A stretch of 64,000 nucleotides of DNA, taken from positions 18,749 through 82,748 of the IMG/VR virus record IMGVR_UViG_3300031853_000019; one strand, given 5' to 3'. Within the stretch, counting starts at the first letter, position 1, and every line of letters starts with the position of its first letter. Under the pieces are notes generated by a model. It was given only the letters and a program-made list of their open reading frames with translations, did no database searches and was not told the origin of the DNA. This document shows, piece by piece, positions 1 to 64,000 of the stretch. Source of the DNA: a virus (lineage: Duplodnaviria > Caudoviricetes). A program made the position numbers and the translations under genes.

Positions 1-10
1 TATGTTTCAT

Positions 11-295
11 TTACTCCCCGCACCATGCAATACATTGAGGGCTTCCATATTTTTCTATATAGTCCTCATTACCAAATCGTTTTATACAAACATGTCTTAC
101 ATTCTTCCATCCAATTCTATCATCATTTCCAAGTGATTTTCCAATTACAATATCTTCTATGGAAAACCACTCTTTTCCCGGTTTATCGTTCCATATTTTA
201 TAGATATACTCTTTCATTTCATCAATCGTTGCAAATTCTCTAGCTTCTGCCATTGAATCTGCTAATCCTCCTCTATGAGGTCTATATTTAATCAT
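11..295 (-). CDS. Phage hypothetical protein
   Basis: 94-aa ORF, RBS upstream, overlaps stop of the neighbouring gene in a tightly packed minus-strand operon. Confidence 0.8.
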   Translation of the reverse strand: MIKYRPHRGGLADSMAEAREFATIDEMKEYIYKIWNDKPGKEWFSIEDIVIGKSLGNDDRIGWKNVRHVCIKRFGNEDYIEKYGSPQCIAWCGE

Positions 296-627
296 ATGTT
301 TTTATCCTCGCTTTCCTCCATCTTTACCCCGCAATTAGGACAATATTTATATGAATAAACATCCGCCCTCATTGTGTTGGATATAATTTTTCTACATTCT
401 GAACAATGCCAATTTCCTATATTTGGATTACTATCATATTGGGTCCATTCCCAATATCCGGTCTTTGACTCTTGTGGAATCAATTTCTCAAACACTTCTA
501 TCGGTATTCTTATCGGCACTTCTACAATAGTAGGTGCTTTCTTAATCATATCTGCAATCAGTTCTCTACTGTCAAGTCTATCTCTCCATGCGTGTTCGAT
601 TAGTTCGTCTGCATCAATTAATCTCAT
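292..627 (-). CDS. Mosaic accessory protein: MRLIDAD..APT module plus C-terminal CxxC..CPNCG zinc ribbon
   Basis: Translation contains MRLIDAD, KAPTI, KTGYW, CSEC and YCPNCGVKM. Confidence 0.8.
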   Translation of the reverse strand: MRLIDADELIEHAWRDRLDSRELIADMIKKAPTIVEVPIRIPIEVFEKLIPQESKTGYWEWTQYDSNPNIGNWHCSECRKIISNTMRADVYSYKYCPNCGVKMEESEDKNI

Positions 628-1025
628 TCTTTTACCTCCTGCATCTTTGCACCACAGTTAGGACAATAATTCATCCCGTTGTTCCATGGTTCGCCGTCTA
701 TGGTTGTCCAACCATCCCCGCAAATGGAACAATCATAATCTACCTCCCCATCCCATCTGTCCTTTTTTATCCACTGCCCCATCTTTGGCTGTGACGTGAC
801 GGATGGCAAGTTTTTAATGAATCCAGCAGTAATCGCATCATTGTTGGCTTTTCTTTTGTACATTTCATCAAGCACCGCTTGTCTGCTTATTGCATCCTCA
901 CAAGATTCTTGCTCTAAGGCATTAGTAACAATATCACAAGCTGTTAGATATTCTTTGTCCCATCCTTTACTATTGGCATACATCTTTAATTCACCTATAT
1001 AAATCTTTACTTCTTCATTTGTCAC
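624..1025 (-). CDS. Mosaic accessory protein with ALEQE/CEDAISRQAV module and zinc ribbon
   Basis: ALEQESCEDAISRQAV, LPSVTSQPKMGQW, CSICG, YCPNCGAKM; ATGA-type overlaps with neighbours. Confidence 0.8.
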   Translation of the reverse strand: MTNEEVKIYIGELKMYANSKGWDKEYLTACDIVTNALEQESCEDAISRQAVLDEMYKRKANNDAITAGFIKNLPSVTSQPKMGQWIKKDRWDGEVDYDCSICGDGWTTIDGEPWNNGMNYCPNCGAKMQEVKE

Positions 1026-1459
1026 TCCTTATCCTCCTTATTCCTATATATATATTCAGGTTTATCAGGAACCACATAAGGAAAAGTTATATTTATATGA
1101 GAGTCCTTACATGTATACCAAATCTCTCCATCATCAGTAAATACTTTTCCATTAATATTGTATGCAGTACCATCTTCGTCTTTAAACACCGCAGAATATC
1201 TTTTGTTTTGTAGACGACCGCCTCCAATATCATTCCATTCATCATCTTCACCTGTTAATGGTGAAAGAGGCTTAAACATTGCAAGTCTACTGAAAGCATC
1301 AATAACATATGGTGCAGTAAATCCAGTATGACCCTGAGAAGCAAACAACTCGATCAAATCTAAGATTGCCTTTGTTGCAAAATTATTATAAGCTTCTCCA
1401 GAATCAATCATTCCAATTCTTTTAAGTTCGTCTTTTGCATAATTAACTAAATTACTCAT
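1022..1459 (-). CDS. Phage hypothetical protein (SQGHTG..PLSPLTGEDDEW motif)
   Basis: 145-aa ORF with RBS, in operon. Confidence 0.8.
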   Translation of the reverse strand: MSNLVNYAKDELKRIGMIDSGEAYNNFATKAILDLIELFASQGHTGFTAPYVIDAFSRLAMFKPLSPLTGEDDEWNDIGGGRLQNKRYSAVFKDEDGTAYNINGKVFTDDGEIWYTCKDSHINITFPYVVPDKPEYIYRNKEDKE

Positions 1460-1483
1460 TCCTCGTCCCTCGCTTCTTGTCTT

Positions 1484-1759
1484 TTACTTATATTTATTAT
1501 GTATCATTATCTCGTCAACAATCTTTCTCAATACTTCATTTGTGTGCTGATTTTTGTCAATTCCACTTTCTGTTATTATCTCATGGATATATGATTTAAC
1601 AATTTCTGCGTCCCGTTGTCTTTCTTGTTGGCACCTTTTTGCAATAGCAGATGACCAACAATGATAACAATTGTTGTAAAACTGCTCTACTTTACAATCT
1701 TCATCATTAAAGATATTTTCAAATCCTATATCTTTAGGACAATGTATATCTCGCATCAT
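1484..1759 (-). CDS. Hypothetical Cys-containing protein
   Basis: 91-aa ORF preceded by GAGGTG RBS. Confidence 0.7.
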   Translation of the reverse strand: MMRDIHCPKDIGFENIFNDEDCKVEQFYNNCYHCWSSAIAKRCQQERQRDAEIVKSYIHEIITESGIDKNQHTNEVLRKIVDEIMIHNKYK

Positions 1760-1932
1760 TACACCTCATACTTTTCGCTTTTATGATTTTATCAAGACAA
1801 TCCTGACATAATTCTATTTTTCCCCCATCCGCCCTCGTACCATATCCACCAAAATCGTTTTGCTTTATATTTATACTTGATTTTTGCATCAGGCTGGTTA
1901 TGTTTACATATATCACAAACATGTATTTTCAT
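1734..1932 (-). pseudogene. Frameshifted paralog of 2627-2806 (CDIC..CQDC zinc-finger protein)
   Basis: Starts MKIHVCDICK at 1932; TGGGGGAAAAATAGAA carries one extra base relative to TGGGAGAAAATAGAA of the intact copy, so KIELCQDCLDKIIKAKS continues in another frame. Confidence 0.7.
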
Positions 1933-1933
1933 A

Positions 1934-2209
1934 TTATCTCTCCTTGTCTGCTTCTATGATTGTTGGTGTTGCACCAATATCTGGTGTACTTACTGTTGTG
2001 CAACATCCATCACTTTCCCAAATACAATCTTTCTCATAAACAATTTGATTCACGTCAATCAATCTTCCATGTCCTTTTGGAAGTGGAGTGCCGTCACGAA
2101 TTGCTTTTGCCATTTCACATACATCATTTACTGCTATTTCATTATCTTCTATGTCATTGTCAAATAATCTTGTGAATACATTTTCGTCTATATCAATTAC
2201 AATCTGCAT
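1934..2209 (-). CDS. MQIVID..LPKGHGRLID..APTIIEADKE family protein, copy 1
   Basis: Paralog of 2808-3131 with shared N-, mid- and C-terminal motifs. Confidence 0.8.
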   Translation of the reverse strand: MQIVIDIDENVFTRLFDNDIEDNEIAVNDVCEMAKAIRDGTPLPKGHGRLIDVNQIVYEKDCIWESDGCCTTVSTPDIGATPTIIEADKER

Positions 2210-2210
2210 T

Positions 2211-2630
2211 TTATTTCACCTCTTTCTGTAGACTCATAATATCGTCAGCAAGCCCTTCTATTGTTTGGTCACATCTGACGTTGTTGTCATACAGAAGATC
2301 TATTAGTTCGCTAGAGTCAATAAGGTTTTGCTCTAATGCTTTGATTGCTTGTTGAAAATACTCATACCCCTCTTTACTGATAGACTTCACGCCCTCGCTT
2401 TCTGCCTTGTATTTATCAAGAATTCCTAATACATATGATCTACTTATGTAAATGCCATCGTATACTACGACTTCTTCAATCTCGGCTCTTATCTTGTCGA
2501 GCACCTTATTCTTATCATGTTCACATACTCCACTAGATACACATGGCTTGTTGATGAATGGATCTTGCTCTAAAGCATCGATTCGTTTTTCTAATTCTTT
2601 TATTTTGATTTTCATTTGTTGATGTGTCAT
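2211..2630 (-). CDS. Mosaic accessory protein (ALEQ and VLDKIRAEIE modules)
   Basis: 139-aa ORF built from recurring short modules. Confidence 0.75.
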   Translation of the reverse strand: MTHQQMKIKIKELEKRIDALEQDPFINKPCVSSGVCEHDKNKVLDKIRAEIEEVVVYDGIYISRSYVLGILDKYKAESEGVKSISKEGYEYFQQAIKALEQNLIDSSELIDLLYDNNVRCDQTIEGLADDIMSLQKEVK

Positions 2631-2806
2631 TCCTTATCCTCACTTTTCGCTTTTATGATTTTATCAAGACAATCCTGGCATAATTCTATTTTCTCCCAAC
2701 CACGACATTCATACCAAAAGTCCCAAGCCCTTTTAGCACGATATTTATATTTGATTTTTGCATCAGGGATATTACACTTACATATATCGCAAACACGTAT
2801 TTTCAT
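2627..2806 (-). CDS. Small zinc-finger protein (CDIC..CQDC)
   Basis: Start reassigned to ATG 2806 after GGAGAG RBS; 59 aa. Confidence 0.75.
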   Translation of the reverse strand: MKIRVCDICKCNIPDAKIKYKYRAKRAWDFWYECRGWEKIELCQDCLDKIIKAKSEDKE

Positions 2807-2807
2807 A

Positions 2808-3131
2808 TCATCTCTCCTTATCTGCTTCAATGATTGTCGGTGCATTTACAATAGTTTGTTGACAACACTCAAATCCGTTTTGGTCATACATCCTACCAAA
2901 CGGCAAATAGTCTTTGTCTTTCTTTTCCCATACATCCTCATGGTTATAAAAATTAGTCCATGCCGTTGCAAGAGTTTTATCAGCATCAATCAATCTTCCG
3001 TGTCCTTTAGGAAGTAAGGTGCCCTTCAATACCGCAACAATAAGTGTATATCTATCGTATGGTCTTGCTTCGAAAGTGCCATCTTCTATATGCTTAATAA
3101 TATTTTCTGATACATCAATCACAATCTGCAT
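2808..3131 (-). CDS. MQIVID..LPKGHGRLIDAD..APTIIEADKE family protein, copy 2
   Basis: Start at ATG 3131 after AGGAG RBS; paralog of 1934-2209. Confidence 0.8.
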   Translation of the reverse strand: MQIVIDVSENIIKHIEDGTFEARPYDRYTLIVAVLKGTLLPKGHGRLIDADKTLATAWTNFYNHEDVWEKKDKDYLPFGRMYDQNGFECCQQTIVNAPTIIEADKER

Positions 3132-3145
3132 TTTTACTCTCCTTT

Positions 3146-3658
3146 TTACCAATTCTGCTTAATCACAAGATGATTGCCGCCACACTTTCTGCATCTACAA
3201 GAGCTAAGATTCTTTAAAGTCTTGCACATGCGGGAATACCCGCCAATCATCTTAATACAATCTACGCAATAAACTTCATATTTATATTTTTCTTTCTTAG
3301 TGTAACCTGCCTCAAGATCATTAACTGCACCATCATGAGTGCAGTTAATTTCTGCGCATTTCCGCTTAAACATAGCATCATGACCATGCTTTTCCCCTGT
3401 TGTTACAAAGAGATAGTAATGCGCATACTCATGCTTGATTACATTAATAATGTCGTTATCTGTTCCATTCTCAAGGAGAGCTGCGGAAAATTCAATAGCA
3501 TTAACAGAAAGAACCGTTCCTCGAAGAGAAGTAAACTTAACTCTTCCAAGAGTGGTACTAAGTCTGCCATTGGCGGTGATAGGCTCCTTAATGGGGGCAA
3601 TACCATCTGTTTCCGCAAGTTTATTTAATTCTGTGATAACTCTTTCTATTGTCCACAT
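3146..3658 (-). CDS. SprT-like zinc metalloprotease with C-terminal zinc ribbon
   Basis: HEYAH zincin motif followed by GEKHGHDAMFKRKC, then CVDC and CRKCG; typical SprT layout. Confidence 0.8.
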   Translation of the reverse strand: MWTIERVITELNKLAETDGIAPIKEPITANGRLSTTLGRVKFTSLRGTVLSVNAIEFSAALLENGTDNDIINVIKHEYAHYYLFVTTGEKHGHDAMFKRKCAEINCTHDGAVNDLEAGYTKKEKYKYEVYCVDCIKMIGGYSRMCKTLKNLSSCRCRKCGGNHLVIKQNW

Positions 3659-3690
3659 AATTCTGCTCTCCTTTTCATTTTTCTATAATA

Positions 3691-3780
3691 ATTTTATTAT
3701 AAATTTTTATAATTGTCAAACGCAGTATCAGGGGGCGGGTTCCCGCAGGATTTGATTTTCAATAAAAATTTTAGTATAAT
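3691..3780. promoter_or_regulatory. Divergent sigmaA promoter pair
   Basis: Minus strand TTGACA-N17-TAAAAT (3719-3691); plus strand TTGATT-N17-TATAAT (3752-3780). Confidence 0.75.
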
Positions 3781-3813
3781 TATTATAGTAAAAATATGAA
3801 AGAGGTGTATATT

Positions 3814-3870
3814 ATGATTAAAGCACGAAATTGGAACGAACAGTTATGGTATTTACGATTTAATTGGTAG
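3814..3870 (+). CDS. Possible 18-aa Trp-rich leader peptide MIKARNWNEQLWYLRFNW
   Basis: GAGGTG RBS, first ORF after the plus-strand promoter. Confidence 0.4.
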   Translation: MIKARNWNEQLWYLRFNW

Positions 3871-3992
3871 CGGGAAAGCTGGCTTCATGCCGCGCAAGGC
3901 AAAATTTCCCGCCAGTTAAGCAAAAAGGGCAAAAATAAAGTTCGGGAGTTAGTCCGAAAAATGCGAAATTACGAGTAGAGAGGTGTTAAATT

Positions 3993-4205
3993 ATGTATGA
4001 AAGTTATACAGATTGGAAGTTAAGACAGCCGCCGCATCATGTTAGAGTTATGATTAAGTTTGAAGATGGCGGAAGATATATAGGGTATTCAGATGGTTTT
4101 GGTTATCTCCATCTTGAAACTGGGAAGATTGTTAGTGAAACGGTTTCCCGCCCGCTTGAATGGAAAAAGATTGAAAAAGATGAATGGGGGAACTATGTAT
4201 GGTAA
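3993..4205 (+). CDS. Hypothetical protein
   Basis: 70-aa ORF, GAGGTG RBS. Confidence 0.7.
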   Translation: MYESYTDWKLRQPPHHVRVMIKFEDGGRYIGYSDGFGYLHLETGKIVSETVSRPLEWKKIEKDEWGNYVW

Positions 4206-4444
4206 GCATGATTATCACTTGGGTAGTGTTTTTAATTGGATTTTTGCTCTTGTTTTATCTTGTAAGTAAAGTATATAAGGCGGTATTTGCAAGTGCAGCC
4301 GCAACTGATATTCTTTTTGGCAAGAACAGACAAAAAGTAGAGGAGCTAGAGAATAGAATTAAAGAACTTGAGAAACTACTTGAAAATACAAAAGTAAGTT
4401 GTGATGACTTTTGTAAAACTATATATGATTCTTATGATGAATAA
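4199..4444 (+). CDS. Small membrane protein with coiled-coil tail
   Basis: N-terminal hydrophobic helix (IITWVVFLIGFLLLFYLV) then VEELENRIKELEKLL; start coupled to upstream stop. Confidence 0.7.
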   Translation: MVSMIITWVVFLIGFLLLFYLVSKVYKAVFASAAATDILFGKNRQKVEELENRIKELEKLLENTKVSCDDFCKTIYDSYDE

Positions 4445-4447
4445 TGA

Positions 4448-4474
4448 GAGGGCGCGTTTTTGCGCCCTTTTTAT
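4448..4474 (+). terminator. Intrinsic terminator
   Basis: AGGGCGC-loop-GCGCCCT followed by a T run. Confidence 0.7.
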
Positions 4475-4598
4475 TGCGGGGTAGCTAGATTAAGGGGTAG
4501 GTGAATCGGCTTTCGCGCATTTTTGTTTAATTTATAAGGGGGTATTTTTATATTTTATAGGGGGTATTAAAAATCCACAAAAAGGAGGTGGAATTTAA

Positions 4599-5393
4599 TT
4601 GACATTGCAAGAATTATGTAGGGAGTATAAACTTACGGAAAATACTGTCAAAAAGAATTTTAGTAGAGTTCAAAAAAACTTTTTGGATAAACAAAATCTT
4701 GTTCTTACTAAAACTGGTAGAGGGGAAAATGTTAATTACACTGTTGAACCTAATACTGATGATAGAAGAGCTTCCCGCATGATAGAAGAAGCTAAAACTG
4801 AAATTACTTTATCGCAAAAACAATTTACTGATTTGGTTGATTTTAATTTCATTATATTTTTGGGTATATGTATGACTCCAATGACTACTTTTTATGGTAA
4901 TTATAATCAGTTTTTAGATTATGTAGAGGTTAAGAAAAGTAGTAATAATATAGAATTGTTAAAAGAAGGTTTAAAGTTCCTTGCCGCAGAGGAATATATT
5001 AGATATGATGTAGATAAAACTAATGAAGATTATTTCTGGGCTGGTTTATATTATAAGACAAGATCAGAGATGGCTATTGGGATTGATATGGTGCAAAGAT
5101 GTCAATTAATTGCCGCAAAGAATAAGAAGAAAAGCTGGGTGCCGCTATTAAAGACTTGGTTGGGGATACAATATGTATATGATAAACAGCCTTTTACTAT
5201 GGCGAGATTGAGTGAAGTTACTGGGTTGAGTGTTTATCAGATAAGGGAAAGTAAGAAGTTATTAGAGAAGGATAATTTGTTTATTACATCTAAGGCATAT
5301 ATAGCATATGATAAGTGTATAGGCAGTAATGTAGAGTTAAATGGAATTAATGAAAGTAATAGGAATTTTGTGGAAAATAAGCAACGGACTTAA
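4599..5393 (+). CDS. DNA-binding protein with HTH/winged-helix-like segments; possible replication initiator
   Basis: TTG start after GGAGGTG; N-terminal MTLQELCREYKLTENTV and C-terminal FTMARLSEVTGLSVYQIRESKKLLE HTH-like motifs; function inferred. Confidence 0.55.
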   Translation: MTLQELCREYKLTENTVKKNFSRVQKNFLDKQNLVLTKTGRGENVNYTVEPNTDDRRASRMIEEAKTEITLSQKQFTDLVDFNFIIFLGICMTPMTTFYGNYNQFLDYVEVKKSSNNIELLKEGLKFLAAEEYIRYDVDKTNEDYFWAGLYYKTRSEMAIGIDMVQRCQLIAAKNKKKSWVPLLKTWLGIQYVYDKQPFTMARLSEVTGLSVYQIRESKKLLEKDNLFITSKAYIAYDKCIGSNVELNGINESNRNFVENKQRT

Positions 5394-6130
5394 CCAATAT
5401 ATAAATCTTATTATTGTTCAAGACGGTTGCTTAATTTCCACAGATTTGCTTGATTTTGCAGAGGTGAATTCCACATTTGGGGAATTTCGACAAATTGATG
5501 CAGATATTGGAGATTAATTAGAATTGAGAGTGAATTGGGAGAAATTGGAGATGGGTGGTGACCCGACCTACCACCCTCAACACCTTCTCAACACGGTATA
5601 ACGTCCGTTATCGTCTTCCATAATTCCTCAACTTGAAATTTTAGAAAATTTTTTATATAATATATATATGATAAGTGATTAACAGTTATTGCTTATTATT
5701 TATACTCCAATTCGATGTATTACGATACATAGTTTTGTTTGTCCTTAAAACTAAAAAAAGTAAATTGACCTTTCTTTAGCCTCAGGTAATACACACCTGA
5801 GGTTTTCTTTTTATGTCCGTACCCCGTTGTCCCCTCCGAAGGAGGGGGCAACTTTTTGATTAAAGAGGGTTTCAAGTATAAATATTATCCCATTATATTA
5901 TATAATAATATATTATAAAAATCAAATAACCATTTATGGGAACCATATTATATGCCCGTGCAGGCGGGAATCGCTTGCAAACAACTGGCGGCCAGATCCA
6001 TATTCCATAGGGCGGGCGGTAGCCGCCCGTTCCAAATAACCAGTGCATATAGCCATATAGGTCGGCCTACGGCCTCCCGAGAGGTGAAGAGCGCACTTTA
6101 TTGCGTTAAAGTGTAACACTTTAATGTGTG
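5369..6130. other. Hairpin-rich non-coding region (candidate origin or terminus)
   Basis: Inverted repeats at 5369-5441, 5554-5577, 5779-5806, 5826-5852, 6012-6030 and palindrome TTAAAGTG-TAA-CACTTTAA near 6105-6123, interleaved with AT-rich runs; no ORF with an RBS. Confidence 0.5.
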
Positions 6131-6324
6131 ATTCGGCAAAATTACTGAAAAAATGAAAGATTTTCATAGAATTTTTGTGAAAAATGCTGAAAATTGTTAC
6201 AAAAATGTTAAAAAAGTATTAAATTTGTGCAATTTGTTGAAGTTTTGCGGAATTTTGGGAAAAATAAAGTGTATTTTTGTATATATTTTTTGAAAAAATT
6301 TTGTGTCAAGGGGTTGACTTTTTG

Positions 6325-6401
6325 AAAATTCGGCGCAGTACGCTCAGGAGCGCGCCGCCAAACAGATATAGCAAAAAAGGACATGGCTTTCTACCATGTC
6401 C
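6325..6401 (+). ncRNA. Degenerate hairpin-sRNA cassette (no intact promoter)
   Basis: AATTCGGCGC..GCGCCG hairpin, A tract and terminator hairpin as in the other cassettes, but no TATAAT. Confidence 0.4.
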
Positions 6402-6437
6402 TATCACTGTGGGTATCTATTCAGTTTTGGGGGAGGA

Positions 6438-6812
6438 CTACTCGTCCTCACCCTCGGTCTCCGCATCTGCGGAAACCTCACCATAGAGCATCTTGCCCTT
6501 TACCTTAGCCTTAGCAACACCCATCTGCTTGAGGAGTGCGCTTGCTCTCTGGCAAGATACATCTACCGCATTACCAATCTCGGTAGCAGTTGCGGAACCC
6601 TGTGCATCAAGGAACTCCGCAATACGAACCTTGATTTCGTCATTCTCAATCTGACGCTTAGAGGGTTTATCGCTCTTAGCATACTTCTTATCAAGCTGGG
6701 CAATCATTCTCTCTGCTACCGCAATCTCGTCTGCGGTAAAAACATCTGCCATACCTACTACCTTAGCAAGTACATCTCTCTTAGTTACACCAGTAATTCT
6801 AGCCATAGTCAT
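6438..6812 (-). CDS. Winged-helix DNA-binding protein, paralog 1
   Basis: IAEFLDAQGSATATEIGNAVDVSCQRASALLKQM wHTH; clear similarity to 12442-12804. Confidence 0.75.
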   Translation of the reverse strand: MTMARITGVTKRDVLAKVVGMADVFTADEIAVAERMIAQLDKKYAKSDKPSKRQIENDEIKVRIAEFLDAQGSATATEIGNAVDVSCQRASALLKQMGVAKAKVKGKMLYGEVSADAETEGEDE

Positions 6813-6889
6813 CTACCTCTTTCTTTCTTTTGTGATGTTTTCTGTTTACATTAGTTATTATAACAAATTTTTAAGTGTTTGTCAAGCAC

Positions 6890-7025
6890 TTTTTTTTATT
6901 TATATTAGAGGGCGGTTTCTAGGCGACTCGTGGTGCCGTATCTAGTCTAGGGCAAGTACACAGAAACCTTCCACGCAAGTATGTGTTTTAACTGCTCACC
7001 GCTTCCTTTAATATCTTTACCTTAC
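6890..7025 (-). ncRNA. Orphan ncRNA candidate
   Basis: Consensus promoter (7061-7033) followed by about 130 nt with no ORF, relatively GC-rich, pairings GGTTTCT/AGAAACC and GCGGT/ACCGC. Confidence 0.4.
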
Positions 7026-7047
7026 ATAAGTAATTATATCAGATTTT

Positions 7048-7197
7048 TTAGTAATTGTCAAGAAGTTTTTTTAATTCTTTTTTATTTTTTTGGCGGGTAG
7101 GATGTTTTGCATCCTTGTGTACCCTTGTTCCTGTATTCATATTATACCATACTCTCTTGCTCTTGTCAAGAAGTTTTTTCTTATTTTTTTCAACCAT
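7048..7197 (-). CDS. Small basic protein (49 aa, MVEKNKKKLLDKSKRVWYNMNTGTRVHKD..)
   Basis: Own promoter (7262-7234) and GAAAGGAAA RBS; not in ORF track (<60 aa). Confidence 0.6.
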   Translation of the reverse strand: MVEKNKKKLLDKSKRVWYNMNTGTRVHKDAKHPTRQKNKKELKKLLDNY

Positions 7198-7321
7198 TTT
7201 TGTTTTCCTTTCTTTCCCTTACCTTGTAAATACATTATAACAAAAATTTTTATGGTTTGCAACTTGGAATATTGCACAAATTATGGGAATAAAATTTGTG
7301 CAATATTTTTCCATTTTTCTC

Positions 7322-7431
7322 TTGACAAAAATCCCAGCGTGTGTTATAATGGAATTTCACGCGGTTTGCAGCTTTAGCGTCCGCAAACCGCGCGCCCAAT
7401 AAAAAAGAACGGCTCTTTTCCTGAGCCGTTC
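7322..7431 (+). ncRNA. Hairpin-sRNA cassette 1
   Basis: TTGACA-N17-TATAAT; stem CGCGGTTTGC/GCAAACCGCG, loop AGCTTTAGCGTCC; terminator 7407-7431. Confidence 0.7.
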
Positions 7432-7444
7432 AGATGGTGACCGC

Positions 7445-7822
7445 CTAGGCTTTAGGCGGTCTGTGTTTGGTGAGTTTCATGGTGTACTCGCTACCCTTGT
7501 AAGTGAAGGCGACCTCGGTTTCGGTCTTAATTGCCTTGACCTCTGCGCCCTTATTTTCAAGAAGTTCGGCAACCGCCTTGAGTAAGTAGCCTTTGATTTC
7601 ATCCACCTTGCGCTCCCTTGTACTAGGTTTGCGCTTGCGGTCTGACTTCTCGTATCGTCTTTCGGACTTAATGGAGTTGACCGCCTTTTCAGTTTCCTCA
7701 CTAGGCTTGATTTTACCGCTTTCCTCAAGAATCAAGTCGCAAGCCTCTGTGATACTACACTCTAAACTTTCAACATACTTGTCAATGAGGGCATCATCAA
7801 CATCAAAACCCTTATACTGCAT
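7445..7822 (-). CDS. Phage hypothetical protein (basic linker, alpha/beta C-terminal domain)
   Basis: Start MQYKG at 7822 after GAGGTG; own promoter. Confidence 0.75.
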   Translation of the reverse strand: MQYKGFDVDDALIDKYVESLECSITEACDLILEESGKIKPSEETEKAVNSIKSERRYEKSDRKRKPSTRERKVDEIKGYLLKAVAELLENKGAEVKAIKTETEVAFTYKGSEYTMKLTKHRPPKA

Positions 7823-7914
7823 TTGCAACACCTCTTTCTTTATTTGATACACTAATTATAGCATACCTTTAGGGGATTGTCAATAGGTATTTTTGATTTT
7901 TTGCACTCTACCCT

Positions 7915-8607
7915 TTAAGAGTAGAGTGCTTTCCGCATTTTCTTATGCTTTGCCATACAATATGCAAAAATTGCGGTTTCAATAATTACATCCTCAAGTC
8001 CTGTATGACTTTCAATAAAATCGGGGTTTTGTGTAATATAGCGGTAAACAGTTTCCGCTTTTACTTGCGGTCTAGGTGTCTTATGGGCGGTTACAAAACC
8101 ATTCTCAAAACAAAACCGCTTGTATGTGGGAGTTTTTGCAACTACATCTTGTACCATTTTCATAGAATCCCAAACAATAGTGCCATAAGGTAAAAACCAT
8201 CTGTATTTGCTTTTGGTTTCCCATCTTTGTGTTACATTGAGTGCGGTATCGTCAAACCTTGCATTATAGGCGATAACAATATTTGTATTGTACTTTTTCA
8301 TTACATCCGCTAATGTCTTGCGGATTTCATAAAGGCTTGCGACTTTTCTCTTTCCGTTTTTAATATCCTTATAATACTGCGGTAACTTATCCGCATAATA
8401 TGAAGATTTCATAAGGGATTTCTCACCGAAGAAAATTCCTCTATTTACAAAGGAATATTCCTCATATATAGTGCCATGCTTATCACAAACCGCAAATCCG
8501 CAATCATATACAAACATATTATTTGCGGAAACACCCTCAAAGTCCTTGTCTATGGGACACGTTTCGGTGTCTAACACTACATAATACTTTCTTCTCTTGT
8601 CAACCAT
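7915..8607 (-). CDS. DEDDh (DnaQ-family) 3'-5' exonuclease
   Basis: Exo I VLDTET, Exo II AYNARFD, Exo III HTGLEDV. Confidence 0.9.
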   Translation of the reverse strand: MVDKRRKYYVVLDTETCPIDKDFEGVSANNMFVYDCGFAVCDKHGTIYEEYSFVNRGIFFGEKSLMKSSYYADKLPQYYKDIKNGKRKVASLYEIRKTLADVMKKYNTNIVIAYNARFDDTALNVTQRWETKSKYRWFLPYGTIVWDSMKMVQDVVAKTPTYKRFCFENGFVTAHKTPRPQVKAETVYRYITQNPDFIESHTGLEDVIIETAIFAYCMAKHKKMRKALYS

Positions 8608-8842
8608 TTTCTTTTGTCCTCACTTTCTCCACCTACCTAGGTGGTTCGCTTTTTTATTTTGTAACTTAATTATACTACTTTCAGTTGAGATTGTCAAGCA
8701 TTTTTTTGAATTTTTTTATTTTTGTTTTGGCTTGCTTTCTTCATCTGACATTATTAATTATAACAGATTGGCGGGAAATTGCAATAGATAAAATGTACAA
8801 ATTGCGGGAAATAAATTTGTGCAACTTTTTTTGAAAAATCAC

Positions 8843-8944
8843 TTGACAAAACCTGCGGCAGGTGGTATAATGGAAATTCGCCCAGTTTTCGGATAAGGCA
8901 CTCGAAAACTGGGCGATAAAAAAGCACCCCATTTGGGGTGCTTT
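8843..8944 (+). ncRNA. Hairpin-sRNA cassette 2
   Basis: TTGACA-N17-TATAAT; stem TCGCCCAGTTTTCG/CGAAAACTGGGCGA, loop GATAAGGCACT; terminator 8924-8941. Confidence 0.7.
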
Positions 8945-8947
8945 GTT

Positions 8948-9115
8948 TTAGATAGCTTCTGCTCTATAAGTAGTAAACCATCCTTCATTTGCTTCTACTT
9001 GCATAGCCCATGAAAAGGCTTTATCTTCTGCTTCTCGTAAAGTTTTAGCTTTTATTGTTCTTTTATACTCTGGGTTACCAAGATCATCACAAACATAAAT
9101 ATTGTATAAATTCAT
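8948..9115 (-). CDS. Small hypothetical protein (55 aa, MNLYNIYVCDD..)
   Basis: AAGGAG RBS; in operon; not in ORF track. Confidence 0.7.
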   Translation of the reverse strand: MNLYNIYVCDDLGNPEYKRTIKAKTLREAEDKAFSWAMQVEANEGWFTTYRAEAI

Positions 9116-9128
9116 ATTAATCGCTCCT

Positions 9129-9299
9129 TTACTGTTCTTTATCTTCTTTGTTTTCTATCATTATTCTTGCAAGGTTAATTCCGAATAATACACCCTCTTG
9201 GAAGTCACTAAGTTCAATTTGGTTATCTTCAGTAAAAATTTTTCTTTCTTCTTCGCCTGCACGCTTTAAAAACTTTACAATCTGTTTTCTTTTTGCCAT
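9129..9299 (-). CDS. Small hypothetical protein (56 aa, MAKRKQIVKF..)
   Basis: AAGGAGTG RBS; not in ORF track. Confidence 0.7.
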   Translation of the reverse strand: MAKRKQIVKFLKRAGEEERKIFTEDNQIELSDFQEGVLFGINLARIMIENKEDKEQ

Positions 9300-9333
9300 A
9301 TTATTTCACTCCTTTTTTCTATGCACTTCCTGC

Positions 9334-9792
9334 CTATACGGGAAGTGCTATCTTTTCAAGTTCTGCGATTATGTCCATATTGGCATCAATCGTGTGTCCA
9401 AGTTTCCAACCCTTGCGGATTTTCTCGTTATCATCTACTAAAATCTGATAACCGCCATTTTTTCTTGTGCAGTTTGCTTTTGTAGTTCCATACTTTACAA
9501 GGTGAATCTCGTCATACGGAAAGTCATATTTTGCAAGCCAATCAAGTTTTGCTTTTCTTATGCGGTCGTTATATTCCTTGCTACCGCTTTTTGCTAACCA
9601 TGTTGTGATTGCAACTTTCCAACCTTGCGCCCTAAGGACTTTCAAAATTGCATTGAGGATGTCCATATCATACAAAGGTTTTGCTTTCTCATAAGGTGTG
9701 GTGTCGCTTGCCTGAAGATATTCAAGCCATCCCTCTACACCATAGAAGTCTGCGATTGTGCCATCCATGTCGAATACTAAAGTTTTGTTCAT
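9334..9792 (-). CDS. HAD-superfamily phosphatase, 5'(3')-deoxyribonucleotidase-like
   Basis: Motif I FDMDGTIADF, motif II ITTW, motif IV LVDDN. Confidence 0.85.
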   Translation of the reverse strand: MNKTLVFDMDGTIADFYGVEGWLEYLQASDTTPYEKAKPLYDMDILNAILKVLRAQGWKVAITTWLAKSGSKEYNDRIRKAKLDWLAKYDFPYDEIHLVKYGTTKANCTRKNGGYQILVDDNEKIRKGWKLGHTIDANMDIIAELEKIALPV

Positions 9793-9936
9793 AGGCTTTT
9801 GCTCCTTTCCTTTTCTGTAACTTAATTATAGCAAATTTATAGCAAGTAGTCAACCTCTAAATGCGGTTTCGTCACTTTGCACAAAAGTGATCTAGTTTTG
9901 GGATAATATTTTGTGCAAAATTTTTTAAAAAATCAC

Positions 9937-10038
9937 TTGACAAAAGTTGATAGGTATGGTATAATGAAATTTCGCCATGCAAACGGATAGTGCGCTCGTT
10001 TGCATGGCGTCAAAAAAGCACCCCATTTTGGGGTGCTT
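9937..10038 (+). ncRNA. Hairpin-sRNA cassette 3
   Basis: TTGACA-N17-TATAAT; stem CGCCATGCAAACG/CGTTTGCATGGCG, loop GATAGTGCGCT; terminator follows. Confidence 0.7.
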
Positions 10039-10044
10039 GGTTAA

Positions 10045-10503
10045 TTAGTTGTCGCAATAGGCTCTAAGTTCATTTAATTCATTGATGACGTCTATTACAT
10101 CATAACCCTCTGAGGTTATTGCAGTATTATGGTCAAGAGCCTGAAAGTTTCTTAATGCGTTAAGAGCATCATCTAAATATCTAAGCATACGGTCTTTCTT
10201 TTTATCCATTAAGGCTTCATTGGCTTTATTAATAAGCATTTCAAGGTCATCATCTGTCATGTTATCAAAGTTATAAAGGTCTTTCTGCTTAGGCATTTCT
10301 GTTTCTTCACTCCTCTCTAAAATAAGTTCTAACTCATTTTCAGCAAACCAATATACATAATCATTTATTGTAACTTCATAGGGCAAATCTTTATCAAATT
10401 TATCCCAATCAGTAATTATGCCAATAGTACCAGCAGGTAAAGGATGGAAATAACGATTATTTGCTATAACTGTTTTTACCTTGTCACCAACTTTAAATTT
10501 CAT
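10045..10503 (-). CDS. Hypothetical protein with N-terminal SH3-like barrel (MKFKVGDKVK)
   Basis: Start reassigned to 10503 after GAGGTAG RBS and own promoter. Confidence 0.75.
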   Translation of the reverse strand: MKFKVGDKVKTVIANNRYFHPLPAGTIGIITDWDKFDKDLPYEVTINDYVYWFAENELELILERSEETEMPKQKDLYNFDNMTDDDLEMLINKANEALMDKKKDRMLRYLDDALNALRNFQALDHNTAITSEGYDVIDVINELNELRAYCDN

Positions 10504-10559
10504 ATTATCTACCTCGCTTTCTTTTGATGTATTTATTATATCATGCAATGGGTTACTTG

Positions 10560-10733
10560 TCAACCTTCTATTTTATCTTTATTTGCCTCATACCAACTTT
10601 TATACATAGCAACCACACTTCCTGGATAGTATCGCTTACAAGCAGTATAAAAAACTGTCGACCAACAATGTGTATGGTTCATTAGCCAAACGATTAGCTT
10701 ATTAAAAATTGTTTCTTTTATCTCGTGAAGCAT
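10560..10733 (-). CDS. Small hypothetical protein (57 aa, MLHEIKETIF..)
   Basis: GGGGTG RBS; stop overlaps the -35 of the next promoter. Confidence 0.6.
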   Translation of the reverse strand: MLHEIKETIFNKLIVWLMNHTHCWSTVFYTACKRYYPGSVVAMYKSWYEANKDKIEG

Positions 10734-10745
10734 TTTTTACACCCC

Positions 10746-10976
10746 CTAAATCAACTTAATAACAATCAATCCGATTGTAATTGCCGCAAAACAAGTGTTC
10801 TTAATCTTGTCTGCAATAGGTCTGCCTAACTTGAAATCTCTAATCAAATTGATAGTGTTACCAATCAGATATGCGCCTTGACCGATAAAAAATGCCCAAC
10901 CTACTGTTACCTGACCTACCAACAGTAATCCTAAAATTACATAACCCATGTTATCCCAAAACTTTGTCTTTTCCAT
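10746..10976 (-). CDS. Small multi-pass membrane protein
   Basis: 76 aa with two to three hydrophobic segments; own promoter. Confidence 0.75.
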   Translation of the reverse strand: MEKTKFWDNMGYVILGLLLVGQVTVGWAFFIGQGAYLIGNTINLIRDFKLGRPIADKIKNTCFAAITIGLIVIKLI

Positions 10977-11097
10977 TTTTGTTTACCTTTGCACTCGCCG
11001 TGCTCCTTTCTTTATGTTGTACTTATTATAGCATGGCGGAAAGCACTTGTCAACACTTTTTAGGAAAATAAATAAAAAAATATTTTTAAAAAAACGC

Positions 11098-11201
11098 TTG
11101 ACAAAAATCCTGGGATGTAGTATAATAGTGATTTTGGGCGGGTTGCGAAATGAAGTGGCCGCAACCCGCCCATCGAAAAGAGAAGAGCCTTTCGGCTCTT
11201 C
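11098..11201 (+). ncRNA. Hairpin-sRNA cassette 4
   Basis: TTGACA-N17-TATAAT; stem TGGGCGGGTTGCG/CGCAACCCGCCCA, loop AAATGAAGTGGC; terminator 11182-11201. Confidence 0.7.
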
Positions 11202-11206
11202 TGTAA

Positions 11207-11428
11207 CTACTCGACTTCTTCTCTAATAGACTTGAAGAAATCTTCTACAATATCAGTGATTTTATTTGAGGTTTGTGAGTCAACCATAGCGAATTTTAAA
11301 AGAAAATCGTAGGTTCCATAAACTTGTGAAAGTTCTCTTAAAATATTATCTTTTTTTTCGTTAACATATTCTTCAAATTCAAGAACCATTTCTTCCATAA
11401 CAATCATCTCTTTATCATCCATTTTCAT
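11207..11428 (-). CDS. Small acidic protein
   Basis: 73 aa, GAGGTAG RBS, D/E-rich. Confidence 0.7.
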   Translation of the reverse strand: MKMDDKEMIVMEEMVLEFEEYVNEKKDNILRELSQVYGTYDFLLKFAMVDSQTSNKITDIVEDFFKSIREEVE

Positions 11429-11441
11429 CTACCTCTCTTTC

Positions 11442-11606
11442 TTAATAAGTGTCCCAACCAAGCATTTCCGCCTCTTCTTCGGTAACTGTACCAAAGCACT
11501 TAGGCTCATCAAAATACTGCTTTGCAATCTCGATTGCTTCTTCTTTAGTGTTTGCTTCTACTAAGAAATCCTCTCCTGTTACTCTGTCATTAAATTCGTA
11601 GGTCAT
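11442..11606 (-). CDS. Small acidic protein (MTYEFNDRV.., 54 aa)
   Basis: Start reassigned to 11606 after GAGGTAG; own promoter. Confidence 0.7.
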   Translation of the reverse strand: MTYEFNDRVTGEDFLVEANTKEEAIEIAKQYFDEPKCFGTVTEEEAEMLGWDTY

Positions 11607-11646
11607 GTTTACTACCTCTCTTTCATTTGATGTATTTATTATAACA

Positions 11647-11904
11647 TCAATCTTCACTTTTGTCAATAGGTTTTTCCCAATTTACCCAATTTTTTAATGC
11701 GTATTCTGTAAGTTCTTTTGCATGAAATGGAAATGTCAATTTGCTTGCACATTCCAAAAGCCACTGAAAAACTTGATACTCTTTTTCAATGAAATCAACT
11801 GTTTTAAAGTCGTTCATGTGGAAAACTGAATCGGGATGCTTAGTGCTTGCCGCCCATAATTCACATACATAATCATTCTCATCATTCTTATAAACTTTAA
11901 TCAT
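11647..11904 (-). CDS. Hypothetical protein
   Basis: 85 aa, GAGGTA RBS. Confidence 0.7.
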   Translation of the reverse strand: MIKVYKNDENDYVCELWAASTKHPDSVFHMNDFKTVDFIEKEYQVFQWLLECASKLTFPFHAKELTEYALKNWVNWEKPIDKSED

Positions 11905-11993
11905 TTTGTTTTACCTCTCTTTCTTTTGCTACCAACCATGATGGGAGAAAGCGGAATTAGTATTACTGTTATTAGTGTAATGATATCGTACAT
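11901..11993 (-). CDS. 30-aa membrane peptide (MYDIITLITVILIPLSPIMVGSKRKRGKTK)
   Basis: Own promoter, AAAGGGGG RBS, TGA overlaps next ATG. Confidence 0.55.
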   Translation of the reverse strand: MYDIITLITVILIPLSPIMVGSKRKRGKTK

Positions 11994-12149
11994 CTGCGAC
12001 AACCCCCTTTCTCTTTATCTGTTGTACTTATTATAGCAAAAAATGGCGGGAATGTCAAGCGAAAATTGCTTCACAAAAGGGTTTAATTAGTTTGAGATTT
12101 AGTAGGTTTTAATGGGATCCGATAAGAAACACATTTCTTTAAAAAATCG

Positions 12150-12255
12150 TTGACAAAATGTTGGAAGTGTAGTATAATGTTAAATTCGGCTCAGATGCAG
12201 CTTTAGCGCCCGCATCTGAGCCGTCCAAAAGGAAAGGCACTCCAAATGGAGTGCC
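12150..12255 (+). ncRNA. Hairpin-sRNA cassette 5
   Basis: TTGACA-N17-TATAAT; stem CGGCTCAGATGC/GCATCTGAGCCG, loop AGCTTTAGCGCCC; terminator 12236-12255. Confidence 0.7.
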
Positions 12256-12286
12256 TAGGAAAGGAGGTTAAACATATCTGTATGAG

Positions 12287-12386
12287 TGGAGGAGGTGGGA
12301 GTCGAACCCACGAACCAGACGGTTTGCGTGTCTGCGCTATTGCCTTTCAGCTTCGGCGGCGAAGGTACCCTTTCGCTTACACCCCC
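12287..12386 (-). ncRNA. Atypical tRNA-like RNA (100 nt) with G3-U70 and A73
   Basis: 5' GGGGGTG pairs with CTCCTCC-A; canonical T arm GTGGG-TTCGACT-CCCAC; CAGAC/GTCTG arm; expanded D region; no encoded CCA. Confidence 0.65.
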
Positions 12387-12441
12387 AAATTTTTAAGCCT
12401 GACCCCCTAGCCCCATGACTAGGGGGAGGAACTTTTTAAGA

Positions 12442-12804
12442 CTACTCTGCGTCCTCGAAAGGATTTACAGAGAACTGAGCCTTATTCTTGCCCTTTGCAG
12501 GCTTGTTGAAGATTTCGCCATTGGCTACCATCACCTTCATTCTAGCGGAAACCTTCTGAACACTGAGGTCAGTTGCCTTTGCAATCTCGGTTGCGGTTGC
12601 AACCTTACCATCTGCAAGGAACTCTGCGATAGTATCCATCTCGGCTCTGCGCTCTGCTTCTACCTTCTCGGATACTCCACCCTTAGAGTTTCTCTTATCA
12701 AGCTGAGCAATCATCTTCTCGATAACTGCCTTCTCACCCTCGGTGAAATCCATCTCAAGTGCCTTTGTAAGAACTTCCTTCTTAGTAATCTCTACCTTTG
12801 CCAT
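12442..12804 (-). CDS. Winged-helix DNA-binding protein, paralog 2
   Basis: IAEFLADGKVATATEIAKATDLSVQKVSARMKVM; shares TKK/REVL and EKMIAQLDK with 6438-6812. Confidence 0.75.
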   Translation of the reverse strand: MAKVEITKKEVLTKALEMDFTEGEKAVIEKMIAQLDKRNSKGGVSEKVEAERRAEMDTIAEFLADGKVATATEIAKATDLSVQKVSARMKVMVANGEIFNKPAKGKNKAQFSVNPFEDAE

Positions 12805-12884
12805 AATTATCTACCTCTTTCTTTCTTTATTTTGTAAGTTTATTATATCAGATTTTTTCTTGTTTGTCAAGAAGTTTTTTTATT

Positions 12885-13045
12885 TTTTTGATGTCCTAGT
12901 GGGAACTTGGCTAGACATCCCGTGGTCGATTTCATTGGCGCCCCATGTGGTTCCCGACCTATTAGCGCCCCTCACACGAGGTATTCCTATCGGGTTTATT
13001 TAGTTTGGCGGTGCTCTCATGCGTGTCACATCCTTTCCTTATCTT
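12885..13045 (-). ncRNA. Structured ncRNA candidate with tiny upstream ORF (MRAPPN)
   Basis: Consensus promoter 13082-13054; GC-rich, no ORF longer than 9 aa after the RBS; two GGGGCGCYAAT repeats; 3' hairpin GATGTC..GACATC. Confidence 0.5.
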
Positions 13046-13281
13046 ATGTACTTATTATAGCACATCTTTTTAAGTTTGTCAACAAGTTTTTTTAATTTTT
13101 TTAAGATTGTCTGCCTAGTGTTTTCTCATTTCGCGCGACAGTAGGAGTTTGCACTTAGTCTTTTAAGACGCTCTTTCCTTACCTTGTAAACTAATTATAG
13201 CAAAATTTTTTGTATTTTGCAAGTAGTAATGTTGCACAAAATATTGGGATCAAAATTGTACAGTTTTTTAACAGAAAATGC

Positions 13282-13385
13282 TTGACAAAAAACCTGGAGC
13301 TGTGGTATAATGGAATTTCGACGCTCGCACGGGTAAGGCATCCGTGCTCGCGGCGTCAAAAAAGAAGGTGCTCCCGCACCTTCTT
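13282..13385 (+). ncRNA. Hairpin-sRNA cassette 6
   Basis: TTGACA-N18-TATAAT; interrupted stem GACGC..GCACGG/CCGTGC..GCGTC, loop GTAAGGCAT; terminator 13364-13383. Confidence 0.65.
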
Positions 13386-13550
13386 GCTTATTTTTCAAGT
13401 ATTAGTCCTCTACTATTTCTTTCTCTGTAATTTTAACAGGTCTGCACCCATCAAAATCTTCATCGCTCATAAACTTCTGAAGTGCTTCTTTTATGTCGTT
13501 AGCCGTAAATCCTACGGTGCCTACAAAATCAATCTCATAAATCGTCATTT

Positions 13551-13745
13551 TTAATCCTCACTTTCTTCTTTATCTGCCTTTATAAGTTTAGGATAGATGC
13601 CGTGAACACCTGACCAAAAAATCGTCCATAATTGTTTATTTCTTTTTTTCCTAATTTTAAGGTCTAGACAATCATCTTCTTTCAGAAGTTCGATTGCTCT
13701 TTCTTTTGCTTGTTTATAAGTTTTGTAAACTTCTTCGTATTCCAT
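13551..13745 (-). CDS. Small hypothetical protein
   Basis: 64 aa, own promoter and AAAGGAG RBS. Confidence 0.7.
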   Translation of the reverse strand: MEYEEVYKTYKQAKERAIELLKEDDCLDLKIRKKRNKQLWTIFWSGVHGIYPKLIKADKEESED

Positions 13746-13793
13746 TCTCTTGCTCCTTTCCTTTACTGTAACTACATTATAACAAATTTGATT

Positions 13794-13955
13794 TTATCTG
13801 TCAAGCATTTTTTCACATCTTTCAAAATTTTTACAGTGTTGACATGAATGAACCTTGTGCTTTCTTTTAAGACATATGCTTTCGCCTACATCATTCATGG
13901 GTTTGTAGTTATTATAACCAAAGTATTTACAATTTGAGCAAATCTTCTTCTCCAT
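13794..13955 (-). CDS. Small Cys-rich (zinc-binding) protein (MEKKICSNCKY..)
   Basis: CxxC, C, HxCxxC pattern; start reassigned to 13955. Confidence 0.7.
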   Translation of the reverse strand: MEKKICSNCKYFGYNNYKPMNDVGESICLKRKHKVHSCQHCKNFERCEKMLDR

Positions 13956-14058
13956 TCTCTTGCTCCCTTCCTTTACTGTAAATAAATTATAGCACAAGTA
14001 TGATTAAAAGTCAAGCATTTTAGGAAAAATAATTTAAAAAATTTTTTCAATTTTTCTC

Positions 14059-14160
14059 TTGACAAAAGTTGACGAAGGTGGTATAATGGTTAATTCGGCC
14101 GGCTTGCAGACTTGGCGCCCGCAAGCCGGCCGAGAAAAAGAGAGAGTGCAAAGCACTCCC
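14059..14160 (+). ncRNA. Hairpin-sRNA cassette 7
   Basis: TTGACA-N17-TATAAT; stem TCGGCCGGCTTGC/GCAAGCCGGCCGA, loop AGACTTGGCGCCC; terminator to 14160. Confidence 0.7.
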
Positions 14161-14173
14161 TGTCAATTGCTAC

Positions 14174-14409
14174 TTAAATTACAAGGGTTACATTTAATGG
14201 AAATACTACATCGAAGGAATTGAAATAGTATCTTTTTCCATTCTCTAAACTGATTGTATTTGCATCATCACAATTCTCTGTTTCCTCAAGTTTTATAAAA
14301 ATTCTATCAGTCGTCATATCTCTCTTTCTGACTTATCTGAAAAAACTGCCCCAGGTTTAAGATCTGCAAAATAATACTGCTTGTTATAATTGCCAATATC
14401 AATTTTCAT
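14174..14409 (-). CDS. Two overlapping mini-ORFs (14314-14409, 31 aa; 14174-14317, 47 aa), possibly one split gene
   Basis: MKIDIGNYNKQYYFADLKPGAVF.. and MTTDRIFIKLEE..NTISLENGKRYYF.. overlap at ATATGA. Confidence 0.5.
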
Positions 14410-14439
14410 TTTATCTACCTCTTTTTTTAGGGTGCGTGC

Positions 14440-14601
14440 TTATGCACGCTCCCTCAACTTCTCTCTCAACTTTGCTACCCTTTCCGCATTATAGCGGGCA
14501 TGGTCGCTAGAACTTTCAATCAACTTTGCAACCGCATTAGCAGGTGCTTCCGCCTTTGTCTTGTAAGTTACTCCATTTGCTTCGTAAACTAAATCTCTCA
14601 T
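14440..14601 (-). CDS. Small hypothetical protein (53 aa, MRDLVYEANG..)
   Basis: Own promoter, GAGGTA RBS. Confidence 0.7.
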   Translation of the reverse strand: MRDLVYEANGVTYKTKAEAPANAVAKLIESSSDHARYNAERVAKLREKLRERA

Positions 14602-14687
14602 AGTGTTTACCTCTCTTTCTTTTTACTATAATCATTATAGCATTTTCTTTTCCTTTTGTCAACACTTTTTTATCTTTTGTTAGACCC

Positions 14688-14783
14688 CTACTCAAAGGGG
14701 TCTAACTTCGCCCAATACAGGGCTTCGGCGGGGGATAAACCCTCTCGCCTATACACGCGGAACCAATCGTAAAGTGTCATCAT
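14688..14783 (-). CDS. 31-aa peptide (MMTLYDWFRVYRREGLSPAEALYWAKLDPFE)
   Basis: Own promoter, AAAGGAGG RBS. Confidence 0.65.
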   Translation of the reverse strand: MMTLYDWFRVYRREGLSPAEALYWAKLDPFE

Positions 14784-14889
14784 AGTGTTGTCCTCCTTTA
14801 TCCTTTCGATGTACTTATTATAACATCCATCTGGTTGTTTGTCAAGCAATTTTGGGAAATTTATTAAAAAAATTTTTTAAAATTTTTCC

Positions 14890-14995
14890 TTGACAAAATA
14901 GACCGTGATGTGGTATAATAGTGAATTCGCTGCGGTTGCGAAATAAGTGCACGCAACCGCAGCGTCAAAAAAAGAAGGTGCTCCTGCACCTTCTT
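14890..14995 (+). ncRNA. Hairpin-sRNA cassette 8
   Basis: TTGACA-N18-TATAAT; stem CGCTGCGGTTGCG/CGCAACCGCAGCG, loop AAATAAGTGCA; terminator follows. Confidence 0.7.
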
Positions 14996-14997
14996 AA

Positions 14998-15204
14998 TTA
15001 GTATTCAAAGATAACTTCATCATTTTCAGAATGAACTGCGTAAACCTCTTCAACTTCACCCGCTCCCGCTTTTAGAATATCTCGAACATTATCTTCTAAC
15101 TCATCAGCAAGTTCTTCGGTGAAAGTTTCCCAAGGGATTAAAGCCTTATACTTATCATCTACTTCAATTTCTTTTGTGGCTCCATAATACACTTTTACTT
15201 TCAT
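14998..15204 (-). CDS. Small acidic protein, paralog of 16107-16316
   Basis: MKVKVY..EIEVDDK shared N-terminus. Confidence 0.75.
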   Translation of the reverse strand: MKVKVYYGATKEIEVDDKYKALIPWETFTEELADELEDNVRDILKAGAGEVEEVYAVHSENDEVIFEY

Positions 15205-15206
15205 TT

Positions 15207-15488
15207 TTAGTCCTCACTTTCATGAATCGCTTTGTATCGGCTTCCAATCTCTCCATCTAATGCGGTTAAGATATCTGAAAGACTGAAGCAAAAACAGTCG
15301 CCTGCAAAAGATGAATACATTTCTACATTAATAGTATCTCTTTCTTCTGGAGTAGTAGTACACTCTAAGTTATCGCAAATCCCTTCAAGAATTTTAATCT
15401 CTCTTCTTTTCTCTCTGTTATCAAGAGCCTTTTGAATTTCTTTAAGGGCTTTCTTTAAATCCTCTGTTGAATAATCATCGTATGACAT
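15207..15488 (-). CDS. Hypothetical protein (MSYDDYSTEDLKKAL..)
   Basis: Start reassigned to 15488 after AAAGGAG. Confidence 0.7.
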   Translation of the reverse strand: MSYDDYSTEDLKKALKEIQKALDNREKRREIKILEGICDNLECTTTPEERDTINVEMYSSFAGDCFCFSLSDILTALDGEIGSRYKAIHESED

Positions 15489-15502
15489 TTTAATTCTCCT
15501 TT

Positions 15503-15724
15503 CTACTCTCCAAAAATCTTTTCTTGACAAGAGGGGCAGAACCCAGTAATCAAGAATTCTCTAGTTACTATGGGTACATTAGGCATAGCCTTTTGAATAA
15601 GGGCGCCCTCATCTGCCCACTTGGTAAACCCCTCGGTATCAACAGAAACCTGATTGTATTGTCCACAAAGTGGGCATCTTTCTTTTACTACCGTACTAAG
15701 TTCATCTTGATAAATTATTACCAT
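15503..15724 (-). CDS. Zinc-ribbon protein
   Basis: CPLCG and CPSCQ motifs; own promoter. Confidence 0.75.
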   Translation of the reverse strand: MVIIYQDELSTVVKERCPLCGQYNQVSVDTEGFTKWADEGALIQKAMPNVPIVTREFLITGFCPSCQEKIFGE

Positions 15725-15789
15725 AATGTTTACCGCCTTTCTTTATCTTGATACTATTGTATCATAGGGTATGCTTTTTGTCAAGCATT

Positions 15790-15930
15790 ATTCTCGTTTT
15801 CTCTAGGGAAGTTGCCGTTCGGCAGTTGGCTATTTTCTAATTCCCGCCTGTCCTCTAAACAAGAACTGTACTTTTCACCATCTGTTGCGAACTATCTCTT
15901 TGAAGGGGCTTCACTTCCCGTATCTCCCTT
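15790..15930 (-). ncRNA. Orphan ncRNA candidate
   Basis: TTGCAA-N17-TATATT promoter; long-range GGGAAGT/ACTTCCC pairing and TGCCG-AA-CGGCA hairpin; only a 19-codon GTG ORF. Confidence 0.35.
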
Positions 15931-16028
15931 CTGTGATTATAATATATCACATTCTAAAGCGGGTTGCAATAGACAAGTTGCACAAAATTACGGGAATGGG
16001 TTTGTACAAAATTTATATTAAAAAGTGC

Positions 16029-16101
16029 TTGACAAATGTTGCGGCTCATGGTATAATGGATTTTTGGCGCGGCTCGATGACCTGCGGCCGGAGCCGCGCC
16101 A
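16029..16101 (+). ncRNA. Hairpin-sRNA cassette 9 (no separate terminator)
   Basis: TTGACA-N17-TATAAT; stem TGGCGCGGCTC/GAGCCGCGCCA, loop GATGACCTGCGGCCG. Confidence 0.65.
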
Positions 16102-16106
16102 CCGAC

Positions 16107-16316
16107 CTAATCTTCATAAAGAGGATATTCGGTTGCCATGTCCTCTACGTAGACAATGTTTGAGTAGGCCGTGTTCAGTTCGTTTGCAATAGTATCCATT
16201 AGCTCCTTTGAGAGAGGTATGTAGGTGTTAATGTCTGTATCTGGCTTTGTTAAGTCGGTAAACTTGTCGTCTACTTCCATTTCTGTGATGATGTTGTGAT
16301 AGACTTTGATTTTCAT
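16107..16316 (-). CDS. Small acidic protein, paralog of 14998-15204
   Basis: MKIKVY..EMEVDDK; start after GAGGTG. Confidence 0.75.
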   Translation of the reverse strand: MKIKVYHNIITEMEVDDKFTDLTKPDTDINTYIPLSKELMDTIANELNTAYSNIVYVEDMATEYPLYED

Positions 16317-16327
16317 GGCAGCCACCT

Positions 16328-16426
16328 CTACTTCCTTTTATCTCTTGTTTCTACATAGTCGCAAATCAATGCGGCAAGTCCAAAGAATAAACAGATAATT
16401 CCCATGTTTACAAAATATGCGCTCAT
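16328..16426 (-). CDS. 32-aa membrane peptide (MSAYFVNMGIICLFFGLAALICDYVE..)
   Basis: Own promoter, GAGGTA RBS, single hydrophobic helix. Confidence 0.6.
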   Translation of the reverse strand: MSAYFVNMGIICLFFGLAALICDYVETRDKRK

Positions 16427-16475
16427 TTAGTTTACCTCTCTTTCATTTACTATAATTATTATAACAAATTTGTTT

Positions 16476-16631
16476 TTATTTGTCAATAAGTTTTTTTATT
16501 TCTTGTTCAAGGATCTGCGGGAAAGCGCCCTCATTCTTTCGTGGGGTTGTCGGTCTAGGTGAAGTTGACCAGCTTTCCCGCTTGTCCTTATATATAGGAA
16601 AGGCTTTTGTAATTCTATAAATCTTTTGCAT
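16476..16631 (-). CDS. Possible 51-aa protein (MQKIYRITKA..) overlapping a long hairpin
   Basis: GAGGAG RBS; contains the GCGGGAAAGC/GCTTTCCCGC inverted repeat. Confidence 0.4.
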   Translation of the reverse strand: MQKIYRITKAFPIYKDKRESWSTSPRPTTPRKNEGAFPQILEQEIKKLIDK

Positions 16632-16636
16632 GTAAC

Positions 16637-16828
16637 CTACTCCTCATCTTCTTCGAAGTAGGCTACTAATGCAACACCAGGGACTTTATATACTTCCCAC
16701 CAACCGCCATATGCCTCAACTGAAGCTATATGGTCATCGGTGATGGGGCATATATCACTTGCCTCAACCTCAACAACATCTGCGGTTACCATTGTTCCAT
16801 CCTCTAAAAACCAAGTAAGTGTTCTCAT
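16637..16828 (-). CDS. Small acidic protein
   Basis: 63 aa, strongly acidic, own promoter. Confidence 0.75.
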   Translation of the reverse strand: MRTLTWFLEDGTMVTADVVEVEASDICPITDDHIASVEAYGGWWEVYKVPGVALVAYFEEDEE

Positions 16829-16886
16829 ATGTATTACCTCTCTTCCTCTTTTGATATACTTATTATATCATGGAGGGTTGATTTTG

Positions 16887-17006
16887 TCAACCCTCAATTT
16901 CAATTTTTTTCAAGTTTCCGTATCTTTTCTGAAAATTGATAACCTCAACTCCATTAAGTTTTCCGTTTGTCCAAACGATGTTTCTTTCAAATGTGTACTT
17001 ATACAT
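16887..17006 (-). CDS. 39-aa protein (MYKYTFERNIVW..)
   Basis: Own promoter and hairpin leader with AAAGGT RBS. Confidence 0.65.
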   Translation of the reverse strand: MYKYTFERNIVWTNGKLNGVEVINFQKRYGNLKKIEIEG

Positions 17007-17091
17007 AACCTTTTACCTTTCAACCTTGCGGTTGTCCTTTCCTTACCTTGTAAACCAATTATAACATCATCAATTCTGTTTGTCAATAGAG

Positions 17092-17133
17092 TTATCAACA
17101 AGTTTTCCACAAAATTCAAAAAAGTTATCAACA
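17092..17133 (+). promoter_or_regulatory. DnaA-box triplet 1
   Basis: TTATCAACA 17092, TTTTCCACA 17103, TTATCAACA 17125; each one mismatch from TTATCCACA. Confidence 0.65.
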
Positions 17134-17199
17134 TTTTCTTTTGTGCAAAGTGATGAATTTTCAGGATCAAATTTGTGCAAAATAACAACGAAAAACTGC

Positions 17200-17312
17200 T
17201 TGACAAATGTCGCTGGCTATGATATAATGGAATGGCGTCGCGCCAACAATTTCATAGGCCGTTGGCGCGACGCCAAACAAAAAACAAAAAAGGAAGTGCT
17301 CACCGCACTCCC
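17200..17312 (+). ncRNA. Hairpin-sRNA cassette 10
   Basis: TTGACA-N17-TATAAT; 15-bp stem TGGCGTCGCGCCAAC/GTTGGCGCGACGCCA, loop AATTTCATAGGCC. Confidence 0.7.
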
Positions 17313-17413
17313 TTAATCTCAACTGTGAAGCCTGCTTTTTCAAGTTCCTTTACATTAACCTCATCGAGTCTTACTTCGCCTACTATGATTCCATTTACTC
17401 TTACTAATGCCAT
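17300..17413 (-). CDS. 37-aa protein (MALVRVNGIIVGEV..)
   Basis: Own promoter, AAGGAGGT RBS. Confidence 0.65.
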   Translation of the reverse strand: MALVRVNGIIVGEVRLDEVNVKELEKAGFTVEIKGVR

Positions 17414-17496
17414 TTTGTTTACCTTCCTTTTCCTTTTGATATGGTTATTATATCATGTTTAATTAGGTTTGTCAACTGTTTTTTATTTGGTGGCTA

Positions 17497-17610
17497 CTAG
17501 CAGTAGTAGCCACCAATCATAGCAACAAGGTACTGTGCTTCTTCCTCTGTGCTACACTCTGTTACAGGGATCCCCTGCTCATTGAATACTGTCCAAAGTC
17601 CTTCTACCAT
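17497..17610 (-). CDS. 37-aa acidic protein (MVEGLWTVFNEQG..)
   Basis: Own promoter, hairpin leader. Confidence 0.65.
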   Translation of the reverse strand: MVEGLWTVFNEQGIPVTECSTEEEAQYLVAMIGGYYC

Positions 17611-17694
17611 AATCTTTTACCTTTCACCGATCCGGTGTCCTTTCCTTTACTGTAACTAAAGTATATCACACACCGCCCACCTTGTCAACAGAAG

Positions 17695-17726
17695 TTATCA
17701 ACAAGTTTTCCACAAAGTTATCAACA
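17695..17726 (+). promoter_or_regulatory. DnaA-box triplet 2
   Basis: TTATCAACA 17695, TTTTCCACA 17706, TTATCAACA 17718. Confidence 0.65.
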
Positions 17727-17792
17727 AGATCCTTTGGTAGAATTGCACAAAATTCGGGATCTAGGTTTGTGCAAAATTTTTGAAAAAAACAC

Positions 17793-17915
17793 TTGACAAA
17801 TTTCGCCCACTATGTTATAATGGAATCCCGACGCGCAAACGATTTCATAGGCCGTTTGCGCGTCGCCAATTCGCATATGCAATAAAAATAATAGGGTAGG
17901 CGTTCCCGCCTACCC
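17793..17915 (+). ncRNA. Hairpin-sRNA cassette 11
   Basis: TTGACA-N17-TATAAT; stem CGACGCGCAAACG/CGTTTGCGCGTCG, loop ATTTCATAGGC; terminator GGGTAGGCG..CGCCTACCC. Confidence 0.7.
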
Positions 17916-17924
17916 TTATATGCT

Positions 17925-18116
17925 CTATGCAAGTGATACAGCCGAGAGCTTTTCATTGATGGCTCCCCAATCCTCGCTTCTCGCTGTGACCTCTACCTTA
18001 TAGCAGTTCATTTCGATGATTTCCTTGCTAACGAAGGCGGGAAACTCATTGATAACCGCACTCAGCACTCCGCTATTTACTGCGCTATTGCTCATATAGT
18101 ATGTCTTACTCTTCAT
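17925..18116 (-). CDS. Small hypothetical protein
   Basis: MKSKTYYMSN.., AAAGGTG RBS. Confidence 0.7.
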   Translation of the reverse strand: MKSKTYYMSNSAVNSGVLSAVINEFPAFVSKEIIEMNCYKVEVTARSEDWGAINEKLSAVSLA

Positions 18117-18148
18117 AACATTCACCTTTCCTTTCTCTATGTGTACTA

Positions 18149-18247
18149 CTACTCCATCATGGAGTAGTAGTAAGCCTGCTCTGCAAGCGCCTCTTCTGCA
18201 TATGCCTCAAGTTCCTCGTCTGTCATTTCCTCGAACCAATTTTCCAT
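18149..18247 (-). CDS. 32-aa highly acidic peptide (MENWFEEMTDEELEAYAEEALAEQAYYYSMME)
   Basis: Own promoter and hairpin leader; no basic residues. Confidence 0.65.
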   Translation of the reverse strand: MENWFEEMTDEELEAYAEEALAEQAYYYSMME

Positions 18248-18321
18248 GTTTTTCACCTTTCAAGCCTTTGGCTTGCCTTTCCTTTACTGTATCTTTATTA
18301 TAGCATGGGTTGACTATTTTG

Positions 18322-18750
18322 TCAACCCCATTTTTCAATTTCTTCTTTTGCGGTTTTAATTGCTTTGTTACATTTAGCAATTTCATCATTCAGTTCATTG
18401 ATCTTTGCTTGTCTTGTTTCTTCCTTCTTATATTTTCTTACTTTGATTTTTTCAATCTCTTCTTTACAAGCCTTGATTTCATTGTTAAGTCTTTCAATGA
18501 AATTCATGTTAAAATCATAGTCACCTTTTGTGTAGACTCTTTCCTTTTCTCCTTCTCCAATGATAACGCGGTTATCTTCATCTACATAGTAGATATTCTC
18601 ACAAATCTCGCTATCACGAGCGCCCTGGTCTAAAAGAAACTTCTTTGCGCTTTCCTTAGTAGCAAAAGTCTTTGTTGTGTATCCACCATGGTCGCAAGTT
18701 ACAAATCTGTCATAATATGTTGCATCAAATACTCTCATCATTTCTTTCAT
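18322..18750 (-). CDS. Hypothetical protein with C-terminal coiled coil
   Basis: 142 aa; own promoter and hairpin leader. Confidence 0.75.
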   Translation of the reverse strand: MKEMMRVFDATYYDRFVTCDHGGYTTKTFATKESAKKFLLDQGARDSEICENIYYVDEDNRVIIGEGEKERVYTKGDYDFNMNFIERLNNEIKACKEEIEKIKVRKYKKEETRQAKINELNDEIAKCNKAIKTAKEEIEKWG

Positions 18751-18835
18751 GTTCGTTTACCTTTAGTCCTTGTGGACTTCCTTTCCTTTACTGTAACTAA
18801 AGTATATCATACTCCATCCGGTCTGTCAATAAAAG

Positions 18836-18877
18836 TTATCAACAAAATAAAAAAAGTTTTCCACAAAGTTATCAACA
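18836..18877 (+). promoter_or_regulatory. DnaA-box triplet 3
   Basis: TTATCAACA 18836, TTTTCCACA 18857, TTATCAACA 18869. Confidence 0.65.
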
Positions 18878-18941
18878 TCTTGATCCGTCAAATTGCACAA
18901 AATTAGGAAAAAATTTTGTGCAATTTTTTTTAAAAAAACAC

Positions 18942-19052
18942 TTGACAAAATCTGTTGACTATGATATAATGGTTGTTCGATGCGCTTGCGATTCGCACAG
19001 CCGCAAGCGCATCGCCAATAAAAAAAATAGCCATCCGCTTGCGCAGATGGCT
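18942..19052 (+). ncRNA. Hairpin-sRNA cassette 12
   Basis: TTGACA-N17-TATAAT; stem CGATGCGCTTGCG/CGCAAGCGCATCG, loop ATTCGCACAGC; terminator AGCCATC..GATGGCT. Confidence 0.7.
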
Positions 19053-19057
19053 CGATT

Positions 19058-19204
19058 CTATGCTTCCTTGATGAGTCGAATAAGTGTTCGACATTTCTCT
19101 TCATCTCCAATGAAGTCACATTCTGTATAAATCTTTGCTTTGTAGTACATTTCTGAACATTCTCCATAAACTGCTTTTACACTTCTCATTAAAGATTCAA
19201 TCAT
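19058..19204 (-). CDS. 48-aa protein (MIESLMRSVKAVYG..)
   Basis: Own promoter and hairpin leader. Confidence 0.65.
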   Translation of the reverse strand: MIESLMRSVKAVYGECSEMYYKAKIYTECDFIGDEEKCRTLIRLIKEA

Positions 19205-19306
19205 TGTTTTTTACCTTTCAACACTTTTTTGTGTTGTCCTTTCCTTTATCTTGAATTCATTATAACAAAAAAATGCTTGTTTGTCAAGCATTTTTTTAAA
19301 AGTTTT

Positions 19307-19615
19307 TTAGCAATATGATAAACTCATGTTTGACCATTTCAAAACTGAAATCTGATTACATTCTCTTCCGATTCTCATGGCTTCTCTTTTGGTGTCTACT
19401 CTCTTGCTTTTGTCAATGTACCAGATGCCGCCGCTAAACCAGATTCCGCAAGATCCATTATAGTCTTTGATCATCTTCATTGCTTCTCTAATATCTGTTG
19501 TTTCTTTTCCTTCTGTTGCTACTTGCCATCCGCTTTTGTATGTGATGATTTTTCCATTCTTTAAAGTTAAACCATCATTGTCTTTGAGTTTTTTGAGTGT
19601 TCTAATGTTTATCAT
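19307..19615 (-). CDS. Hypothetical protein, possibly SAM-lyase-like fold
   Basis: CGIW..YIDKS..EAMRIG..NQISVL resembles the GxW..E/DxS..Q.SVL pattern of phage SAM lyases (by eye). Confidence 0.4.
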   Translation of the reverse strand: MINIRTLKKLKDNDGLTLKNGKIITYKSGWQVATEGKETTDIREAMKMIKDYNGSCGIWFSGGIWYIDKSKRVDTKREAMRIGRECNQISVLKWSNMSLSYC

Positions 19616-19641
19616 TTTCTTTTCCTTCCTTTCCTTTTGAG

Positions 19642-19785
19642 TTAAGAATTGATTGATTCAATTCTTAACTCTTTGTAAATCTCAAAACATTCAAGTGTTT
19701 CTTTCATTGTTTCAAGCGTTCCTAATTCTACACTTTTCATAACTACTGTTGTTTCTGTTGAGATTCCTACTAACTGATATTTCAT
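19642..19785 (-). CDS. 47-aa protein (MKYQLVGISTE..)
   Basis: Own promoter, GAGGAAAGGA RBS. Confidence 0.65.
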   Translation of the reverse strand: MKYQLVGISTETTVVMKSVELGTLETMKETLECFEIYKELRIESINS

Positions 19786-19878
19786 GTTTGGGTTTCCTTT
19801 CCTCTTTTGATAAATCAATTATACACCCAAAGATTTTATTTGTCAATACTCTTTTTGAAAATTCTTGAGGAGAATTTT

Positions 19879-20046
19879 TTAATTCTCCTCAATCTCTTTT
19901 CCGTCCTCGGAGAATGCTTTTCTCGTTCTCTCTCTTTCAAGCATCCGATTCATGTATGTGTCCATGATGCTTCCTTCTCTCCAATTCTTGTTAAGATGTT
20001 TTAACTGTCTGACCTCACCTTTGAAGTAGTAGTATGTATTCGTCAT
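19879..20046 (-). CDS. 55-aa protein (MTNTYYYFKG..)
   Basis: Own promoter and hairpin leader. Confidence 0.65.
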   Translation of the reverse strand: MTNTYYYFKGEVRQLKHLNKNWREGSIMDTYMNRMLERERTRKAFSEDGKEIEEN

Positions 20047-20169
20047 GGCTTTTTACCTTTCAAACTTTTTAAGTTTGTCCTTTCCTTTTTCTTGAGTTAA
20101 TTATATCAAATTGAATCTTGCTTGTCAAGCGAAAAATAAAATTTTTTTAAAAGAATTTTTTGGATTAAT

Positions 20170-20470
20170 TTAATTGTTTTCTCCCGAGGCTGTCGCACCA
20201 GCAGGGAGAGAAATCAAAGGCAGCAGGTCCGGAAGGTAGATAAAAAAATTTTGGCCCCCGGGTGTATTGCGGGATTGGTAGTTTTTGAAAGTGAAAATGA
20301 AATGCTCCCACCCCCACACTCCCAGAAAATGAACCCCAAAATCGAATTCACGAAAATCCCCACCACCATGATTTTTCGGACAAAACAAAAGGGAAAAAGA
20401 CTTTCATCTTTCTCCCAAAATCATGCGCATGTATATCCATTTCCAAAACCGGCTGAAGCGCTAAACGCGC
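20170..20470. other. Non-coding boundary element, candidate genome terminus or packaging site
   Basis: Abrupt compositional change, GGCCCCCGGG, C-rich runs and A tracts; separates the promoter-rich module from the macro-domain/terminase block. Confidence 0.35.
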
Positions 20471-20476
20471 ATCAGT

Positions 20477-21010
20477 TTAAAAGTATTTTTTACCTAGCAA
20501 CGGGTCTTTATTCTTTTTATAATTAATCTTTTCCATGTCCGCGTCAGCGAGAACCAGCACCCGATCAGTTTTCATGTAAGTTACAACCATTTTAAGTGCA
20601 TCCCCGCCGAACACATCAAATATCGCATCATGAACCTCTTGCCATTTAACTCCAACAAGATGCGGGAGCTGCATAACAATTTTATCAACTCCATCCTTTT
20701 GTATTCTTTCTCTTAAATACAAGAGGGCAACCTTAATTGCGGCAATATTATCAGGTTCATAAAACTCTTTCCTCACTACAAGAGCATAGAAACTTTCAGT
20801 TTCTAAACAAGTTCCTGTTCCTTGCCAATTAAATTGCGGGAAAGCGGCCTTGAGGATGCGTGAGAAGTCTATCTGCGAAGACAATAGGCGAAGATCCCCG
20901 CAACAATTAAAATCCGCAGGAACAAAAATTACTGGTTTATATTCAGGCGCATAATCATAGATTGTACCTTCTTTTTCATTATAATTAAAATATGGTAAAC
21001 TCATTATCAT
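20477..21010 (-). CDS. Divergent macro-domain protein (TARG1/DarG/Poa1-like)
   Basis: IFVPADF..GTC..FYALVVRKEFY..DNIAAIKVAL..KIVMQLP..VKWQEVHDAIFDVF follows the TARG1-type pattern; GIA and CGLD motifs are degenerate. Confidence 0.6.
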   Translation of the reverse strand: MIMSLPYFNYNEKEGTIYDYAPEYKPVIFVPADFNCCGDLRLLSSQIDFSRILKAAFPQFNWQGTGTCLETESFYALVVRKEFYEPDNIAAIKVALLYLRERIQKDGVDKIVMQLPHLVGVKWQEVHDAIFDVFGGDALKMVVTYMKTDRVLVLADADMEKINYKKNKDPLLGKKYF

Positions 21011-21029
21011 ACCTCTTTATTTTTCTTTT

Positions 21030-21102
21030 ATTATATCAAATTTTTTCTTTCTTGTCAAATTAATTAAATCTTCTTGACTTCTCGAAAAATTTTTAGTATA
21101 AT
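21030..21102. promoter_or_regulatory. Divergent sigmaA promoters
   Basis: Minus TTGACA-N17-TATAAT before the macro gene; plus TTGACT-N17-TATAAT at 21074-21102. Confidence 0.8.
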
Positions 21103-21132
21103 AATACTATAATATAAGAGAGGAGAAGAGTC

Positions 21133-22230
21133 TTGGAAGAAGAACTAAAACTAGACAATACTTTAACGACTGCGGAAGAGCGCGTCGAACTAGTTAAAAA
21201 AATTATTGAAACTTCACCTCCCGAGAAATTAAATTCTAAATATTTAAATATATTAGCCGACTACATAGTGTTGCCGCTTAGCGATCAAGAGAAAAAGGAA
21301 AAGAAAATTCTTACCCCTAATCGAATGACTCATATCAAAGAGCGGGAAACCAGCTTAGAGGGTATGGCGGTTAAATTTGAAACAAGTGATGGAGCACATA
21401 ATATTGAAACACACTTAGAAGATGCAATTTATAATTTAGCGATTAATGATAAACATGTATATTTAACAACAAGAAAATCACCTGTTACTCAAGAAGAATT
21501 AGAAAATATACCGGGATTGAAGAAAATTCGAGACCAAATTGATAGTCTTGAAGAACAGTTCAAGGTCGCGCGGGGACGCACTAAGTATTCTATTAAAAGT
21601 AATATAATTGAATTATGGAAAGACTTCCATGAACTTCGCAAAAACTACAAAAAACCTATTGGATATGCTAAATTAACAAAATCATTAAAAAAATTAGATT
21701 TATACGAAACAGTAAAAATAGAAAATCAAGAAATTATCATAGAAGATTCAAATATTTCATTATTAATTCCACAGCATATTTCATTCCTATTATGTAATTA
21801 TTCCAAAATCAAAGAAGATAATCATGGCAATTTTGAAGCGGATATCCTTTATACAATGATGGCGCTTGATGAATTGGCGGAGACCGCTTTGCAAAATAAT
21901 CCAATGTATAGAGATGTATTAATCTATAAAATTGATGGATTAAAAAATAATGATATTCAGCGGGAACTTGAGCAAAAATATGGTTATAGATATTCATGTG
22001 AATATATTTCTTCTTTATGGCGTCAAAAGATACCTAAAATGATTGCGGAGCAAGCTAAAAAAGAATATCTTGTTTGGTATTATACAGAAAAAGAAGTAGG
22101 TACATGGAAGCGTTGTAGTAGATGTGGGCAAATTAAATTAGCACATCCTTATTTCTTTTCAAAAAATAAAAGCAGCAAAGATGGCTTTTATAGTATCTGC
22201 AAGTGTTGCAGAAATAAGAAAAAGGAGTGA
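21133..22230 (+). CDS. DNA-binding protein with sigma-region-4-like HTH and C-terminal zinc finger; possible late regulator
   Basis: TTG start; DGLKNNDIQRELEQKYGYRYSCEYISSLW HTH-like segment; CSRC..CKCC finger. Confidence 0.5.
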   Translation: MEEELKLDNTLTTAEERVELVKKIIETSPPEKLNSKYLNILADYIVLPLSDQEKKEKKILTPNRMTHIKERETSLEGMAVKFETSDGAHNIETHLEDAIYNLAINDKHVYLTTRKSPVTQEELENIPGLKKIRDQIDSLEEQFKVARGRTKYSIKSNIIELWKDFHELRKNYKKPIGYAKLTKSLKKLDLYETVKIENQEIIIEDSNISLLIPQHISFLLCNYSKIKEDNHGNFEADILYTMMALDELAETALQNNPMYRDVLIYKIDGLKNNDIQRELEQKYGYRYSCEYISSLWRQKIPKMIAEQAKKEYLVWYYTEKEVGTWKRCSRCGQIKLAHPYFFSKNKSSKDGFYSICKCCRNKKKE

Positions 22231-22234
22231 TTAG

Positions 22235-23533
22235 ATGCCAGCAGTTAAAGATACTAATAAATATTTTTGTGAGCGATGTAAAAAAACATTAGCGGCAGTT
22301 AAATTTTATACTTATAAAGATGGTACAAAAGTTGAGTTATGTAAAGATTGCTTATGCGCACATGTAGATAATTTTGATCCTAGTACATTTTTATGGATTC
22401 TAGAAAAGATGGATGTTCCTTATATTAGACAAGAGTGGAACATTTTGCGCGATAAGGCTTTCCAAGCAGATCCTAAGAAAGTCGGCGGGGCAGCAGTTCT
22501 TGGTCGATATTTAGGCAAAATGAAACTTAAGCAATATATCAATCCTGAAACTGGTAAAACCTATGGATGGGCGGATTCAGAAATGCTCCAAGCAAAAGCT
22601 GATGCAAATTCTACCCCTGAGATAGAAATGACAGAAGAAGAGATTGAAGAGCTAAAGAAAAGAAATGAAGATTTAAAGATTGCTTATGAAAAGGGTGAAA
22701 TTTCAGAAGCAGAATATAGAACTTTAGTTCCTACAGAAACTCAGCGGGAAGAGGCGGAAGCGGGTGCTATAAGCTTTCCTGGGGCACAACCTGCGCCATC
22801 ACAAAGTGGATTTATTGAAGATAATTTTATTTCAGAAGATGAATTACCTAACCCCGCAGCTGAATTAACTGAAGAAGATAAAATTTATCTTGCTATGAAG
22901 TGGGGTAGATTATATAAGCCTAATGAGTGGGTTGAACTTGAAAAGAAATATACTGAAATGATGGATTCATTTGATATTCAAGATGCGGATTCCCGCAACA
23001 CTCTAATCTTGATGTGCAAAACAGATTTGAAGATGAATCAATGTCTTGATTTAGGTGATATTGATGGATACCAAAAATTAGCAAGAGTAAGTGATAGTTT
23101 AAGAAAGTCAGGACACTTTACTGCAGCGCAGAACAAAGATAAAGATAATGACCAAATTTCTTGTGTTGGTCAAATCGTTGCTTTCTGTGAGCGGGAAGGT
23201 GGTTTTATCCCTAGGTTTGTAACGGATGCTCCGCAGGATATTGTTGATAAGATTATCGAAGATAGTAATAAATATACTTATAACTTAGTTACTAAAGACC
23301 TTGGTTTTGGTCAGCAAATTGAAAATTATTTAAAGAAGATTGCTCTTGAGCAAGAAGCTAGAGATAATGTTTCAGATGATGCTGAGCCAGAAGAAGTTTT
23401 AGATGATGATATTAGAGAATTCTATGAGCGGCAAGCAGAAGACAAAGAGCTAGATGATAAGAAACTAGATGACAAGGTAACCGCATATAATATGAAAGAG
23501 TTAGAGGAAGGTGAAGAAGATGGCGTTAGCTGA
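22235..23533 (+). CDS. Zinc-finger protein upstream of terminase; possible terminase small subunit
   Basis: CERC..CKDC N-terminus; position immediately before and overlapping the large subunit. Confidence 0.5.
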   Translation: MPAVKDTNKYFCERCKKTLAAVKFYTYKDGTKVELCKDCLCAHVDNFDPSTFLWILEKMDVPYIRQEWNILRDKAFQADPKKVGGAAVLGRYLGKMKLKQYINPETGKTYGWADSEMLQAKADANSTPEIEMTEEEIEELKKRNEDLKIAYEKGEISEAEYRTLVPTETQREEAEAGAISFPGAQPAPSQSGFIEDNFISEDELPNPAAELTEEDKIYLAMKWGRLYKPNEWVELEKKYTEMMDSFDIQDADSRNTLILMCKTDLKMNQCLDLGDIDGYQKLARVSDSLRKSGHFTAAQNKDKDNDQISCVGQIVAFCEREGGFIPRFVTDAPQDIVDKIIEDSNKYTYNLVTKDLGFGQQIENYLKKIALEQEARDNVSDDAEPEEVLDDDIREFYERQAEDKELDDKKLDDKVTAYNMKELEEGEEDGVS

Positions 23534-25268
23534 TTTAATGGAACTTTCCGCTAATAAAACTAATCAAAAGATTGGTATTTCAGAAGAGCGTTTGCATGGT
23601 TGTTTAGATGAACTTCGTAAAGCGATTGCTTTTTATAGAGAATATCCTGATATTTATATAGATACTTGTGTAGAATGCGCGCAAGGAAATGAAAAGAAAG
23701 TATTAAAACTATATACTTACCAGAGAGTATTTTTGCGGCAAGCAATGAGATATAGACATGTATATGCAGTATATCCTCGTGCTTATTCAAAATCTTTCTT
23801 GTCAGTATTAGTTTTAATGCTTAGATGTATTTTCTATCCCGGCTGTCATTTATTTGTTACAACAGGTGGTAAAGAGCAGGCTACTGGTATTGTGCGCGAA
23901 AAGGCGGAAGAACTTTGTAAACTTGTTCCAGGTCTTGCAAATGAAGTAAACTTTGATCGTGGTAAATCTAAATCTTCGAAAGAAGAATTTACTTACTTGT
24001 TTAAAAATGGTAGTATTCTTGACGTTATGGCAGCAACACAACGATCCAGAGGTCGAAGAGCTACTGGCGGGTTAATAGAGGAGGTTATTCTAGTTGATGG
24101 TACGCTATTGAACGAAGTAATAATCCCTACCATGAACGTAGATAGACTACTTCCTGATGGTACTCGACATGAAGAGGAGATTATTAACAAGAGTCAAATA
24201 TACGTGACAACAGCAGGCTGGAAGAATACATTCCCCTATGAAAAGCTGATGATGACACTACTTGAACAAGTAACTAAGAAAGAGCAGTCTATTGTAATGG
24301 GCGGTACTTGGAGAATACCTGTTGCAGAAGGTCTTTTATCACACAACTTCGTTCAGCAGTTAAAACTTGATGGTACTTATAATGACAGTTCATTTGGTCG
24401 TGAATATGAATCAGAGTGGAGCGGCGATGCGGAAAATGCTTATTTCTCGTCAGAGATTTTTGATAAATATCGTATCCTTCTTCAGCCTGAATATGAATAC
24501 AGCGGAAGAAGTAGCAAATCCGCTTATTATGTGCTTGGAATAGATGTTGGTAGAAAAGGATGCACCACAGAAGTTTGTGTTCTTAAAGTAACTCCTCAGC
24601 CTCAAGGTAATTCTATTAAGTCTCTTGTAAACTTACAGTCTTGGGAAGAAGAGCATTTTGAACAGCAAGCTATTAATATCAAGAAACTCTTTTATAAGTA
24701 TAAGGCGCGAACTTGCGCTATAGATGCTAATGGTCTTGGTATTGGTCTTATTGATTACATGGTTAAAAGTCAAATTGATCCAGAGACAGGAGATACACTC
24801 CCGCCATTCGGTGTTGACAATCTTGATGAATATCCAGAGTATAAGAAGTTTAAAACTCCTGATACTGAAAAGGATGCTATGTATTTAATTAAGGCAAACG
24901 CGCCAATTAACACTGAAGCACATACTTATGTGCAAACGCAATTATCTAGCGGAAAGATTAAATTCTTAATAGATGAAACTACTGCTAAGATTAAATTAAT
25001 GGAAACTAAATTAGGTCAGTCGATGACACCTGAAAAGCGAGCTGAATATTTAATGCCTTTTACATTGACTACTAGTTTGCGTGAACAAATGCTTAATTTA
25101 GTTGAAGATAATGAAGGTGTTAATATCATTCTTAAACAATCTACTAGAGCAGTATTAAAAGATAAATTCTCTGCTTTTGAGTATGGACTATTATTCATTA
25201 AGCGGGAAGAAGATAGAAGAAAGAAAAAGAAAAAACTTGACATTTCAAATTTAATGTTATTTAATTAA
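23520..25268 (+). CDS. terL: Terminase large subunit
   Basis: Walker A-like PRAYSKS, GGKEQA, Walker B GGLIEEV, motif C VTTAG, RNase H-like nuclease GIDVGR and DKFSA. Confidence 0.9.
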   Translation: MALADLMELSANKTNQKIGISEERLHGCLDELRKAIAFYREYPDIYIDTCVECAQGNEKKVLKLYTYQRVFLRQAMRYRHVYAVYPRAYSKSFLSVLVLMLRCIFYPGCHLFVTTGGKEQATGIVREKAEELCKLVPGLANEVNFDRGKSKSSKEEFTYLFKNGSILDVMAATQRSRGRRATGGLIEEVILVDGTLLNEVIIPTMNVDRLLPDGTRHEEEIINKSQIYVTTAGWKNTFPYEKLMMTLLEQVTKKEQSIVMGGTWRIPVAEGLLSHNFVQQLKLDGTYNDSSFGREYESEWSGDAENAYFSSEIFDKYRILLQPEYEYSGRSSKSAYYVLGIDVGRKGCTTEVCVLKVTPQPQGNSIKSLVNLQSWEEEHFEQQAINIKKLFYKYKARTCAIDANGLGIGLIDYMVKSQIDPETGDTLPPFGVDNLDEYPEYKKFKTPDTEKDAMYLIKANAPINTEAHTYVQTQLSSGKIKFLIDETTAKIKLMETKLGQSMTPEKRAEYLMPFTLTTSLREQMLNLVEDNEGVNIILKQSTRAVLKDKFSAFEYGLLFIKREEDRRKKKKKLDISNLMLFN

Positions 25269-25327
25269 AATTTTTTGGACATTTTAGACAAAATGTTTTT
25301 AAGTTTTTTTCATATACTATATAGGTA

Positions 25328-25708
25328 GTGGAAAGAGGTGAAAGAAAACTAATGCGTGCAAGTAGAGGCGAAATAAAAATTGAAGAAATATTAGATGCAG
25401 CAGGTTTAATATATAAAGAAGAATATAGTTTTCCGGATCTCGTGTCTAGTAATGGTCGGCCACTAAGATTTGATTTTGCGGTTTTTGATGATGATGGAGA
25501 CCTTGATTTTCTTATTGAATACCAGGGTATCCAGCATTATGAACCAAAAGAGAAATTTGGTGGTTGGTCAGGTTTTCATAAACAACAATTTAATGATATG
25601 ATGAAAAGAGAATATTGTAGAAAACATAATATCAAATTAATTGCAATTCCATATACCGATGAACATATAATTAATTATGATTATATAATGAGATTAGCTG
25701 GTTATTAA
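25328..25708 (+). CDS. PD-(D/E)xK / Vsr-like endonuclease (DUF559/DUF2726-type)
   Basis: SRGE..I..L, LRFDFAV, LIEYQGIQHY, KREYC..NIKLIAIPY; likely start MRASRGE at 25352. Confidence 0.7.
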   Translation: MERGERKLMRASRGEIKIEEILDAAGLIYKEEYSFPDLVSSNGRPLRFDFAVFDDDGDLDFLIEYQGIQHYEPKEKFGGWSGFHKQQFNDMMKREYCRKHNIKLIAIPYTDEHIINYDYIMRLAGY

Positions 25709-25722
25709 ATTGGAGGATTGTA

Positions 25723-27336
25723 ATGAGAGATATAAGAAAAGAAGCGATAGCTCAATTAATAACCGGTAACTCTAATACAAAAAACGGATTAATGGATTTC
25801 TCAAAGATTAAAGTTGATACTGGCATTTTACATGATGCGGTAGTTACATCTCCTTTGAAGAAAATTAACTCCATGTATGCTGATAAGAATTATGTTCTTC
25901 AAGCTATTAATAGCGGAAATATAGAGAACATGAGAAAAATATCTGATTTCTTTTATAAAACTAGTGGTATTTATTCAAGATTATGCAGATATTTAGCTTA
26001 TTTATATAGATATGATTGGTATGTTGTTCCTTACATTGATGGCGGAGATACTTATCCGCCTAACAGTGATAATGGAGATATATCTTCAAAGAATGTAAAT
26101 AAAATCTTGGATAGCTTTTTTGGAGTTCTTAAATATTTAGATTCATTTAATGTTAAGAAGTTCTTAGGAGATACGGCTTTAAAAATTGTAAAGAATGGTT
26201 GCTATTATGGATATATAGTCCATTCTACAGATTTTCCTTCCGTACAAGAGTTACCCATTGAATATTGTCGATCTCGATATTCTGTTCAGAATCGTCCAGT
26301 GGTAGAATTTAATATGAAATATTTTAATGACTATTATCCAGATGAAGAATACAGAAATCGAGTATTAAAGTTATTCCCAGAAGAATTTTCAAAAGGATAT
26401 AAACTTTATCGTCAAGGTAAATTAAAAGGTGATTTTCAGGGTGATACATCAGGTTGGTTTTTACTTGATCCTGATTGCGCTTTTAAATTTAATATAAACG
26501 GGGAAGATATTCCTCTAATGATGGCGGTTATTCCCGCAATTATTGACTTAGATGATGCGCAAGAGTTAGACAAGAAAAGAATGGCTCAAAAGTTGCTTAA
26601 AGTTATTGTTCAGCAAATGCCGCTTGATAAGAATGGTGATCCAGTCTTTGATAGTGATGAAATGCAGTTAATGCATAGTAATGCGGTTAAGATGATTTCT
26701 AGTGCTTTTGGTGTAGATGTCTTAACTACTTTAGCGGATATCCAAGTTGCGGATATGGCTGATAAAAATACCACTACTACAGTAGATGACTTAGCAAAAG
26801 TCGAGAGAGCAGTTTATAATGAAGCTGGTGTTTCACAAATGTTGTTTAATACTGATGGTAATATTGCTCTTGAGAAATCTTATGCTAATGATGCAGCCAT
26901 GATGAGTAACTTAGTTGCTCAATTTGAAGATTTCTTAAATCTTATCATTAAGAAGTTTAATAAGAGTCCTAAAAAGGTTTATTATCAAGTTCAAATCCTC
27001 GGTACTACACAAGATAATTATAAAGAATTATCTAAGATGTATAAAGAGCAGACTCAGTTAGGTTACAGTAAGATGTTGCCGCAAATTGCACTTGGTCAGT
27101 TACAGAGTACAATTCTTGCTAATGCGTTCTTCGAGAATGATTTACTTAACCTTGTTACTGTATTTGTTCCTCCTCTTATGTCTAGTACAATGAATGCGGA
27201 TTCCCTTGCGCAGCAGCAGACAGGCCGTATGAGATCGGGTTTGGGCGACGGTGAAGAGAAAACTGCCGGCCGCCCTGAGAAGGAAGAAGGAGAAAAATCA
27301 ACCAAAACTCTTCAAAACTTAGAGAGTAAAAGTTAA
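25723..27336 (+). CDS. Portal protein
   Basis: 537 aa, position after terminase, helical composition typical of portals. Confidence 0.75.
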   Translation: MRDIRKEAIAQLITGNSNTKNGLMDFSKIKVDTGILHDAVVTSPLKKINSMYADKNYVLQAINSGNIENMRKISDFFYKTSGIYSRLCRYLAYLYRYDWYVVPYIDGGDTYPPNSDNGDISSKNVNKILDSFFGVLKYLDSFNVKKFLGDTALKIVKNGCYYGYIVHSTDFPSVQELPIEYCRSRYSVQNRPVVEFNMKYFNDYYPDEEYRNRVLKLFPEEFSKGYKLYRQGKLKGDFQGDTSGWFLLDPDCAFKFNINGEDIPLMMAVIPAIIDLDDAQELDKKRMAQKLLKVIVQQMPLDKNGDPVFDSDEMQLMHSNAVKMISSAFGVDVLTTLADIQVADMADKNTTTTVDDLAKVERAVYNEAGVSQMLFNTDGNIALEKSYANDAAMMSNLVAQFEDFLNLIIKKFNKSPKKVYYQVQILGTTQDNYKELSKMYKEQTQLGYSKMLPQIALGQLQSTILANAFFENDLLNLVTVFVPPLMSSTMNADSLAQQQTGRMRSGLGDGEEKTAGRPEKEEGEKSTKTLQNLESKS

Positions 27337-27357
27337 ATATATTAGGAGGCAAAAGAA

Positions 27358-28767
27358 ATGAATAATTATATGTCTATTTCAACTATAAGCTCTCCAGAGT
27401 TTATAAACCTTGAACCTCTTGATGTTAGTCCTTTTATTTCTAAATGTGACATTAAAGTTTTGTATTTAGGTAAAAATAGAAATAATACTTCTATTGATAA
27501 GGAAACTGCCATGGAAATGGCAAAAACTTTAAGAGGTAATCCTATTGTAGGTTACTATAAAAAAGAAGATGAAGACTTTCAAGATCATGGTAAGAAGATT
27601 ACTATTGATGGAAAGGGTGTTCATTTTGATTGCTTAACGCAACCTTATGGTTTTGTTGCTCCAGATGCAGATGTCTGGTTCCAAGACTTTGAAGTTCAAA
27701 AAGATGATGGTACGAGTATTGTTAAGACTTTCTTAATGACTACTGGTTATCTTTGGACTGGTCAGTATGAAGAAGCACAACAGATTCTTGATGATGGCGG
27801 AAAAGGTCAATCAATGGAACTTGATGATGAAACCATGCAGGGGCATTGGGCAAATGACTTTAATTCTAATAGAGAATTTTTTATTATTAGTGACGCAATG
27901 TTTACTAAACTTTGTGTGCTAGGCGATGATGTAGAACCTTGTTTTGAAGGTGCTAGTGTAACCGCCCCAGAAGTAAGTACAAATTTTACTTTAGATAAGA
28001 ATTTTGCGACTACTTTGTACACAATGATGAAAGAACTAAAAGAAACTCTACAAGGAGGTATAAATAAAGTGGAAGAGCAGAATAAAGAAGTTCTTGAGAA
28101 CGAAGTTCAAGAGACTGCGGAAGCTCAGACTGAGGAACTCGTAGCCGAGGATCCAGCAGTTGAAACTCCAGTTGTAGAAGAAACTGCAGCAGAGGACGCA
28201 GGAATCGTAGAAGAGGCTCCTGCCGCAGACTTTGAGCAAAATGAGGACAACTCTGTTGAATCTATTGCTTCTGAAAATGAAGTAAATATAGAGGAACCTT
28301 CTGTTGAATTTGAAAAGAAAGAAGACGACGAGAAGGAAGAGTCTAAAGACGACAGCGAAGATGAAGAGAATACTGAAGACGAAGATAAGAAAAAGAAAGA
28401 AGAAGACTATGCTTTATTAAAGACTGAATATGATAATCTTAAAGCAGAGTATGAAACTTTAAAAGAGGAAGTTGAATCTCTTCGCGAGTATAAGTTAGGC
28501 AAAGAAAATGAAGCAAAAGATGCTTTAATTTCTGAGTTTTATATGCTTTCTGACGAGGATAAGAAGGATGTTATTGATAACAAGACCTCTTATACTCTTG
28601 ACGAAATTAAATCTAAATTAGCTGTTATTTGCTATGACAAAAAAATTAATTATTCCAATAGTAAAGATTCTGATGACAAATTGGCTGATGCAACAGTAAA
28701 TATGGCTCAGGTTGATTCTTCAACTCCTGAATGGTTGCAAGCAGTAGACGCACACAGCAATCGATAA
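27358..28767 (+). CDS. Prohead protease / scaffold
   Basis: N-terminal protease-like domain (PIVG, DH, GQSMEL, LCVLG..EPCF), acidic linker and C-terminal coiled coil. Confidence 0.75.
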   Translation: MNNYMSISTISSPEFINLEPLDVSPFISKCDIKVLYLGKNRNNTSIDKETAMEMAKTLRGNPIVGYYKKEDEDFQDHGKKITIDGKGVHFDCLTQPYGFVAPDADVWFQDFEVQKDDGTSIVKTFLMTTGYLWTGQYEEAQQILDDGGKGQSMELDDETMQGHWANDFNSNREFFIISDAMFTKLCVLGDDVEPCFEGASVTAPEVSTNFTLDKNFATTLYTMMKELKETLQGGINKVEEQNKEVLENEVQETAEAQTEELVAEDPAVETPVVEETAAEDAGIVEEAPAADFEQNEDNSVESIASENEVNIEEPSVEFEKKEDDEKEESKDDSEDEENTEDEDKKKKEEDYALLKTEYDNLKAEYETLKEEVESLREYKLGKENEAKDALISEFYMLSDEDKKDVIDNKTSYTLDEIKSKLAVICYDKKINYSNSKDSDDKLADATVNMAQVDSSTPEWLQAVDAHSNR

Positions 28768-28790
28768 TAATACAAGGAGGAAATATAAAG

Positions 28791-29324
28791 ATGGCAAGTA
28801 TTACAAGAAAAGGCTTTGGTCAAGTAGAGCCTAATCATCTTTCTGCACAGAGAACTGGACAGATTTATGCTCAGCTTATCGCAGATAAGAATATAAACAT
28901 CATCGAGAATGGTCAGTTTATGAAGTATGACTATTCAAATAGAAAAGCTAGCCTTGATGGCACCGTTGAAGGTGAATGGCTGCTTGTTTACAATGAAGAG
29001 AAGCTTTATGATCCTAGAAAGCAGGAGCATAAGTATTTTGCACAGGTTAAGACTGATTTTGTAGACGGTGAGATTGTACCTCGTCTTTTCAAGACAAACA
29101 TTGGTGATATCTTCACTACAAATACACTTGGCGCAAATACATCTGATACTGCAACCACTAAGGCTTTCACAGTAAAGAAAGATGATCTTATGCAGGTTGG
29201 CACAAATGGTTACCTTGAGGTAGTTGGTCAGGGTGTAACTCCTACCGCTCCTGTATTTAAGGTAGTTGACATTACTACACTTGCTGATAAGCAGGATGCA
29301 GTTAAGCTTCAAAGAGTACAGTAA
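28791..29324 (+). CDS. Head decoration / minor capsid protein
   Basis: Start MASITRK after GGAGG; between scaffold and capsid; high-expression codon bias. Confidence 0.55.
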   Translation: MASITRKGFGQVEPNHLSAQRTGQIYAQLIADKNINIIENGQFMKYDYSNRKASLDGTVEGEWLLVYNEEKLYDPRKQEHKYFAQVKTDFVDGEIVPRLFKTNIGDIFTTNTLGANTSDTATTKAFTVKKDDLMQVGTNGYLEVVGQGVTPTAPVFKVVDITTLADKQDAVKLQRVQ

Positions 29325-29338
29325 GGAGGAAAAAAGAA

Positions 29339-30424
29339 ATGGCTTTAGATAAGAAAAATTTAATTGAATTAGCTAGAGTTGTAGCAAAAGCTGATTCTAA
29401 TTCTCCTACTGCATATAGCTTTGGAGAGAAGAAGTATAGCTATGACGAGCTTGATAGCACACTTCGTGCTGAACTGAAAGAACTTGTTGGCACTCCTCAA
29501 CTTTACAGAGAGAATAAGGGTACTCTTTTCACTCTGATTGAAGAGACTATTACAGAAGTTCTTCCTAAAAGAGTTCTTGAGCAGTATGGTATGTTCGCAG
29601 ATATCCGTACATTTGACGATGGTGAGAAGGCAATCTTCTCTATTAAAACTTCTAACTATGCTAAGCAGAGAGGTAAGAAGTTCGTAACTAAGGTTGGTCT
29701 TGCAGGTGTTTACGAGGTATTCAAACTTGATGGATACACATTAGAAGTACCTGTTGAGGCATGGGGCGGTGCTGCTCAGATCGGTTTCGAGGAGTATCTT
29801 GCAGATCGTATTGATATGGCTGATGTAATCGGTATTATCAATGATGGTCTTAACGAAGCTGTATATCGTGAGATTGCTAAGGCTCTTAAGAGTGCAATCA
29901 ATAGCATCCAGCCTACAAACATTGATTCTCAGACTGGTTTCGTAGAGTCTTCTATGGATAATCTTCTTCAGATTGCAGACTCTTATGGTAAGGCTACAAT
30001 TTATTGTACTTATGAGTTTGCTGCGCTGATGGTTCCTCAGTCTGGTTGGATTTCTGACGAGCAGAGAAACGCTAAGTGGAATACTGGTTACCTTGCTAAC
30101 TACAAGGGACATAATGTTGTAATTCTTCCTCAGTCTTATGAGGATGCTTCTAATACTAAGAAGGTAATTGATCCTTCCTATGCTTACATCATCCCTACTG
30201 GAGCAGATAAGCCTATTAAGGTTGCTTTCGAGGGTGGCGTACATACTAAGGAAGTTGAGAATCAGGATTGGTCTACTGAAATCCGCGCTTACCAGAAGTT
30301 CGGTGTAGGTATGGTTGGTATTAACTCTGGTATCTGTGTATATCAGAATTCAAACCTTGCACCTGCAGCTAAGACACTTGTTCTTAATGCAGCACCTGGA
30401 CTTGATGCGGTTTATACACCATAG
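29339..30424 (+). CDS. Major capsid protein
   Basis: 361 aa, high-expression codons, followed by a terminator; HK97-like C-terminal pattern. Confidence 0.75.
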   Translation: MALDKKNLIELARVVAKADSNSPTAYSFGEKKYSYDELDSTLRAELKELVGTPQLYRENKGTLFTLIEETITEVLPKRVLEQYGMFADIRTFDDGEKAIFSIKTSNYAKQRGKKFVTKVGLAGVYEVFKLDGYTLEVPVEAWGGAAQIGFEEYLADRIDMADVIGIINDGLNEAVYREIAKALKSAINSIQPTNIDSQTGFVESSMDNLLQIADSYGKATIYCTYEFAALMVPQSGWISDEQRNAKWNTGYLANYKGHNVVILPQSYEDASNTKKVIDPSYAYIIPTGADKPIKVAFEGGVHTKEVENQDWSTEIRAYQKFGVGMVGINSGICVYQNSNLAPAAKTLVLNAAPGLDAVYTP

Positions 30425-30446
30425 TCTGAATAAATTAATATCTTTT

Positions 30447-30472
30447 CTAGGGGAGATTTATATCTCCCCTAG
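30447..30472 (+). terminator. Terminator hairpin after capsid gene
   Basis: CTAGGGGAGAT-TTAT-ATCTCCCCTAG. Confidence 0.7.
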
Positions 30473-30507
30473 ATTAAATATTTATAGAGATAAAAGGAGA
30501 TATTGTT

Positions 30508-31050
30508 ATGGAAATGAATAATAAGGTAAAGGTTACCAATAGACATAGAGGAAAGACAGGATATACTATTCCTGATTTAAATAATCTTCATAGAGATTTT
30601 GAGCCTGGTGAAGTTAAGATTGTAGACAAGGAAGAAATTTTTAAGTTGTCACAGTTCCCAGGTGGAAGATATATTCTTGCTAATTATCTTGTTATTGAAG
30701 ATAGCGAGTTAGTTTCAGAAGTATTTAATGAAGTTGAGCCTGAGTATTTTTATACTAAAGATGATATTAAGCGTATTATGAAAGATGGCTCGCTTGATGA
30801 ATTTGAAGATATGCTTAATTTCTCTCCTCTTGGCGGAATTGAAATTATTAAACAAGTTGCAGTTGAGTTACCTCTTAACGATATTGCTAAGAGAGATTTG
30901 ATTCTTCAGAAGACTGGTTTTAATGTTGCTAATGCTATCGAAATCGCAAAGGATGAAGAGAAAATAGTTGAAGTAAAGCCTGAGAGAAAGGCGACTACAC
31001 CTGCATCTAAGCCGGTTAGAAAGGTAGTTACACCAACTGCAAAGAAGTAA
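30508..31050 (+). CDS. Head-associated hypothetical protein
   Basis: 180 aa, basic C-terminal tail, position after capsid. Confidence 0.65.
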   Translation: MEMNNKVKVTNRHRGKTGYTIPDLNNLHRDFEPGEVKIVDKEEIFKLSQFPGGRYILANYLVIEDSELVSEVFNEVEPEYFYTKDDIKRIMKDGSLDEFEDMLNFSPLGGIEIIKQVAVELPLNDIAKRDLILQKTGFNVANAIEIAKDEEKIVEVKPERKATTPASKPVRKVVTPTAKK

Positions 31051-31072
31051 TTTAATTGAGAGGAGTGATTAA

Positions 31073-31621
31073 ATGACACCGTTTTCAAAGGTTTATGATT
31101 TATTCCTCAGAAAAATTACAGATGATATGTATATGGAATTTACTCCAGAGGACACTATGAAAATGCTTAATGAATTGCTTGAATCTGCAATTCCTTGGTT
31201 TGAGTTTCCTAGAAAGTCGCTGGAAACACAAGAGCCAGACGATCCATCAGATGAAGAAGATGGTTATTTTATTAGTGATTTAACTAAAGAAGAAATGAAC
31301 ATCTTAGCTATCTATATGGTGCGGGAATGGCTTGGTCAACAGCTTGCGAGTATCGAGAATGTCCGTATGAAATATAGCGGCAGCGATTTTAAATTCACTT
31401 CACAAGCAAATCATATGGCTAAAGTACAGTCTATGATGAAAGAATATGAAAGACAAGGATTCCATTTACAAAGGTTGTATAAAAGACGAAAGTTAGATAG
31501 TAATGGAGTTTATAGGTCTACTTTACATACAATAATGGATACTCCAGTTTATCCTTTTAGTAGAGGAAATGAAGATCCAGCGACCTCCAATCAAAAGGAG
31601 GAATATTATTATGAAGACTAA
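31073..31621 (+). CDS. Putative head-tail adaptor
   Basis: Helical 182-aa protein, MTPFSKVYDLF start, position in neck cluster. Confidence 0.5.
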   Translation: MTPFSKVYDLFLRKITDDMYMEFTPEDTMKMLNELLESAIPWFEFPRKSLETQEPDDPSDEEDGYFISDLTKEEMNILAIYMVREWLGQQLASIENVRMKYSGSDFKFTSQANHMAKVQSMMKEYERQGFHLQRLYKRRKLDSNGVYRSTLHTIMDTPVYPFSRGNEDPATSNQKEEYYYED

Positions 31622-31931
31622 GTATGATCTTGAGGTAACTCCTGAAACACTATATAAAAATATAAAAAAGATAATTAACTTAACATATAAGTTATTACCT
31701 ATGCGCGAAGAGGGTTCCGATTGGTCTAAGTTATTAGAGACCTTATTAGAAGAGCTGGTTGGAATGAATAGGTTGCTTATCGACTTACAACCTAGACTGT
31801 TTCCGATTATCTGTAAGATGGAAGGTTTATTTAGTCTAACTAAAGATTCAGATATGTCCCTTTATAGGAGAGTTATATTTGAGTGTCTAGGTTTACTAAG
31901 TAAAGTGTATGAAGATGGAAGCTTTAAATAA
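31611..31931 (+). CDS. Hypothetical virion assembly protein
   Basis: Start MKTKYDL after AAGGAGG. Confidence 0.65.
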   Translation: MKTKYDLEVTPETLYKNIKKIINLTYKLLPMREEGSDWSKLLETLLEELVGMNRLLIDLQPRLFPIICKMEGLFSLTKDSDMSLYRRVIFECLGLLSKVYEDGSFK

Positions 31932-32940
31932 TATGCGCAAACGCCTACAATATAATGGCGGAGAATTTCAGCAAAGTCGAATGATAGAGGGTAAATTGCA
32001 AAGTCTGAAAAAGGCTTTGCTTTATTCTTATCAGGCTGGAACGATGGTTATTGATAATCCTAAGTATGATGAAAAAGCAAAAGAGGGTATTGAAAGTTTA
32101 CCTGTATTAGAATTTAGATGTCTAATGAATCCGGATAAACTTACCTTTAATGAAGATAAAAAAATGTTATCTGTTCCATTTAAAGATATTTGTTTAAATG
32201 CGGAGCGGGTTGGCAAGATGTCCGAGGGGATAATCGACATTCCTGTAGAATGTGGAACTACCTTTATGTGGAAGGAGACCAATTCCCGCTGGTTAGTTAC
32301 TTTAAGATATCTTGAAGAATTAGCTTACTTTAGAGCAGATGTTAGAAAATGTTTTCCTTATTCTCTTGATATAAATGGAAAATCATATTGGTTTTCTTCT
32401 GTTGGTGAAGATCAAGAGACTATTGAGTGGAATAAGAAAAGATATGAAGAATGGAATCAACTTAATTATACTAGATTATTATATATTAAAAGAGATGAAA
32501 ATACTTTAGATTACTTTAAACGATTTAAAGTGATTAAAGTTCCTAATATTGATGGGAAGTTAGAATCTTGGGAGATTCAAACAGTTGCTCCCAATAGTAT
32601 TGATAATGTTATTAAAGTCTATATCAAAGAGTATTTTGAAAATCCTTATGAGGAAATTAGTGAAATCGCGCAACAACAAATTGCGGAAATGCATGAATTA
32701 AATGAAGATTTAGAAATGTATGTTTATGGTTCACTAAATGTTTCTACTTCTTTTGTAGAAAATGCTTATTGGGAAATTAAAAATGCTACTTCTGGTATGA
32801 AGTTTGAATTAGATGCAATAAAGAAAGATGACAATGCTATTGTAACTATTGAATCTTTATCAGGTAAATCTGGAAGTTTTGATTTATACTATAATGATAA
32901 ATTAGTTAATCATGTTGTAGTTAAATCAATAAAGAGATAA
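31909..32940 (+). CDS. Putative head closure / neck protein
   Basis: 343 aa, beta-rich, synteny. Confidence 0.5.
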   Translation: MKMEALNNMRKRLQYNGGEFQQSRMIEGKLQSLKKALLYSYQAGTMVIDNPKYDEKAKEGIESLPVLEFRCLMNPDKLTFNEDKKMLSVPFKDICLNAERVGKMSEGIIDIPVECGTTFMWKETNSRWLVTLRYLEELAYFRADVRKCFPYSLDINGKSYWFSSVGEDQETIEWNKKRYEEWNQLNYTRLLYIKRDENTLDYFKRFKVIKVPNIDGKLESWEIQTVAPNSIDNVIKVYIKEYFENPYEEISEIAQQQIAEMHELNEDLEMYVYGSLNVSTSFVENAYWEIKNATSGMKFELDAIKKDDNAIVTIESLSGKSGSFDLYYNDKLVNHVVVKSIKR

Positions 32941-32954
32941 AAGGAGAATGATAT

Positions 32955-33545
32955 ATGCAGAGAAACGCACTATTACCGCCAATACAATCTTCGTTTCTCT
33001 CTTGCGAAAAGGATACTGAAATAATTTTGAATAAATTATTTGTAGAAAGTAAGCCTTATAGTAATTGGTTAAAAAGATTGTTGGTTATTAATACACCTGA
33101 CTGTTTAGATAAACAAATTATTAAATATGATAAGATTGTTGATGAAATTACAATCAAAGATTTAATTGATCAGCAGTATTTGCGTACTACTCCTAGACTC
33201 GAACTTTCAGAGCATGAGGATGTACAAAGTTATATTTTATTGACTTTTGATAATTTTACAACAAATGCTGTCAATCCTAGATTTAGAGATTGTACAGTTA
33301 ATTTTGATATTATTTGTAATACTAAACAGTGGGAATTAGAAGATTTTAGAACAAGACCATTAATGATTGCGGGATATATAGATGGCATTTTAAATTTTAA
33401 TAAACTGTCTGGTGTTGGAGAGTTTTTATTTTTAGGATGCCAAGAATTAATATTAGATGAAAACTTAGCGGGTTATACTCTAATGTATGAAGCAGTTCAT
33501 TTTACAGAAGATGATGCTAAGTTGGAAGAGTTATCTAGTAAATGA
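32955..33545 (+). CDS. Putative tail terminator / completion protein
   Basis: VNFDIIC..RP..IAGYID pattern; synteny before tail tube. Confidence 0.5.
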   Translation: MQRNALLPPIQSSFLSCEKDTEIILNKLFVESKPYSNWLKRLLVINTPDCLDKQIIKYDKIVDEITIKDLIDQQYLRTTPRLELSEHEDVQSYILLTFDNFTTNAVNPRFRDCTVNFDIICNTKQWELEDFRTRPLMIAGYIDGILNFNKLSGVGEFLFLGCQELILDENLAGYTLMYEAVHFTEDDAKLEELSSK

Positions 33546-34336
33546 GAAAAAAATCTGTAGTGGCTAGATTAATTCTAGACACTGGAGTTCCAGTACCTTT
33601 CCCCGCAGCTCAAGTGGTTATATCTCAACCTACTATTGAAGAAATAGGTATGATTGGTGGAGATAATATATTTTTGATGGGTGTTGAAGCTTTGACCAGA
33701 AATTATTTAGCAATTCAGGACAAAGTTGATTTAGGTGACCTGTCAAATTTTGAAATATTTATGAGGGTAATTAGTGAAAAGAATGAAAAAAATTATCAAA
33801 TCGCTCATGCGGTTGAAGAAGTTTTATTTTTAATATTTCCTAACTACCGAGTAGGTTTTACTCCAGCATCTATAATGCTACAAGAGGAAAGTGATGAAAA
33901 TAAAGCAATTCATATTATAGATAAGAATAACTTTGATGATTTTACTTTAATTCTAAATGATATATTTTGCTTAGATGAAATTAAAGGAGTAAATAATGAT
34001 GACTATAATCCAATGGGTGACCGTGCAGCGGCGTTGGTTGACAAATTCCGCAAGAAGCGTGAATTGTTGGCTCAGTTAAGAGCAGAGCGCGGTGAGGATG
34101 ATAATCAATCTATTTATGGTAGATATATTAGTATTCTTGCGGTTGGATTACAAAAAAATAAAAAGTCATTAGCTAAATACTCTGTATATCAACTAATTGA
34201 AGAGTTTAAACGCTTCCAATTAAAAGAAGCTTTTGACTATACAATTCAAGCAAAACTAGCTGGAGCAACAAAAATTAAAGATGCCAAAGATTGGATGACT
34301 GATATCCGCTTTGGTGAAGTTGATAATGATGAATAA
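33542..34336 (+). CDS. Hypothetical tail assembly protein
   Basis: 264 aa in tail operon. Confidence 0.6.
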   Translation: MRKKSVVARLILDTGVPVPFPAAQVVISQPTIEEIGMIGGDNIFLMGVEALTRNYLAIQDKVDLGDLSNFEIFMRVISEKNEKNYQIAHAVEEVLFLIFPNYRVGFTPASIMLQEESDENKAIHIIDKNNFDDFTLILNDIFCLDEIKGVNNDDYNPMGDRAAALVDKFRKKRELLAQLRAERGEDDNQSIYGRYISILAVGLQKNKKSLAKYSVYQLIEEFKRFQLKEAFDYTIQAKLAGATKIKDAKDWMTDIRFGEVDNDE

Positions 34337-34362
34337 TAAAATTAATTAAGGAGGAAAACGAT

Positions 34363-35649
34363 ATGAAATTTGGTGTTCGCGAATGCGCTAACATAGTGTT
34401 CAGAGCTAAGACTCCTACTAATATTGGTAAGTATAAGTTTAAGCCTGGACAACCTGTTCTTTATATCGATACAGCTACTACATCTTCTGTTGAGCAGGCT
34501 ACAACAACTGTATATGCTCAGGGTGGTAGAGGTAATGTTCGTCTTGTATCTTGGGAAGGTGAGAAAACTCTTACTTTCACAGTAGAGGATGCTCTTCTTT
34601 CACCTATTTCTCTTGCAATGCTTTCTGGTGCAGATCTGTTCCAGGGTAGTGCAGATGTTCAGAAGGTTCACTTCCACACTACTAGCACTGCAACAATGGA
34701 AGTAGATGCTCAGCATAAAGCTACTATTGATCTTTCTAATGCACTTGGTGCAGCTGAGGATATCTGTGATTCAAACGATTCTCCCGTATATATTATTATC
34801 ACTGAAGGTGATGGTAGTTTAAAGGGTGAAATGATTGAAGGTGCTGTTTCTGTAGTTGCAAAATCTGGTGCTACTGTACATCAGGTTATTGAAATTGCAG
34901 GTGCAAAATTAACTGGTCTGCAAGATTGGGCACAGAGCGAGGCAAGTATTCCTACAACTGATGGATATGTTGATGCAGGTCAGTACACTGTTTTCGTAGA
35001 TTATTATCTTGATAAGAATGCGACTGCTGTTGATGAACTTCAGATTGCAGCTGATAATTTTGCTGGCAACTACTATGTTGAAGCAGATACTCTTTTCCGT
35101 AGAAAGTCTGACGGTGTAGATATGCCTGCTAACTTAACATTCCCTAATGTTAAGATTCAGTCTAACCTTACATTCCAGCTTTCTGGAACTGGTGATCCTT
35201 CAACTTTCACATTTACTATGGACGCACTTCCTGGCTATACTTATTTCGATAAGAGTCGTGAGGTTATGTGTGTAATCCAGGTAATTGAGGATCAGTCTAA
35301 TGCTGATAAGGTTATTAAACCTGTAATGCCTCACAACAAGACTCTTGAGCATAAAGCAGATGAGATTGATGACTCTACATACATTGGTTATGGTGTAGAA
35401 CCTGCAACTCATGATAATAAGAAACTCTTCATTTACGGACCTAAGACTGTTGCAGAAAAAGGAGCAATCACTCTGACTGGAACCTCTGTTCCTAGTGGAG
35501 CGACTGTTACTTGGGCATCAAGTGATACAGAGGTTGCATCAGTAGCTGATGGTGTTGTAACTGGTGTCGCTGCGGGTGAAGCAACAATTACTGCAAGCGC
35601 AGAAGGATATCCTGATGCTACTTACAAGGTAACTGTTACCAAAGCATAA
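34363..35649 (+). CDS. Major tail (tube) protein with C-terminal Ig-like (Big_2) domain
   Basis: High-expression codons; VTWASSDTEVASVADGVVTGVAAGEATITAS is a Big_2 signature; terminator follows. Confidence 0.8.
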   Translation: MKFGVRECANIVFRAKTPTNIGKYKFKPGQPVLYIDTATTSSVEQATTTVYAQGGRGNVRLVSWEGEKTLTFTVEDALLSPISLAMLSGADLFQGSADVQKVHFHTTSTATMEVDAQHKATIDLSNALGAAEDICDSNDSPVYIIITEGDGSLKGEMIEGAVSVVAKSGATVHQVIEIAGAKLTGLQDWAQSEASIPTTDGYVDAGQYTVFVDYYLDKNATAVDELQIAADNFAGNYYVEADTLFRRKSDGVDMPANLTFPNVKIQSNLTFQLSGTGDPSTFTFTMDALPGYTYFDKSREVMCVIQVIEDQSNADKVIKPVMPHNKTLEHKADEIDDSTYIGYGVEPATHDNKKLFIYGPKTVAEKGAITLTGTSVPSGATVTWASSDTEVASVADGVVTGVAAGEATITASAEGYPDATYKVTVTKA

Positions 35650-35684
35650 TAATTTAAAAACAATTTAATATTGATATATATAAT

Positions 35685-35718
35685 GGCGGATGGTGGAAAC
35701 ACTGTCCGCCATTTTTTT
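35685..35718 (+). terminator. Intrinsic terminator
   Basis: GGCGGATGGT-loop-ACTGTCCGCC followed by T run. Confidence 0.8.
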
Positions 35719-35746
35719 TATTATATATAAAAGTAGGTGATTATGG

Positions 35747-36811
35747 ATGGCAGATAGATTTACAAATTTTAAGATTTATAAGGATCTAAGTAAAGTATTA
35801 ACAGACCCAACAAAGAAACTTATTATAAAAGACATAAGTGAATGTAAAAGAGTTATAGAAAATGCAATAGATAAAACTAAAAGATATACAGATGCACAAT
35901 TAGTTAGTTATGGGTTAAAAAAGAGATATGGATCTAATCTTCGTAAGGGGCAAAGGGTAAAACTAAAAGAAGTAACAAATTTATATATGGATGTATATAA
36001 TGCTATAATGTTAACAAGAGAATTTTTCACCGGAGCAAACATTGAATATACTGGAGCAATACTTGAAGATAATACCCAAAAAGTAACCGGTACTTTTACG
36101 GTAAGTAGAGAAGAATTTTTTAACAGTATGAGTTTTTCCAAAGGAAAAGGAAAAGAAGCTAAAGATATTATATTAAAAACGACAAAGCCTTTGGCTGATT
36201 TTAAAGGAAAAATAAAACAAGTTGTAAATAGTGAAACTATTGATACAAGAATAGAAGCATTTAGTGGAAATAAACAAAAAGTATATGACACTTTTGATAA
36301 AATAGTAAGGGAAAGAGTTGGAAATTATGAAGGTATTGGAGGATGGATTTTTGAAGGATTCCAAAGAATGTATTTTACTTCAAAAATTAAAAATGATATA
36401 CAACAAACCAAATTTCTTCTTAATATAGAAAGCGGGAGAATTAAAGATGAAAAATATAATTATGAAAATTATAAAGATTATATTACAAACCTCATAAGGT
36501 CAATACAATCTGCACCCGTAAAAGGTTTTCAAGCTGGTGATGTCAATAATCAACAGTTAAAGAAAGGTAAAGCAAGCTTAGTTTCATCAACTTATTTAAT
36601 TGCAACATTAGATAAATTATTAAATATTTTTAATAATTTAGAGCAAGGATTAGGAACTGAAGCAGAAAAAGGCTTACAAGAAATTTTTACTGCAAATATT
36701 CAGGCTGGTGAATTTATTGATCAAGCAGAAGTTGTAAGAGATCAAGCATCAAAAAGACATATAAAAGAGGTTATAAAATCTATTGATGGAGTGACTTTTA
36801 AAGAGTCTTGA
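35747..36811 (+). CDS. AT-rich Lys-rich hypothetical protein inserted in tail module (moron-like)
   Basis: 354 aa, A-rich codons unlike flanking structural genes. Confidence 0.7.
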   Translation: MADRFTNFKIYKDLSKVLTDPTKKLIIKDISECKRVIENAIDKTKRYTDAQLVSYGLKKRYGSNLRKGQRVKLKEVTNLYMDVYNAIMLTREFFTGANIEYTGAILEDNTQKVTGTFTVSREEFFNSMSFSKGKGKEAKDIILKTTKPLADFKGKIKQVVNSETIDTRIEAFSGNKQKVYDTFDKIVRERVGNYEGIGGWIFEGFQRMYFTSKIKNDIQQTKFLLNIESGRIKDEKYNYENYKDYITNLIRSIQSAPVKGFQAGDVNNQQLKKGKASLVSSTYLIATLDKLLNIFNNLEQGLGTEAEKGLQEIFTANIQAGEFIDQAEVVRDQASKRHIKEVIKSIDGVTFKES

Positions 36812-36836
36812 CATTATATAAAAAATTTTGTATAAT
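36808..36836 (+). promoter_or_regulatory. sigmaA promoter
   Basis: TTGACA-N17-TATAAT. Confidence 0.75.
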
Positions 36837-36869
36837 ATAAATATATAGAGTTAAAAGGAGAAAAATACT

Positions 36870-37370
36870 ATGGAAATTTTTGGTAAAGAAGTTACAATTA
36901 AATCATATCTTCCCGTGGAAGATAAGATCGAGTTGATTCAGCTTGTCCTTCAAGAGTCGAGAAATCTGAATAATACTTTTAATGAAATTAAGTTATCTAC
37001 TTTATTTCCTTTATTTTTAATGTATTATTATACAGATTATGATTTTACAGATGAAGAGAAAGCGGAGCCATTCAAGTTATTTGATAGACTTTACGAAGAT
37101 GGTGTAGTTACTAAATTTTTAGTAGAAATGCCTGCAACAGAATATGACTATTTAAGAGAGAGCTTAGATACTCAAACTGCGCGGGAAGAGGAATATTTAA
37201 ACTCAACGAATTTTATTATTTCAAATCTCTTAGCGCAGTTACCCGCACAGATGGAGCAAGTTGGTCAAATTATTAATAATTTTGATCCAGCAAAGTATCA
37301 GAATGTTATTGATTTTGCAACTGCCGCAAATGGTGGTAGAAACATTAATACCAACAAACCCGCCGAATAA
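36870..37370 (+). CDS. Putative tail assembly chaperone
   Basis: Acidic 166-aa protein directly upstream of tape measure gene. Confidence 0.55.
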   Translation: MEIFGKEVTIKSYLPVEDKIELIQLVLQESRNLNNTFNEIKLSTLFPLFLMYYYTDYDFTDEEKAEPFKLFDRLYEDGVVTKFLVEMPATEYDYLRESLDTQTAREEEYLNSTNFIISNLLAQLPAQMEQVGQIINNFDPAKYQNVIDFATAANGGRNINTNKPAE

Positions 37371-37484
37371 GAATGGTCATTTTTAATTAAAATTATCACT
37401 CCTATAATTATAATATTATAGGAGTGATTTTTTTATTTATAAAAAATCCAAAATGATTCGTGATTATAAAAGGAGGTAAAAGGA

Positions 37485-40400
37485 ATGGCTCAAGGTGGAA
37501 GAATAGATTATACCATTGGGTTTAATGTTGATAAATCTGGGTTACAGAATATTCAAAAAGAGCTGGCAAAGATTAATCAAATGTCAGCTAAAGATATACA
37601 AAAAGTAAATCCTGCTTTAAATGTAAATGAAGCTAAAAGCGTATTAATGAAAGCTAAAATTGCAGCTAATGAAGTTCAAAAAGCGATGCAGGAAGCTTTT
37701 AATCCAACTATTGGTGTTACTAATATAGATAAATTACAATCTTCTTTAAAAAGGTTAAACTTAGCTGAAATTCAAAAAAGATTTTCGGCTATTGGACCTA
37801 CTGGGCAAAAAGCTTTTTTAGATATATCTAAATCTGCTTTAACTACTAATGTTCAGTTAAAACAAACTAGTAAATTAATGGATAAAGTTGGAGAAACTCT
37901 TACCAACACTATTAAATGGCAGTTTTCTTCAAGTATTGTTAATAGATTTATAGGGACGGTTCAACAAGCAGTTGGATATGTTCAACATTTAGATAGTTCA
38001 TTAAATGATATTCGTATTGTAACTGGTAAATCTGCTGATGAGATGGAAGTATTTGCTCAAAGGGCAAATAAAGCAGCACAATCACTTGGTAAATCTACGA
38101 CAGATTATACTGAAGCTTCTTTAATTTACTATCAACAGGGTCTAGCTGATGACGAAGTTGCAGCAAGAGCCGAAACTACTTTAAAGGCAGCTAATGTAAC
38201 TGGACAGTCTACAGCTGCAGTTTCTGAAGAGTTGACTGCTGTATGGAATGGTTATAAAGTAGCCACAGAAGATACTGAGGCAGCTGTTGATAAACTTGCA
38301 GCAGTTGCTGCAACAACTGCATCCGATCTTGAAGAATTATCAACTGGTATGTCTAAAGTTGCATCTGCAGCAAATAGCATGGGTGTTGATATGGATCAAC
38401 TCAATGCTCAGATTGCTACTATTATATCTGTTACTCGTCAAGCACCTGAATCTGTTGGTACAGCATTAAAAACTATTTATGCTCGTATGTCAGACTTAAA
38501 ACTTGGTGATTCAGATGAAGATGGATTAAAATTGGGTGATGTATCCAGCTCTCTTGAAAAAGTTGGAATTAATATTCTTGATGCAAATGGTAATTTGCGG
38601 GAAATGGGAGATGTTATTGAAGAGGTAGCTGGAAAATGGGATACCTGGAATAAGGCAGAACAGGCAGCAATTGCGCAATCCTTAGCTGGTAAAAGACAAT
38701 ATAATAATCTTGTTGCATTATTTGATAACTGGGATATGTATTCCAAAGCATTGGATACATCCCGTAATTCTCTTGGTACTTTACAAAGTCAACAAGACAT
38801 TTATATGGAGTCTACTGAGGCTCATATTCAGATGTTAAAAACTGAATTGGAAGATTTATATGACTCTATTATAGATGAGGATGCAATTAAAGGTGTTTCT
38901 GATGGTTTAAGAAATATATTAAATATTATAACCAATATTGTTGATGCTATTGGAGGCGGAAAAACTTTAATTACTGGAATTATTGCTTTTGTTGGTAGTA
39001 AACTAGGAAAGCAATTAGCTAATACTTTAGCTCCTTTTATTAATAATATACAAAATGCGAAGACAAACGCAGAAGCATTAGCTCAAGTATATAAAAATTT
39101 ACAAACTTATGCAACAGCAAATAGTTTTGGAGATAAAGCTACTGAAGCTATGCGCGAAGTACAAGAAGAAACTTCTCAGTATTGGCATCTAATGTCTGAA
39201 GAAGAAATTAATGCTAGTATGGAAGCGACTCGCGAACTTGGTACATGGGTTCAAAAGCAAGAAGAAGTAAAGAAAACAACTGAAGCTTTAGAGAATTATA
39301 TAGCAGTTGCGGGAACTGCAACTCAAAAAAATGCTCTTAAGCAAGGTGGTCAAATTTTTAATCAAGGTGGAGGAGAAGCATCCTCTCTTAGTGTTGGAGA
39401 AGTAAGTAAAACTGTATTAGAAGAAAAAAATAAAATTGATACTTTAAAGAAAGCATATACAGATCTTGAAAAAGAAATCGAAAAGGTTAATAATAGCAAA
39501 GGATTTATAGGGAATAATGAAGAAGAGTTAAAAGAAGTAAGTAAAAATGTTGATAATTTAAAGAAAAAGCTTACTAGTTTATCAACCGCTCTTAATACTG
39601 TTAAACAAAATAATGAAGGTCTACTTCCCCCAGGTACATTTGAAGACCTTGAAAGAGGTATTGAACAGTTACAGTCTAGACTTGAATCTTTACGTTCTGG
39701 AAATAGACTAATGATACTTTCTGATAATGACCGTGAAGAGATGAAAAGAATTGAAGAAGTATTAAATGAATTAATTGCAAAATATCAAGAATATACTAAG
39801 GTAGTAAAAGAAGCGGCGGAAGCAGAGGATCATGTTAATAGTCTTAGAGGCAAGTTTCAAAATAACAATGAAGAACTTGCTCTTCAAGATAAAATTAATG
39901 GATATAGTCAATTAGTTGGAGCAATATCAAGTTATGCATTTGCTTTACAAAGTTTAACTAATATAGGCTCTATTTTTAATAATGATGATTTAACTGATGG
40001 AGAAAAAATTTTGCAAATAGTGTCAGCTTTAGCTATTGCTATACCAATGCTTGGAGGGGCGTATAAAAATCTTACTTTAGGTTTAAATGCTCTTCTTAAA
40101 GCTAAACAGGCAAATGCAGCTGCATCTGCTGCAAATGCGGTTGCAGATAACGCAGCAAAGAAAGCGTCTAATGGGTGGATTCAAGCAATATTGGGACAGA
40201 CTTCTGCAGCAAAAGGTTTATCTACCGCTTTAAAAGCAGTTTCTATAACTATGATTGCTGTTACCGCTGCGATAACCGCAATCTCTTTTATCTCTAGTCA
40301 ATATAAAAAACATCTTGAAGAAGTTGCCGAAAAAACTGAGCAAACAGCTCAAGCTCAACAAGAAATTGTTGACAAGGCAAAAGAAGAATCAGAGTCAATA

Positions 40401-43400
40401 AATAATCTTCGTAAAAATTATGAAGAATTAAATAGATTGCGTGATGAGAATGGAACTTTTACAGATGAACAGAAGCAAAAGATTAATGATCTTTTAAAAT
40501 CATATGACGATGAACATTTAAAAGTTTTAGCTTTAGTTGAGGATTATGATGAACTCCAAAGGGCTATTAGAGAAGCGAATGCTGAAAAATTAAAAACTTT
40601 AGGAGAAGGACAAGAAGAATTACTAGAAGATGAGTTTTTAGTTTTACAAGCTAAGATAGATGAAAATAAAGGTGGAATTGGTGACATAATTAAAGCAGAC
40701 ATGGCAGGTTCTGCATATAACCTAGCATTAAAGTATAACAAAGATTTAGAAGTTAATACAAAATTAGGACAAAATTATTTTAAAGATTTACAATCTCAAT
40801 TAAATCCTGAAGATTTTAAAGCGTTAATTCAAGATTTAAAACAAACATATCCTGAGTATGTAGAGATTTTAAACGATATTTACACTGCTGCAGAAGGTGC
40901 TCAAAAAACTTCTAAAGATTTTGCTATACAAGAATTTTTATCTGATAAAGATATAAAAAACGTACAAGAGTATGATAATGCAGTAGAAGATGTTGCCAAA
41001 ATAAAAGTTGATGGGCAGGAAATTGGTAAAGAGTATGCTAGATCTTTCTTAGCGGGAGAATATGAAGAATTTTCTGTCGGCTCCAAGCAAAAAGAAGAGA
41101 TTGCTGATATACTTGGAGAAGATTTATTTAACCAAATTCAAAATAAATATGATTCATATACAGAAGACCAAAAGAATTTCTTATATAGTAATGCACAGTT
41201 AGCAGCAGATATAGGAAATGTCGATAAATTTTGGGATTTATATTCTGCAAGGAAAGAAAATCAAGAGAGTATTTCTTTAGTTGAAGGCTATTTAGATAAA
41301 ACAGAGTTAAAAGATGATGATATTAATGCTCTTTTCAGTAATGCAAGCTTCGCAGATAGTTTTGGTTATACTCAAGAAGAATTTACAGATATGTCTCATA
41401 GAGAGCGAATGAATGCACTTGATGAATATTATACCGAAAGTTTTAAGAAAGAACAAGCATATCAACAATTAGTGCAAGATGGCATCAATAAAACTGGAGA
41501 AGAAGTTCAACAAAAGCTTAATGAAGAGAGACAAGCCTTTGATAAAAACATTGAGGACTTTCAAGCATATCTAAGTGAAGAATTTGGAGAGAAATTTGCA
41601 ACAAAAATTTATAATGATCTTTTTAATAATGAAGAAGTTTTTAATGCTTTTAATAAAAAGGTTAATCATGAAAAATTAACAGACGAAGAAAAACAAGTTT
41701 TAAAAGATGCTGATTTAGATAGCATTTTAAATCCAATTCGGTATAAAAAAGCTCAAAAGGCACTCGAAAAATATAAAGAGACTACTGGTCAAACCGGAAA
41801 AACTATTAAATCTGTTACAAAAATTACAGATAATTTTGCAGCGAGCCAAGAAGAATTAGAAGGAATTTTAAAGAATAATACATCTGCAGCATTTAAAATG
41901 AATGCAATGATGAAAAATCAAAAGAATAAGATTAAAGAATTAAATGCTGAAATAGATGATATTCAATCTAATTATCAATCTTTACAGTCTATTGTTGAGG
42001 ACTATAATGAAGATGGTTATATTTCTTTAGATAATGTTCAAAAATTAATGGAGATGGACACCAAATATGTAGCCACTCTTAAATTTGAAGGAGACCAATT
42101 ATCTATTAATGATGAGGCTTATCAAAATTTAACTCAAGCAGAAGCTCAAAATCTTAGAATTGAAGCAACTGAACTATTTTTAAAAGAACTTCTTGCGATT
42201 CAAAATGGAGAGACTGCTGCTAGTGCGACGGTATTAACTGCTTCTACTTACGAAACGGCAGAAGCTATGGGAGTGTTAGAGTCTGCAGCAGATAGAACGA
42301 CTAGTTCTTTAGTTAGATTACAACAAGTTCAAGCGGCAATGAAAGTTGATCCAACAGCAACTAAAAATGCTATGCAAGGCTATTTAAATAGACTTGCTAT
42401 GATAGATAATTTTGCTAATCAACCAGTGGCTAGGGCAATTGGCAGTGGAGGCTCAGGTTCTGGAGGCGGTGGAGGTTCCGAGAAGGATCCTGAGCATGAA
42501 GAGTACCTCGAGCGCGAAGCAGATATTTACCGCACGATTAATGAAGAACTTGAGCAAATTGAATCTACATTAGAGCGTATCCAAAACATTAATGACCATG
42601 AATGGGGCATTGATGCTCAAAAGACTTTAGAGCAAGAAAACAAGTTGTTAGATCAGCAGTTAGAGAAGTTGCAGGAGAAAAAGAAACTGCAAGAGCGTGA
42701 TCTCTCTACCCGCAGAAAACAACTTGAAGATGTAGGTGTTAACTTCTCAGCAGATGGCTCCGCAATGACTAATGCGGAAAGCACCTTGGATGCAATGTAT
42801 GCGCATTATAACTCTATGGTAGATATGTATAATGCTATGTCCGCCGCAGAACAAGAAACCTACAAAGCTAATTTAGAGGCTGAAAAAGATAGAATTGATA
42901 AAGTTGAACAGAAAATTGATGATTATGAATCAACCTTCTCAGATTATCAATCTACTCTTGATTCTTTAATAGATGTTCATTATCAGCAAATTGAAAATAC
43001 TGTTAAACAGTTCAATAATATGGTGGACGTACATCTTGAACTTGATGAAGCTAAAGAGGAATGGAATGACTTCTGGTTTGATGTAGTTCAAGATATTGAA
43101 GATACAGACTTTACAAAGCAAATTGAAAAGAGTGTTAAAAAGCTAGAAGTTTTAATTGGTACTACTTTAAGTAATACTGATAGCGAAGTAAGTATTTTAA
43201 CAAATCATTTGCTTGAAACTGTATCTGAAGTACAAGATCAAATTGCATCCGCAAATCGTGGCGGAGAAGCAAGTATCTTCGGTGATGATAGTGCTTTATC
43301 TAAGGAGACTCTTGAGAATTACAGAGATCAATTAATGGAAGCGCTTACTTCCGCAAAAGAGGAGTTAGATAATATATCTGATAGTTATTTAGATATGTTA

Positions 43401-45719
43401 GATAGCGCGCAAGATAAGATAGATAAACAGGTCAAAGCTTGGGAGTCTATTGGAGAGCACCTTGAACATAATGTGTCACTGATTAAGTTGATTAGTGGAG
43501 ATAAGAGTTATGAAGCTCTTGATAAAATATACCAGCAACAGTATCAAAATAATTTACAATTATTAACTACTCAGCGTACTAGTATGGAATACTGGCAGAA
43601 TATGATTGATAAATATGCTAACTTACTTCAGACCACTGAGGAAGGTAGTAAAGAATGGAAAACATATTCTGAAGCATATGAAAAAGCTAGTATGAATTAC
43701 AAAGAAGCAGTTAGTAACTTAGATAAGACTATTGAAGACGCTCTTAATAAACTTGAAGAGTGGAAGAAGAATCAGTTAGATGCTATCAATGAGACTTTTG
43801 ATAGAACTTTATCTAGTAATTTAGGTTTAGACCAGCTTGAAAAAGAATGGAATGTAATTAATGATAGCGCAAGTAGATATTTTGATAATGTTGAACGAGC
43901 ACTTGAGATGGAAGGTCTTGCGGATGCTTTTGACAAGGTTATTGAAAATACTAAAGAAGCATCTAGAGCACAGCAAGAACTTAACCAGATGCGGGATGAA
44001 GAAATCGCTAGATTAAATCAAAAGACTAAGTTAAGTCAGTTTGATATAGATGAAGTTAAAGCGAGACTTGAAATTAGAAAACAAGAACTTGCTTTAGAAG
44101 ATGCTCAAAAGAACAAGACTAATTTAAGATTAAGAAGAGATAGTCAAGGTAACTATAATTATCAGTACACTGGTGATGATAGTCAGATTGAAGAAGCATC
44201 AGAAGGATTACTTTCTGCAAAGAAAGAATGGTATGAATTAGTTAAGAATAGAAATATTGATTTAGCTAAGGCAGTACTTGAGAACAGAAAGAATCTACAA
44301 TCTGAGCTTGCTGCTCTTGATGATATGTACTTCGAGAATGATGATGCACGAAGAGCTAAGCAGATTGAGATTATTAATAAGTATGCAGAGCGTGAAAAGG
44401 ACATCATGGGGGATGCGGAAAGCGCGAAGCAAATATTCTTTGATGGAACTGCAAAATTCTTTGCAGATGTTGAAAATAATACAGTATTACCACAGTGGAA
44501 TACTACCATTGAAGGAATGATTGATGCTTGGTCTGGTGGCGGTGAAGATAGTTTCACCAATGCAGTTAAACGCGGTATTGAAGAAATTGAGAAGGTTCAA
44601 GATGAATTTAATATTAGAACCGAAGAAATTCTTACCAAAGCTGGTGTTAATTATATTAAGTTAAAGGAAACTGGTATTGATCCTACTATTGATTCTTTAA
44701 ATGAGTTAACTGAATCTAACGAAGAGTTAGAAAGTGCTCTTGAAGAAGTCAATGACCAGTTAATTGAGCAAGAAAGTTATTTAAGAGACTGTGAAGAAGC
44801 TTATAATAACTTGAAAGATGCTGCAGTCAATGCGATTGCACAAGCTAATAGTGCTTTAAATACATTAGCACAAACTGCTATTAATACTAGTCAGCAAGTG
44901 CAAGCTGCTATAAGTGCAGCACAGTCTGCAGCCGCTATTATGAGTGAAATAGCTGCTACTGCAAGTGCACTTGGTGGTGGAGGACTGGGAGGATCCAGTC
45001 CTGGTTCTGGTAGAACATTCTCTGAAATATTAAGAGGTGGAGCAAATCAAGCTGGTAGATATGGAGGTTCCTCAGGATATGAAAGACCTGGAATTAGTCC
45101 TTCAAGTACAACTGGATTAGATAGTCTTAGAAATGCAGGTAAAAATAATGCTAAAAATCAAAACCTTATAATACAGTCTTTAAAAAATAGTATCCGAAGT
45201 ATTGCAAGGAATTTTGCACCAACAATGTCAGAACAAACTATAGAACAATATGCATCAAGAATTAATTTCCAATATGGGGGAAATGCGTCTACACTCACTT
45301 ATGACCAATTAAAACGACTTTTAGGATTTGATTCAGGTGGATACACTGGCGCATGGGGTTCAGATGGTAGACTTGCCATGCTCCATGAGAAAGAATTAGT
45401 TCTTAATAAGAAAGATACAGAAAATGTGCTTGATGCAGTTAACTTACTAAGAACATTCTCAGTAAGTGAAATTGCAGATTCAATTATTGGTGCGGCTAAG
45501 ACATCTGCTTCAATCTTAGCAAGTGTTACATCTAAAGCTAGTCAAGCGGTTGCAGGAGTATCTAATAACCAAACTAATAATTATAGAGATATGACAATTA
45601 ATGCAGACTTCTCAGGAGTAAAATCAGCAGATGCTATTTATCAAGCATTAACTGAATTAAGTAATTATGGTATGCAAGAAGCATATTCAAATTCTCCTTT
45701 AGCAAATAAGTCATATTAA
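37485..45719 (+). CDS. Tail tape measure protein
   Basis: 2744 aa, N-terminal tape-measure domain (TGKSADEM..DKLAAVAATTASD), long helical repeats, C-terminal GFDSGGYTG..AMLHEKELVLN motif. Confidence 0.92.
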   Translation: MAQGGRIDYTIGFNVDKSGLQNIQKELAKINQMSAKDIQKVNPALNVNEAKSVLMKAKIAANEVQKAMQEAFNPTIGVTNIDKLQSSLKRLNLAEIQKRFSAIGPTGQKAFLDISKSALTTNVQLKQTSKLMDKVGETLTNTIKWQFSSSIVNRFIGTVQQAVGYVQHLDSSLNDIRIVTGKSADEMEVFAQRANKAAQSLGKSTTDYTEASLIYYQQGLADDEVAARAETTLKAANVTGQSTAAVSEELTAVWNGYKVATEDTEAAVDKLAAVAATTASDLEELSTGMSKVASAANSMGVDMDQLNAQIATIISVTRQAPESVGTALKTIYARMSDLKLGDSDEDGLKLGDVSSSLEKVGINILDANGNLREMGDVIEEVAGKWDTWNKAEQAAIAQSLAGKRQYNNLVALFDNWDMYSKALDTSRNSLGTLQSQQDIYMESTEAHIQMLKTELEDLYDSIIDEDAIKGVSDGLRNILNIITNIVDAIGGGKTLITGIIAFVGSKLGKQLANTLAPFINNIQNAKTNAEALAQVYKNLQTYATANSFGDKATEAMREVQEETSQYWHLMSEEEINASMEATRELGTWVQKQEEVKKTTEALENYIAVAGTATQKNALKQGGQIFNQGGGEASSLSVGEVSKTVLEEKNKIDTLKKAYTDLEKEIEKVNNSKGFIGNNEEELKEVSKNVDNLKKKLTSLSTALNTVKQNNEGLLPPGTFEDLERGIEQLQSRLESLRSGNRLMILSDNDREEMKRIEEVLNELIAKYQEYTKVVKEAAEAEDHVNSLRGKFQNNNEELALQDKINGYSQLVGAISSYAFALQSLTNIGSIFNNDDLTDGEKILQIVSALAIAIPMLGGAYKNLTLGLNALLKAKQANAAASAANAVADNAAKKASNGWIQAILGQTSAAKGLSTALKAVSITMIAVTAAITAISFISSQYKKHLEEVAEKTEQTAQAQQEIVDKAKEESESINNLRKNYEELNRLRDENGTFTDEQKQKINDLLKSYDDEHLKVLALVEDYDELQRAIREANAEKLKTLGEGQEELLEDEFLVLQAKIDENKGGIGDIIKADMAGSAYNLALKYNKDLEVNTKLGQNYFKDLQSQLNPEDFKALIQDLKQTYPEYVEILNDIYTAAEGAQKTSKDFAIQEFLSDKDIKNVQEYDNAVEDVAKIKVDGQEIGKEYARSFLAGEYEEFSVGSKQKEEIADILGEDLFNQIQNKYDSYTEDQKNFLYSNAQLAADIGNVDKFWDLYSARKENQESISLVEGYLDKTELKDDDINALFSNASFADSFGYTQEEFTDMSHRERMNALDEYYTESFKKEQAYQQLVQDGINKTGEEVQQKLNEERQAFDKNIEDFQAYLSEEFGEKFATKIYNDLFNNEEVFNAFNKKVNHEKLTDEEKQVLKDADLDSILNPIRYKKAQKALEKYKETTGQTGKTIKSVTKITDNFAASQEELEGILKNNTSAAFKMNAMMKNQKNKIKELNAEIDDIQSNYQSLQSIVEDYNEDGYISLDNVQKLMEMDTKYVATLKFEGDQLSINDEAYQNLTQAEAQNLRIEATELFLKELLAIQNGETAASATVLTASTYETAEAMGVLESAADRTTSSLVRLQQVQAAMKVDPTATKNAMQGYLNRLAMIDNFANQPVARAIGSGGSGSGGGGGSEKDPEHEEYLEREADIYRTINEELEQIESTLERIQNINDHEWGIDAQKTLEQENKLLDQQLEKLQEKKKLQERDLSTRRKQLEDVGVNFSADGSAMTNAESTLDAMYAHYNSMVDMYNAMSAAEQETYKANLEAEKDRIDKVEQKIDDYESTFSDYQSTLDSLIDVHYQQIENTVKQFNNMVDVHLELDEAKEEWNDFWFDVVQDIEDTDFTKQIEKSVKKLEVLIGTTLSNTDSEVSILTNHLLETVSEVQDQIASANRGGEASIFGDDSALSKETLENYRDQLMEALTSAKEELDNISDSYLDMLDSAQDKIDKQVKAWESIGEHLEHNVSLIKLISGDKSYEALDKIYQQQYQNNLQLLTTQRTSMEYWQNMIDKYANLLQTTEEGSKEWKTYSEAYEKASMNYKEAVSNLDKTIEDALNKLEEWKKNQLDAINETFDRTLSSNLGLDQLEKEWNVINDSASRYFDNVERALEMEGLADAFDKVIENTKEASRAQQELNQMRDEEIARLNQKTKLSQFDIDEVKARLEIRKQELALEDAQKNKTNLRLRRDSQGNYNYQYTGDDSQIEEASEGLLSAKKEWYELVKNRNIDLAKAVLENRKNLQSELAALDDMYFENDDARRAKQIEIINKYAEREKDIMGDAESAKQIFFDGTAKFFADVENNTVLPQWNTTIEGMIDAWSGGGEDSFTNAVKRGIEEIEKVQDEFNIRTEEILTKAGVNYIKLKETGIDPTIDSLNELTESNEELESALEEVNDQLIEQESYLRDCEEAYNNLKDAAVNAIAQANSALNTLAQTAINTSQQVQAAISAAQSAAAIMSEIAATASALGGGGLGGSSPGSGRTFSEILRGGANQAGRYGGSSGYERPGISPSSTTGLDSLRNAGKNNAKNQNLIIQSLKNSIRSIARNFAPTMSEQTIEQYASRINFQYGGNASTLTYDQLKRLLGFDSGGYTGAWGSDGRLAMLHEKELVLNKKDTENVLDAVNLLRTFSVSEIADSIIGAAKTSASILASVTSKASQAVAGVSNNQTNNYRDMTINADFSGVKSADAIYQALTELSNYGMQEAYSNSPLANKSY

Positions 45720-45725
45720 TAAAAT

Positions 45726-45767
45726 GCGGGAATTGCTAGAAATTAAGCAATTCCCGCATATTTTTTT
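45726..45767 (+). terminator. Intrinsic terminator
   Basis: TGCGGGAATTGC-loop-GCAATTCCCGCA then T run. Confidence 0.8.
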
Positions 45768-45844
45768 GGTCAATTTTATATAACACCAAACACAAAATTT
45801 TTATATTATATATAAAGCAGAGATACAAGGAGGAAATTGCTAAA

Positions 45845-48800
45845 ATGGCTATGAATATAGATAATTCAGAAGTTATGTCATCTGATGATATAAAGAAAAT
45901 TCTGATTAATACATTTAATAAAGCAATAACAAAATCTGTTCAAGATGCTAAATATGATAAAACTATTTTAGCAACCATTCAGTATTGTACTGATGCTACT
46001 ATTGGACAGTATAAAATTAAATATCAAAATGGATATTTTACCGCCTATTCTCAAGATACTAGTGCAATTTATTCAAATGGTGCTGCTGTATATATTACTG
46101 TACCAGAGAATAATTTTAACAATCGTTTGATTATTTCTGGACTTGCTACTAGTGATAGTTCGGCTAAAACATATGTCACTAACTTAGAAGGTGATCAGCA
46201 GTATATGCAGAAAGGACCTAACCTAATCTCAATGAAACCTACAGTTTCAGAGATACAGTTATCTAGTTTTATAGGCGTGGCTCAACATGACCCGCAATTA
46301 ATTCCAATATTCACAAGAGATAAAACTCAATCTAGCGTTGACATGGTTGATATTGGAACTAATGGTGAAGATAATCCACTTTCCGCAGATAGTTACCTTA
46401 AAACTGCAGATGGCGCTTTTAGATTTGGTGCAACTTTTAGAACTGCTATACCAGAAAATAAGCAATACACGGGTGATTATGGTATTCGTCTAGGTTTAAG
46501 ATTCATGACGAATAATGATAAGTCAAACCCGCAGTATGAAGTTAAATATTACGAAATTAATACAATTACAATGACAGGTACTCCTTTTAATTATTATGTA
46601 GCTATGCCACAGTATAATTATTGGGAGATTGATACTGATTCTTTTGATAGAATTGAGTCTATTGTAGCATATTGTAGAGACTTTTCGGGAGAATATCATC
46701 CCGAATATGCGCCTGATATATTTATAACTGATATTAATTTATATGGCGCAACTAAACTTTATGATACAAATAATGATAAGTATAAAGTTGAAATAGTTGC
46801 AGAACAAGGTTATAAATTTGAAGCAGGTACTGAAATTACAAGTTTACCCTTTTCCGCAAAATTAAGAGTAGATGGTAATGAAGTCAAAAGCATTGAAGAA
46901 CAAGGTCTGAAATACTTTTGGGCAAAAGAGGATGCTACTGTAAATTCAACTAGTAATAAGAGATATAATCGTTATACTGGTAAAGGTTGGAAATGCTTGA
47001 ATGAAGGATATGCAACTGTAGTTGATGGTACTCTTGATCCTCAAGCATTGCAAGATTATGTTATTGAAGATGATACTGATTTAACACATATTAAAGCTTT
47101 TGCTTGGAAAGAAGATGAAAAAGCAATTAGCTTGAAGAAATCTGCTTGTAAAGGTAGAATTACTAAACTGAAATGTGTTATCGTTTATAATAATACACCA
47201 ATATCCGCAGTAATTGAAGTATATAATGAAGATGGTATTTACTTAGTAATGGACGCTACTAATACTGAGTTTTATGGCGGAATTGGTACTACAAATATAA
47301 CTGCGGGCGCTTTTAAAGATGGTGCAGGCGGCACTTTGATTAATGTGACATTACCTAATTCAGAATCACAACAGCAAAGTACATATATAGACCATTATAT
47401 CTGGACTATTACAGATGCTCTTGGTCAGGCAAAAGAAATCCCGCCAACAGATCCTAATGAATTAATTAAAATTAAGGATTCGCGCTGGGATGAGACTCAT
47501 ATTCAAGGTAGTATTCATAATGATGATGAAACTGTATCTGATGCAAATGTTGAAACTTGGTTAGTTCAACAGCCTATTGGTTTTAGCGTATGTAAACAAA
47601 GATATGATTATTATTCTAAACAATATAATTATTATGCGTCTGTGCTACAAGATGATGAAGCTACACAAGAAGAAAAGGACGCGGCAGCAATTTATTTACC
47701 TGTTTGTGAGCGTAGACGAGATGGAATCGTTACTGATACGAAGACAAACATAAATAAAATGTATAGTAATTTAGTAGAGAATAGTACTAATAGTTATATA
47801 TTTGGACCGAGTGCAGTAACCGCACAATATATAGAAGGTGCTGAACCTAATTATAATAATGTTGAAATTACTAATGTTACTAATTATTATTATAGTGAAA
47901 TAGAACATAGTGATTATCAAGAATATATAGATGTTCATAATACTTTATTTAATTTAACCGCAAGTATGGTTGGCGTTAATGCAACAGTAACTGTAACCGC
48001 AGTAGATAATGATGGTGAAGCGGTTGCTTCTAATTCAGTATATTTGCAAGCTGCAGAAGCAACCAATTTAGATTATTCTCTTGAAATAGTTAATGGTACA
48101 CAAAGCTTTGTATATACTGCGGGCGGAATTGCTCCAACTGATAAAAATGTTTCCGCACCTATTACATTAAAACCATTATATTATAGATTATATGATAAAG
48201 CAGGCAATTTAATTTATGATAGTGAAAATGCTGATAGTGAAGGTAATCAAACTAATAATACTTCATTAGATCCTGTTTGGACATTTTACGCTCCTTCCAG
48301 GTCAATGATTCAAACAGTATATCAAGGGCATACTAATTGGGATGTCTCTCCAGATGATGCTACTGTATATTTTCTTAAACATGAAGATAAATTTGTTTAT
48401 ACTCTTGCGGAGAATTTTGACATTAGGAAGCGTGATGAAAGTAATATTCAATTAAGAGTAACCTATGAAGATAATGTAATTTATGGGGCAACTAATTTCA
48501 CTTTTATAAAAGAAGGTGAATTAGGAACTAATGGAACAAATACTTATTTAGATATAATTGATCCAACATATGAAGCATATCGAACAAGTGTTTTAACCTC
48601 TTGTTCTGGTGCTATTGTAAAAGAGATGGTTGATGGCGTTGAAGTAGAAAACCATTATAGTCCTGCAGATAGACATATTCATAATACTTATTTATATGCT
48701 ACTCAAGCATATCATAATAATGGCAGTCCTGCAGAGAAGGTTTCAACAGTAGATTTTGTAAATCTTAAATTTGCAAGAATGGCTAGTCAAGAATATCCTA

Positions 48801-51800
48801 ATGACCCCGGTGTTATTGGTGATTCTACTATTCAATTATATGGACAGTGGTATGAGAATGGATTAAGAGAAACTATTGGAGAAGACTCTAAATGGGATAC
48901 TATGGAAGGCGAAGGGTATGCTATTGGTGGATACATGTGTTCTCAGCCTCCTTTTGCAGTAACTAGCAATGGAGCTTATGCAAATGTACAGATTAGTTAT
49001 GTTGCAAACGTTCCAGCAACCATGGCATACAAACCTACTACTGTTAATAACTTTATTCCTAGAAAAAGACAAATTCTTGTAAATAGAACAGCTAATAATA
49101 TTGTTAAAGTAGAGGCGGGTAAGCAGATTGCCGAACAAAAAGATGGAGAGGGCAATCCTATTGTAAGGAAGAATTATGGTTATTACACAATGCCATATTT
49201 CTTCTACCATAATTCAATTAATACACCTACCAAACTGGATCCCGCGAAACACATTATTATAGTTGGAGGATTTGACGAAGTTGTTTATGATAGTGCAGGT
49301 TTAAATCCTGAATATGACAAAGAGCATCCATTTAAATTTTTCTTAATTGATGAAAATGGAGAAAATATTACTGAAGAGTTTTTAGCTGCTATACAAGCAG
49401 ATAGTACTAAAGGTGAAATTCAATGGAAATGTTCGCCAGGATTTAGTTTTGCTCTTGATAATGGAATTACTACTATAAAAGCATATCCTGAAGGCTTTGG
49501 TTATAATGAAGATTTATATAGTCAATATTGTTCCCATAAAAGCAAGGTTTATAAATGTATTAAATCGCATACTAAACCTAGCATGGATTACAACATTACA
49601 GATGGAAAAGGTAATGTTATTAAACGAATTCAAAGAGATGATTTTATTGCAGACTATTGGGAAGAAGTAGATAGTTTTGCAGAGAAAAAACAAGAATTTA
49701 AAATAACTCCTAACTCAACCTATGAATCTGTTGCGCAAAGCACTTTATTTAATAGTTGGGTTAGTCTTTATATATTGTATAATAGAGGGGATAAGGGTAT
49801 TATAGAAGCGGAAGCACTTATTCCTATTAATGTAATTTGTAACCGCTATGGTTCAGAAATTTTAAATGGTTGGAACGGTAAAACCACAGAAATTGGTGAT
49901 GCATATGTACTCTCCAACAAGGTTGCCGCAGGAAGAAAATATGAAGATAATTCTTTCTTAGGTGTTACTATAGGAGAGAATATGTATATTGAAGATGATA
50001 GGGATAATGAAGTTGGTCTATTTGGATATGGACGGATAGATGAAAATGATCCAAATAGCTGGGCACGAACATTATTCCTAGATGCAAAGACGGGTAGAAC
50101 AATACTTGGTCCTGTTGGTTCATCCCAGATTGTATTAGATCCTACTCCACAAGAAAAAGATGGAGATGAAGTATGGTCTAAACTTAATGGATGGTATATT
50201 AGTCCTAATTTCTTCTATAAGCCTCTTGGAGAAGCTAATCCGCTTGAACAATCTTCTTCTTACGCAAAGAAAAATGAATTATTTTCAGGGCTTTCACAAG
50301 GTGGTAAAATAACTCCTCCTACTGTAAAAGAAGGTTCTGCAGGAATGTATGTTCCTTGGTTTGGTGAAGTTAGTAAAGATGATGTATTTTTATGGGCATC
50401 TTCTAAAGTTAAGAATTTAAATAATGAATCTTTAGAAAATGAAATAAGATCTATGCAGACTAGTTTGCATACTAGTTATGGTATTAATTTTGATGATAAT
50501 ACTATGAATATGCGAAATGATGAAGCAATTCGAGCAACTAAAGAAGCGGCAGTTAGAACTGCAAAAGCCACTGCTGAAGCTAAATATGCCACTTGGAAAA
50601 CTTTAGAAAAACAAGGTGCTCCGAAGGCAGATATAGAAGCTGCGAAAGCTGAGTATGGTGTTGCTGCAGAAGCACTATTAACTGCACAGCAGAATTTAGC
50701 AAAATTTAATTCTGATACTCAAACTTATGAAGATATTTTAGGTGATTACCATAGTTTAATTTATCAAGAAACTACTGGTGATCCTACACAATATACTGAT
50801 TTCAATAGTAAGAAATCTAACTTCTATGTTACATATGGTGGACATTTACATGCTACAAGCGCTAGTATTGAAGGTAATATCATTGCTAACTCTGGTAGAT
50901 TTGGTAATGGCTCAAATAAGATTTCTATTGCAGTAACAAAAGATAATGTAAAGTATATTCTTTACAATAAAAACTTTTGGGTTCGTGATTCTTCAGGAGA
51001 TGAAAACGAAGAGAGCGCTATCTACATGAAAGGTAAAATCATGGCTAAATCTGGTCAATTTGGTCAGGTTGGTGATGATAAAGATGGATATTCTGCTAAT
51101 ACTGTTTTTATCGAGTATAATTGGTATCCTTGGCATGTACCTGGCGATCACGAGGATTGGAATGATCAAACTTATTATCTTGACACGACTGCGGGTAGGT
51201 CAAAAAAATATGCTTTGTATCATAAGAACTTCAATATTACCAATACTGGCGACGTATTTTTTAATGGCGAATTATATACTAGAAAAGGTAGAATTGGTAA
51301 TTGGGTAATTACTAAAAATAATTTACACTCTGCTGATGGTAATATTGTATTAAGTTCTAATAGTATTCAATTAGGCGTATTTAGCGCAGATAGCGCTGGT
51401 AATCTAAGAGGTGGTAATGGCGCTTGGTATATTAACGCAGATGGTACTTCTAGTTTTAGTAAGATGCAAGGTCTTACTTTTACAAATGGTTCAGGATTTA
51501 GTATGTCTGGTGATAATTTAAAACTTGCTTTAAAAGCTGGCGACACTATGCAAATAGGTGATGGTTATTTATATGCCACTAGTGACGGAGAAGGTATGGT
51601 ATTTGATGGTAGAATTCTATTCAATGATAATATTAACCTTAAAATAGGACGGCATCTTCAGATTGGTAACATGGAACTATCAAAAAATCATTTAAAATTT
51701 GGCACAACAAGTACTGTAGAAGTATCTTCAACTGGATTTAGTATTGGTGGACAAGGAGCTGGTGGCGGAACTTCTTTAACCACTATTGGACTAACAGTAA

Positions 51801-52006
51801 ATGGTAATACAATTATACAAAGTAATGGAGATCTTGACTGTAGAAGTTCAGTTGCTCGTTTTGCTAGCGGTTCAGCTGTTTATATAGGTGGAACGATGCT
51901 TGATGCATATATACAAAGTAAAGTAGATGCTGCTTTTAATAATTTATATGGTCTTACTAGCACTGCTCCTGATGGACATTCTCATACCGTTACAATTTAC
52001 CATTAA
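45845..52006 (+). CDS. Large tail tip / fibre protein
   Basis: 2053 aa, beta-rich, after TMP, G-rich repeats near C-terminus. Confidence 0.7.
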   Translation: MAMNIDNSEVMSSDDIKKILINTFNKAITKSVQDAKYDKTILATIQYCTDATIGQYKIKYQNGYFTAYSQDTSAIYSNGAAVYITVPENNFNNRLIISGLATSDSSAKTYVTNLEGDQQYMQKGPNLISMKPTVSEIQLSSFIGVAQHDPQLIPIFTRDKTQSSVDMVDIGTNGEDNPLSADSYLKTADGAFRFGATFRTAIPENKQYTGDYGIRLGLRFMTNNDKSNPQYEVKYYEINTITMTGTPFNYYVAMPQYNYWEIDTDSFDRIESIVAYCRDFSGEYHPEYAPDIFITDINLYGATKLYDTNNDKYKVEIVAEQGYKFEAGTEITSLPFSAKLRVDGNEVKSIEEQGLKYFWAKEDATVNSTSNKRYNRYTGKGWKCLNEGYATVVDGTLDPQALQDYVIEDDTDLTHIKAFAWKEDEKAISLKKSACKGRITKLKCVIVYNNTPISAVIEVYNEDGIYLVMDATNTEFYGGIGTTNITAGAFKDGAGGTLINVTLPNSESQQQSTYIDHYIWTITDALGQAKEIPPTDPNELIKIKDSRWDETHIQGSIHNDDETVSDANVETWLVQQPIGFSVCKQRYDYYSKQYNYYASVLQDDEATQEEKDAAAIYLPVCERRRDGIVTDTKTNINKMYSNLVENSTNSYIFGPSAVTAQYIEGAEPNYNNVEITNVTNYYYSEIEHSDYQEYIDVHNTLFNLTASMVGVNATVTVTAVDNDGEAVASNSVYLQAAEATNLDYSLEIVNGTQSFVYTAGGIAPTDKNVSAPITLKPLYYRLYDKAGNLIYDSENADSEGNQTNNTSLDPVWTFYAPSRSMIQTVYQGHTNWDVSPDDATVYFLKHEDKFVYTLAENFDIRKRDESNIQLRVTYEDNVIYGATNFTFIKEGELGTNGTNTYLDIIDPTYEAYRTSVLTSCSGAIVKEMVDGVEVENHYSPADRHIHNTYLYATQAYHNNGSPAEKVSTVDFVNLKFARMASQEYPNDPGVIGDSTIQLYGQWYENGLRETIGEDSKWDTMEGEGYAIGGYMCSQPPFAVTSNGAYANVQISYVANVPATMAYKPTTVNNFIPRKRQILVNRTANNIVKVEAGKQIAEQKDGEGNPIVRKNYGYYTMPYFFYHNSINTPTKLDPAKHIIIVGGFDEVVYDSAGLNPEYDKEHPFKFFLIDENGENITEEFLAAIQADSTKGEIQWKCSPGFSFALDNGITTIKAYPEGFGYNEDLYSQYCSHKSKVYKCIKSHTKPSMDYNITDGKGNVIKRIQRDDFIADYWEEVDSFAEKKQEFKITPNSTYESVAQSTLFNSWVSLYILYNRGDKGIIEAEALIPINVICNRYGSEILNGWNGKTTEIGDAYVLSNKVAAGRKYEDNSFLGVTIGENMYIEDDRDNEVGLFGYGRIDENDPNSWARTLFLDAKTGRTILGPVGSSQIVLDPTPQEKDGDEVWSKLNGWYISPNFFYKPLGEANPLEQSSSYAKKNELFSGLSQGGKITPPTVKEGSAGMYVPWFGEVSKDDVFLWASSKVKNLNNESLENEIRSMQTSLHTSYGINFDDNTMNMRNDEAIRATKEAAVRTAKATAEAKYATWKTLEKQGAPKADIEAAKAEYGVAAEALLTAQQNLAKFNSDTQTYEDILGDYHSLIYQETTGDPTQYTDFNSKKSNFYVTYGGHLHATSASIEGNIIANSGRFGNGSNKISIAVTKDNVKYILYNKNFWVRDSSGDENEESAIYMKGKIMAKSGQFGQVGDDKDGYSANTVFIEYNWYPWHVPGDHEDWNDQTYYLDTTAGRSKKYALYHKNFNITNTGDVFFNGELYTRKGRIGNWVITKNNLHSADGNIVLSSNSIQLGVFSADSAGNLRGGNGAWYINADGTSSFSKMQGLTFTNGSGFSMSGDNLKLALKAGDTMQIGDGYLYATSDGEGMVFDGRILFNDNINLKIGRHLQIGNMELSKNHLKFGTTSTVEVSSTGFSIGGQGAGGGTSLTTIGLTVNGNTIIQSNGDLDCRSSVARFASGSAVYIGGTMLDAYIQSKVDAAFNNLYGLTSTAPDGHSHTVTIYH

Positions 52007-52026
52007 TTTAAAGGAGATAAAAGGAT

Positions 52027-52242
52027 ATGAAATTAGATATTAATATAGCTGCAGAGCAGTTTAAAAAACAATTAATAGATACTATTAACCAGGCGGGGGA
52101 AGTACTCCCGCCCGTGTTAATTAATTATATAGTTCAAGATGTTAGCACAGATGTTATTCAGACATATCAAAATATAATACGTCAACAACAAATTGAATTA
52201 GCTAAACAAAATGAACAAGAAGATGAGGACAAAGAAGATTAA
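52027..52242 (+). CDS. Small tail-associated hypothetical protein
   Basis: 71 aa, AAGGAG RBS. Confidence 0.6.
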   Translation: MKLDINIAAEQFKKQLIDTINQAGEVLPPVLINYIVQDVSTDVIQTYQNIIRQQQIELAKQNEQEDEDKED

Positions 52243-52300
52243 ACACGGAGTAATTTTCATTATATAATTATAGGAACTTTAGCGGGGAGGATAAGGTGCC

Positions 52301-52735
52301 ATGTTGGAACTATTAAATAATTATTCAGTAATGGAAATTATTACTTTCATCATCCTTTTATCTATTGCAGTAAAAGGAATAGTTGATTTTATTGACTGGA
52401 TAAAAGGAAAACTAAAGGCTCTATACACAAAAGAAAAATCTGAAGAAGACGAGATTCAACGAATCACAAATCTTGAAACTTCAATAGAGAAAATCAATAA
52501 ATCTGTTGATGAATTAACAGATAAAATAAATCTTTTAGTTGAGTCTGATAAAGACGCTATTAAGGCTTATATTACAAAAGAACATCATTATTATTGTTAT
52601 GAAAGACGATGGGTTGATGATTATAGTCTTGACTGTCTTGAAAAGCGTTTTGCACATTACATAGAAGAAAAAGGTAATAGCTTTGTAGAGAATTTGATGG
52701 ATGAAATCAGAGCATTACCGCGTGAACCAAAGTAG
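52301..52735 (+). CDS. Holin-like / XhlA-like membrane protein
   Basis: Single N-terminal TM helix, coiled coil, DAIKAYITKEH..YIEEKGNSFV C-terminus. Confidence 0.5.
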   Translation: MLELLNNYSVMEIITFIILLSIAVKGIVDFIDWIKGKLKALYTKEKSEEDEIQRITNLETSIEKINKSVDELTDKINLLVESDKDAIKAYITKEHHYYCYERRWVDDYSLDCLEKRFAHYIEEKGNSFVENLMDEIRALPREPK

Positions 52736-52788
52736 AGAGGGAGCTTTATGCTCCCTCTATTTATTTAGAGAGAAAAGGAGGTTAATCA

Positions 52789-54537
52789 ATGGCTACAATC
52801 GCAGAAAGCGGCTTATTTCCGCCTATACTAGATAATTACTTACCTGCTATTGATATAGCAGATATTAAACCAACTTCCCAAGAAGATCCTGGTGGTTTCA
52901 CTGTTTATTTTGCTTTATCTAGTTTTGAATCTCATAAGACAGCTATTCATTCATTACATATTAGCATAACTAGACAAACAAATTATCACTCCTTACTAGA
53001 TTCTACTTTATATACTAGAGGAATCATAGTGCAAGATTTTGATTTTGTAGCAAATAAAACCACTCCAAGTGACCCTGTTGAATATCAAGGTCAAAATTAT
53101 TATAAGACTACAATTCCATTTTCGGATTTAAATATAAAAGAAGAACTTGTTTATAATACATATTATAAATTACAAGTTAGAATGTCAAAAGACGCCAATC
53201 CTAATAAAACTGGTCAAGAACTTGCAGTTTATTTAGCTGACGAAGGTAATTTATCAAAGTTTTCAGAGTGGTCAACAGTTAGTTTATTAAGATTTATCGC
53301 TCCTAGAGTATTAACCGCAAAGATTGGTGAAAAAGACTTTCCTTCTCAGTCAACCGGTGCGGTAAATGTAAATACAAGTGCGTTAACTTTATTTGGTAAG
53401 TACCTTCCTCAATCAGAGGTTGCTGGCTATAAAGATATTTCTAGTTACTTATACAACGGAAATAATGACCAGGAATATTTAGCTAATTATAGAGTTAAAG
53501 TTTATGATGTTGATAATAATTTAGTTGTAGATAGTGATGTTTTACAGCCAACTAATTTTAATGAAATAAATTATAATATCCCTTACTTCTTTCCTATTGG
53601 AAACAGTACAGTTATTTTAGAGTTAACCACTGCTAATTTAAATACAAAAACAATTACTTGCACAGTTACTGCAAGTTATTCACATAATCAATGGGCAAGC
53701 CAGTCTCATATTGCAGAGACTATTGGTGTAGATACTGTAATAGGTATGGTCGGTATAACCTTTGAGCCAGGTAGTGAGAACCCTATTCCTGAAGGTTCTG
53801 AAATTATGATCCGCAGAGGTGAATCAACTGATAACTTTGGTTATTGGTCTACTATATATACAAAGAATATAACTACTGCCACATCAAAACCATTCTACTT
53901 TAATGACTACACTATTGAAAGTGGCACTTTGTATAAATATGAAATCACTTTCACATACAACAAACAAAGTTACTTTATTGTAGAAGGTCCGGCTATATCA
54001 GTATTTGACCATGCTTTCTTAACCGGTGAAGGTACTCAACTTTGTGTTAAGTTTAATGCAAATATTTCAAATTTTAAACGAAATGTATCAGATAATTTAT
54101 TGAATACATTAGGTGGTACATATCCTTATATTACTAGAAATGGTCATATGAATTACCGCAGTTTTGGACTTAGTGGTACTATTGCTTATGAAATGGATGC
54201 AGAACATCAGTTCTCTACAAGGTCTGATATTTATGGTGACTGGATTGATGTTTATGGTTCTTATTTTGTAAATCATTATATGAACCAAAGAAATGATAGA
54301 ATAACTCAGCGGAAGTTCAGAGAAATGGTTATGGATTATCTCTATGATGACATTCCTAAACTATTTAGAAGTACCCCTGAGGGTAATATATTAGTTCGCA
54401 TTACTGATGTTAGTTTGACTCCTAACCAAACCACAGGACGCATGATTTATGATTTCTCTTGCACCGCAACAGAGATTGGTGAAGCTAATGTTGAAAATTA
54501 TAAATTGTATAAAATCCAAGACTTTGGAGATAATTAA
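52789..54537 (+). CDS. Tail/baseplate protein with FN3-like segments
   Basis: 582 aa; C-terminal TLGGTYPYITRNG..FGLSGTI and LFRSTPEGNILVRITDVSLTP pattern of distal tail proteins. Confidence 0.6.
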   Translation: MATIAESGLFPPILDNYLPAIDIADIKPTSQEDPGGFTVYFALSSFESHKTAIHSLHISITRQTNYHSLLDSTLYTRGIIVQDFDFVANKTTPSDPVEYQGQNYYKTTIPFSDLNIKEELVYNTYYKLQVRMSKDANPNKTGQELAVYLADEGNLSKFSEWSTVSLLRFIAPRVLTAKIGEKDFPSQSTGAVNVNTSALTLFGKYLPQSEVAGYKDISSYLYNGNNDQEYLANYRVKVYDVDNNLVVDSDVLQPTNFNEINYNIPYFFPIGNSTVILELTTANLNTKTITCTVTASYSHNQWASQSHIAETIGVDTVIGMVGITFEPGSENPIPEGSEIMIRRGESTDNFGYWSTIYTKNITTATSKPFYFNDYTIESGTLYKYEITFTYNKQSYFIVEGPAISVFDHAFLTGEGTQLCVKFNANISNFKRNVSDNLLNTLGGTYPYITRNGHMNYRSFGLSGTIAYEMDAEHQFSTRSDIYGDWIDVYGSYFVNHYMNQRNDRITQRKFREMVMDYLYDDIPKLFRSTPEGNILVRITDVSLTPNQTTGRMIYDFSCTATEIGEANVENYKLYKIQDFGDN

Positions 54538-54549
54538 GGAGGTATAAAT

Positions 54550-56814
54550 ATGATAAAAAAATATCCATATTTACAAGATATAGACTTCCTTAATAAGATA
54601 TATGGACAACATAATAGAAGTGTTTATATAAATGCAACTGTATTAGATTGGGCGGAAAGACCCTTGCAAGATGTTAAAGGTAAAGTTATCTCCGCATCTA
54701 TATCTGTGAATGGTGATTCTTCCGTGCGGAGAACCGCTAACTTATCGGTAAAAATATTAGATGCAGATGAACTATATAATAATATAGATAGCTTATTTTC
54801 TATTAATAAGAAGATATTTCTTGAGACAGGATTGAGTAATAATTTTTGTCATCTAGGTGATAGATATTATCCTAACTATCCTATTATATGGTTCCCTTTT
54901 GGAGTAATGATTATTCAGAGTTGTAGTGTTACTCACGATGTATCTGGTGTTACTTTAAATCTTTCTCTTGGAGATAAGATGTGTTTGCTTAATGGTGATG
55001 CAGGGGGAATTATTCCCGCATCCACTAATTTTGAGTCTATTGATGTACTTGGTACAGATGGAGATTTATATAGTGAGTGGGCGAAAATAAATGATATTAT
55101 CCCCGAGATGGTTCATCACTTTGGCGGAGAGGATTTAAATAATATCATTGTAAATGATATTCCTAATATGATCAAGCAGCCTATGAAATGGCGGGGATCA
55201 AATCCATTATACTTATGGGAGGCAACTGCGCCAAGTCCAGATCCAGAGCAGTATAATCGTAAAGAGATGTTCTATACTACTATTGATTCAAGTCCTGGAG
55301 AAGGATGGACTAGAACTAATAAGATAGTTTATAACTATGACGCTGGATATATTTTTACTGAGTTTACATATCCTGGGGAGCTAGTTGCGGGAGCAGGTGA
55401 TTCTGTATGCACTGTCCTTGATAAAATAAAAAATACGCTTGGAAATTATGAATACTACTATGATGTATTTGGTAATTTTATCTTTCAAGAGATTAAGAAT
55501 TATGTAAATACAACAGAGTGGAGAACTATGTATGAAAATACATATAAAAAGAACTCTAATGTATATCTTCCTTATGCGTATAATACTAGACTAAATGCAG
55601 ATACTTATACTCTTAATAATGATTTTATTATTAGTTGTAATAATGCTCCGCAGTTTAATATGATTAAAAATGATTTTATTGTTTGGGGAACTAGAGAAAC
55701 CTCAACTGGATTGAAAGTTCCTATTAGATATCATTTAGCAATAGATAAAAGACCTGATACATCAGAAGACTTAGTAATTAATATGCCTATTTGTTTTGAT
55801 GTGGATATGTATGACAAAATTAAGAAATGTCATTATGTTGAAGATAAAGGATATATTAGTTTAGATGATTTAAAAGAAAAGTTGCCGCAAGGCATTGTTG
55901 GTAAATATTATAAAGTATTAGAAAATGGTAGCGGGAACGCACCAAGTATCTACACCTGGGTTACAGATGTTGACTATTATGAAAGTCTATTAAGTAACTA
56001 TGAATCTGGTGCAGATAATGATACTTCCGCGATTAGGTCATCTGATTTAAACGCAAGTGTTAAAGCGGATTATGTTAAATTACCATACGCACATTATTAT
56101 GAAACTTTCACAGTTCCTTCAACTGCTAATTGTGCGGCAGGACAGGTTGCAGAATGGAGAGATAGATTATATTTTGAAGGTATTATAGATTCAAAAAATG
56201 GTTTAGAAACTAATGATTATTATGCAGAGTTAGTTAATGAATGGCCGAAGCTATACGACAGTGAGAATCATAAGTATTATGAAGATGTCTTAGCTTCACC
56301 TACTACTCTTGACTATTGGTTAGATATTATTGACAATGATTCAATTTTAAATGACTTTTCAGTTGATGCTATTGGTCGTAGAAGTTATGCTAAGACTGAT
56401 ACTGAATGTAATTGCGTTTTTGAACCTGATATACCAGATGCTATTATGGTAAATACAAATGATCCTCAGGCTATTGTAGATGCAAGATCTAATATGACTT
56501 TGCAACAGCTTAAAGAATATGGTCTTACTCCGGTACAAGTACCTGATGCAATTTTTATGTCACTTACTTCTGGTGGTACATTTAATTCATGTTATCAGCA
56601 TGTAAGACAGATATTAACTGATTATACAGATTATAATAGTTCTGTTACTATAACTTGTTTACCAATGTATCATCTTGAACCTAATACAAGGATTTATATT
56701 AATGAACCTGATTCGGGTATTCAAGGTGAATATTTGATAAATACAATATCTTTTGGTTTGGGAAATAGTAGTACGATGACTATAAGTGCTAAGAAGATAA
56801 ATCCTAAGATATAA
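54550..56814 (+). CDS. Baseplate hub / Tal-like protein
   Basis: 754 aa; DGSVRRTANL, LGNYEYYYDVFGNFIF, LEPNTRIYI..GEYLINTISF motifs. Confidence 0.6.
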   Translation: MIKKYPYLQDIDFLNKIYGQHNRSVYINATVLDWAERPLQDVKGKVISASISVNGDSSVRRTANLSVKILDADELYNNIDSLFSINKKIFLETGLSNNFCHLGDRYYPNYPIIWFPFGVMIIQSCSVTHDVSGVTLNLSLGDKMCLLNGDAGGIIPASTNFESIDVLGTDGDLYSEWAKINDIIPEMVHHFGGEDLNNIIVNDIPNMIKQPMKWRGSNPLYLWEATAPSPDPEQYNRKEMFYTTIDSSPGEGWTRTNKIVYNYDAGYIFTEFTYPGELVAGAGDSVCTVLDKIKNTLGNYEYYYDVFGNFIFQEIKNYVNTTEWRTMYENTYKKNSNVYLPYAYNTRLNADTYTLNNDFIISCNNAPQFNMIKNDFIVWGTRETSTGLKVPIRYHLAIDKRPDTSEDLVINMPICFDVDMYDKIKKCHYVEDKGYISLDDLKEKLPQGIVGKYYKVLENGSGNAPSIYTWVTDVDYYESLLSNYESGADNDTSAIRSSDLNASVKADYVKLPYAHYYETFTVPSTANCAAGQVAEWRDRLYFEGIIDSKNGLETNDYYAELVNEWPKLYDSENHKYYEDVLASPTTLDYWLDIIDNDSILNDFSVDAIGRRSYAKTDTECNCVFEPDIPDAIMVNTNDPQAIVDARSNMTLQQLKEYGLTPVQVPDAIFMSLTSGGTFNSCYQHVRQILTDYTDYNSSVTITCLPMYHLEPNTRIYINEPDSGIQGEYLINTISFGLGNSSTMTISAKKINPKI

Positions 56815-56819
56815 TAAGA

Positions 56820-56852
56820 AAAGGGAGATGCTTAATTGCATCTCCCTTATTT
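56820..56852. terminator. Bidirectional terminator between convergent operons
   Basis: AAGGGAGATGC-TTAATT-GCATCTCCCTT with A and T flanks. Confidence 0.85.
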
Positions 56853-56853
56853 T

Positions 56854-57366
56854 TTATGCCCAATTAAAGGGCTTTGGTTCTGGTACTGAATGAACTTTAG
56901 CATATCCAATACCAATAGCATCTGCAATATCGTCACTTACTGTAATATTAAAATTATCTTTGACGAATTGTATATCTGCTAGTTTTAGAGCTTCTCTTTT
57001 TATTCCCGCACCAGTTTTGATTCCACAGCGGGAACGCCATGTACTTGCGGGAATGAACTCTACTTCTATATTATAATTATAAAACATCAGCACTATCGCT
57101 GCTTGGAGGTAAAATAACGCTTTGAAAGTTTTTTGGTTTGTATGCCATGTTACTTCATTTAGGTTATCGGGGATTATTTGTTCCATGATTACTTGATCGG
57201 GGGTGTATTTTTTATATAATTCTTCTAATTTATCTGTCATGAATTTGATTCTTTTTAATACATCTTTAGAAGAATTCGTAAAAAGGTCATAATGAAGTAA
57301 ATCTGTACCGTCATAAATTGCAATACCAGTAGCTTTAGTGCTTCCATCTATTGCTAATGTTTTCAT
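56854..57366 (-). CDS. RuvC-like Holliday junction resolvase
   Basis: LAIDGSTKATG, VIMEQ, SDDIADAIGIG acidic triad; own sigmaA promoter 57425-57397. Confidence 0.8.
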   Translation of the reverse strand: MKTLAIDGSTKATGIAIYDGTDLLHYDLFTNSSKDVLKRIKFMTDKLEELYKKYTPDQVIMEQIIPDNLNEVTWHTNQKTFKALFYLQAAIVLMFYNYNIEVEFIPASTWRSRCGIKTGAGIKREALKLADIQFVKDNFNITVSDDIADAIGIGYAKVHSVPEPKPFNWA

Positions 57367-57565
57367 ATTTCTCTCCTTAAAGATTTTATTAATTTAAGTA
57401 TATCAAAATTTTTAAGTCTTGTCAAGCGGGAACTTGCTTCAATTTTGTGAGAGATTTTTAAAAAGGAATGAATACTTTATCGAAAAGATGGTTTTTACTT
57501 TAAAAATTAGCAAATAAAGAGTAATGGTAAATAAAAAATAGGACGCTTTCGCGCCCTATAATTTA

Positions 57566-58021
57566 TTAATTTGTACCAGTTGATCCAAAACCACCACTGC
57601 CGCGCTCAGTCTCGTCTAACTCATCGACTTCCTCAAGTTCAATATCAACATAAGGCTGGACAATAAGCTGTGCGATTCTATCTCCGCGATGCAAGATCTG
57701 AGAGAACTGACTATGATTATGTAGAGCCACGATTATCGGCCCCCTATAATCAGCATCAATAACACCTACTTTATTAGCAGGAGCGAGACCTTGCTTAGTA
57801 GCTAATCCAGATCTAGGATAAATACCACCAAATGTTCCATCAGGTAAAGCAATAGCTATACCAGTGTTAATCTTTACAGTAGTATTAGGTGGAATGTTTA
57901 AAGTCCAATTTTCATTCGTATCAAAATCTTCATAAGTATTAGCATATAAGTCCCATCCGGCAGCAGCCCAACTACCGCGCGTAGGCAGCTTTGCCGCAGG
58001 ATTTAATTTCTTAATTTTCAT
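57566..58021 (-). CDS. dut: dUTP diphosphatase
   Basis: AAGWDL, PRSGLA, GVIDADYRG, RIAQL, RGSGGFGSTG motifs I-V. Confidence 0.97.
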   Translation of the reverse strand: MKIKKLNPAAKLPTRGSWAAAGWDLYANTYEDFDTNENWTLNIPPNTTVKINTGIAIALPDGTFGGIYPRSGLATKQGLAPANKVGVIDADYRGPIIVALHNHSQFSQILHRGDRIAQLIVQPYVDIELEEVDELDETERGSGGFGSTGTN

Positions 58022-58263
58022 TAATCTACCTCGTATTCTACTGCAACTAGTCTATCAGGTTCCTTCTCGTCGTTGAAAGCTTTCGTGAGGCTAACCTTAA
58101 ACCACTGATCAATAACCTCGCCCTTCTGCTTTCTTTCCTTATATTGAGAAGCATGCTTGGTTAAAGTAAATCTATTATCCTGCTTTGCTTCTTCAATCAT
58201 CTTAATGACTTCTTCCTCAGAATCAACTCTATACACTTCAGTTACCTGTGTTAAATACTTCAT
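58021..58263 (-). CDS. Phage hypothetical protein
   Basis: 80 aa, coupled to dut. Confidence 0.75.
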   Translation of the reverse strand: MKYLTQVTEVYRVDSEEEVIKMIEEAKQDNRFTLTKHASQYKERKQKGEVIDQWFKVSLTKAFNDEKEPDRLVAVEYEVD

Positions 58264-58529
58264 ATAATTTCTACCTCAATTCTATCTTTATTATCATATT
58301 TACTTAGCATTTCCATTTCAATCTTTTCTTTAATCTTTTCAGAAAATGGAGTCGCACTACCATGAAGATATAAACTGGTTATCCCAGGATAATCTTCAAG
58401 AAAGCTTGCAATGGTATGCTCATAATGCCTAATTGTTGCAATTCTATATTCTATCTCTTTATTATTATCATCATAAAGGTGGACAGTTTGTAACTTAACA
58501 AAAGGTTCTATCGTTCCTACTAGTTTCAT
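58260..58529 (-). CDS. Hypothetical protein
   Basis: 89 aa in operon. Confidence 0.7.
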   Translation of the reverse strand: MKLVGTIEPFVKLQTVHLYDDNNKEIEYRIATIRHYEHTIASFLEDYPGITSLYLHGSATPFSEKIKEKIEMEMLSKYDNKDRIEVEII

Positions 58530-58540
58530 TTTTCACACCC

Positions 58541-58912
58541 CTAACACTTGATTACCGCTTGGTCGTATGGGAATAGATAATAACAAAAGGCTTCATCATC
58601 TATTTTAAGCCATATCTCATATGCGATACCATCATCTGTTTTATCAATTCCTAGAACTTCACCTCTATCCGTACAACATCCTAATGCTTCTCTTGCTGCA
58701 AAATGTTCTGCGGTAGAAGTAGAAGATAATTGGAAAATTGTATAATCTTTTCTTTCGTTGCATAAAAGCATAGCAAATTCTTTTACTTTATCTTCAAAAA
58801 AGCCTTCTAATTCCTCTTGCTTTGCGGCAAGCTCTGGATGTGTTAAAGGTTTTTCATTTTGAAGAACAAGTTGCTTATTTGCTTCATATAAGTTTGCTCC
58901 TTGTATTTCCAT
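58541..58912 (-). CDS. Hypothetical protein
   Basis: 123 aa, AAGGAG RBS. Confidence 0.7.
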   Translation of the reverse strand: MEIQGANLYEANKQLVLQNEKPLTHPELAAKQEELEGFFEDKVKEFAMLLCNERKDYTIFQLSSTSTAEHFAAREALGCCTDRGEVLGIDKTDDGIAYEIWLKIDDEAFCYYLFPYDQAVIKC

Positions 58913-58996
58913 CTATATTATCTCCTTATATCTTTATATAAATATTATACCAAAAATTTTCAAAAAAATAAAGGGAGGATTTCTCCTCCCTTAAAT

Positions 58997-59995
58997 TTAT
59001 ATAAAGCGCATATGTTTTACGCGCATTTCCGTTTCTTGTATTTTACCTTTATTAAAAGCGGTTAAGTAATCTCCAGTTAGATATCCTGTAACTCTTCTAA
59101 GTCTTTGAATATTCTTACTCTTGCATTGTGGACAATTACAACCTAGCTCAATCTCACCCTGGAACCCGCACTCTAAGCAAGTATCCGCAGGTACATTAAC
59201 TGCAAAATATGGAATGTCTTTTGCCATAGCATAATTTACAATTTCTTCAAGAGCATCAAGATTATCTTTTACTCCAGCATCAAGTTCTACATAAGTTATG
59301 CAACCAGCAGAACTATACCCCGTTAGCTGAGATTCAATATCAATCTTTTCAAAAGGATTAACATTAATCCAAACTGGTACATGAATAGAGTTTGTAAAGA
59401 AATCTTTATCAGATACATTAGGAATTACTCCATATTTATCTTTGAACTTATCCATAGCAGTTTTGCATAAGTTTTCAGCAGGTGTATAGTAAACGCCAAA
59501 GTTTAACTTATATTCCTCTTTAAACTGAGCGCATCTTTCTTTAAATAAATGTTCAATTCTCTTAGCAAGCTTCATGCCTTCTTCTGTTGTATGGTCACAG
59601 CCAATAAGGATTTGAAGTGTTTCCGCAAGACCAATTTGTCCAATAGCTAGAGTACCATGTTTTAGTGCAGAAATAATACCTTCATCAGGATTATATCCTC
59701 GCATTGTTCCGTTCTCATACATGAATTTTGCAGAACCTGGATCTTGAGAACAAATGTATTCAAAACGCTCAATTAGCATATCTTTGGCTTCATGGATTTT
59801 TTGATCGAGTAAATCTAAAAATGTTTCTACTACATATTCCTCTGCATCTTCATATTCTCTACGAGGTTTTAATACAGCTTCCATAGCTAATGTAGGCATA
59901 ATAATAGTTACAGGACAGATATTACCTCTACCATCTTTCTTCTGCGGATTTACCCCAGGTTCTGCATTTATATCAGCTCCGTTAGCTGTTCTACA
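58997..59995 (-). CDS. nrdD: Anaerobic ribonucleoside-triphosphate reductase, exon 2
   Basis: Begins with the catalytic CRT; YYTPAE; CxxC..CxxC; glycyl-radical RRVTGYL. Confidence 0.93.
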   Translation of the reverse strand, partial: CRTANGADINAEPGVNPQKKDGRGNICPVTIIMPTLAMEAVLKPRREYEDAEEYVVETFLDLLDQKIHEAKDMLIERFEYICSQDPGSAKFMYENGTMRGYNPDEGIISALKHGTLAIGQIGLAETLQILIGCDHTTEEGMKLAKRIEHLFKERCAQFKEEYKLNFGVYYTPAENLCKTAMDKFKDKYGVIPNVSDKDFFTNSIHVPVWINVNPFEKIDIESQLTGYSSAGCITYVELDAGVKDNLDALEEIVNYAMAKDIPYFAVNVPADTCLECGFQGEIELGCNCPQCKSKNIQRLRRVTGYLTGDYLTAFNKGKIQETEMRVKHMRFI

Positions 59996-60516
59996 CATGT
60001 TATCTAATGTTACCATTAGCACTGACTATATCTTCTATCTTTAATTAAGATAGCCTTCCGCTTCGACTTGGTGCCTATCTCCAAGTCTACTCCCTTACAT
60101 TCATCAGGGATAGTCGATACACTTTAATTTATTGGAGCATACTTTTGGGGAAATATTACATGACTGTGTAACTGTTTTATTTCTTCTTTTGGAACTTCGT
60201 ATATCTTAATTGTACAGTCTTGTAAGTATAACTCACGATTTTTTTGTTTATTCCAATATTCAATTAAAGATTCCAATGATAAACATCCAGACAACATATC
60301 ATCGTCAAAATGGATGCTATTATCAGAACGAAGAGATCCATTTTTTGTGAAAAAAGGACCGCCTCCATCTTTATTTTCATATCTATAAATAAGCATATTC
60401 CTCTCCAATATATTCTTAGCACGGTCTCATCCATTTTAGGACCTAACCGTTAGCCACATTAAGTGACACCCGCGGGCGCGGTTCAAAAGGTTTTACATGA
60501 GCTGTAGTTTACACTT
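59996..60516 (-). mobile_element. Group I intron (521 nt) in nrdD
   Basis: 5' exon ends in U, intron ends in G; P1 CAUGGGU/GCUCAUG with U-G at splice site; P10 CUACA/UGUAG; P7 GACUA/UAGUC with S element AAGAUAUAGUC; splicing restores STMG-CRTA. Confidence 0.92.
60124..60396 (-). CDS. Intron-encoded 90-aa protein, not a recognisable homing endonuclease
   Basis: GGAGAGGA RBS, ATG at 60396, lies between the Q element and R (P6 loop); no GIY-YIG, HNH or LAGLIDADG motif. Confidence 0.75.
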   Translation of the reverse strand: MLIYRYENKDGGGPFFTKNGSLRSDNSIHFDDDMLSGCLSLESLIEYWNKQKNRELYLQDCTIKIYEVPKEEIKQLHSHVIFPQKYAPIN

Positions 60517-61773
60517 ACCCATGGTTGAAAAGTATGTCTCTGGGTCGTTACGGTCGTAGCCTGCATTCCCGCTCCAATCAACATTTGCATAATTAGGATA
60601 TAATCTTTTAGCTGTTGACTCAAGTGCTAATCTATATAAATCATAGTTAGGAGTTCCAGGCTTGTCATTTACTCCCTTCATATATTGGAAAATACCACAA
60701 GGGAATATACTTGTTTTATGCAGTTTGCCTACTCCTTTAATACATCCTTTAAGGAGAGCTTCTGTTACCATTCTTCCCTCGGGCAAAGTACATGTACCAT
60801 AGTTGATCGAGGTAAAAGGCAACTGGTTTCCAGACCTTGATTGTAATGTATTGAGATTATGATACATACCCTCAACTGCTTGTTGAGTTTCTTTAATGGT
60901 CATGTCCATAGCATACTTGTATGCTTTGTCATCATCATAAGCTTTTCTGTCTGCAATAGATATATTGGGCGCTACTGGTTCTCCAATTATGTGAGCATCC
61001 CAATCTTCATCTTCTGATATATAAATCAAACCATTTTTATAATGCTTCCAAAAACTCTTTCTCACATAGGGAACCATAGTCCAATCTAAGTGTGAAGCTG
61101 AAACGCCTCCAAACTGCTGAAGTGACTGCAACTGAAAGATAACTGCAACAAGTTGGAAAGCTGTATTTATGCTATTAGCAGGACGAACATCGGTTTGCCT
61201 TGTATTAAATCCATTTTTAAGTAAGTCGTCAAAAGGAATCGTCAAACAATTGTGCATGCCAACTGCATAGCTATCTAAATCATGAATGTAAATTTCATTA
61301 TTAACATGATTATCTCTAGACTTTTTACTCATACAATGATCTAAAGCAAAACTCTTCATCACAACAGAATCTGCTTCACCTTTCCGCCCACCAAAGCTTA
61401 ATTCATCAACATTCGCATTTTGCTTTTGAATATCATTTGCAAATAATTTACTTCTTACTTGTTGCATTAGGGATGAGTTAAACTGACGCCTTTTATTTCT
61501 TTCTTCTCGATAAAGAATATAAGCTCTAGCTACATCTTTTCTTTTAGTAGCCATCAGCCCTTTCTCAACCATGTCCTGAATTTCTTCAACAGTATATGGT
61601 TCTTCTGTTTCTATTGCTGCTTCTTCAATAAAGTCTGCAATCTTTTTTGATTTTTCTTCTGCATATTCAGTTATATCTTTATCAACTGCAGCAAATGCTC
61701 GAAGCACTGCTTCTTCAATTTTATCTCTGTTAAAAACTACTTCGCGCCCATCACGCTTAATAATTTTTTCCAT
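60517..61773 (-). CDS. nrdD: Anaerobic ribonucleoside-triphosphate reductase, exon 1
   Basis: N-terminal ATP cone (IIKRDGR), IYIHDLD, QQFGG, LQSRSGNQLPFTSINYG; spliced product about 751 aa. Confidence 0.93.
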
Positions 61774-61826
61774 TTAAAGTACCTCCAATTACATAAAAAT
61801 TTAGGATTGTATTTAATATGAAAAAA

Positions 61827-62387
61827 CTACCATTCAAGTTTAAGAATTTTGTCCAATTCCATTTTCCTATTTATTGGAGAACTGGAATAAAAATTAGTTA
61901 ATATTAGGTCTGCTTCAAAATCTTTAAACATCTCTTCATCTGCTAAAAATCTTCTACATATTTCATGGCAATTAGGATTTGATTCTCTATTTAAACAAGC
62001 GACCAACCTATCTAAAGGTTCAGTCTTAATATAAATAGAATAGATTTTTATATCTTCATCTTTATTTTCTTTTAATCTTTCAAAGCCAATAGGGTTTAAA
62101 ATTGCTATATTTATTTTATCTTCATTTAAAGATAACCTATTAGTTCCATAATACCAATTATCATTAAAGCAAGTTGCTTCTAACATAGTACCATCTAAAA
62201 CATAACCTGCAAAATCTTCAATAGAGATAAAATTATAATCAATGCCATCTACTTCAGAAATTCTCTTAGGTCTTGTCGTGTCAGCAACTACTCTATGAAA
62301 TGCGTTTGGATAAAGAGTTGTTAAGGAGGTTGCGATATAGTCCTTACCGCAACCACTTTCACCCATTAAAGCAATTATTTTATACAT
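61827..62387 (-). CDS. gmk: Guanylate kinase-like protein
   Basis: P-loop GESGCGKD, DTTRPKR..EVDGIDYNF, NWYYGT. Confidence 0.85.
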   Translation of the reverse strand: MYKIIALMGESGCGKDYIATSLTTLYPNAFHRVVADTTRPKRISEVDGIDYNFISIEDFAGYVLDGTMLEATCFNDNWYYGTNRLSLNEDKINIAILNPIGFERLKENKDEDIKIYSIYIKTEPLDRLVACLNRESNPNCHEICRRFLADEEMFKDFEADLILTNFYSSSPINRKMELDKILKLEW

Positions 62388-64000
62388 CTTTTTTACCTCT
62401 TTCATTTTCAAGTATCAGACTTCCATCTTCTTTTATATCTGTTATTTTATAAACAGTATGCCCTTGAGTGCTTGCATATTTCTTTACGACGAACATATCA
62501 TCCCGCCTAAATCCATTCAACAATAACATTGTTCCTCTCGTAAACCAGCCTTTTTCAACCACTTTCTTTGATCCATCAGGTTGTACTTCACTTATTTGTC
62601 GCTTATACATAGCGTACATATCTCTAGTGAACTTGACTGGAACAACGCCATCTGTTGTCAATAAGGTGATAGAATGGCGGGGATCATTTTTACTAATTAC
62701 TGTTCCCGCAATTCTAAATAGATGATAAATAGGAACTGTCTTTCGCCACATTGTTTCTACTATTGGTTCAGAACTATAATCAAAGAAGTTTTCGATACCA
62801 TACTTCTCTACATCAACATCTTTTAACTCATGGTCATGATAATAGAAGCACAATGATTCCATTTCCCACGCAGATAAGTTTACTTTACCTTTTGTGTACT
62901 TATCCCATATTTCTTCAAACAAGAGATAATTATATTGCTTTAATGTTTCCTCTTGATTGTTCATTAACCAATTTCTTACATTGTTCATGAACACATCATA
63001 GATATTCTTCTTCCATACATCTTGCTTAATGACGGGGATACCATCATTTATCTCGATATAATCATAATCAAACTCTGGATGTTCTTTACCAATATTTATA
63101 TAATATTCATACACTCCTTCAGGCACTAACTTTAAATATGTTGTACCCGTTGCAGAATCAACAAATTTATTTTTAAGAAGATGTTTGTGCATATTAAATA
63201 CAGACTTCTCAAACTCTAAATCCGCGGGAAGCAGTTCTTTTTGAACTAATCCACTTAAATTCTGTAAGTTTAGCTTGGTCTTAGGAGAACTTATCTGAGA
63301 GATATAATAAATCATATTTAAATATCTTGGTTCACCTTCTCCTAAATCAGAGGTATAATTATCAAATGCTCCACCTTTAATTAAAGAAATCATAGCGGGC
63401 TTCTTTAATGTTAGCCTATTCATGAAATCTTTAATATTTTTATAAGGTCTGCCCGCCTTAATAGCTTCAATCATTTCTGCATTAACCCCACTTAATGCTT
63501 TAAGACCAAATAAAATTTGATTGTTCTTTACATCAGGTTTAAAGCTATAATCAGACTTATTAATATCTACTAATGATACTTTAATACCATGTTCAATAAT
63601 TTCGCCTAATGCCTTTGCTATCTTAGCGTAGTCTGCATTTTTCTCTTTTGCTTCTGCATCTTCATCATCAATTTCATCATTTTCAAGACTTGCACTATTT
63701 ACTACTAACACTGCGGTATTCCAATAGATAGGATTCCACTTTGTTGCAAGATATGCTGTTTGATATCCAATAAAACTATATGCAAGTGCATGAATATCAG
63801 AGAATGAATAACCCAGCTGAGGTTTAGCAATAGCGTCCCATTCATATCTTCCTATTGATGAAGATTTTGCGGATGTTGCTATCTTTTCCCTTAACTCTGG
63901 AATCTTGTTCATCTGCTTCTTACCAATAATCTTTCGTGCGGCATTTGCATCTTTAAGACTAAACCCACAGATGTTCGGGTCCATTAAACTCTTCATTAAT
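62380..64000 (-). CDS. dnaE: DNA polymerase III alpha subunit, C-terminal part (open at window edge)
   Basis: ARKIIGKK, GYSFSDIHALAYS, YW..AVL, PDVKNNQILFGLKALSG, C-terminal OB fold (IAGTVISK). Confidence 0.9.
   Translation of the reverse strand, partial: LMKSLMDPNICGFSLKDANAARKIIGKKQMNKIPELREKIATSAKSSSIGRYEWDAIAKPQLGYSFSDIHALAYSFIGYQTAYLATKWNPIYWNTAVLVVNSASLENDEIDDEDAEAKEKNADYAKIAKALGEIIEHGIKVSLVDINKSDYSFKPDVKNNQILFGLKALSGVNAEMIEAIKAGRPYKNIKDFMNRLTLKKPAMISLIKGGAFDNYTSDLGEGEPRYLNMIYYISQISSPKTKLNLQNLSGLVQKELLPADLEFEKSVFNMHKHLLKNKFVDSATGTTYLKLVPEGVYEYYINIGKEHPEFDYDYIEINDGIPVIKQDVWKKNIYDVFMNNVRNWLMNNQEETLKQYNYLLFEEIWDKYTKGKVNLSAWEMESLCFYYHDHELKDVDVEKYGIENFFDYSSEPIVETMWRKTVPIYHLFRIAGTVISKNDPRHSITLLTTDGVVPVKFTRDMYAMYKRQISEVQPDGSKKVVEKGWFTRGTMLLLNGFRRDDMFVVKKYASTQGHTVYKITDIKEDGSLILENERGKKDV

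Follow-up and report, generated by a model that had tools for sequence, protein, structure and literature searches.

Promoter-early stem-loop (PeSL) cassettes of T4-type phages (Arbiol et al. 2010, PMC2839356) are the closest described counterpart of the units analysed here, which lie in a window of 64,000 nucleotides (positions 18,749 to 82,748 of the IMG/VR record IMGVR_UViG_3300031853_000019, a rumen phage of the Caudoviricetes). Both combine an early promoter that is strong, of the sigma-70 type and preceded by an A/T-rich tract with a GC stem-loop next to it (seen in 12/12 units here). Both occur in many copies in an early region that is plastic and rich in small ORFans, and both vary in position between related phages. 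PeSLs are likely substrates for homologous recombination, and the units here may be as well. However, PeSLs point the same way as the genes and lead into an SD and a start codon, whereas the units here oppose all genes and drive no ORF. The PeSL stem-loop terminates upstream transcription, whereas here a separate terminator 5-15 nt away serves the neighbour. Further differences are that the palindrome here starts from the predicted +1, that its large loops fall into families, and that it has a divergent partner promoter with boxes.

A second comparison is with plasmid ctRNAs, sar/Pant of P22 and the type I antitoxins of Firmicutes (RatA/txpA, SR4/bsrG), which likewise have a strong constitutive promoter facing another unit and give a short RNA that is not translated and that has a recognition hairpin at its 5' end and a second hairpin. 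A face-to-face variant of the element also has the perfectly complementary sense and antisense hairpins of these systems. In contrast to them, the overlap in this phage is with the 3' terminator region and not with a leader or RBS, the loops have 9-15 nt instead of 5-8 nt, there are twelve copies per genome, and the converging genes are those of ordinary soluble early proteins, tRNA-like RNAs and regulators, with no hydrophobic toxins. A 3'-overlapping type I toxin-antitoxin assignment was rejected because the converging partners include no small hydrophobic toxin (8948-9115 reads as soluble). No curated RNA family matched at gathering level (unit 2 against RF00236, ctRNA_pGA1, scored 23.7 bits with a gathering score of 45, E=0.5), and a plasmid ctRNA was rejected on this score and because the predicted transcripts overlap no 5' leader. 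An antitermination RNA like HK022 put or lambda nut seems improbable since there are no same-strand genes to read through for up to 14 kb.

In B. subtilis as well as in E. coli, stem-loops at the 5' terminus and polypurine stabilisers are an established finding (review PMC3997798). As in the stabilisers of ompA, aprE, ermC and SP82 (PMC3997798), the hairpin here lies 0-2 nt from the predicted 5' end, and the coding leaders of the phage begin with SD-like polypurine tracts instead. The known stabilisers are on mRNAs, whereas the hairpins here have no coding sequence after them and carry long, conserved loops. A kinship with RNA anti-CRISPRs (solitary repeat units) is argued against by the 12 different stems, the 9-15-nt loops and the lack of a shared 3' handle. 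The palindrome-capped counter-promoter unit is thus far undescribed, and it recurs in dozens of related uncultured phages.

Results

A regular-expression scan of the 82,748-bp genome and a consensus scan gave the same 12 sites with a perfect TTGACA-N17/18-TATAAT on the plus strand. These consensus sigma-A promoters, 10/12 with a TG before the -10 and all with A/T tracts upstream, are predicted to be very strong and to fire backwards into the end of the neighbouring early gene block. All real genes within 6.4-21 kb are on the minus strand, no SD or ORF was found after the 12 promoters, and no plus-strand gene lies downstream of the units for up to 14 kb. The late genes, a block with its own promoter and a phage sigma-like gene, lie at 21-57 kb, and all 12 units point that way. 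An earlier note on this DNA had described twelve such units with consensus promoters, without RBS or ORF and opposed to every protein gene, and a promoterless relic near 6325. Both descriptions are borne out, the relic being a TTGACT with a GC hairpin and no -10 (6313..6356, plus strand), followed by a minus terminator (6378-6402). A real gene is driven by the plus-strand promoter, P(+), at 21074, and there an SD is present and the hairpin is absent; the leaders of the minus-strand promoters, P(-), have polypurine SD-like 5' ends in its place.

A GC-rich palindrome of about 37 nt lies 4-9 nt past the -10 of the plus promoters. Its stem is a perfect 10-15 bp with a loop of 9-15 nt in 11/12 units and is bulged in unit 6, its folding z-scores run from -3.5 to -9.7, and it has no U-tract on either strand. 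The hairpin is found after 12/12 plus promoters as compared to 0/37 minus-strand promoter matches in the whole genome, and in 1.19 Mb of related loci it is present at 162/2339 promoter matches versus 13/2246 control positions. The association of hairpin and promoter is real and far from chance. The offset past the -10 peaks at 7-8 nt in these 162 cassettes (start sites predicted), and such alignment with the place where transcription should begin speaks for a function at the 5' end of the RNA.

In all 12 loops the 5' half is rich in A/U and the 3' half, of which the last base is C, is rich in G/C. By likeness they group, for example, as units 1/5/7, as units 4/8 with L098 and L071, and as unit 12 with L065, L073 and L171. 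The earlier note's account of the loop families, of the TTGC(G)/(C)GCAA and AAACG/CGTTT cores inside the stems, and of stems that differ between copies yet stay fully paired in 11/12 units holds good. Paired cells make up 91.6% of the ungapped alignment of the 12 hairpins, and double changes number 43 versus 11.6 in shuffles (0/500), a signal that is lost when the partner columns are slid. There are no one-sided changes across 12 pairs in 12 units, and at the stem borders G-T is no commoner than A-C. Because the stems are strictly Watson-Crick, with zero G-U in 143 cells, this covariation is not proof of RNA-level selection, and the palindrome is constrained on both strands or kept at the DNA level. 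The natural covariation noted earlier is therefore upheld as a pattern but not as proof of an RNA structure.

Every unit in this phage stands back-to-back with the P(-) of the next early operon, at distances of 45, 59-60, 84-92 or 105-114 bp. Along the plus strand this node, a conserved repeat of 100-250 bp, is composed of the leftward P(-) of operon B, usually boxes, a UP-like A/T tract, P(+), the perfect GC palindrome, an A-rich spacer of 5-15 nt and the terminator at the 3' end of operon A, which usually serves the minus strand only. P(+) is placed so that its predicted transcription start is the first base of the palindrome, head-on into the operon A 3' end. The conserved TGCACAAA, GGGA and TTTGTGCAA boxes, usually between P(-) and P(+), occur in 72/114, 60/114 and 91/114 cassettes versus 1-2/107 controls. 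The units converge on genes for a 135-aa protein, a 55-aa soluble protein, wHTH regulators (common neighbours of the cassettes) and a tRNA-like RNA.

A second hairpin is present in 11/12 units, in all 11 with an A-tract on its 5' side that is a U-tract for the minus strand. These had been taken for bidirectional terminators, but most are minus-only, and plus-strand RNA can be stopped in only 4-5/12 units. A plus-strand T-tract is found in three. Unit 2 (8794..8916, plus strand as for all units) has boxes at 8794-8823, its promoter at 8843-8871, its hairpin at 8878-8916 and a two-way terminator at 8921-8944, with P(-) at 8784. Unit 6 (13233..13357) has one box (13233-13240), an N18 promoter (13282-13311), the bulged hairpin (13320-13357) and a two-way terminator (13362-13385), with P(-) at 13222. 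In unit 8 (14890..14964) the N18 promoter (14890-14919) and hairpin (14928-14964) are followed by a terminator for both strands (14972-14995), and P(-) is at 14845, a distance of 45 bp. The T-tract is weak in the second hairpin of unit 3 (9878..10009; boxes 9878-9917, promoter 9937-9965, hairpin 9973-10009, second hairpin about 10016-10037, P(-) 9853). Unit 1 (7273..7397; boxes 7273-7302, promoter 7322-7350, hairpin 7358-7397, P(-) 7262) has a minus terminator at 7407-7431 and a separate plus terminator-like hairpin of its own at 7439-7461.

Six units have minus-only terminators. Unit 4 (11098..11172), without TGCACAAA boxes, has its promoter at 11098-11126, hairpin at 11135-11172 and terminator at 11181-11202, with P(-) at 11053, 45 bp away. 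Unit 5 (12150..12223; promoter 12150-12178, hairpin 12187-12223, terminator 12235-12256, P(-) 12058) faces the tRNA-like RNA at 12284-12386 on the minus strand. Unit 7 (14059..14134; promoter 14059-14087, hairpin 14094-14134, terminator 14141-14161) also has a distance of 45 bp to its P(-) at 14014. Unit 10 (17140..17275) has two direct TTTGTGCA boxes (17140-17179), its promoter at 17200-17228, hairpin at 17233-17275 and terminator at 17290-17314, with P(-) at 17086 and a DnaA-box-like triplet at 17092-17133. Another such triplet (17695-17726) accompanies unit 11 (17744..17865; boxes 17744-17773, promoter 17793-17821, hairpin 17829-17865, terminator 17893-17916, P(-) 17688). Unit 12 (18894..19014) has boxes at 18894-18922, its promoter at 18942-18970, hairpin at 18978-19014 and terminator at 19029-19052, with P(-) at 18829. 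Unit 9 (15979..16101; boxes 15979-16010, promoter 16029-16057, hairpin 16065-16101, P(-) 15969) has no terminator and adjoins the stop codon of the minus-strand gene 16107-16325, a gene lacking a terminator of its own.

The spacer between the palindrome and the neighbour's terminator is 5-14 nt in 41/87 cassettes. The neighbour terminators are one-way, with a mean of 5.3 A upstream versus 2.3 T downstream and at least five T in only 3/58, and we saw no selection for prompt plus-strand termination. Because most terminators are one-way, most plus transcripts should run antisense into the neighbouring operon, and the uniform 45-120-nt RNAs that had been proposed are not what these terminators would give.

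At least 47 phage loci, taken from IMG/VR and from MAGs labelled mostly Ruminococcus or Clostridia, have the whole node, nearly always opposed to the genes. Cassettes are opposed or not opposed to three conserved gene families at 57:1 (F1), 35:1 (F2) and 35:0 (F3), and their position relative to such families shifts between phages. Contigs of related phages have joints at cassettes, switching copies, with short sides at 85% likeness. The loops are very diverse across the clade. Some apical loops are identical between phages with different stems; the loop and top 3 bp of unit 12 are identical in L065, L073 and L171, where stems differ and flanks are unrelated. Some relatives have face-to-face promoters flanking the palindrome, and only in this variant does the predicted transcript overlap a leader; in the phage analysed here it would overlap the neighbour's 3' end only.

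Discussion

Our tentative reading is that these are operon-boundary elements, in which hairpin-capped counter-transcripts insulate and trim the neighbouring early operons and which also are PeSL-like recombination linkers. We would suggest, with much the same reserve, that each unit is the outward-facing half of a back-to-back promoter node separating early operons, here and in the relatives. The units probably mark and insulate gene-block boundaries. The P(+) RNA would bear a 5'-terminal clamp hairpin shielding this untranslated RNA from 5'-end-dependent decay, and would be a cis counter-transcript of variable length covering the operon A terminator and the 3' part of that operon; trimming may shorten it to about 70-110 nt, with two hairpins left. 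The near-permanently occupied consensus P(+), head-on polymerases and antisense pairing could jointly stop and destroy read-through from operon A. With read-through halted, the P(-) of operon B would not be occluded and the modules could be expressed autonomously. Its nature as a conserved repeat of 100-250 bp could also make the node a homologous-recombination linker that shuffles early modules in the PeSL manner.

Insulators or recombination points had been offered as an alternative in the earlier note, and they have the best contextual fit given units at operon junctions, positions that shuffle between phages and the PeSL likeness. The hairpin accompanies non-coding output and is missing from the gene-driving P(+) at 21074 and the P(-) leaders. 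There are still problems with the boundary reading. Loops of 9-15 nt and conserved loop sequences are more than a plain 5' clamp or roadblock requires, yet the same apical loops are found on different stems both in one phage and across phages. The zero G-U count is not as predicted for an element that acts only as plus-strand RNA, expression of operon A should suffer from strong convergent transcription, and 4-5 units have usable plus terminators, as discrete small RNAs would have.

An alternative is the idea of abundant trans-acting loop-display small RNAs of about 70-110 nt with two hairpins, whose loops would bind to a protein or an RNA, of host or phage, and act as decoys, sponges or kissing-loop guides. 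Large loops in families, conserved while stems diverge and asymmetric in composition in all 12, are consistent with this, as are maximal-strength promoters, a 5' hairpin that would give stability and the plus-strand terminators of 4-5 units; most units, however, have no defined 3' end. A cluster of 9-mers from loops 5, 7 and 11 lies at 12927-12970, where a minus-strand leader RNA would be complementary to those loops, but the same-strand identity is equally explained by homology and the candidate target RNA, 12880-13048 on the minus strand, is not structured. No outstanding target came from an RNAduplex scan of both genome strands, and matches in three Ruminococcus-like genomes were at chance level, which leaves the decoy or guide function proposed earlier without a target in these genomes. 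The clade-wide diversity of the loops and the zero G-U pairs also speak against it, and the strict terminator position and orientation suggest a cis role. We consider this explanation unlikely. What stands of the promoter-driven hairpin-RNA units first proposed is the repeated non-coding promoter unit opposed to all genes, with some loop conservation across phages, and not the uniform length.

It is also possible, but quite doubtful, that the selected element is the DNA palindrome or repeat itself, a PeSL-like recombination linker or a DNA-structure or topology site where transcription converges, with the RNA product incidental. Perfect Watson-Crick stems without one-sided changes or a G-T over A-C excess are the pattern expected for arms equalised by template switching or used on both strands. 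The shuffled positions and the relatives' contigs that join different copies point the same way, as PeSL elements recombine inside their stem-loops (PMC2839356). A pure DNA site, however, has no need of a fixed 7-8 nt register with the -10, nor does it explain the conserved loops or the lack of the palindrome at gene-driving promoters. By the established twin-domain model, positive supercoils build up in the DNA between polymerases that converge, and cruciforms are disfavoured there.

Promoter coupling seems improbable to us. Here P(+) would boost or regulate P(-), either by local negative supercoils in DNA that has just been injected or by a regulator that both share at the boxes, with the hairpin neutralising the by-product RNA. 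The invariant pairing with P(-) at quantised distances of 45, 60, 90 and 110 bp, the conserved boxes between both promoters and the common wHTH regulator genes nearby would fit, but both promoters already are consensus, prompt plus-strand termination shows no sign of selection, and the loop families and the tight spacing to the neighbour terminator are left unexplained.

Nut/put/Q-like loading sites, at which a phage factor on the 5' hairpin or a promoter-proximal pause would make polymerase terminator-resistant so that rightward transcripts silence early genes and run lateward, are very improbable: all units point to the late genes, the hairpin would be at the nascent RNA 5' end and several loops here contain -10-like words (GATAAG, GATAGT, AATAAG), but several factors would be needed for twelve sites whose loops fall into at least six families, an 8-bp/11-nt hairpin family in the relatives is without such words, and the late block has its own promoter and sigma-like gene.

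Promoter-hairpin cassettes in the early region

An earlier note had described twelve plus-strand promoters in the early region of the phage under study (G000), each followed by a hairpin, and on this point our analysis agrees. All twelve promoters (units 1 to 12 from left to right, starting from 7322 to 18942) are found at the claimed places with a perfect TTGACA-N17/18-TATAAT, and 11 of the 12 are followed 4-9 nt downstream by a perfect GC-rich stem of 10-15 bp with a loop of 9-15 nt, the stem of unit 6 being bulged. The twelve hairpins align almost without gaps over a common length of about 37 nt, and this alignment shows the loop families and the inner cores of the stems to be those that had been described. 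A comparable hairpin is found at none of the minus-strand promoters of the whole genome. The plus-strand promoter at 21074, which drives a sigma-like gene, has an ordinary Shine-Dalgarno (SD) leader in its place, and the coding leaders of G000 carry polypurine 5' ends rather than 5'-terminal hairpins.

The stems had also been proposed to show natural covariation. Over the 12 pairs of the alignment 91.6% of cells are paired, with 43 double changes compared to 11.6 in shuffles (0/500), and this signal is lost when the partner columns are slid. The excess of double changes is no proof of an RNA by itself, since the 143 aligned cells contain neither a one-sided change nor a G-U pair. At the stem borders of 114 cassettes, G-T is not more common than A-C (13 vs 29). 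The cassette stem is a strict Watson-Crick palindrome, which is equally compatible with RNA folding, with a constraint on both strands and with a homogenisation of the arms at the DNA level.

The proposal of bidirectional terminators in 11 of the 12 units was not confirmed. A second hairpin is present in 11 units with its A-tract always on the 5' side, which identifies it as the terminator of the converging minus-strand unit. A plus-strand T-tract occurs only in units 2, 6 and 8, weakly in unit 3, and in unit 1 by way of a separate hairpin at 7439-7461, while unit 9 abuts a gene without any terminator. In a set of 58 distinct cassettes drawn from many phages, a mean of 5.3 A is found in the 8 nt preceding the second hairpin and a mean of 2.3 T in the 8 nt following it, with at least five T behind the hairpin in 3 of the 58. 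Given that the terminators are mostly one-way, most transcripts from the cassette promoters should run antisense into the neighbouring operon.

Each of the 12 cassette promoters is paired back-to-back with another promoter, that of the next early operon. The distance between the two -35 elements is 45 bp in units 4, 7 and 8, 59-60 bp in units 1, 2, 6 and 9, 84-92 bp in units 3 and 5, and 105-114 bp in units 10-12. Boxes of the form TGCACAAA ... GGGA ... TTTGTGCAA lie between the divergent promoters in 8/12 units, and the box pair TGCACAAA-N4-5-GGGA ... TTTGTGCAA (7273-7302 and equivalents) recurs in the same position in dozens of phages. Its half-sites are conserved and do not covary, making a protein site more likely, and judging from sequence the pair is probably the operator of some regulator, for which the two paralogous wHTH genes at 6438-6812 and 12442-12804 are candidates. 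The idea that the upstream inverted boxes form a plus-strand terminator was rejected, as only unit 12 passed the scan.

Occurrence in related phages

About 180 loci were fetched by a pattern scan of IMG/VR and species genomes. In 1.19 Mb of this sequence (118 IMG/VR loci and G000), a hairpin follows 162 of 2339 promoter matches compared to 13 of 2246 control positions, and its offset from the -10 element peaks at 7-8 nt. The node in relatives consists of boxes, an UP-like tract, a promoter ending TATAATGGAAttt, the GC palindrome, a C/A-rich spacer and the terminator that serves a converging gene or tRNA. The three boxes are found in 72, 60 and 91 of 114 distinct cassettes and in 1-2 of 107 controls.

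The 47 loci with at least two cassettes have early gene families in common, namely HAD-like, DEDDh-type-exonuclease-like and 135-aa proteins, to which the cassettes are opposed 57:1, 35:1 and 35:0. We take the few families that read on the same strand as the cassettes to be shadow ORFs of wHTH genes. The wHTH genes have a longer open frame on the other strand, as at 6396-6854 (+) opposite the gene at 6438-6812 (-), and ORF callers may pick the wrong strand at these genes in G000 and its relatives (families F5, F6, F10 and F13). The placement of cassettes relative to the conserved early genes varies among phages.

Cassette-holding matches in genome collections are phage-like contigs binned mostly in Ruminococcus or Clostridia MAGs, and for this reason the host is probably Ruminococcus-like. 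Many contigs carry a subtype with an 8-bp stem and an 11-nt loop flanked by face-to-face predicted promoters at offsets of 7-8 nt and 2-4 nt, so that both strands of this hairpin should be transcribed. The cultured Enterococcus phage EF1 has two proteins in common with G000 and at most two weak cassette analogues in its early region. Two antisense promoters with small hairpins, at ~16086 and ~18038 on the minus strand of its locus (L185), face terminators there and may be such weak analogues. No cassettes were found in Phass-1 (1-50 kb).

Possible roles of the cassettes

Four features argue for a cis role at operon boundaries: the hairpin keeps a fixed register to the predicted start site, it is restricted to promoters that drive no gene, the orientation is strictly convergent, and the unit is tightly coupled to a one-way terminator and has an invariant divergent partner promoter. 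We tentatively favor reading the node as a boundary element, even though we hold this with less than even confidence. Transcription from the cassette promoter, yielding an RNA with a 5'-terminal clamp, would effect this role. Read-through would be blocked by an occupied consensus promoter and head-on polymerases, the counter-transcript would pair with the 3' end of the neighbour, and the repeated node would serve as a recombination linker. Hairpins at the 5' terminus are established stabilisers (PMC3997798), and the promoter-early stem-loop (PeSL) cassettes of T4-type phages have been shown to act as recombination linkers (PMC2839356). PeSL elements are the closest known kind; however, a co-oriented downstream gene defines them, and the G000 cassettes are without one. 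We found no description of the promoter-hairpin unit in Rfam or in the literature on box sequences and phage antisense promoter-hairpin units.

A boundary element leaves the large conserved loops and the perfect palindromy without explanation, and this keeps two other explanations alive. The first, which we consider unlikely, is that the hairpin RNAs act in trans. The loop and top 3 bp of unit 12 are identical in L065, L073 and L171, three related loci where the flanks are unrelated and the stems differ; the loops of units 4 and 8 are found again in L098 and L071; and the loops AGGAACG and GCCGATGG return on differing stems in other phages. In all 12 loops of G000 the 5' half is rich in A/U and the 3' half in G/C. 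The search for partners with RNAduplex, using every loop against both genome strands, gave self-antisense sites only. Three Ruminococcus-like genomes, which may not include that of the true host, were searched for three conserved loop apices, exactly and with 3 mismatches, and the counts resembled those of the reversed-pattern control. Loop 9-mers do cluster at 12927-12970 inside an unstructured leader, a cluster that homology would explain equally well. Rfam gave no match at gathering level, only chance-level two-hairpin matches at E<=5, and a distant blastn of one cassette returned only promoter-like words in Bacillus phages. An extended version, which also seems improbable to us, is that a Ruminococcus-type phage clade keeps a highly expressed library of 5'-clamped hairpin RNAs at every early-operon junction. 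The conserved apical loops would then be recognition surfaces for host or phage partners, serving either to decoy RNA-targeting defences or to sponge up an RNA-binding regulator, and the palindromy would come from both strands being expressed face-to-face as kissing partners in some phages.

The second, a function of the palindrome at the DNA level, we regard as more doubtful still; it would draw on the same strict pairing that suits RNA folding equally. Other candidates were rejected: N4-like hairpin promoters for a virion RNA polymerase, because the portal relatives suggest a place among large siphophages and the giant ORFs appear to belong to the tail module; and a CsrA-type GGA loop motif, which is seen in some relatives and in none of the G000 loops. 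A CRISPR-repeat mimic looks improbable in view of the cassette structures.

Large gut and rumen phages have early regions that are for the most part unannotated. In many uncultured phages the node comes up about once per kb of early region, as a compact grammar element in which consensus promoters stand back-to-back and are combined with operator-like boxes, a one-way terminator and a palindrome at the predicted +1. Should it be a boundary or insulator device, it would account for how dozens of tiny host-takeover genes stay autonomous, swappable modules, and its insulated promoters could be used directly as parts in Clostridia-type hosts. Hairpins acting in trans would form a new small-RNA class of phages. 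In both cases, the node is a sequence signature by which early regions and the borders of modules can be located in phage contigs from metagenomes.

Genome context and other features

G000 is a single contig of 82,748 bp with 35% GC, of which the window covers bases 18,749-82,748. It encodes a portal, a terminase-like protein, a sigma-like factor, tail proteins, NrdD and a DnaE-type polymerase fragment, and the closest relatives of the portal are in an uncultured gut phage (59%), Phass-1 (37%) and 140-kb Enterococcus siphophages (30%). Between 6.4 and 21 kb all credible genes are small and on the minus strand, where they stand singly or in groups downstream of consensus sigma-A promoters; the interval has 28 minus-strand promoter matches. 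No match was found by megablast of the early region against GenBank phages or by a related-loci search with a 142-aa early protein. Bovine-gut DNA runs contain G000 sequence, and the RNA run X24 gave identical contigs over the minus-strand gene regions 6401-6999, 7041-7191, 7534-8190, 12440-12751 and 16132-16436. None lies over a cassette, yet contigs cannot reveal small RNAs, strand or ends and are thus uninformative on cassette transcription.

The 230-aa early protein at 7915-8607 (-) has no Pfam match, and its motifs DxE, NARFD and HxxxxD may be read as those of a DEDDh-type exonuclease. It is conserved in 26 cassette-bearing loci and has 38% identity in the Enterococcus 140-kb siphophages, one of which annotates its homologue as exodeoxyribonuclease. 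The RNA at 12284-12386 (-), co-oriented with a wHTH gene, is tRNA-like in that its T arm is canonical and its end CCA-like. It matches the Rfam tmRNA model below gathering level (30.6 bits, E 3.7e-9) and is not called by ARAGORN, which called no tRNAs in G000. In four related loci (L098, L027, L133 and L004), too, cassettes point towards genes for tRNAs or tRNA-like RNAs.

Words resembling DnaA boxes (TTATCAACA, TTTTCCACA, TTATCAACA) form three co-oriented triplets, which at 17092-17133, 17695-17726 and 18836-18877 sit between the minus-strand promoter and the boxes of units 10-12, and could be a replication origin or a DnaA titration site. The minus-strand early leaders at 17021-17060, 17625-17665, 18261-18300, 18765-18800 and 19219-19255 have one conserved layout, in which a polypurine SD-like 5' end (AAAGGAAAGG) is followed by a small hairpin, another SD (AAAGGTAAAA) and ATG. 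They look like ribosome-binding 5' stabilisers, and read on the plus strand they appear as weak terminator-like sites. Tandem consensus minus-strand promoters at 6890-7260, 12880-13220 and 15790-15970 are spaced by ORF-free stretches of 70-170 nt, one of which begins with an SD and ATG-TGA (~13030); most of these stretches fold no better than shuffles. At 5633-5852 (+), immediately to the left of the early module, a TTGAAA-17-TATAAT promoter is followed by two strong plus-strand terminators (5778-5804 and 5826-5852) with no ORF, and this may be another small RNA unit.

Follow-up and report, generated by a model that had tools for sequence, protein, structure and literature searches.

A putative non-decoding tRNA-like RNA with a tRNA-Ala-type top half in a candidate hypervariable tRNA slot of large rumen siphophages

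The tRNA region of phage T4 gives rise to stable RNAs, 'species 1 and 2', and mascRNA is a tRNA-like 3′ element cut by RNase P; to our knowledge, none of them belongs to a described series of alleles that leads from true tRNAs down to stubs. Mycobacteriophage DS6A encodes a TLD-only (message-less) tmRNA, and a TLD-only molecule is reported to be a strong inhibitor of tmRNA, perhaps through titration of SmpB (PMC4131195). In Bacillus cereus, the pseudo-tRNA 'tRNA-Other' is reported to be a tRNA-shaped molecule that has no role in translation and yet affects cell physiology (PMC3399842). For lytic phages, it has been proposed that their tRNAs serve to evade host defences and nucleases that target tRNAs (PMC10264068).

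Here we describe an element of 100 nt in a phage from the bovine gut, in which the outer half of a tRNA is combined with an inner region of a different build. We lean, with somewhat better than even confidence, towards the reading that it is the gene for a non-decoding tRNA mimic with the top half of a tRNA-Ala, that it represents one allele of a tRNA slot, and that the processed RNA likely has a role of its own.

The element and its transcription unit

The stretch of DNA analysed (the window, 64,000 nt) corresponds to positions 18749-82748 of an 82.7-kb IMG/VR record, estimated to be 61% complete. Its large terminase is 45% identical to that of Geobacillus virus E3 and 42% identical to that of Enterococcus phage H1-like large siphophages, and by sequence the phage appears to be a large siphophage of the Firmicutes type. 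DNA of the phage was found in bovine gut metagenomes from many studies. A blastn search (words of 11) with positions 12200-12460 returned no match among GenBank phages.

The element lies within an early region of small minus-strand genes, and the order of features is promoter, winged-helix (wHTH) gene, GC-rich hairpin, element, CCTCCTTTCC and terminator (Table 1). As there is no promoter between the gene and the element, the latter is best regarded as a 3′-UTR passenger of the wHTH transcript. The wHTH protein gave weak Pfam matches to HTH_24 and MarR_2, and matched PHROG 1687 (MarR family regulator, E = 5e-7); a contig from the RNA library of one bovine run spans only positions 12440-12751, within the wHTH gene, and none of the RNA contigs reaches the element, although contigs of this kind are informative neither on RNA ends nor on absence. 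The GC hairpin is kept in relatives with covarying arms, and CCTCCTTTCC, separated from the element by a spacer of 20 nt, has no second exact minus-strand copy in the window and is found behind every slot allele in relatives. An antisense open reading frame, with an ATG at 12282 preceded by GGAAAGGAGG and a low-complexity frame of 42 codons, was dismissed as spurious because its start is absent in three related loci (L078, L079 and L106).

Table 1. Positions of the element, its parts and the neighbouring features in the window
Feature	Position	Strand	Basis
tRNA-like RNA, 100 nt	12287..12386	(-)	sequence reading, folds, tmRNA-model alignment, own covariance model
Acceptor, 5′ strand	12386-12380	(-)	
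HP1, D-arm-like, GGG in loop	12376-12359	(-)	MFE fold
HP2	12357-12342	(-)	MFE fold
HP3, extended	12338-12313	(-)	
T arm	12311-12295	(-)	
Acceptor, 3′ strand	12294-12288	(-)	
Discriminator A (A73)	12287	(-)	
Sigma-70-type consensus promoter, TTGACA-17-TATAAT, extended TG	12842..12870	(-)	promoter scan, 12/12 matches
MarR-like winged-helix (wHTH) gene, 120 aa	12442..12804	(-)	ORF list, Pfam, PHROG
GC-rich hairpin of 10 bp without U tract, 16 nt upstream of the element	12403..12426	(-)	fold
CCTCCTTTCC, anti-Shine-Dalgarno-like word in the 3′ trailer	12258..12267	(-)	
Intrinsic terminator, 9-bp stem, T-rich tail	12235..12256	(-)	terminator scan

Read on the minus strand from 12386 to 12287, the element is closed by an acceptor stem of 7 bp (GGGGGTG/CTCCTCC), in which six of the seven pairs are formed (G1-C72, G2-C71, G3-U70, G4-C69, G5-C68 and G7-C66), U6-U67 is a mismatch and A73 is the discriminator. 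CTC stands directly 3′ of A73, so that CCA is not encoded. The T arm is perfect (GTGGG-TTCGACT-CCCAC). The region in between contains three hairpins, which were also given by an unconstrained MFE fold: HP1 (GCGAA..TTCGC), with a stem of 5 bp and with GGG and A in its loop; HP2 (GCC-10 nt-GGC); and HP3 (CAGAC-9 nt-GTCTG, 12334-12316), which can be extended by AGC/GTT and for which the parse AGAC(A)-CGCAAAC-(C)GTCT is equally valid. With regard to a D arm whose G18-G19 could form the elbow with the T loop, the element contains T8 and A9, but A10 is supernumerary and two of the Gs of the HP1 loop are paired in the MFE fold. The original prediction of a non-canonical tRNA-like RNA with a complete alanine acceptor set could therefore be read directly from the sequence, including G3-U70, the U6-U67 mismatch, A73, the T arm and all three inner hairpins.

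The folding energy of the element was no better than that of shuffled sequences (z = -0.17), as is common for tRNAs. In contrast to this unremarkable value, the 64-kb window contains a single match to the T-loop word GGTTCRANTCC where 0.07 would be expected, and this match, together with the end-to-end alignment to the tmRNA model (E = 1e-7) and the recurrence of the element in independent assemblies, argues that it is more than a product of chance. On these sequence grounds, a tRNA-shaped RNA gene of 100 bases appears to be real and to have kept the alanine-accepting half of a tRNA. A search for targets of the HP2 and HP3 loops found their complements in the window at chance frequency only.

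At default settings ARAGORN reported 0 tRNA or tmRNA genes in the 64-kb window, and Rfam at gathering score gave no match in the window. When E-value thresholds were used, the best Rfam family was tmRNA (RF00023), aligned end to end with 22 bits (E = 1e-7; gathering score, 47); as tmRNA was the best match in the tRNA clan, any match of the tRNA model (RF00005; cut-off, 29) would lie below 22 bits. The confident part of the RF00023 alignment was limited to the acceptor stem and the T arm, and 11 model positions after the acceptor stem were deleted. Allowing introns and an 80% threshold, ARAGORN called Ala(ggc) with an intron here and Phe(gaa) with an intron in the 96%-identical copy L105; we regard these calls as artefacts, since they contradict each other on two near-identical copies. 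Relaxed settings still gave no tmRNA. The acceptor stem is followed by TAAGCGAAAGGG, the D-loop word GGNTTCGA of tmRNA being absent, and the inner region consists of three local hairpins, with no P2-type helix that joins the 5′ and 3′ sides beside the T arm. It had been claimed that the element contains no tag reading frame. A frame of 7 codons (AAEAERQ-stop) does run through HP2, but it has no features of a tmRNA tag: as a candidate tag it was rejected because it is too short, lies inside a hairpin, is without a pseudoknot and goes with no ARAGORN tmRNA call.

A metagenome scan for GGGGGTGTAAG...GGGTTCGANTCCC returned many short genes of about 75-100 nt; in most of them GGTTTCGA, or a word close to it, follows the acceptor stem, a single helix is closed beside the T arm and the sequence ends in CACCTCCACCA. 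When ten of these tag-less genes were rescored on RF00023, eight reached 41-63 bits, six of them exceeding the gathering score, and the remaining two reached 32.5 bits (L110) and 29.7 bits (L120); several of the ten adjoin tRNA genes. By their sequences, the short genes would match the 'TLD only' kind noted for DS6A (PMC4131195). The element was rejected as a tmRNA tRNA-like domain in view of its 22 bits and the lack of a GGTTTCGA-type word, of a single helix on the T-arm side and of an encoded CCA; the claim that it is too short and too differently built for tmRNA held. Neither an SmpB gene nor a gene for a CCA-adding enzyme was found on the 82.7-kb record (61% complete).

The tRNA slot in related phages

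Homologues of the wHTH protein numbered 26 (43-98% identical), and the contigs of twelve were examined, in addition to an IMG/VR scan for a T loop followed by CCTCCTTTCC; the related-locus search for wHTH protein relatives in IMG/VR itself gave none. The address of the slot is constant, with the stop codon followed by the GC hairpin, about 16 nt, the element, about 20 nt, CCTCCTTTCC and the terminator. In every case examined a tRNA-shaped element was present at this address, but the alleles differed. The slot holds a canonical tRNA-Ile(GAU) in L106 (70.5 bits) and L147, the wHTH proteins of which are 98% identical to that of the window, and a canonical tRNA-Lys in L081, L091 and L094. The canonical specificities of the slot are Lys-UUU/CUU and Ile-GAU. 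L104 (52 bits) and L075 (49 bits) carry Leu-like long-arm tRNAs with defective anticodon arms, weaker forms are present in L079 (35.5 bits) and L089 (27 bits), and L103 (23.7 bits), L105 (22.6 bits) and the window's element (22 bits) were matched by the tmRNA model only. The L080 allele had no Rfam match. Long forms measure 96 nt in L142-144 and 126 nt in L145, L146 and L148 (both groups lying outside the Rfam scan), while stubs of 43-46 nt, found in L078, L092 and the first site of L094, comprise the acceptor stem and T arm alone. Besides the window's element there are thus at least six other non-canonical tRNA-like alleles of 79-126 nt, and two of these carry a full alanine acceptor.

A paired acceptor stem and T arm are kept in every slot allele: at least 11 different acceptor stems occur, each with six or seven of its seven positions paired, and the T stems are paired at five of five. 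One contig contains two wHTH paralogues, each followed by a slot of its own, and the odd allele types recur beside different wHTH variants, in several phage backgrounds. A specific partnership between the wHTH protein and the RNA was considered and rejected, given that a 98%-identical wHTH protein stands beside tRNA-Ile and a 75%-identical one beside the window's allele. An array of 19 ordinary tRNAs, encoded on the same strand, lies in the part of the record outside the window. It contains no tRNA-Ala, and CCA is encoded by none of its genes; the array includes Lys-UUU, Ile-GAU, Leu-UAA and Leu-UAG, which are specificities of slot alleles elsewhere. From these comparisons, the locus appears to be a hypervariable tRNA slot that ends an early wHTH unit in a clade of large rumen siphophages, and the window's element appears to be a remodelled occupant of that slot, since its positional homologues in sister phages are ordinary tRNAs.

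Three copies of the window's allele are known, one of which covers the 3′ half only. Exact-pattern scans of IMG/VR and JGI metagenome contigs returned no copy beyond the window's own record; L105 was reached through the neighbouring protein (ENA, Logan assemblies), and another copy was found in a bovine run. The L105 allele is 96% identical to that of the window, while its wHTH protein is just 75% identical. The two alleles differ at four places, all of them unpaired and none in a stem: the HP3 loop has 9 nt (ACGCAAACC) in the window as compared with 7 nt (CGCAAAT) in L105, and one base is changed in the linker before the T stem. In the 3′-half copy, from a bovine DNA run, the HP3 loop is shorter by 1 nt and position 67 is A in place of U; provided that U6, which like the rest of the 5′ half lies outside this contig, has stayed the same, the U6-U67 mismatch would become a pair. 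In a contig of another DNA run, 108 other letters stand in place of exactly positions 12287-12423, the exchange stopping at the final base of the element, and we read it as a cassette swap. The high identity of L105 could reflect a recent cassette transfer rather than constraint, and the three copies show no true covariation within the allele type.

With the acceptor and T arm constrained, the window's element, L105, L080, L103 and L104 fold as five-way junctions, made up of the acceptor, three hairpins and the T arm. A covariance model built from the window's element and L105 was searched over 344 kb of fetched loci and found L080 with 37.4 bits and L104 with 35.7 bits, while every ordinary tRNA scored 30.7 bits or less. 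Alignment with L080 showed compensatory, two-sided changes that preserve HP1, HP2, the acceptor stem and the T stem; HP3 is present in L080 but not alignable. When eight elements were aligned, 93% of the cells paired, as compared with 72% after shuffling and 45-56% with the partners slid, and 19 of the 25 pairs were altered on both sides. This alignment, being fitted to the model and leaning towards structure, is counted as moderate support. The L080 allele also has a TTGACA-17-TATAAT promoter of its own immediately upstream, which argues that such RNAs are wanted as products.

As for the origin of the top half, the nine bases at the 5′ end (GGGGGTGTA) are identical to those of the phage tRNA-Ala(UGC) genes L003, L008 and L029, which come from unrelated viral contigs of IMG/VR, U6 included, and the 25 bases at the 3′ end are identical at 23-24 positions, 21 of which were fixed by the search pattern; the 3′ word belonged to that pattern and the 5′ word did not. 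By sequence, the top half of the element thus appears to descend from tRNA-Ala, and the U6-U67 mismatch, being the same in the phage tRNA-Ala genes, is a feature of the lineage and not damage.

Even minihelices are substrates of AlaRS, which recognises G3-U70 within the acceptor helix. The full alanine acceptor set (G1-C72, G2-C71, G3-U70, G4-C69 and A73) is present in the element, and two sequence-unrelated non-canonical alleles, L103 (GGGGCTA...TAGCTCC-A) and L089 (GGGGCGA...TCGCTCC-A), also have a full alanine acceptor. In view of what AlaRS reads, all three would stay chargeable with alanine whatever lies below the acceptor. L080, L104 and L145 have A3-U70 and the other alleles G3-C70, so that alanine identity is conserved neither in L080, the closest architectural relative, nor in most alleles, and alanine charging therefore cannot be a common requirement of the slot. 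An enrichment of G3-U70 among the alleles was dropped as a statistic because A3-U70 is also common and the numbers are small; the three alleles with a whole GGGG...CTCCA alanine acceptor would be the stronger point.

Proposed role of the element and alternative explanations

We propose that the promoter at 12870 drives transcription of both the wHTH gene and the element, as their layout suggests. RNase P would cut at G12386 and RNase Z after A12287, an excision predicted from the recognition of the acceptor/T-arm half by both enzymes, and the CCA-adding enzyme would complete the 3′ end. The cuts would leave an upstream mRNA whose 3′ end is formed and protected by the GC hairpin, and a free trailer carrying CCUCCUUUCC. 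We consider it highly probable, judging from the sequence, that the element gives a real, processed RNA. If it is processed, we expect that it is probably charged with alanine, given that by the identity rules its first four acceptor pairs and A73 should suffice for AlaRS; the element is not expected to decode. In general, the slot may serve to offer the upper half of a tRNA to the enzymes that recognise it, as suggested by the retention of the acceptor/T-arm half in every allele, and this presentation alone would explain the stubs. In the elaborated alleles, the RNA would most likely act as a mimic of a tRNA or as a sink that captures some factor involved in handling or attacking tRNA; that these alleles are elaborated, recurrent and, in one case, separately promoted suggests a role for the excised RNA itself. 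We judge the chances that the element has a role beyond transcript punctuation to be even.

The element might instead be a relic, that is, a tRNA-Ala decaying in a redundant slot, the top half being kept as a signal for the cutting of the early transcript by RNase P and RNase Z or nothing being kept; the inner hairpins and the alanine marks would then have no function of their own. A graded series of alleles, from canonical tRNAs (70 bits) to stubs of 43-46 nt, would fit such decay, and so would the normal tRNA-Ile in the slot of the closest phage (flanking gene 98% identical), the drifting length of the HP3 loop (9, 8 and 7 nt), the folding z of -0.17 and the relaxed selection that might follow from the duplication of slot specificities by the 19-tRNA array. 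Decay should mostly shorten, however, and the non-canonical alleles are longer than tRNAs (79-126 nt) and have extra, well-formed GC hairpins. Several phage backgrounds share each of the odd allele types, no stem position differs between the window's copy and L105 (the 3′-half copy has U67 to A), and a separate consensus promoter precedes the L080 allele, which is similar in architecture. The original prediction had raised the case of homologues that are ordinary tRNAs from which this copy has simply decayed. Ordinary tRNAs, tRNA-Ile and tRNA-Lys, are indeed found at the slot in sister phages, but changes confined to unpaired positions behind a diverged gene and the five-helix layout shared with L080 argue that the element is not simply rotting. 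We therefore regard a relic as possible and rather doubtful.

A message-less mini-tmRNA as in DS6A, which would bind SmpB (and AlaRS and EF-Tu) and block or divert ribosome rescue in the host, appears improbable. The precedent of DS6A, with its reported inhibition of tmRNA (PMC4131195), the presence of G3-U70, A73 and the T arm, and the fact that tmRNA is the best Rfam family, end to end, for the element (22 bits, E = 1e-7) as well as for L105 and L103 are outweighed by a score far under the gathering score of 47, where short tag-less genes mostly reach 41-63 bits, by the missing 5′ word GGNTTCGA, by three local hairpins at the place where SmpB sits on tmRNA, with no helix beside the T arm, and by a top half that matches phage tRNA-Ala, U6-U67 included; there was also no ARAGORN tmRNA even at relaxed thresholds and no SmpB gene on the record. 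It is very improbable that the element is an odd decoder, be it a tRNA charged with alanine and reading UUG through the anticodon CAA, or one whose enlarged loop would allow frameshifting or suppression. HP3 of L105 does have the exact size of an anticodon arm (5 bp and the 7-nt loop CGCAAAT), in which positions 34-36 are CAA, position 32 is a pyrimidine and position 37 a purine, but G33 replaces the near-universal U33, the loop has 9 nt in the window's copy and 8 nt in the third copy (bovine run X2), the 16-nt HP2 and a 7-nt linker are inserted between the D-like arm and the anticodon-position arm, and ARAGORN made no default call and contradictory relaxed ones, Ala(ggc) as against Phe(gaa). 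The earlier suggestion of a mistranslating tRNA does not survive G33, the three loop lengths and the inserted hairpin. Still further from credible is an attachment site, with integration through a duplicated 3′-terminal piece of a host tRNA-Ala or tmRNA gene: the 23 bases at the 3′ end do resemble the ends of tRNA and tmRNA genes, which are common integration sites, but the 5′ acceptor strand of the element is complete, full-length tRNAs of many unrelated kinds occupy the slot in sister phages, a search of 185,579 species genomes gave no exact match to the 23-mer, and the 82.7-kb record (61% complete) has no tyrosine or serine recombinase, integrase or resolvase.

Taking the non-decoding mimic one step further, rumen phages might swap such mimics at the slot, the element being an alanylated decoy that is kept by an arms race and not a dying tRNA. 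We hold this extended reading to be unlikely. It would draw on the several mimics that could be charged without an anticodon, namely the three alanine-type bodies and the Leu-like long-arm forms, and its targets would be host factors that cut or bind tRNAs, either defence nucleases directed at tRNAs or AlaRS, EF-Tu or SmpB.

As a rule, a phage tRNA gene enters the count only if a tRNA finder reports it, and annotation pipelines miss the odd alleles of the slot. An allelic series at one address, swapped as precise cassettes, is a natural experiment on the uses that a phage has for a tRNA-shaped RNA apart from decoding: processing signals, charging or mimicry. If the elaborated forms are charged decoys, they would represent an RNA-based layer of counter-defence and of disturbance of translation quality control in the host; should they serve as processing signals only, a tRNA 'punctuation' of early phage transcripts would be documented.

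Comparison with known systems

Phage tRNA-Ala(UGC) genes (L003, L008 and L029) resemble the element in the identical 5′ end, in a near-identical T arm and CCTCCTCCA 3′ end, and in U6-U67, G3-U70, A73 and a CCA that is not encoded. Their length is 71-77 nt, with a D arm of normal form and an anticodon arm carrying TGC, whereas in the element three hairpins (66 nt) take the place of the region between positions 9 and 49 and there is no usable anticodon. The resemblance of T4 species 1 and 2 and of mascRNA lies in what we propose for the element, as they are non-decoding, tRNA-like and matured by tRNA enzymes from a longer transcript; they have no sequence relation to it.

'tRNA-Other' differs in being chromosomal, in flanking a genomic island and in having a normal cloverleaf size and a different identity, and it is not known to occupy a hypervariable slot. 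The phage tRNAs proposed to evade host defences still function as tRNAs, their anticodon loops bearing point changes (PMC10264068), whereas the element has no working anticodon arm; against tRNA-cutting defences it could only act as a decoy. The TLD-only tmRNA of DS6A and the short tmRNA-like genes share with the element a phage-borne location, an alanine acceptor and a T arm, with neither an anticodon nor a tag message. The short genes differ in their scores (41-63 bits in eight of ten), in GGTTTCGA, in a single helix and in the CCA that most of them encode. A message-less, alanine-type tRNA-like RNA in a phage was thus already known from DS6A. What appears to be new here, as far as sequence comparison goes, is a five-way-junction body derived from a tRNA and not from a tmRNA, and its place as one allele of a precisely swapped hypervariable slot whose occupants range from canonical tRNAs to stubs.

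Sequences flanking the element on both strands

The slot, the address between the wHTH stop codon with its GC hairpin and the trailer with its terminator, holds differing tRNA-shaped alleles in related phages. About 20 nt 3' of every one of these alleles, directly ahead of the terminator, lies the word CCTCCTTTCC, which was found at the same place in the slot relatives L075, L078-L081, L089, L091, L092, L094, L103-L106 and L142-L148, and which has a single exact minus-strand copy within the window. In sequence the word is similar to the 16S rRNA 3' terminus, and it shows complementarity to the GGAAAGGAGG ribosome-binding sites of the phage itself. Cleavage by RNase Z would turn the trailer into a small RNA carrying this anti-Shine-Dalgarno word together with the terminator hairpin. 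On the other side of the element (the 100-nt tRNA-like RNA), the GC-rich hairpin is kept in relatives, with its arms altered and their pairing preserved (e.g. L089, L094, L080 and L081). Its role may be to shield the 3' end of the mRNA once RNase P has cut, or to serve as an attenuator.

On the opposite strand, the predicted promoter, part of dispersed plus-strand cassettes, points at the element across a long GC hairpin as well as the shared terminator, and read-through from it would produce a transcript antisense to the tRNA-like RNA. The low-complexity frame opposite the element begins 14 nt past GGAAAGGAGG; it is probably not a gene, since its start codon is missing in several relatives.

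Location of the features (window positions unless a contig is named)
Feature	Location	Strand	Remark
Consensus promoter, predicted	12150-12225	+	directed at element
CCTCCTTTCC trailer word	12258-12267	-	
Low-complexity frame, 42 codons	12282-12410	+	antisense to element
GC-rich hairpin, no U tract	12403-12426	-	between wHTH stop codon and element
Array of 19 canonical tRNA genes	L141:4612-11341		record positions 1-18800, outside window
81-nt alanine-type RNA	L044:7026-7109		also L069, L060, L110, L121, L126, L130, L133, L134, L137
Tag-less tmRNA-like gene	L112:179-267		
Tag-less tmRNA-like gene	L114:1518-1612		
Tag-less tmRNA-like gene	L122:1910-1989		
Tag-less tmRNA-like gene	L127:735-830		
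Tag-less tmRNA-like gene	L129:1183-1263		
Tag-less tmRNA-like gene	L135:1262-1340		
Tag-less tmRNA-like gene	L115:822-917		
Tag-less tmRNA-like gene	L138:269-346		
Tag-less tmRNA-like gene	L073:418-507		seen by sequence only

Paralogous slots and the tRNA array

A single 138-kb ENA contig (L078 / L080) carries two wHTH paralogues 2.2 kb apart, and a separate tRNA-like slot follows each of them. A 46-nt acceptor/T-arm stub occupies one slot; in the other lies a five-way element of 93 nt, which has a consensus promoter to itself.

The 19 canonical genes in the tRNA array include no tRNA for Ala, Asp, Cys, His or Phe, and CCA is encoded in none of them. Additional T-loop words, uncalled by ARAGORN, were located in L141 at 3321, 5262, 6433 and 6904, and on visual inspection the 6433 word looks to be part of a tRNA-Glu(UUC) whose D arm is odd.

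Alanine-type and tmRNA-like RNAs on other contigs

An 81-nt alanine-type RNA (GGGGGTGTAAGTGG...CCTCCTCCA) recurs near-unchanged across many viral and metagenome contigs, which carry tRNA genes, and is preceded by a T-rich terminator. It scored 32.5 bits on the tmRNA model (Rfam RF00023), placing it as an intermediate between mini-tmRNA and the window element.

Short tmRNA-like genes of about 75-100 nt, lacking a tag, also occur in metagenome and viral contigs, several of them immediately adjoined by tRNA genes. Most have a 5' GGGGGTGTAAGGTTTCGA or near variant, a T arm and a single closing helix, and they encode CCA. Those rescored with the same model, all of the listed genes except L073, reached 41-63 bits. 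This kind seems far commoner than the one published case, the message-less tmRNA of mycobacteriophage DS6A.

Follow-up and report, generated by a model that had tools for sequence, protein, structure and literature searches.

A group I intron in the nrdD gene of a rumen phage carries a MotB.2/Y00F-family gene in the loop usually occupied by a homing endonuclease gene

Introduction

The nrdD gene of bacteriophage T4 contains a group I intron of the IA2 type, the sunY intron, which is associated with the endonuclease I-TevII. Cargo other than an endonuclease is known from several group I introns: rps3 in the fungal mitochondrial rnl intron, ND1/ND3 in the hexacoral ND5 intron, and the cargo of the clostridial IStrons. 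In these introns, as in the intron described here, a peripheral loop houses a gene other than a homing endonuclease. Their cargo, however, consists of organellar housekeeping genes or transposases, unlike the cargo of the present intron. Our literature search turned up no report of a phage intron that carries a gene of the accessory or effector type.

T4 also encodes MotB.2 (Y00F_BPT4; PF26820; phrog_1106). A literature search on motB.2 and PF26820, including a possible link to ADP-ribosyltransferases (ARTs), found nothing on function. The small ART toxins and effectors relevant to this study are the RES toxins MbcT, ParT and Xre-RES, AcrIF11, and Alt, ModA and ModB of T4. ParT, a RES-type ART, targets Prs, a nucleotide-synthesis enzyme, and the DarT, pierisin and scabin types are ART-fold enzymes that modify DNA.

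Here we describe an intron in the same host gene as the T4 sunY intron, found in a phage of the Caudoviricetes (IMG/VR record IMGVR_UViG_3300031853_000019). The stretch analyzed, hereafter the window, comprises 64,000 nt (positions 18,749 to 82,748 of the record). All coordinates are those of the window, and all features located below lie on its minus strand.

Results

[quoted passage not shown] Exon 1 (60517-61773) encodes the ATP-cone and the N-terminal half of NrdD, with matches to the Pfam ATP-cone and NRDD profiles. Exon 2 (58997-59995) encodes the glycyl-radical domain and the Zn ribbon; it matches the Pfam NRDD and Gly_radical profiles and, in BLASTP, T4 NrdD. A terminator-like hairpin (58971-58992) lies 3' of the gene. 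The NRDD profile was split cleanly, positions 2-268 being found in exon 1 and positions 264-562 in exon 2. Exon 1 ends with the residues F-S-T-M-G and its final base is U (60517), and exon 2 begins with C-R-T-A-N-G. In the BLASTP alignment the first residue of exon 2 is the equivalent of Cys290 in the SPMGC motif of T4 NrdD. This alignment bears out the earlier sequence-only reading, which had placed the intron exactly between the Gly codon (exon 1 ending in STMG) and the codon of the catalytic Cys. Without splicing, the nrdD reading frame reaches a stop 7 codons inside the intron.

The intron is IA2-like, is preceded by U (60517) and ends with G (59996). The Rfam model RF00028 gave 21.4 bits (E 0.005) against a gathering score of 50, a match below the threshold that covered the 3' half only. 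The low score is a weakness of the model with the P6a insert and the IA2 peripheral elements, and not counter-evidence. Since there was no Rfam match at the gathering score, the secondary structure was taken from covariation. Covariation over 41 distinct copies of the intron supports P1, P10, P3 to P6a, P7.2, P8 and P9, and the core helices are 95-100% canonically paired in these copies. P1 (CAUGGGU/GCUCAUG) is formed by the exon strand (60517-60523) and the internal guide (60496-60502). At the splice site its U.G pair never varies, and the guide covaries with the third position of the Thr codon through C-G, G-C and A-U pairs in 39 of the 41 copies. P10 (guide 60503-60507; CUACA/UGUAG) shows a paired change between UGUAG/CUACA and UGCAG/CUGCA. 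The 5' strand of P3, CCUUUUG (60484-60490), and its partner (60054-60060) form 100% canonical pairs with two compensatory positions. Two added hairpins, A (60470-60481) and B (60453-60467), with 3 and 4 compensatory pairs, respectively, are located between P3 and P4. P4 (ACGGUU/GACCGU; 60421-60450) surrounds a variable P5 hairpin, with J4/5 and J5/4 invariant, and is followed by the 5' strands of P6 and P6a (60400-60419).

The 3' half of the catalytic core (60024-60115) comprises the P7 5' strand GACUA (60111-60115), P7.1 (60092-60109), P7.2 (60065-60087; 4 compensatory pairs), the P3 3' strand, P8 (60035-60053) and the P7 3' strand (60024-60028), which completes the pairing GACUA/UAGUC. The P9 hairpin (60004-60019) and the terminal G follow. 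The compensatory pairs number 1 in P4, 2 in each of P5 and P6, 6 in P8 and 4 in P9, and in P6a all 10 of the 10 pairs show compensatory change across the intron family. P7 is invariant in the set, which is partly accounted for by the search pattern, as it covered P7. The segment AGACU (60083-60087) was considered as the P7 5' strand and rejected, because covariation puts it in the 5' strand of P7.2. The claim that P1, P7, P10 and the terminal G are intact was thus upheld: all were located, P1 and P10 with the backing of covariation. Given the covariation in 41 distinct homologous introns, a chance origin is untenable.

The window intron and the T4 sunY intron have in common a 30-nt P7/P7.1 segment, which is identical, the element GAAGAUAUAGUC, and the internal-guide/J1-3 sequence GCUCAUGUAAAAUCU. 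P2 is missing from both introns. They share P7.1 and P7.2, which in the window intron lie between P7 and the P3 3' strand and match sunY in sequence. On this comparison, the core of the window intron is homologous to that of the T4 nrdD (sunY) IA2 intron. The two differ in other respects. The sunY intron is inserted at about positions 133-141 of the NRDD profile, whereas the window intron occupies the Gly, Cys290 site. The ORF of sunY, a GIY-YIG endonuclease, is located in the 3' part of the intron and that of the window intron in P6a, and the two hairpins between P3 and P4, found in the window family, are absent from sunY.

A survey of IMG/VR keyed on an exact core match, from which the 41 distinct copies were drawn, found 74 loci with an identical 28-nt core, nearly all at the same nrdD site. 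The P7/P7.1 sequence is identical across these 74 loci and T4 sunY. A blastn search of the intron against phage records gave short nrdD exon matches only. The sequence-only reading was silent on the wide intron family, on its kinship with T4 sunY and on the continuing mobility of the cargo introns.

The sister introns in nrdD share the insertion site, the ribozyme and the P6a passenger loop with the window intron. Their loop holds GIY-YIG+NUMOD genes, in a few cases HNH genes, and in some introns no ORF, and decayed endonuclease genes are common among them. Y00F-type cargo is intron-borne in six loci, inside nrdD, and every one of these copies has kept its ORF intact. The survey for cargo exchange that had been proposed earlier thus found endonuclease genes, no ORF, or Y00F in one and the same loop. 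The core of the window intron shares 88% identity with the core of an intron bearing GIY-YIG, against only 75% with the core of the other Y00F-bearing lineage. We count this as evidence of cargo exchange; the cargo was gained by at least two intron lineages.

Between the window and the loci L006 and L007, the introns are 97-100% identical, whereas identity falls to 67-85% in the exon DNA next to them. The introns of L022 and L027 are 88-100% identical, with only 30-55% identity in the DNA flanking them in nrdD. Near-identical introns in strongly diverged flanking DNA show recent horizontal transfer, and the cargo introns are still horizontally mobile between nrdD genes. No GIY-YIG gene was found in the 82.7 kb of the window phage at hand (61% complete). 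A trans-acting helper would therefore come from another phage. The sample that yielded L022 and L027 (IMG/VR sample 3300045988) also contains GIY-YIG-bearing sister introns.

The cargo ORF (60124-60396; 90 aa and a stop) belongs to the MotB.2/Phage_T4_Y00F family and lies in the loop closed by P6a. Its Shine-Dalgarno sequence GGAGAGG (60400-60406) overlaps the 5' strands of P6 and P6a, and its final codons (P-I-N-stop, 60126-60135) double as the 3' strand of P6a. The intact ORF with its own ribosome-binding site, previously assigned to the P6 loop, can thus be placed at P6a. No promoter-like site was found inside the intron. The profile phrog_1106 matches residues 1-87 of the ORF with an E-value of 2.8e-10 and T4 motB.2 with an E-value of 1.6e-57, and BLASTP detected similarity between the ORF and T4 MotB.2 over the C-terminal 46 residues (E 9e-5). 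The precomputed match of PF26820 (Phage_T4_Y00F) to the ORF is only 'weak'. The ORF product and T4 MotB.2 are alike in being small phage proteins encoded in early regions; the gene of MotB.2 (166 aa) is free-standing, whereas the window protein has 90 aa and is intronic. An exhaustive phmmer search found 70 relatives of 80-115 aa. The ORF had no match in Pfam (in a copy without PF26820) at E-values up to 10 and none by tblastn against 50,697 phage records, and the NCBIfam and PADLOC profiles gave nothing useful. Fused or longer versions were absent among longer proteins, which is weak evidence. The dN/dS values between intron-borne copies are 0.22-0.34 and, by this measure, the cargo ORF is under purifying selection.

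The possibility that the ORF is a remnant of a homing endonuclease was considered and rejected. Against 13 sister GIY-YIG proteins hhalign gave a probability of 0.4%, the GIY-YIG domain PF01541 had no Pfam match in the ORF, and the relatives are mostly free-standing. The shared N-terminus M-x-I-Y-[KR] might suggest a degenerate GIY-YIG protein; this candidate was rejected on the same hhalign result and because the free-standing relatives have the same N-terminus. GIY-YIG structures were absent among the fold matches listed for the ORF model, a listing that alone cannot exclude the fold. The passenger therefore differs from those of the sister introns as a 90-aa MotB.2/Y00F protein with no detectable GIY-YIG kinship and no DNA-binding module, in agreement with the sequence-only reading, which had held it not to be a homing endonuclease.

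That reading had also guessed an ART fold by eye and had called for structure prediction. A single-sequence AlphaFold model was poor (pLDDT 51) and was dropped for an alignment-based AlphaFold (AF2) model with a pLDDT of 96.5. About 40 of the best 50 VIA-align rows for this model were ART-superfamily proteins over residues 1-90, although with weak scores (Z 2.2-5.4), and most Foldseek PDB rows were likewise of the ART superfamily and weak (best E 0.13). The matches included RES toxins, ParT, MbcT, Tpt1, Arr, DarT, AcrIF11 and PARPs, and also the A subunits of cholera, LT and pertussis toxins. Similarity to RES proteins was seen with VPA0770, Xre-RES, ParT and MbcT (Z 4.3-4.8), and the ESM Atlas model matched an Atlas RES cluster with a TM score of 0.60. 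With small ART-fold proteins, 78-82 of the 90 residues could be aligned at an rmsd of 3.0-3.6 Å. No Pfam, NCBIfam, PADLOC or PDB sequence profile, however, connects the family to any ART; the RES domain PF08808 had no Pfam match to the ORF, and a profile search of the sequences of solved structures gave chance-level matches only. The guess thus held, on weak scores, at the level of the fold, but it gained no link from sequence profiles.

The likeness to small ART-fold proteins includes a Gly-Cys-x-Ser segment leading into a helix, and may extend to an Arg flanked by Tyr residues (YRY) in the first strand, a candidate equivalent of the ART motif I Arg. This Arg, R5 on strand 1, is present in 54 of the 54 sequences having the column, and the conserved polar set comprises R5, E7, D10, the GGGP loop, R23, S40 and Y66. 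The catalytic Glu, already described as not evident, was indeed not found as an invariant residue. In the family alignment of 58 sequences, position 67 is D in 20, E in 19 and N in 9 (67% Asp/Glu), position 79 is E in 22, H in 15 and Q in 13, and no acidic residue on the C-terminal strands is invariant. Since an invariant catalytic Glu (ExE or QxE, strand 5) is missing, the family was not filed as an ART. In contrast to the small ART-fold proteins, the window protein is about half the size and has no antitoxin-like partner. From the model and its weak scores, the ORF family looks like a minimal, stripped-down ADP-ribosyltransferase fold. Because the candidate Glu positions are variable, a purely ligand-binding or unrelated role appears as likely as catalysis.

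Related loci were searched for with a 12-sequence subset of the 58-sequence alignment. About 55 other loci have a free-standing member of the family, and among the 41 metagenome loci no copy lies in an intron. The free-standing copies are often neighbors of nrdG or lie between the genes of the topoisomerase subunits (gyrB-like and gyrA-like). In at least 11 loci (L017, L024, L034, L110, L114, L130, L134-L136, L138 and L152) the copy is directly or nearly directly 3' of nrdG. The related phage of locus L110 carries nrdD in intact form, followed by nrdG, a free-standing copy, and then the dUTPase and RuvC genes that are also present in the window phage. Xanthine/uracil permease, nucleoside deoxyribosyltransferase and dUTPase genes are also found as neighbors, and further copies have small early genes around them. 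In T4, motB.2 lies away from nrdDG.

Discussion

We consider it fairly probable, at roughly 0.6, that the locus represents a functional IA2 self-splicing intron in which the endonuclease has been replaced by an ART-like accessory gene of the MotB.2/Y00F family, and which is still spreading. The intron, which is related to that of T4 nrdD (sunY) and lies between the Gly and radical Cys codons of a rumen-phage nrdD, would be spliced in vivo. The usual P6a passenger of this family is an I-TevI-like GIY-YIG homing endonuclease. Its gene would here have been swapped for a small resident phage gene, which related phages carry as a separate gene immediately after nrdD-nrdG. Around the cargo, the P6a stem would have been rebuilt, with the last codons as one strand and the ribosome-binding region overlapping the other. 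The ORF, having no promoter of its own, would share the nrdD transcript, and its Shine-Dalgarno sequence would allow translation either before splicing, from the precursor, or afterwards, from the excised intron. The most likely ligand or substrate of the protein is NAD+ or a related nucleotide, and the presumed biochemical activity may be that of a host-takeover, counter-defence or nucleotide-metabolism factor; the protein would be dispensable for splicing and homing. The intron would keep spreading between nrdD alleles by recombination. Help in trans is probable, and we presume a route in which GIY-YIG enzymes of sister introns aim at the same site in co-infecting phages.

It is worth considering other interpretations. 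The protein may be an accessory of the anaerobic ribonucleotide reductase or of nucleotide supply, which regulates or modifies NrdD/NrdG or a host enzyme of nucleotide metabolism, the location in nrdD reflecting coupling or co-expression. The gene is inside nrdD or follows nrdG in the loci counted above, its neighbors include the nucleotide-related genes, and the structural neighbor ParT acts on Prs. Many copies, however, are located elsewhere, namely by the topoisomerase subunit genes and among small early genes, and T4 motB.2 is distant from nrdDG; neighborhood in a phage early region is weak evidence of a physical or functional link. We regard this interpretation as unlikely.

It is also conceivable, but quite improbable, that the Y00F-like protein is a new mobility or competition factor that functionally replaces the homing endonuclease. 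It might modify or nick the intron-less nrdD site, stall its replication, or act on the recombination machinery, with the result that the allele carrying it is copied. The cargo fills the niche of the homing endonuclease, the P6a loop, in two non-sister intron lineages, and these introns were recently transferred despite having no endonuclease gene. Copies also lie between conserved essential genes (gyrB-like and gyrA-like) and directly after nrdG, and DNA-modifying ART-fold types are among the structural matches. A protein of 90 residues without a recognizable DNA-binding module, however, contrasts with the NUMOD-bearing sister endonucleases. The free-standing copies hold stable synteny across many diverged phages, as expected of vertical inheritance, 41 of 41 metagenome loci are outside introns, and the GIY-YIG sister introns in the L022/L027 sample could home in trans. 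The broader proposal that minimal ART-like MotB.2/Y00F proteins form a new selfish or competition class able to replace homing endonucleases is still more doubtful. If it were true, DNA or a repair or replication protein would be modified at or near the intron-less nrdD site, favoring the carrier allele; at least two entries into the endonuclease loop and the jumps between flanks of 30-55% identity would then be explained.

Finally, a neutral hitch-hiker or untranslated, decaying remnant, or a maturase-like splicing helper, is very improbable: the P6a stem overlaps the Shine-Dalgarno sequence and start region and could block translation, and many sister introns hold decayed endonuclease genes, but the intron-borne ORFs are all intact with low dN/dS, the motifs are strongly conserved, the fold is confidently predicted, most homologues lie outside introns in their genomes, which speaks against a maturase, and ORF-less sister introns exist, so that the ribozyme can do without a protein encoded in its P6a loop.

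Returning to the replacement of the endonuclease by an accessory gene, the data set follows one intron family at one insertion site through 41 distinct copies that covary, with intact, decayed, absent or replaced cargo, and is suited to studies of the life cycle and trans-mobilization of mobile introns. For T4 MotB.2, a 'hypothetical' protein of the best-studied phage, the ART-like look of the family is the first structural lead, so that biochemistry and the search for a target can begin from a specific hypothesis. Phage group I introns are usually viewed as ribozyme-plus-endonuclease parasites. In this family, a small, conserved accessory gene has taken the endonuclease slot of a widespread, still-mobile nrdD intron on at least two occasions, and the intron would thus act as a vehicle and an expression site for another type of gene.

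Position of the intron in nrdD

The nrdD gene on the minus strand of the window is divided into two ORFs. The upstream ORF (61773-60493) covers the ATP-cone and positions 2-268 of the NRDD profile, and the downstream ORF, which ends at 58997, covers the glycyl-radical domain and NRDD positions 264-562. In minus-strand orientation, the last codons of exon 1 are ...TTT TCA ACC ATG GGT, up to 60517, and exon 2 starts with TGT AGA ACA GCT from 59995. The intervening intron (60516-59996, minus strand, 521 nt) is preceded by U and its last base is G. The junction STMG/CRTA (the slash marks the insertion site) was aligned by BLASTP with SPMG-C290-RSF of T4 NrdD, in which C290 is the radical-site cysteine of class III reductases. 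The intron therefore lies directly 5' of the radical-site Cys codon, and its placement between the Gly and catalytic Cys codons in the sequence-only reading was correct. Since the unspliced exon-1 frame meets a stop after seven further codons, full-length NrdD would be expected to require splicing. Introns are common in phage nrdD genes and favour conserved, functionally critical codons (PMC3653736, PMC12880540, PMC2988022).

Structure and family of the ribozyme

Exact matches to a 28-nt core piece (P7 and P7.1) were found in 74 IMG/VR loci, nearly all of which have the flanks ...[ST]-T-M-G/C-R-[TS]..., that is, the same nrdD site. For the covariation analysis, 41 distinct copies were aligned without the variable insert and the pairs were counted on a hand-drawn structure. 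P1 was 99% canonical with an invariant splice-site U.G pair, and the Thr codon's third position covaried with the last guide base (C-G, G-C, A-U). P10 alternated from UGUAG/CUACA to UGCAG/CUGCA, and P3 was 100% canonical with two compensatory positions. Compensatory pairs were also observed in P4, P5 and P6 (1, 2 and 2), in P7.2, P8 and P9 (4, 6 and 4), in two extra hairpins of the P3-P4 interval (3 and 4) and at all pairs of P6a (10/10). The invariance of P7 and P7.1 is partly an artefact of the piece used to find the loci. The order of the elements (P1, P3, two hairpins, P4/P5, P6/P6a with the insert, P7, P7.1, P7.2, P3', P8, P7', P9 and the terminal G) corresponds to the subgroup IA2 layout. 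As judged from these alignments, the element is a real group I intron and a member of a large family.

The intron shares with the T4 nrdD (sunY) intron a 30-nt P7/P7.1 segment, the GAAGATATAGTC element and the guide/J1-3 sequence, and P2 is absent from both. These common features indicate that the family is homologous to the classical IA2 intron. The T4 intron, however, occupies another nrdD position (profile ~133-141) and carries the endonuclease gene I-TevII in its 3' part.

The same core was also found at a different nrdD site in L096 (IMG/VR 3300028048_000001, ~5929-5956), where the 3' exon reads G-V-S-A-T-H-L-D-W-T-M-V-P-F-V-R-K-S; at least two nrdD sites have therefore been colonised by the family. 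In the 41-copy alignment we noticed by eye that a conserved GUGU after hairpin A (region of window 60468-60469) is complementary to G-[CU]-A-C in the P7.2 loop (60071-60079). The loop varies (GCAC, GUAC, AUAC, ACAC), and pairing with GUGU is still compatible in most copies, with an apparent exception in L107, where GUGU is replaced by GUAU. This complementarity may represent a tertiary loop contact.

The cargo ORF and its relatives

The P6a loop holds an ORF of 90 aa (60396-60124, minus strand) with GGAGAGG three bases 5' of its ATG. The 3' strand of P6a is formed by the last codons of the ORF (P-I-N-stop), and the 5' strand overlaps its Shine-Dalgarno region; no promoter-like site was found within the intron. 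Searches with Pfam, NCBIfam and PADLOC profiles gave no match for the ORF. In PHROGs it belongs to phrog_1106 (E 3e-10), of unknown function, whose model matches T4 motB.2 (E 1.6e-57), and the precomputed annotation of its family in the collection is PF26820 Phage_T4_Y00F. An exhaustive phmmer search gave 70 relatives, mostly of 80-115 aa. In a 58-member alignment, R5, E7, D10, G11-G13, P14, G20, R23, G37, C38, S40, L44, Y66, F82 and P83 are near-invariant. The dN/dS values of intron-borne copies were 0.22 for the window and L006 (few changes), 0.27 for L022 and L027 and 0.34 for the window and L014, which shows that the cargo gene is maintained in these copies.

All intron-borne copies lie in members of this nrdD intron family inserted at the identical position. 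Besides the window, they are found in L006 and L007 (protein 98% identical to the window's), L014 (56%), and L022 and L027 (~45%). Every other context examined was free-standing, which covers 16 of 18 IMG/VR loci, 41 of 41 metagenome loci and the contigs carrying the relatives P0002, P0003, P0005 and P0007; on the short contigs of P0008 and P0012, no downstream intron core was found. Three settings recur: directly or nearly directly 3' of nrdG in at least 11 loci, flanked by gyrB-like and gyrA-like topoisomerase genes in at least nine loci, and 3' of a xanthine/uracil permease gene.

In one clade of large phages (L020, L021, L031, L119, L120, L125, L137, L145) the Y00F-like gene is immediately flanked by the gyrB-like and gyrA-like genes; T4 has mobA (an HNH remnant) and 60.1 in the interval between genes 39 and 60 (split topoisomerase). 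The free-standing copies of L002-L005 and L015 translate correctly only when TAG is read as Gln (L002 has in-frame TAG at two positions), and these phages are therefore stop-codon-recoded.

Exchange of the P6a insert

Insert classes were derived from the P4-P7 distance in 61 loci with both intron halves found. Seven loci have inserts of 27-87 nt without an ORF. Inserts of ~535-900 nt mostly encode a protein, intact (174-282 aa) or in pieces, that starts with M-x-I-Y-K-I-T-N...Y-I-G-Q and consists of GIY-YIG and NUMOD modules according to Pfam; three loci encode instead an HNH protein (HNH_3 and a NUMOD-like domain). The P6 loop is thus the usual seat of endonuclease genes in this family, as had been supposed. 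Inserts of ~280-300 nt are of two kinds: a 59-aa ORF without a known family in L077, and a Y00F-like ORF in L037 and L042, which represent the L022 and L027 regions in IMG/VR.

That the cargo ORF is a GIY-YIG remnant could be rejected, since profile-profile comparison with 13 GIY-YIG proteins of sister introns (the same ribozyme family in other phage nrdD genes) gave a probability of 0.4%; the claim that it is not derived from a homing endonuclease was borne out. The 59-aa ORF (start M-R-G-Y-K-L-T, no Pfam match) is the sole gene in the 282-nt insert of L077 (1944-2123, minus strand) and lies 5' of a decayed GIY-YIG gene in L046 (2773-2952) and L058 (7853-8032). This ORF may represent another type of small passenger that is not an endonuclease, or it may be a relic.

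The core of the window intron is 88% identical to that of the GIY-YIG-bearing L090 intron and 73-75% identical to those of L022 and L027, whose nearest matches are in turn other introns with GIY-YIG genes. In the core tree, whose resolution is limited by its roughly 200 columns, the two Y00F-bearing lineages do not group as sisters; at least two cargo exchanges at P6a are nevertheless needed. Cargo exchange among sister introns, raised in the sequence-only reading, is seen at P6a; the intron itself is a member of a mobile family and not a one-off.

At locus L110 of a related phage, an uninterrupted nrdD (intron-less site ATGGGA/TGTCGC) is followed by two small genes, nrdG, a 121-aa gene and a free-standing ORF copy, then by three small genes and the dUTPase and RuvC genes. 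In the window, a dUTPase gene (57566-58021) and an ORF that looks RuvC-like by eye (56854-57366) lie 3' of nrdD. The simplest history would be a short-range move of a gene resident in the nrdDG module into the intron loop, where it ousted the endonuclease gene.

Horizontal movement of the intron

The introns of the window and L006/L007 are 97-100% identical outside the Shine-Dalgarno region and the P5 hairpin (window 60430-60441), which is swapped for another (UCC...GGA vs ACUC...GAGU). The last 120 nt of exon 1, however, are only 75-85% identical, with synonymous differences reaching 9 nt from the splice site, and in exon 2 the identity falls to 67-83% past ~80 nt. In 40-nt windows the introns of L022 and L027 share 88-100% identity, against just 30-55% for the flanking nrdD DNA. 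Their NrdD proteins are 28-30% (L022) and 55-79% (L027) identical to the window's, exon 2 starts with C-R-S-F-L-T-P and C-R-T-S-N-G, respectively, and the P1 loop is remodelled. Sequence comparison shows the pattern that classically marks horizontal transfer of introns, in this case of introns without an endonuclease gene.

The nrdD genes of these two large phages carry several insertions (L027:1258-3396, L022:1704-5441). In L027, the upstream intron has an intact GIY-YIG+NUMOD gene (1641-2345); the exon pieces on either side end with ...HQAVEGLYHNL and start with MITKAMLEV..., respectively. L022 has a further 234-aa ORF (4185-4889) between nrdD pieces.

The IMG/VR sample of L022 and L027 also holds sister introns, at least four of which carry an intact GIY-YIG gene (L053, L076, L079 and the upstream intron of L027), and no GIY-YIG gene was found in the available part of the window phage's genome. 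The economical explanation would therefore be that the introns are mobilised in trans or simply recombine when phages co-infect; a direct role of the cargo protein in mobility is less likely.

Predicted fold of the cargo protein

The AlphaFold model was poor without an alignment and reached pLDDT 96.5 and pTM 0.85 with the 58-sequence alignment. Foldseek against the PDB gave no match at E <=0.001; its top rows (weak matches, E >0.001) were the A chains of heat-labile enterotoxin and cholera toxin, TreTu, Tpt1, VPA0770 and Xre-RES. A VIA-align search of 48,161 representative chains, in which the tool warns that Z <8 is common, gave BC2332 of unknown function (Z 5.4), VPA0770 (4.8), Xre-RES (4.7), ParT (4.6), MbcT (4.3) and CC0527 (4.2), followed by Tpt1, TreTu, PltA, pertussis S1, Arr, diphtheria toxin, Tne2, scabin, DarT, AcrIF11 and PARPs. 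About 40 of the best 50 rows, all with Z <=5.4, belong to the ADP-ribosyltransferase (ART) superfamily, each over residues 1-90. The ESM Atlas model matched a RES-domain cluster (TM 0.60). Although no single score is convincing, we consider that the dominance of one fold in both lists cannot be chance, and we therefore read the predicted structure as a minimal ART-like domain.

Strand 1 carries the conserved Arg in a Y-R-Y context (L-Y-R-A-D in cholera toxin), and the G-C-x-S segment precedes the first helix; both are consistent with motifs I and II of the R-S-E clade. The family departs from the third motif, as Asp or Glu occupies position 67 in just 67% of the sequences and position 79 varies among E, H and Q. 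The protein was therefore not filed as an ADP-ribosyltransferase; the fold guessed at in the sequence-only reading is supported, with weak scores, and the catalytic Glu was not evident in that reading either. The protein could be an NAD+-using enzyme with an atypical set of catalytic residues, or simply a binder of a nucleotide-like ligand.

Implications

Organelles and IStrons provide known cases of group I introns with cargo other than an endonuclease gene. Our literature search found no phage group I intron with a conserved accessory gene in the endonuclease slot, and nothing on an ART-like fold of the MotB.2/Y00F family. Such an intron, the repeated acquisition of the same cargo, the continued horizontal transfer of the endonuclease-less composite and the predicted ART-like fold of this family are apparently new. 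The Rfam scan of the intron gave no match at the gathering score; in a permissive scan, RF00028 reached 21.4 bits against a gathering score of 50, over the 3' half only (60003-60169). Since the family is missed by RF00028 at this threshold, automated counts of phage introns will come out too low for this abundant group.
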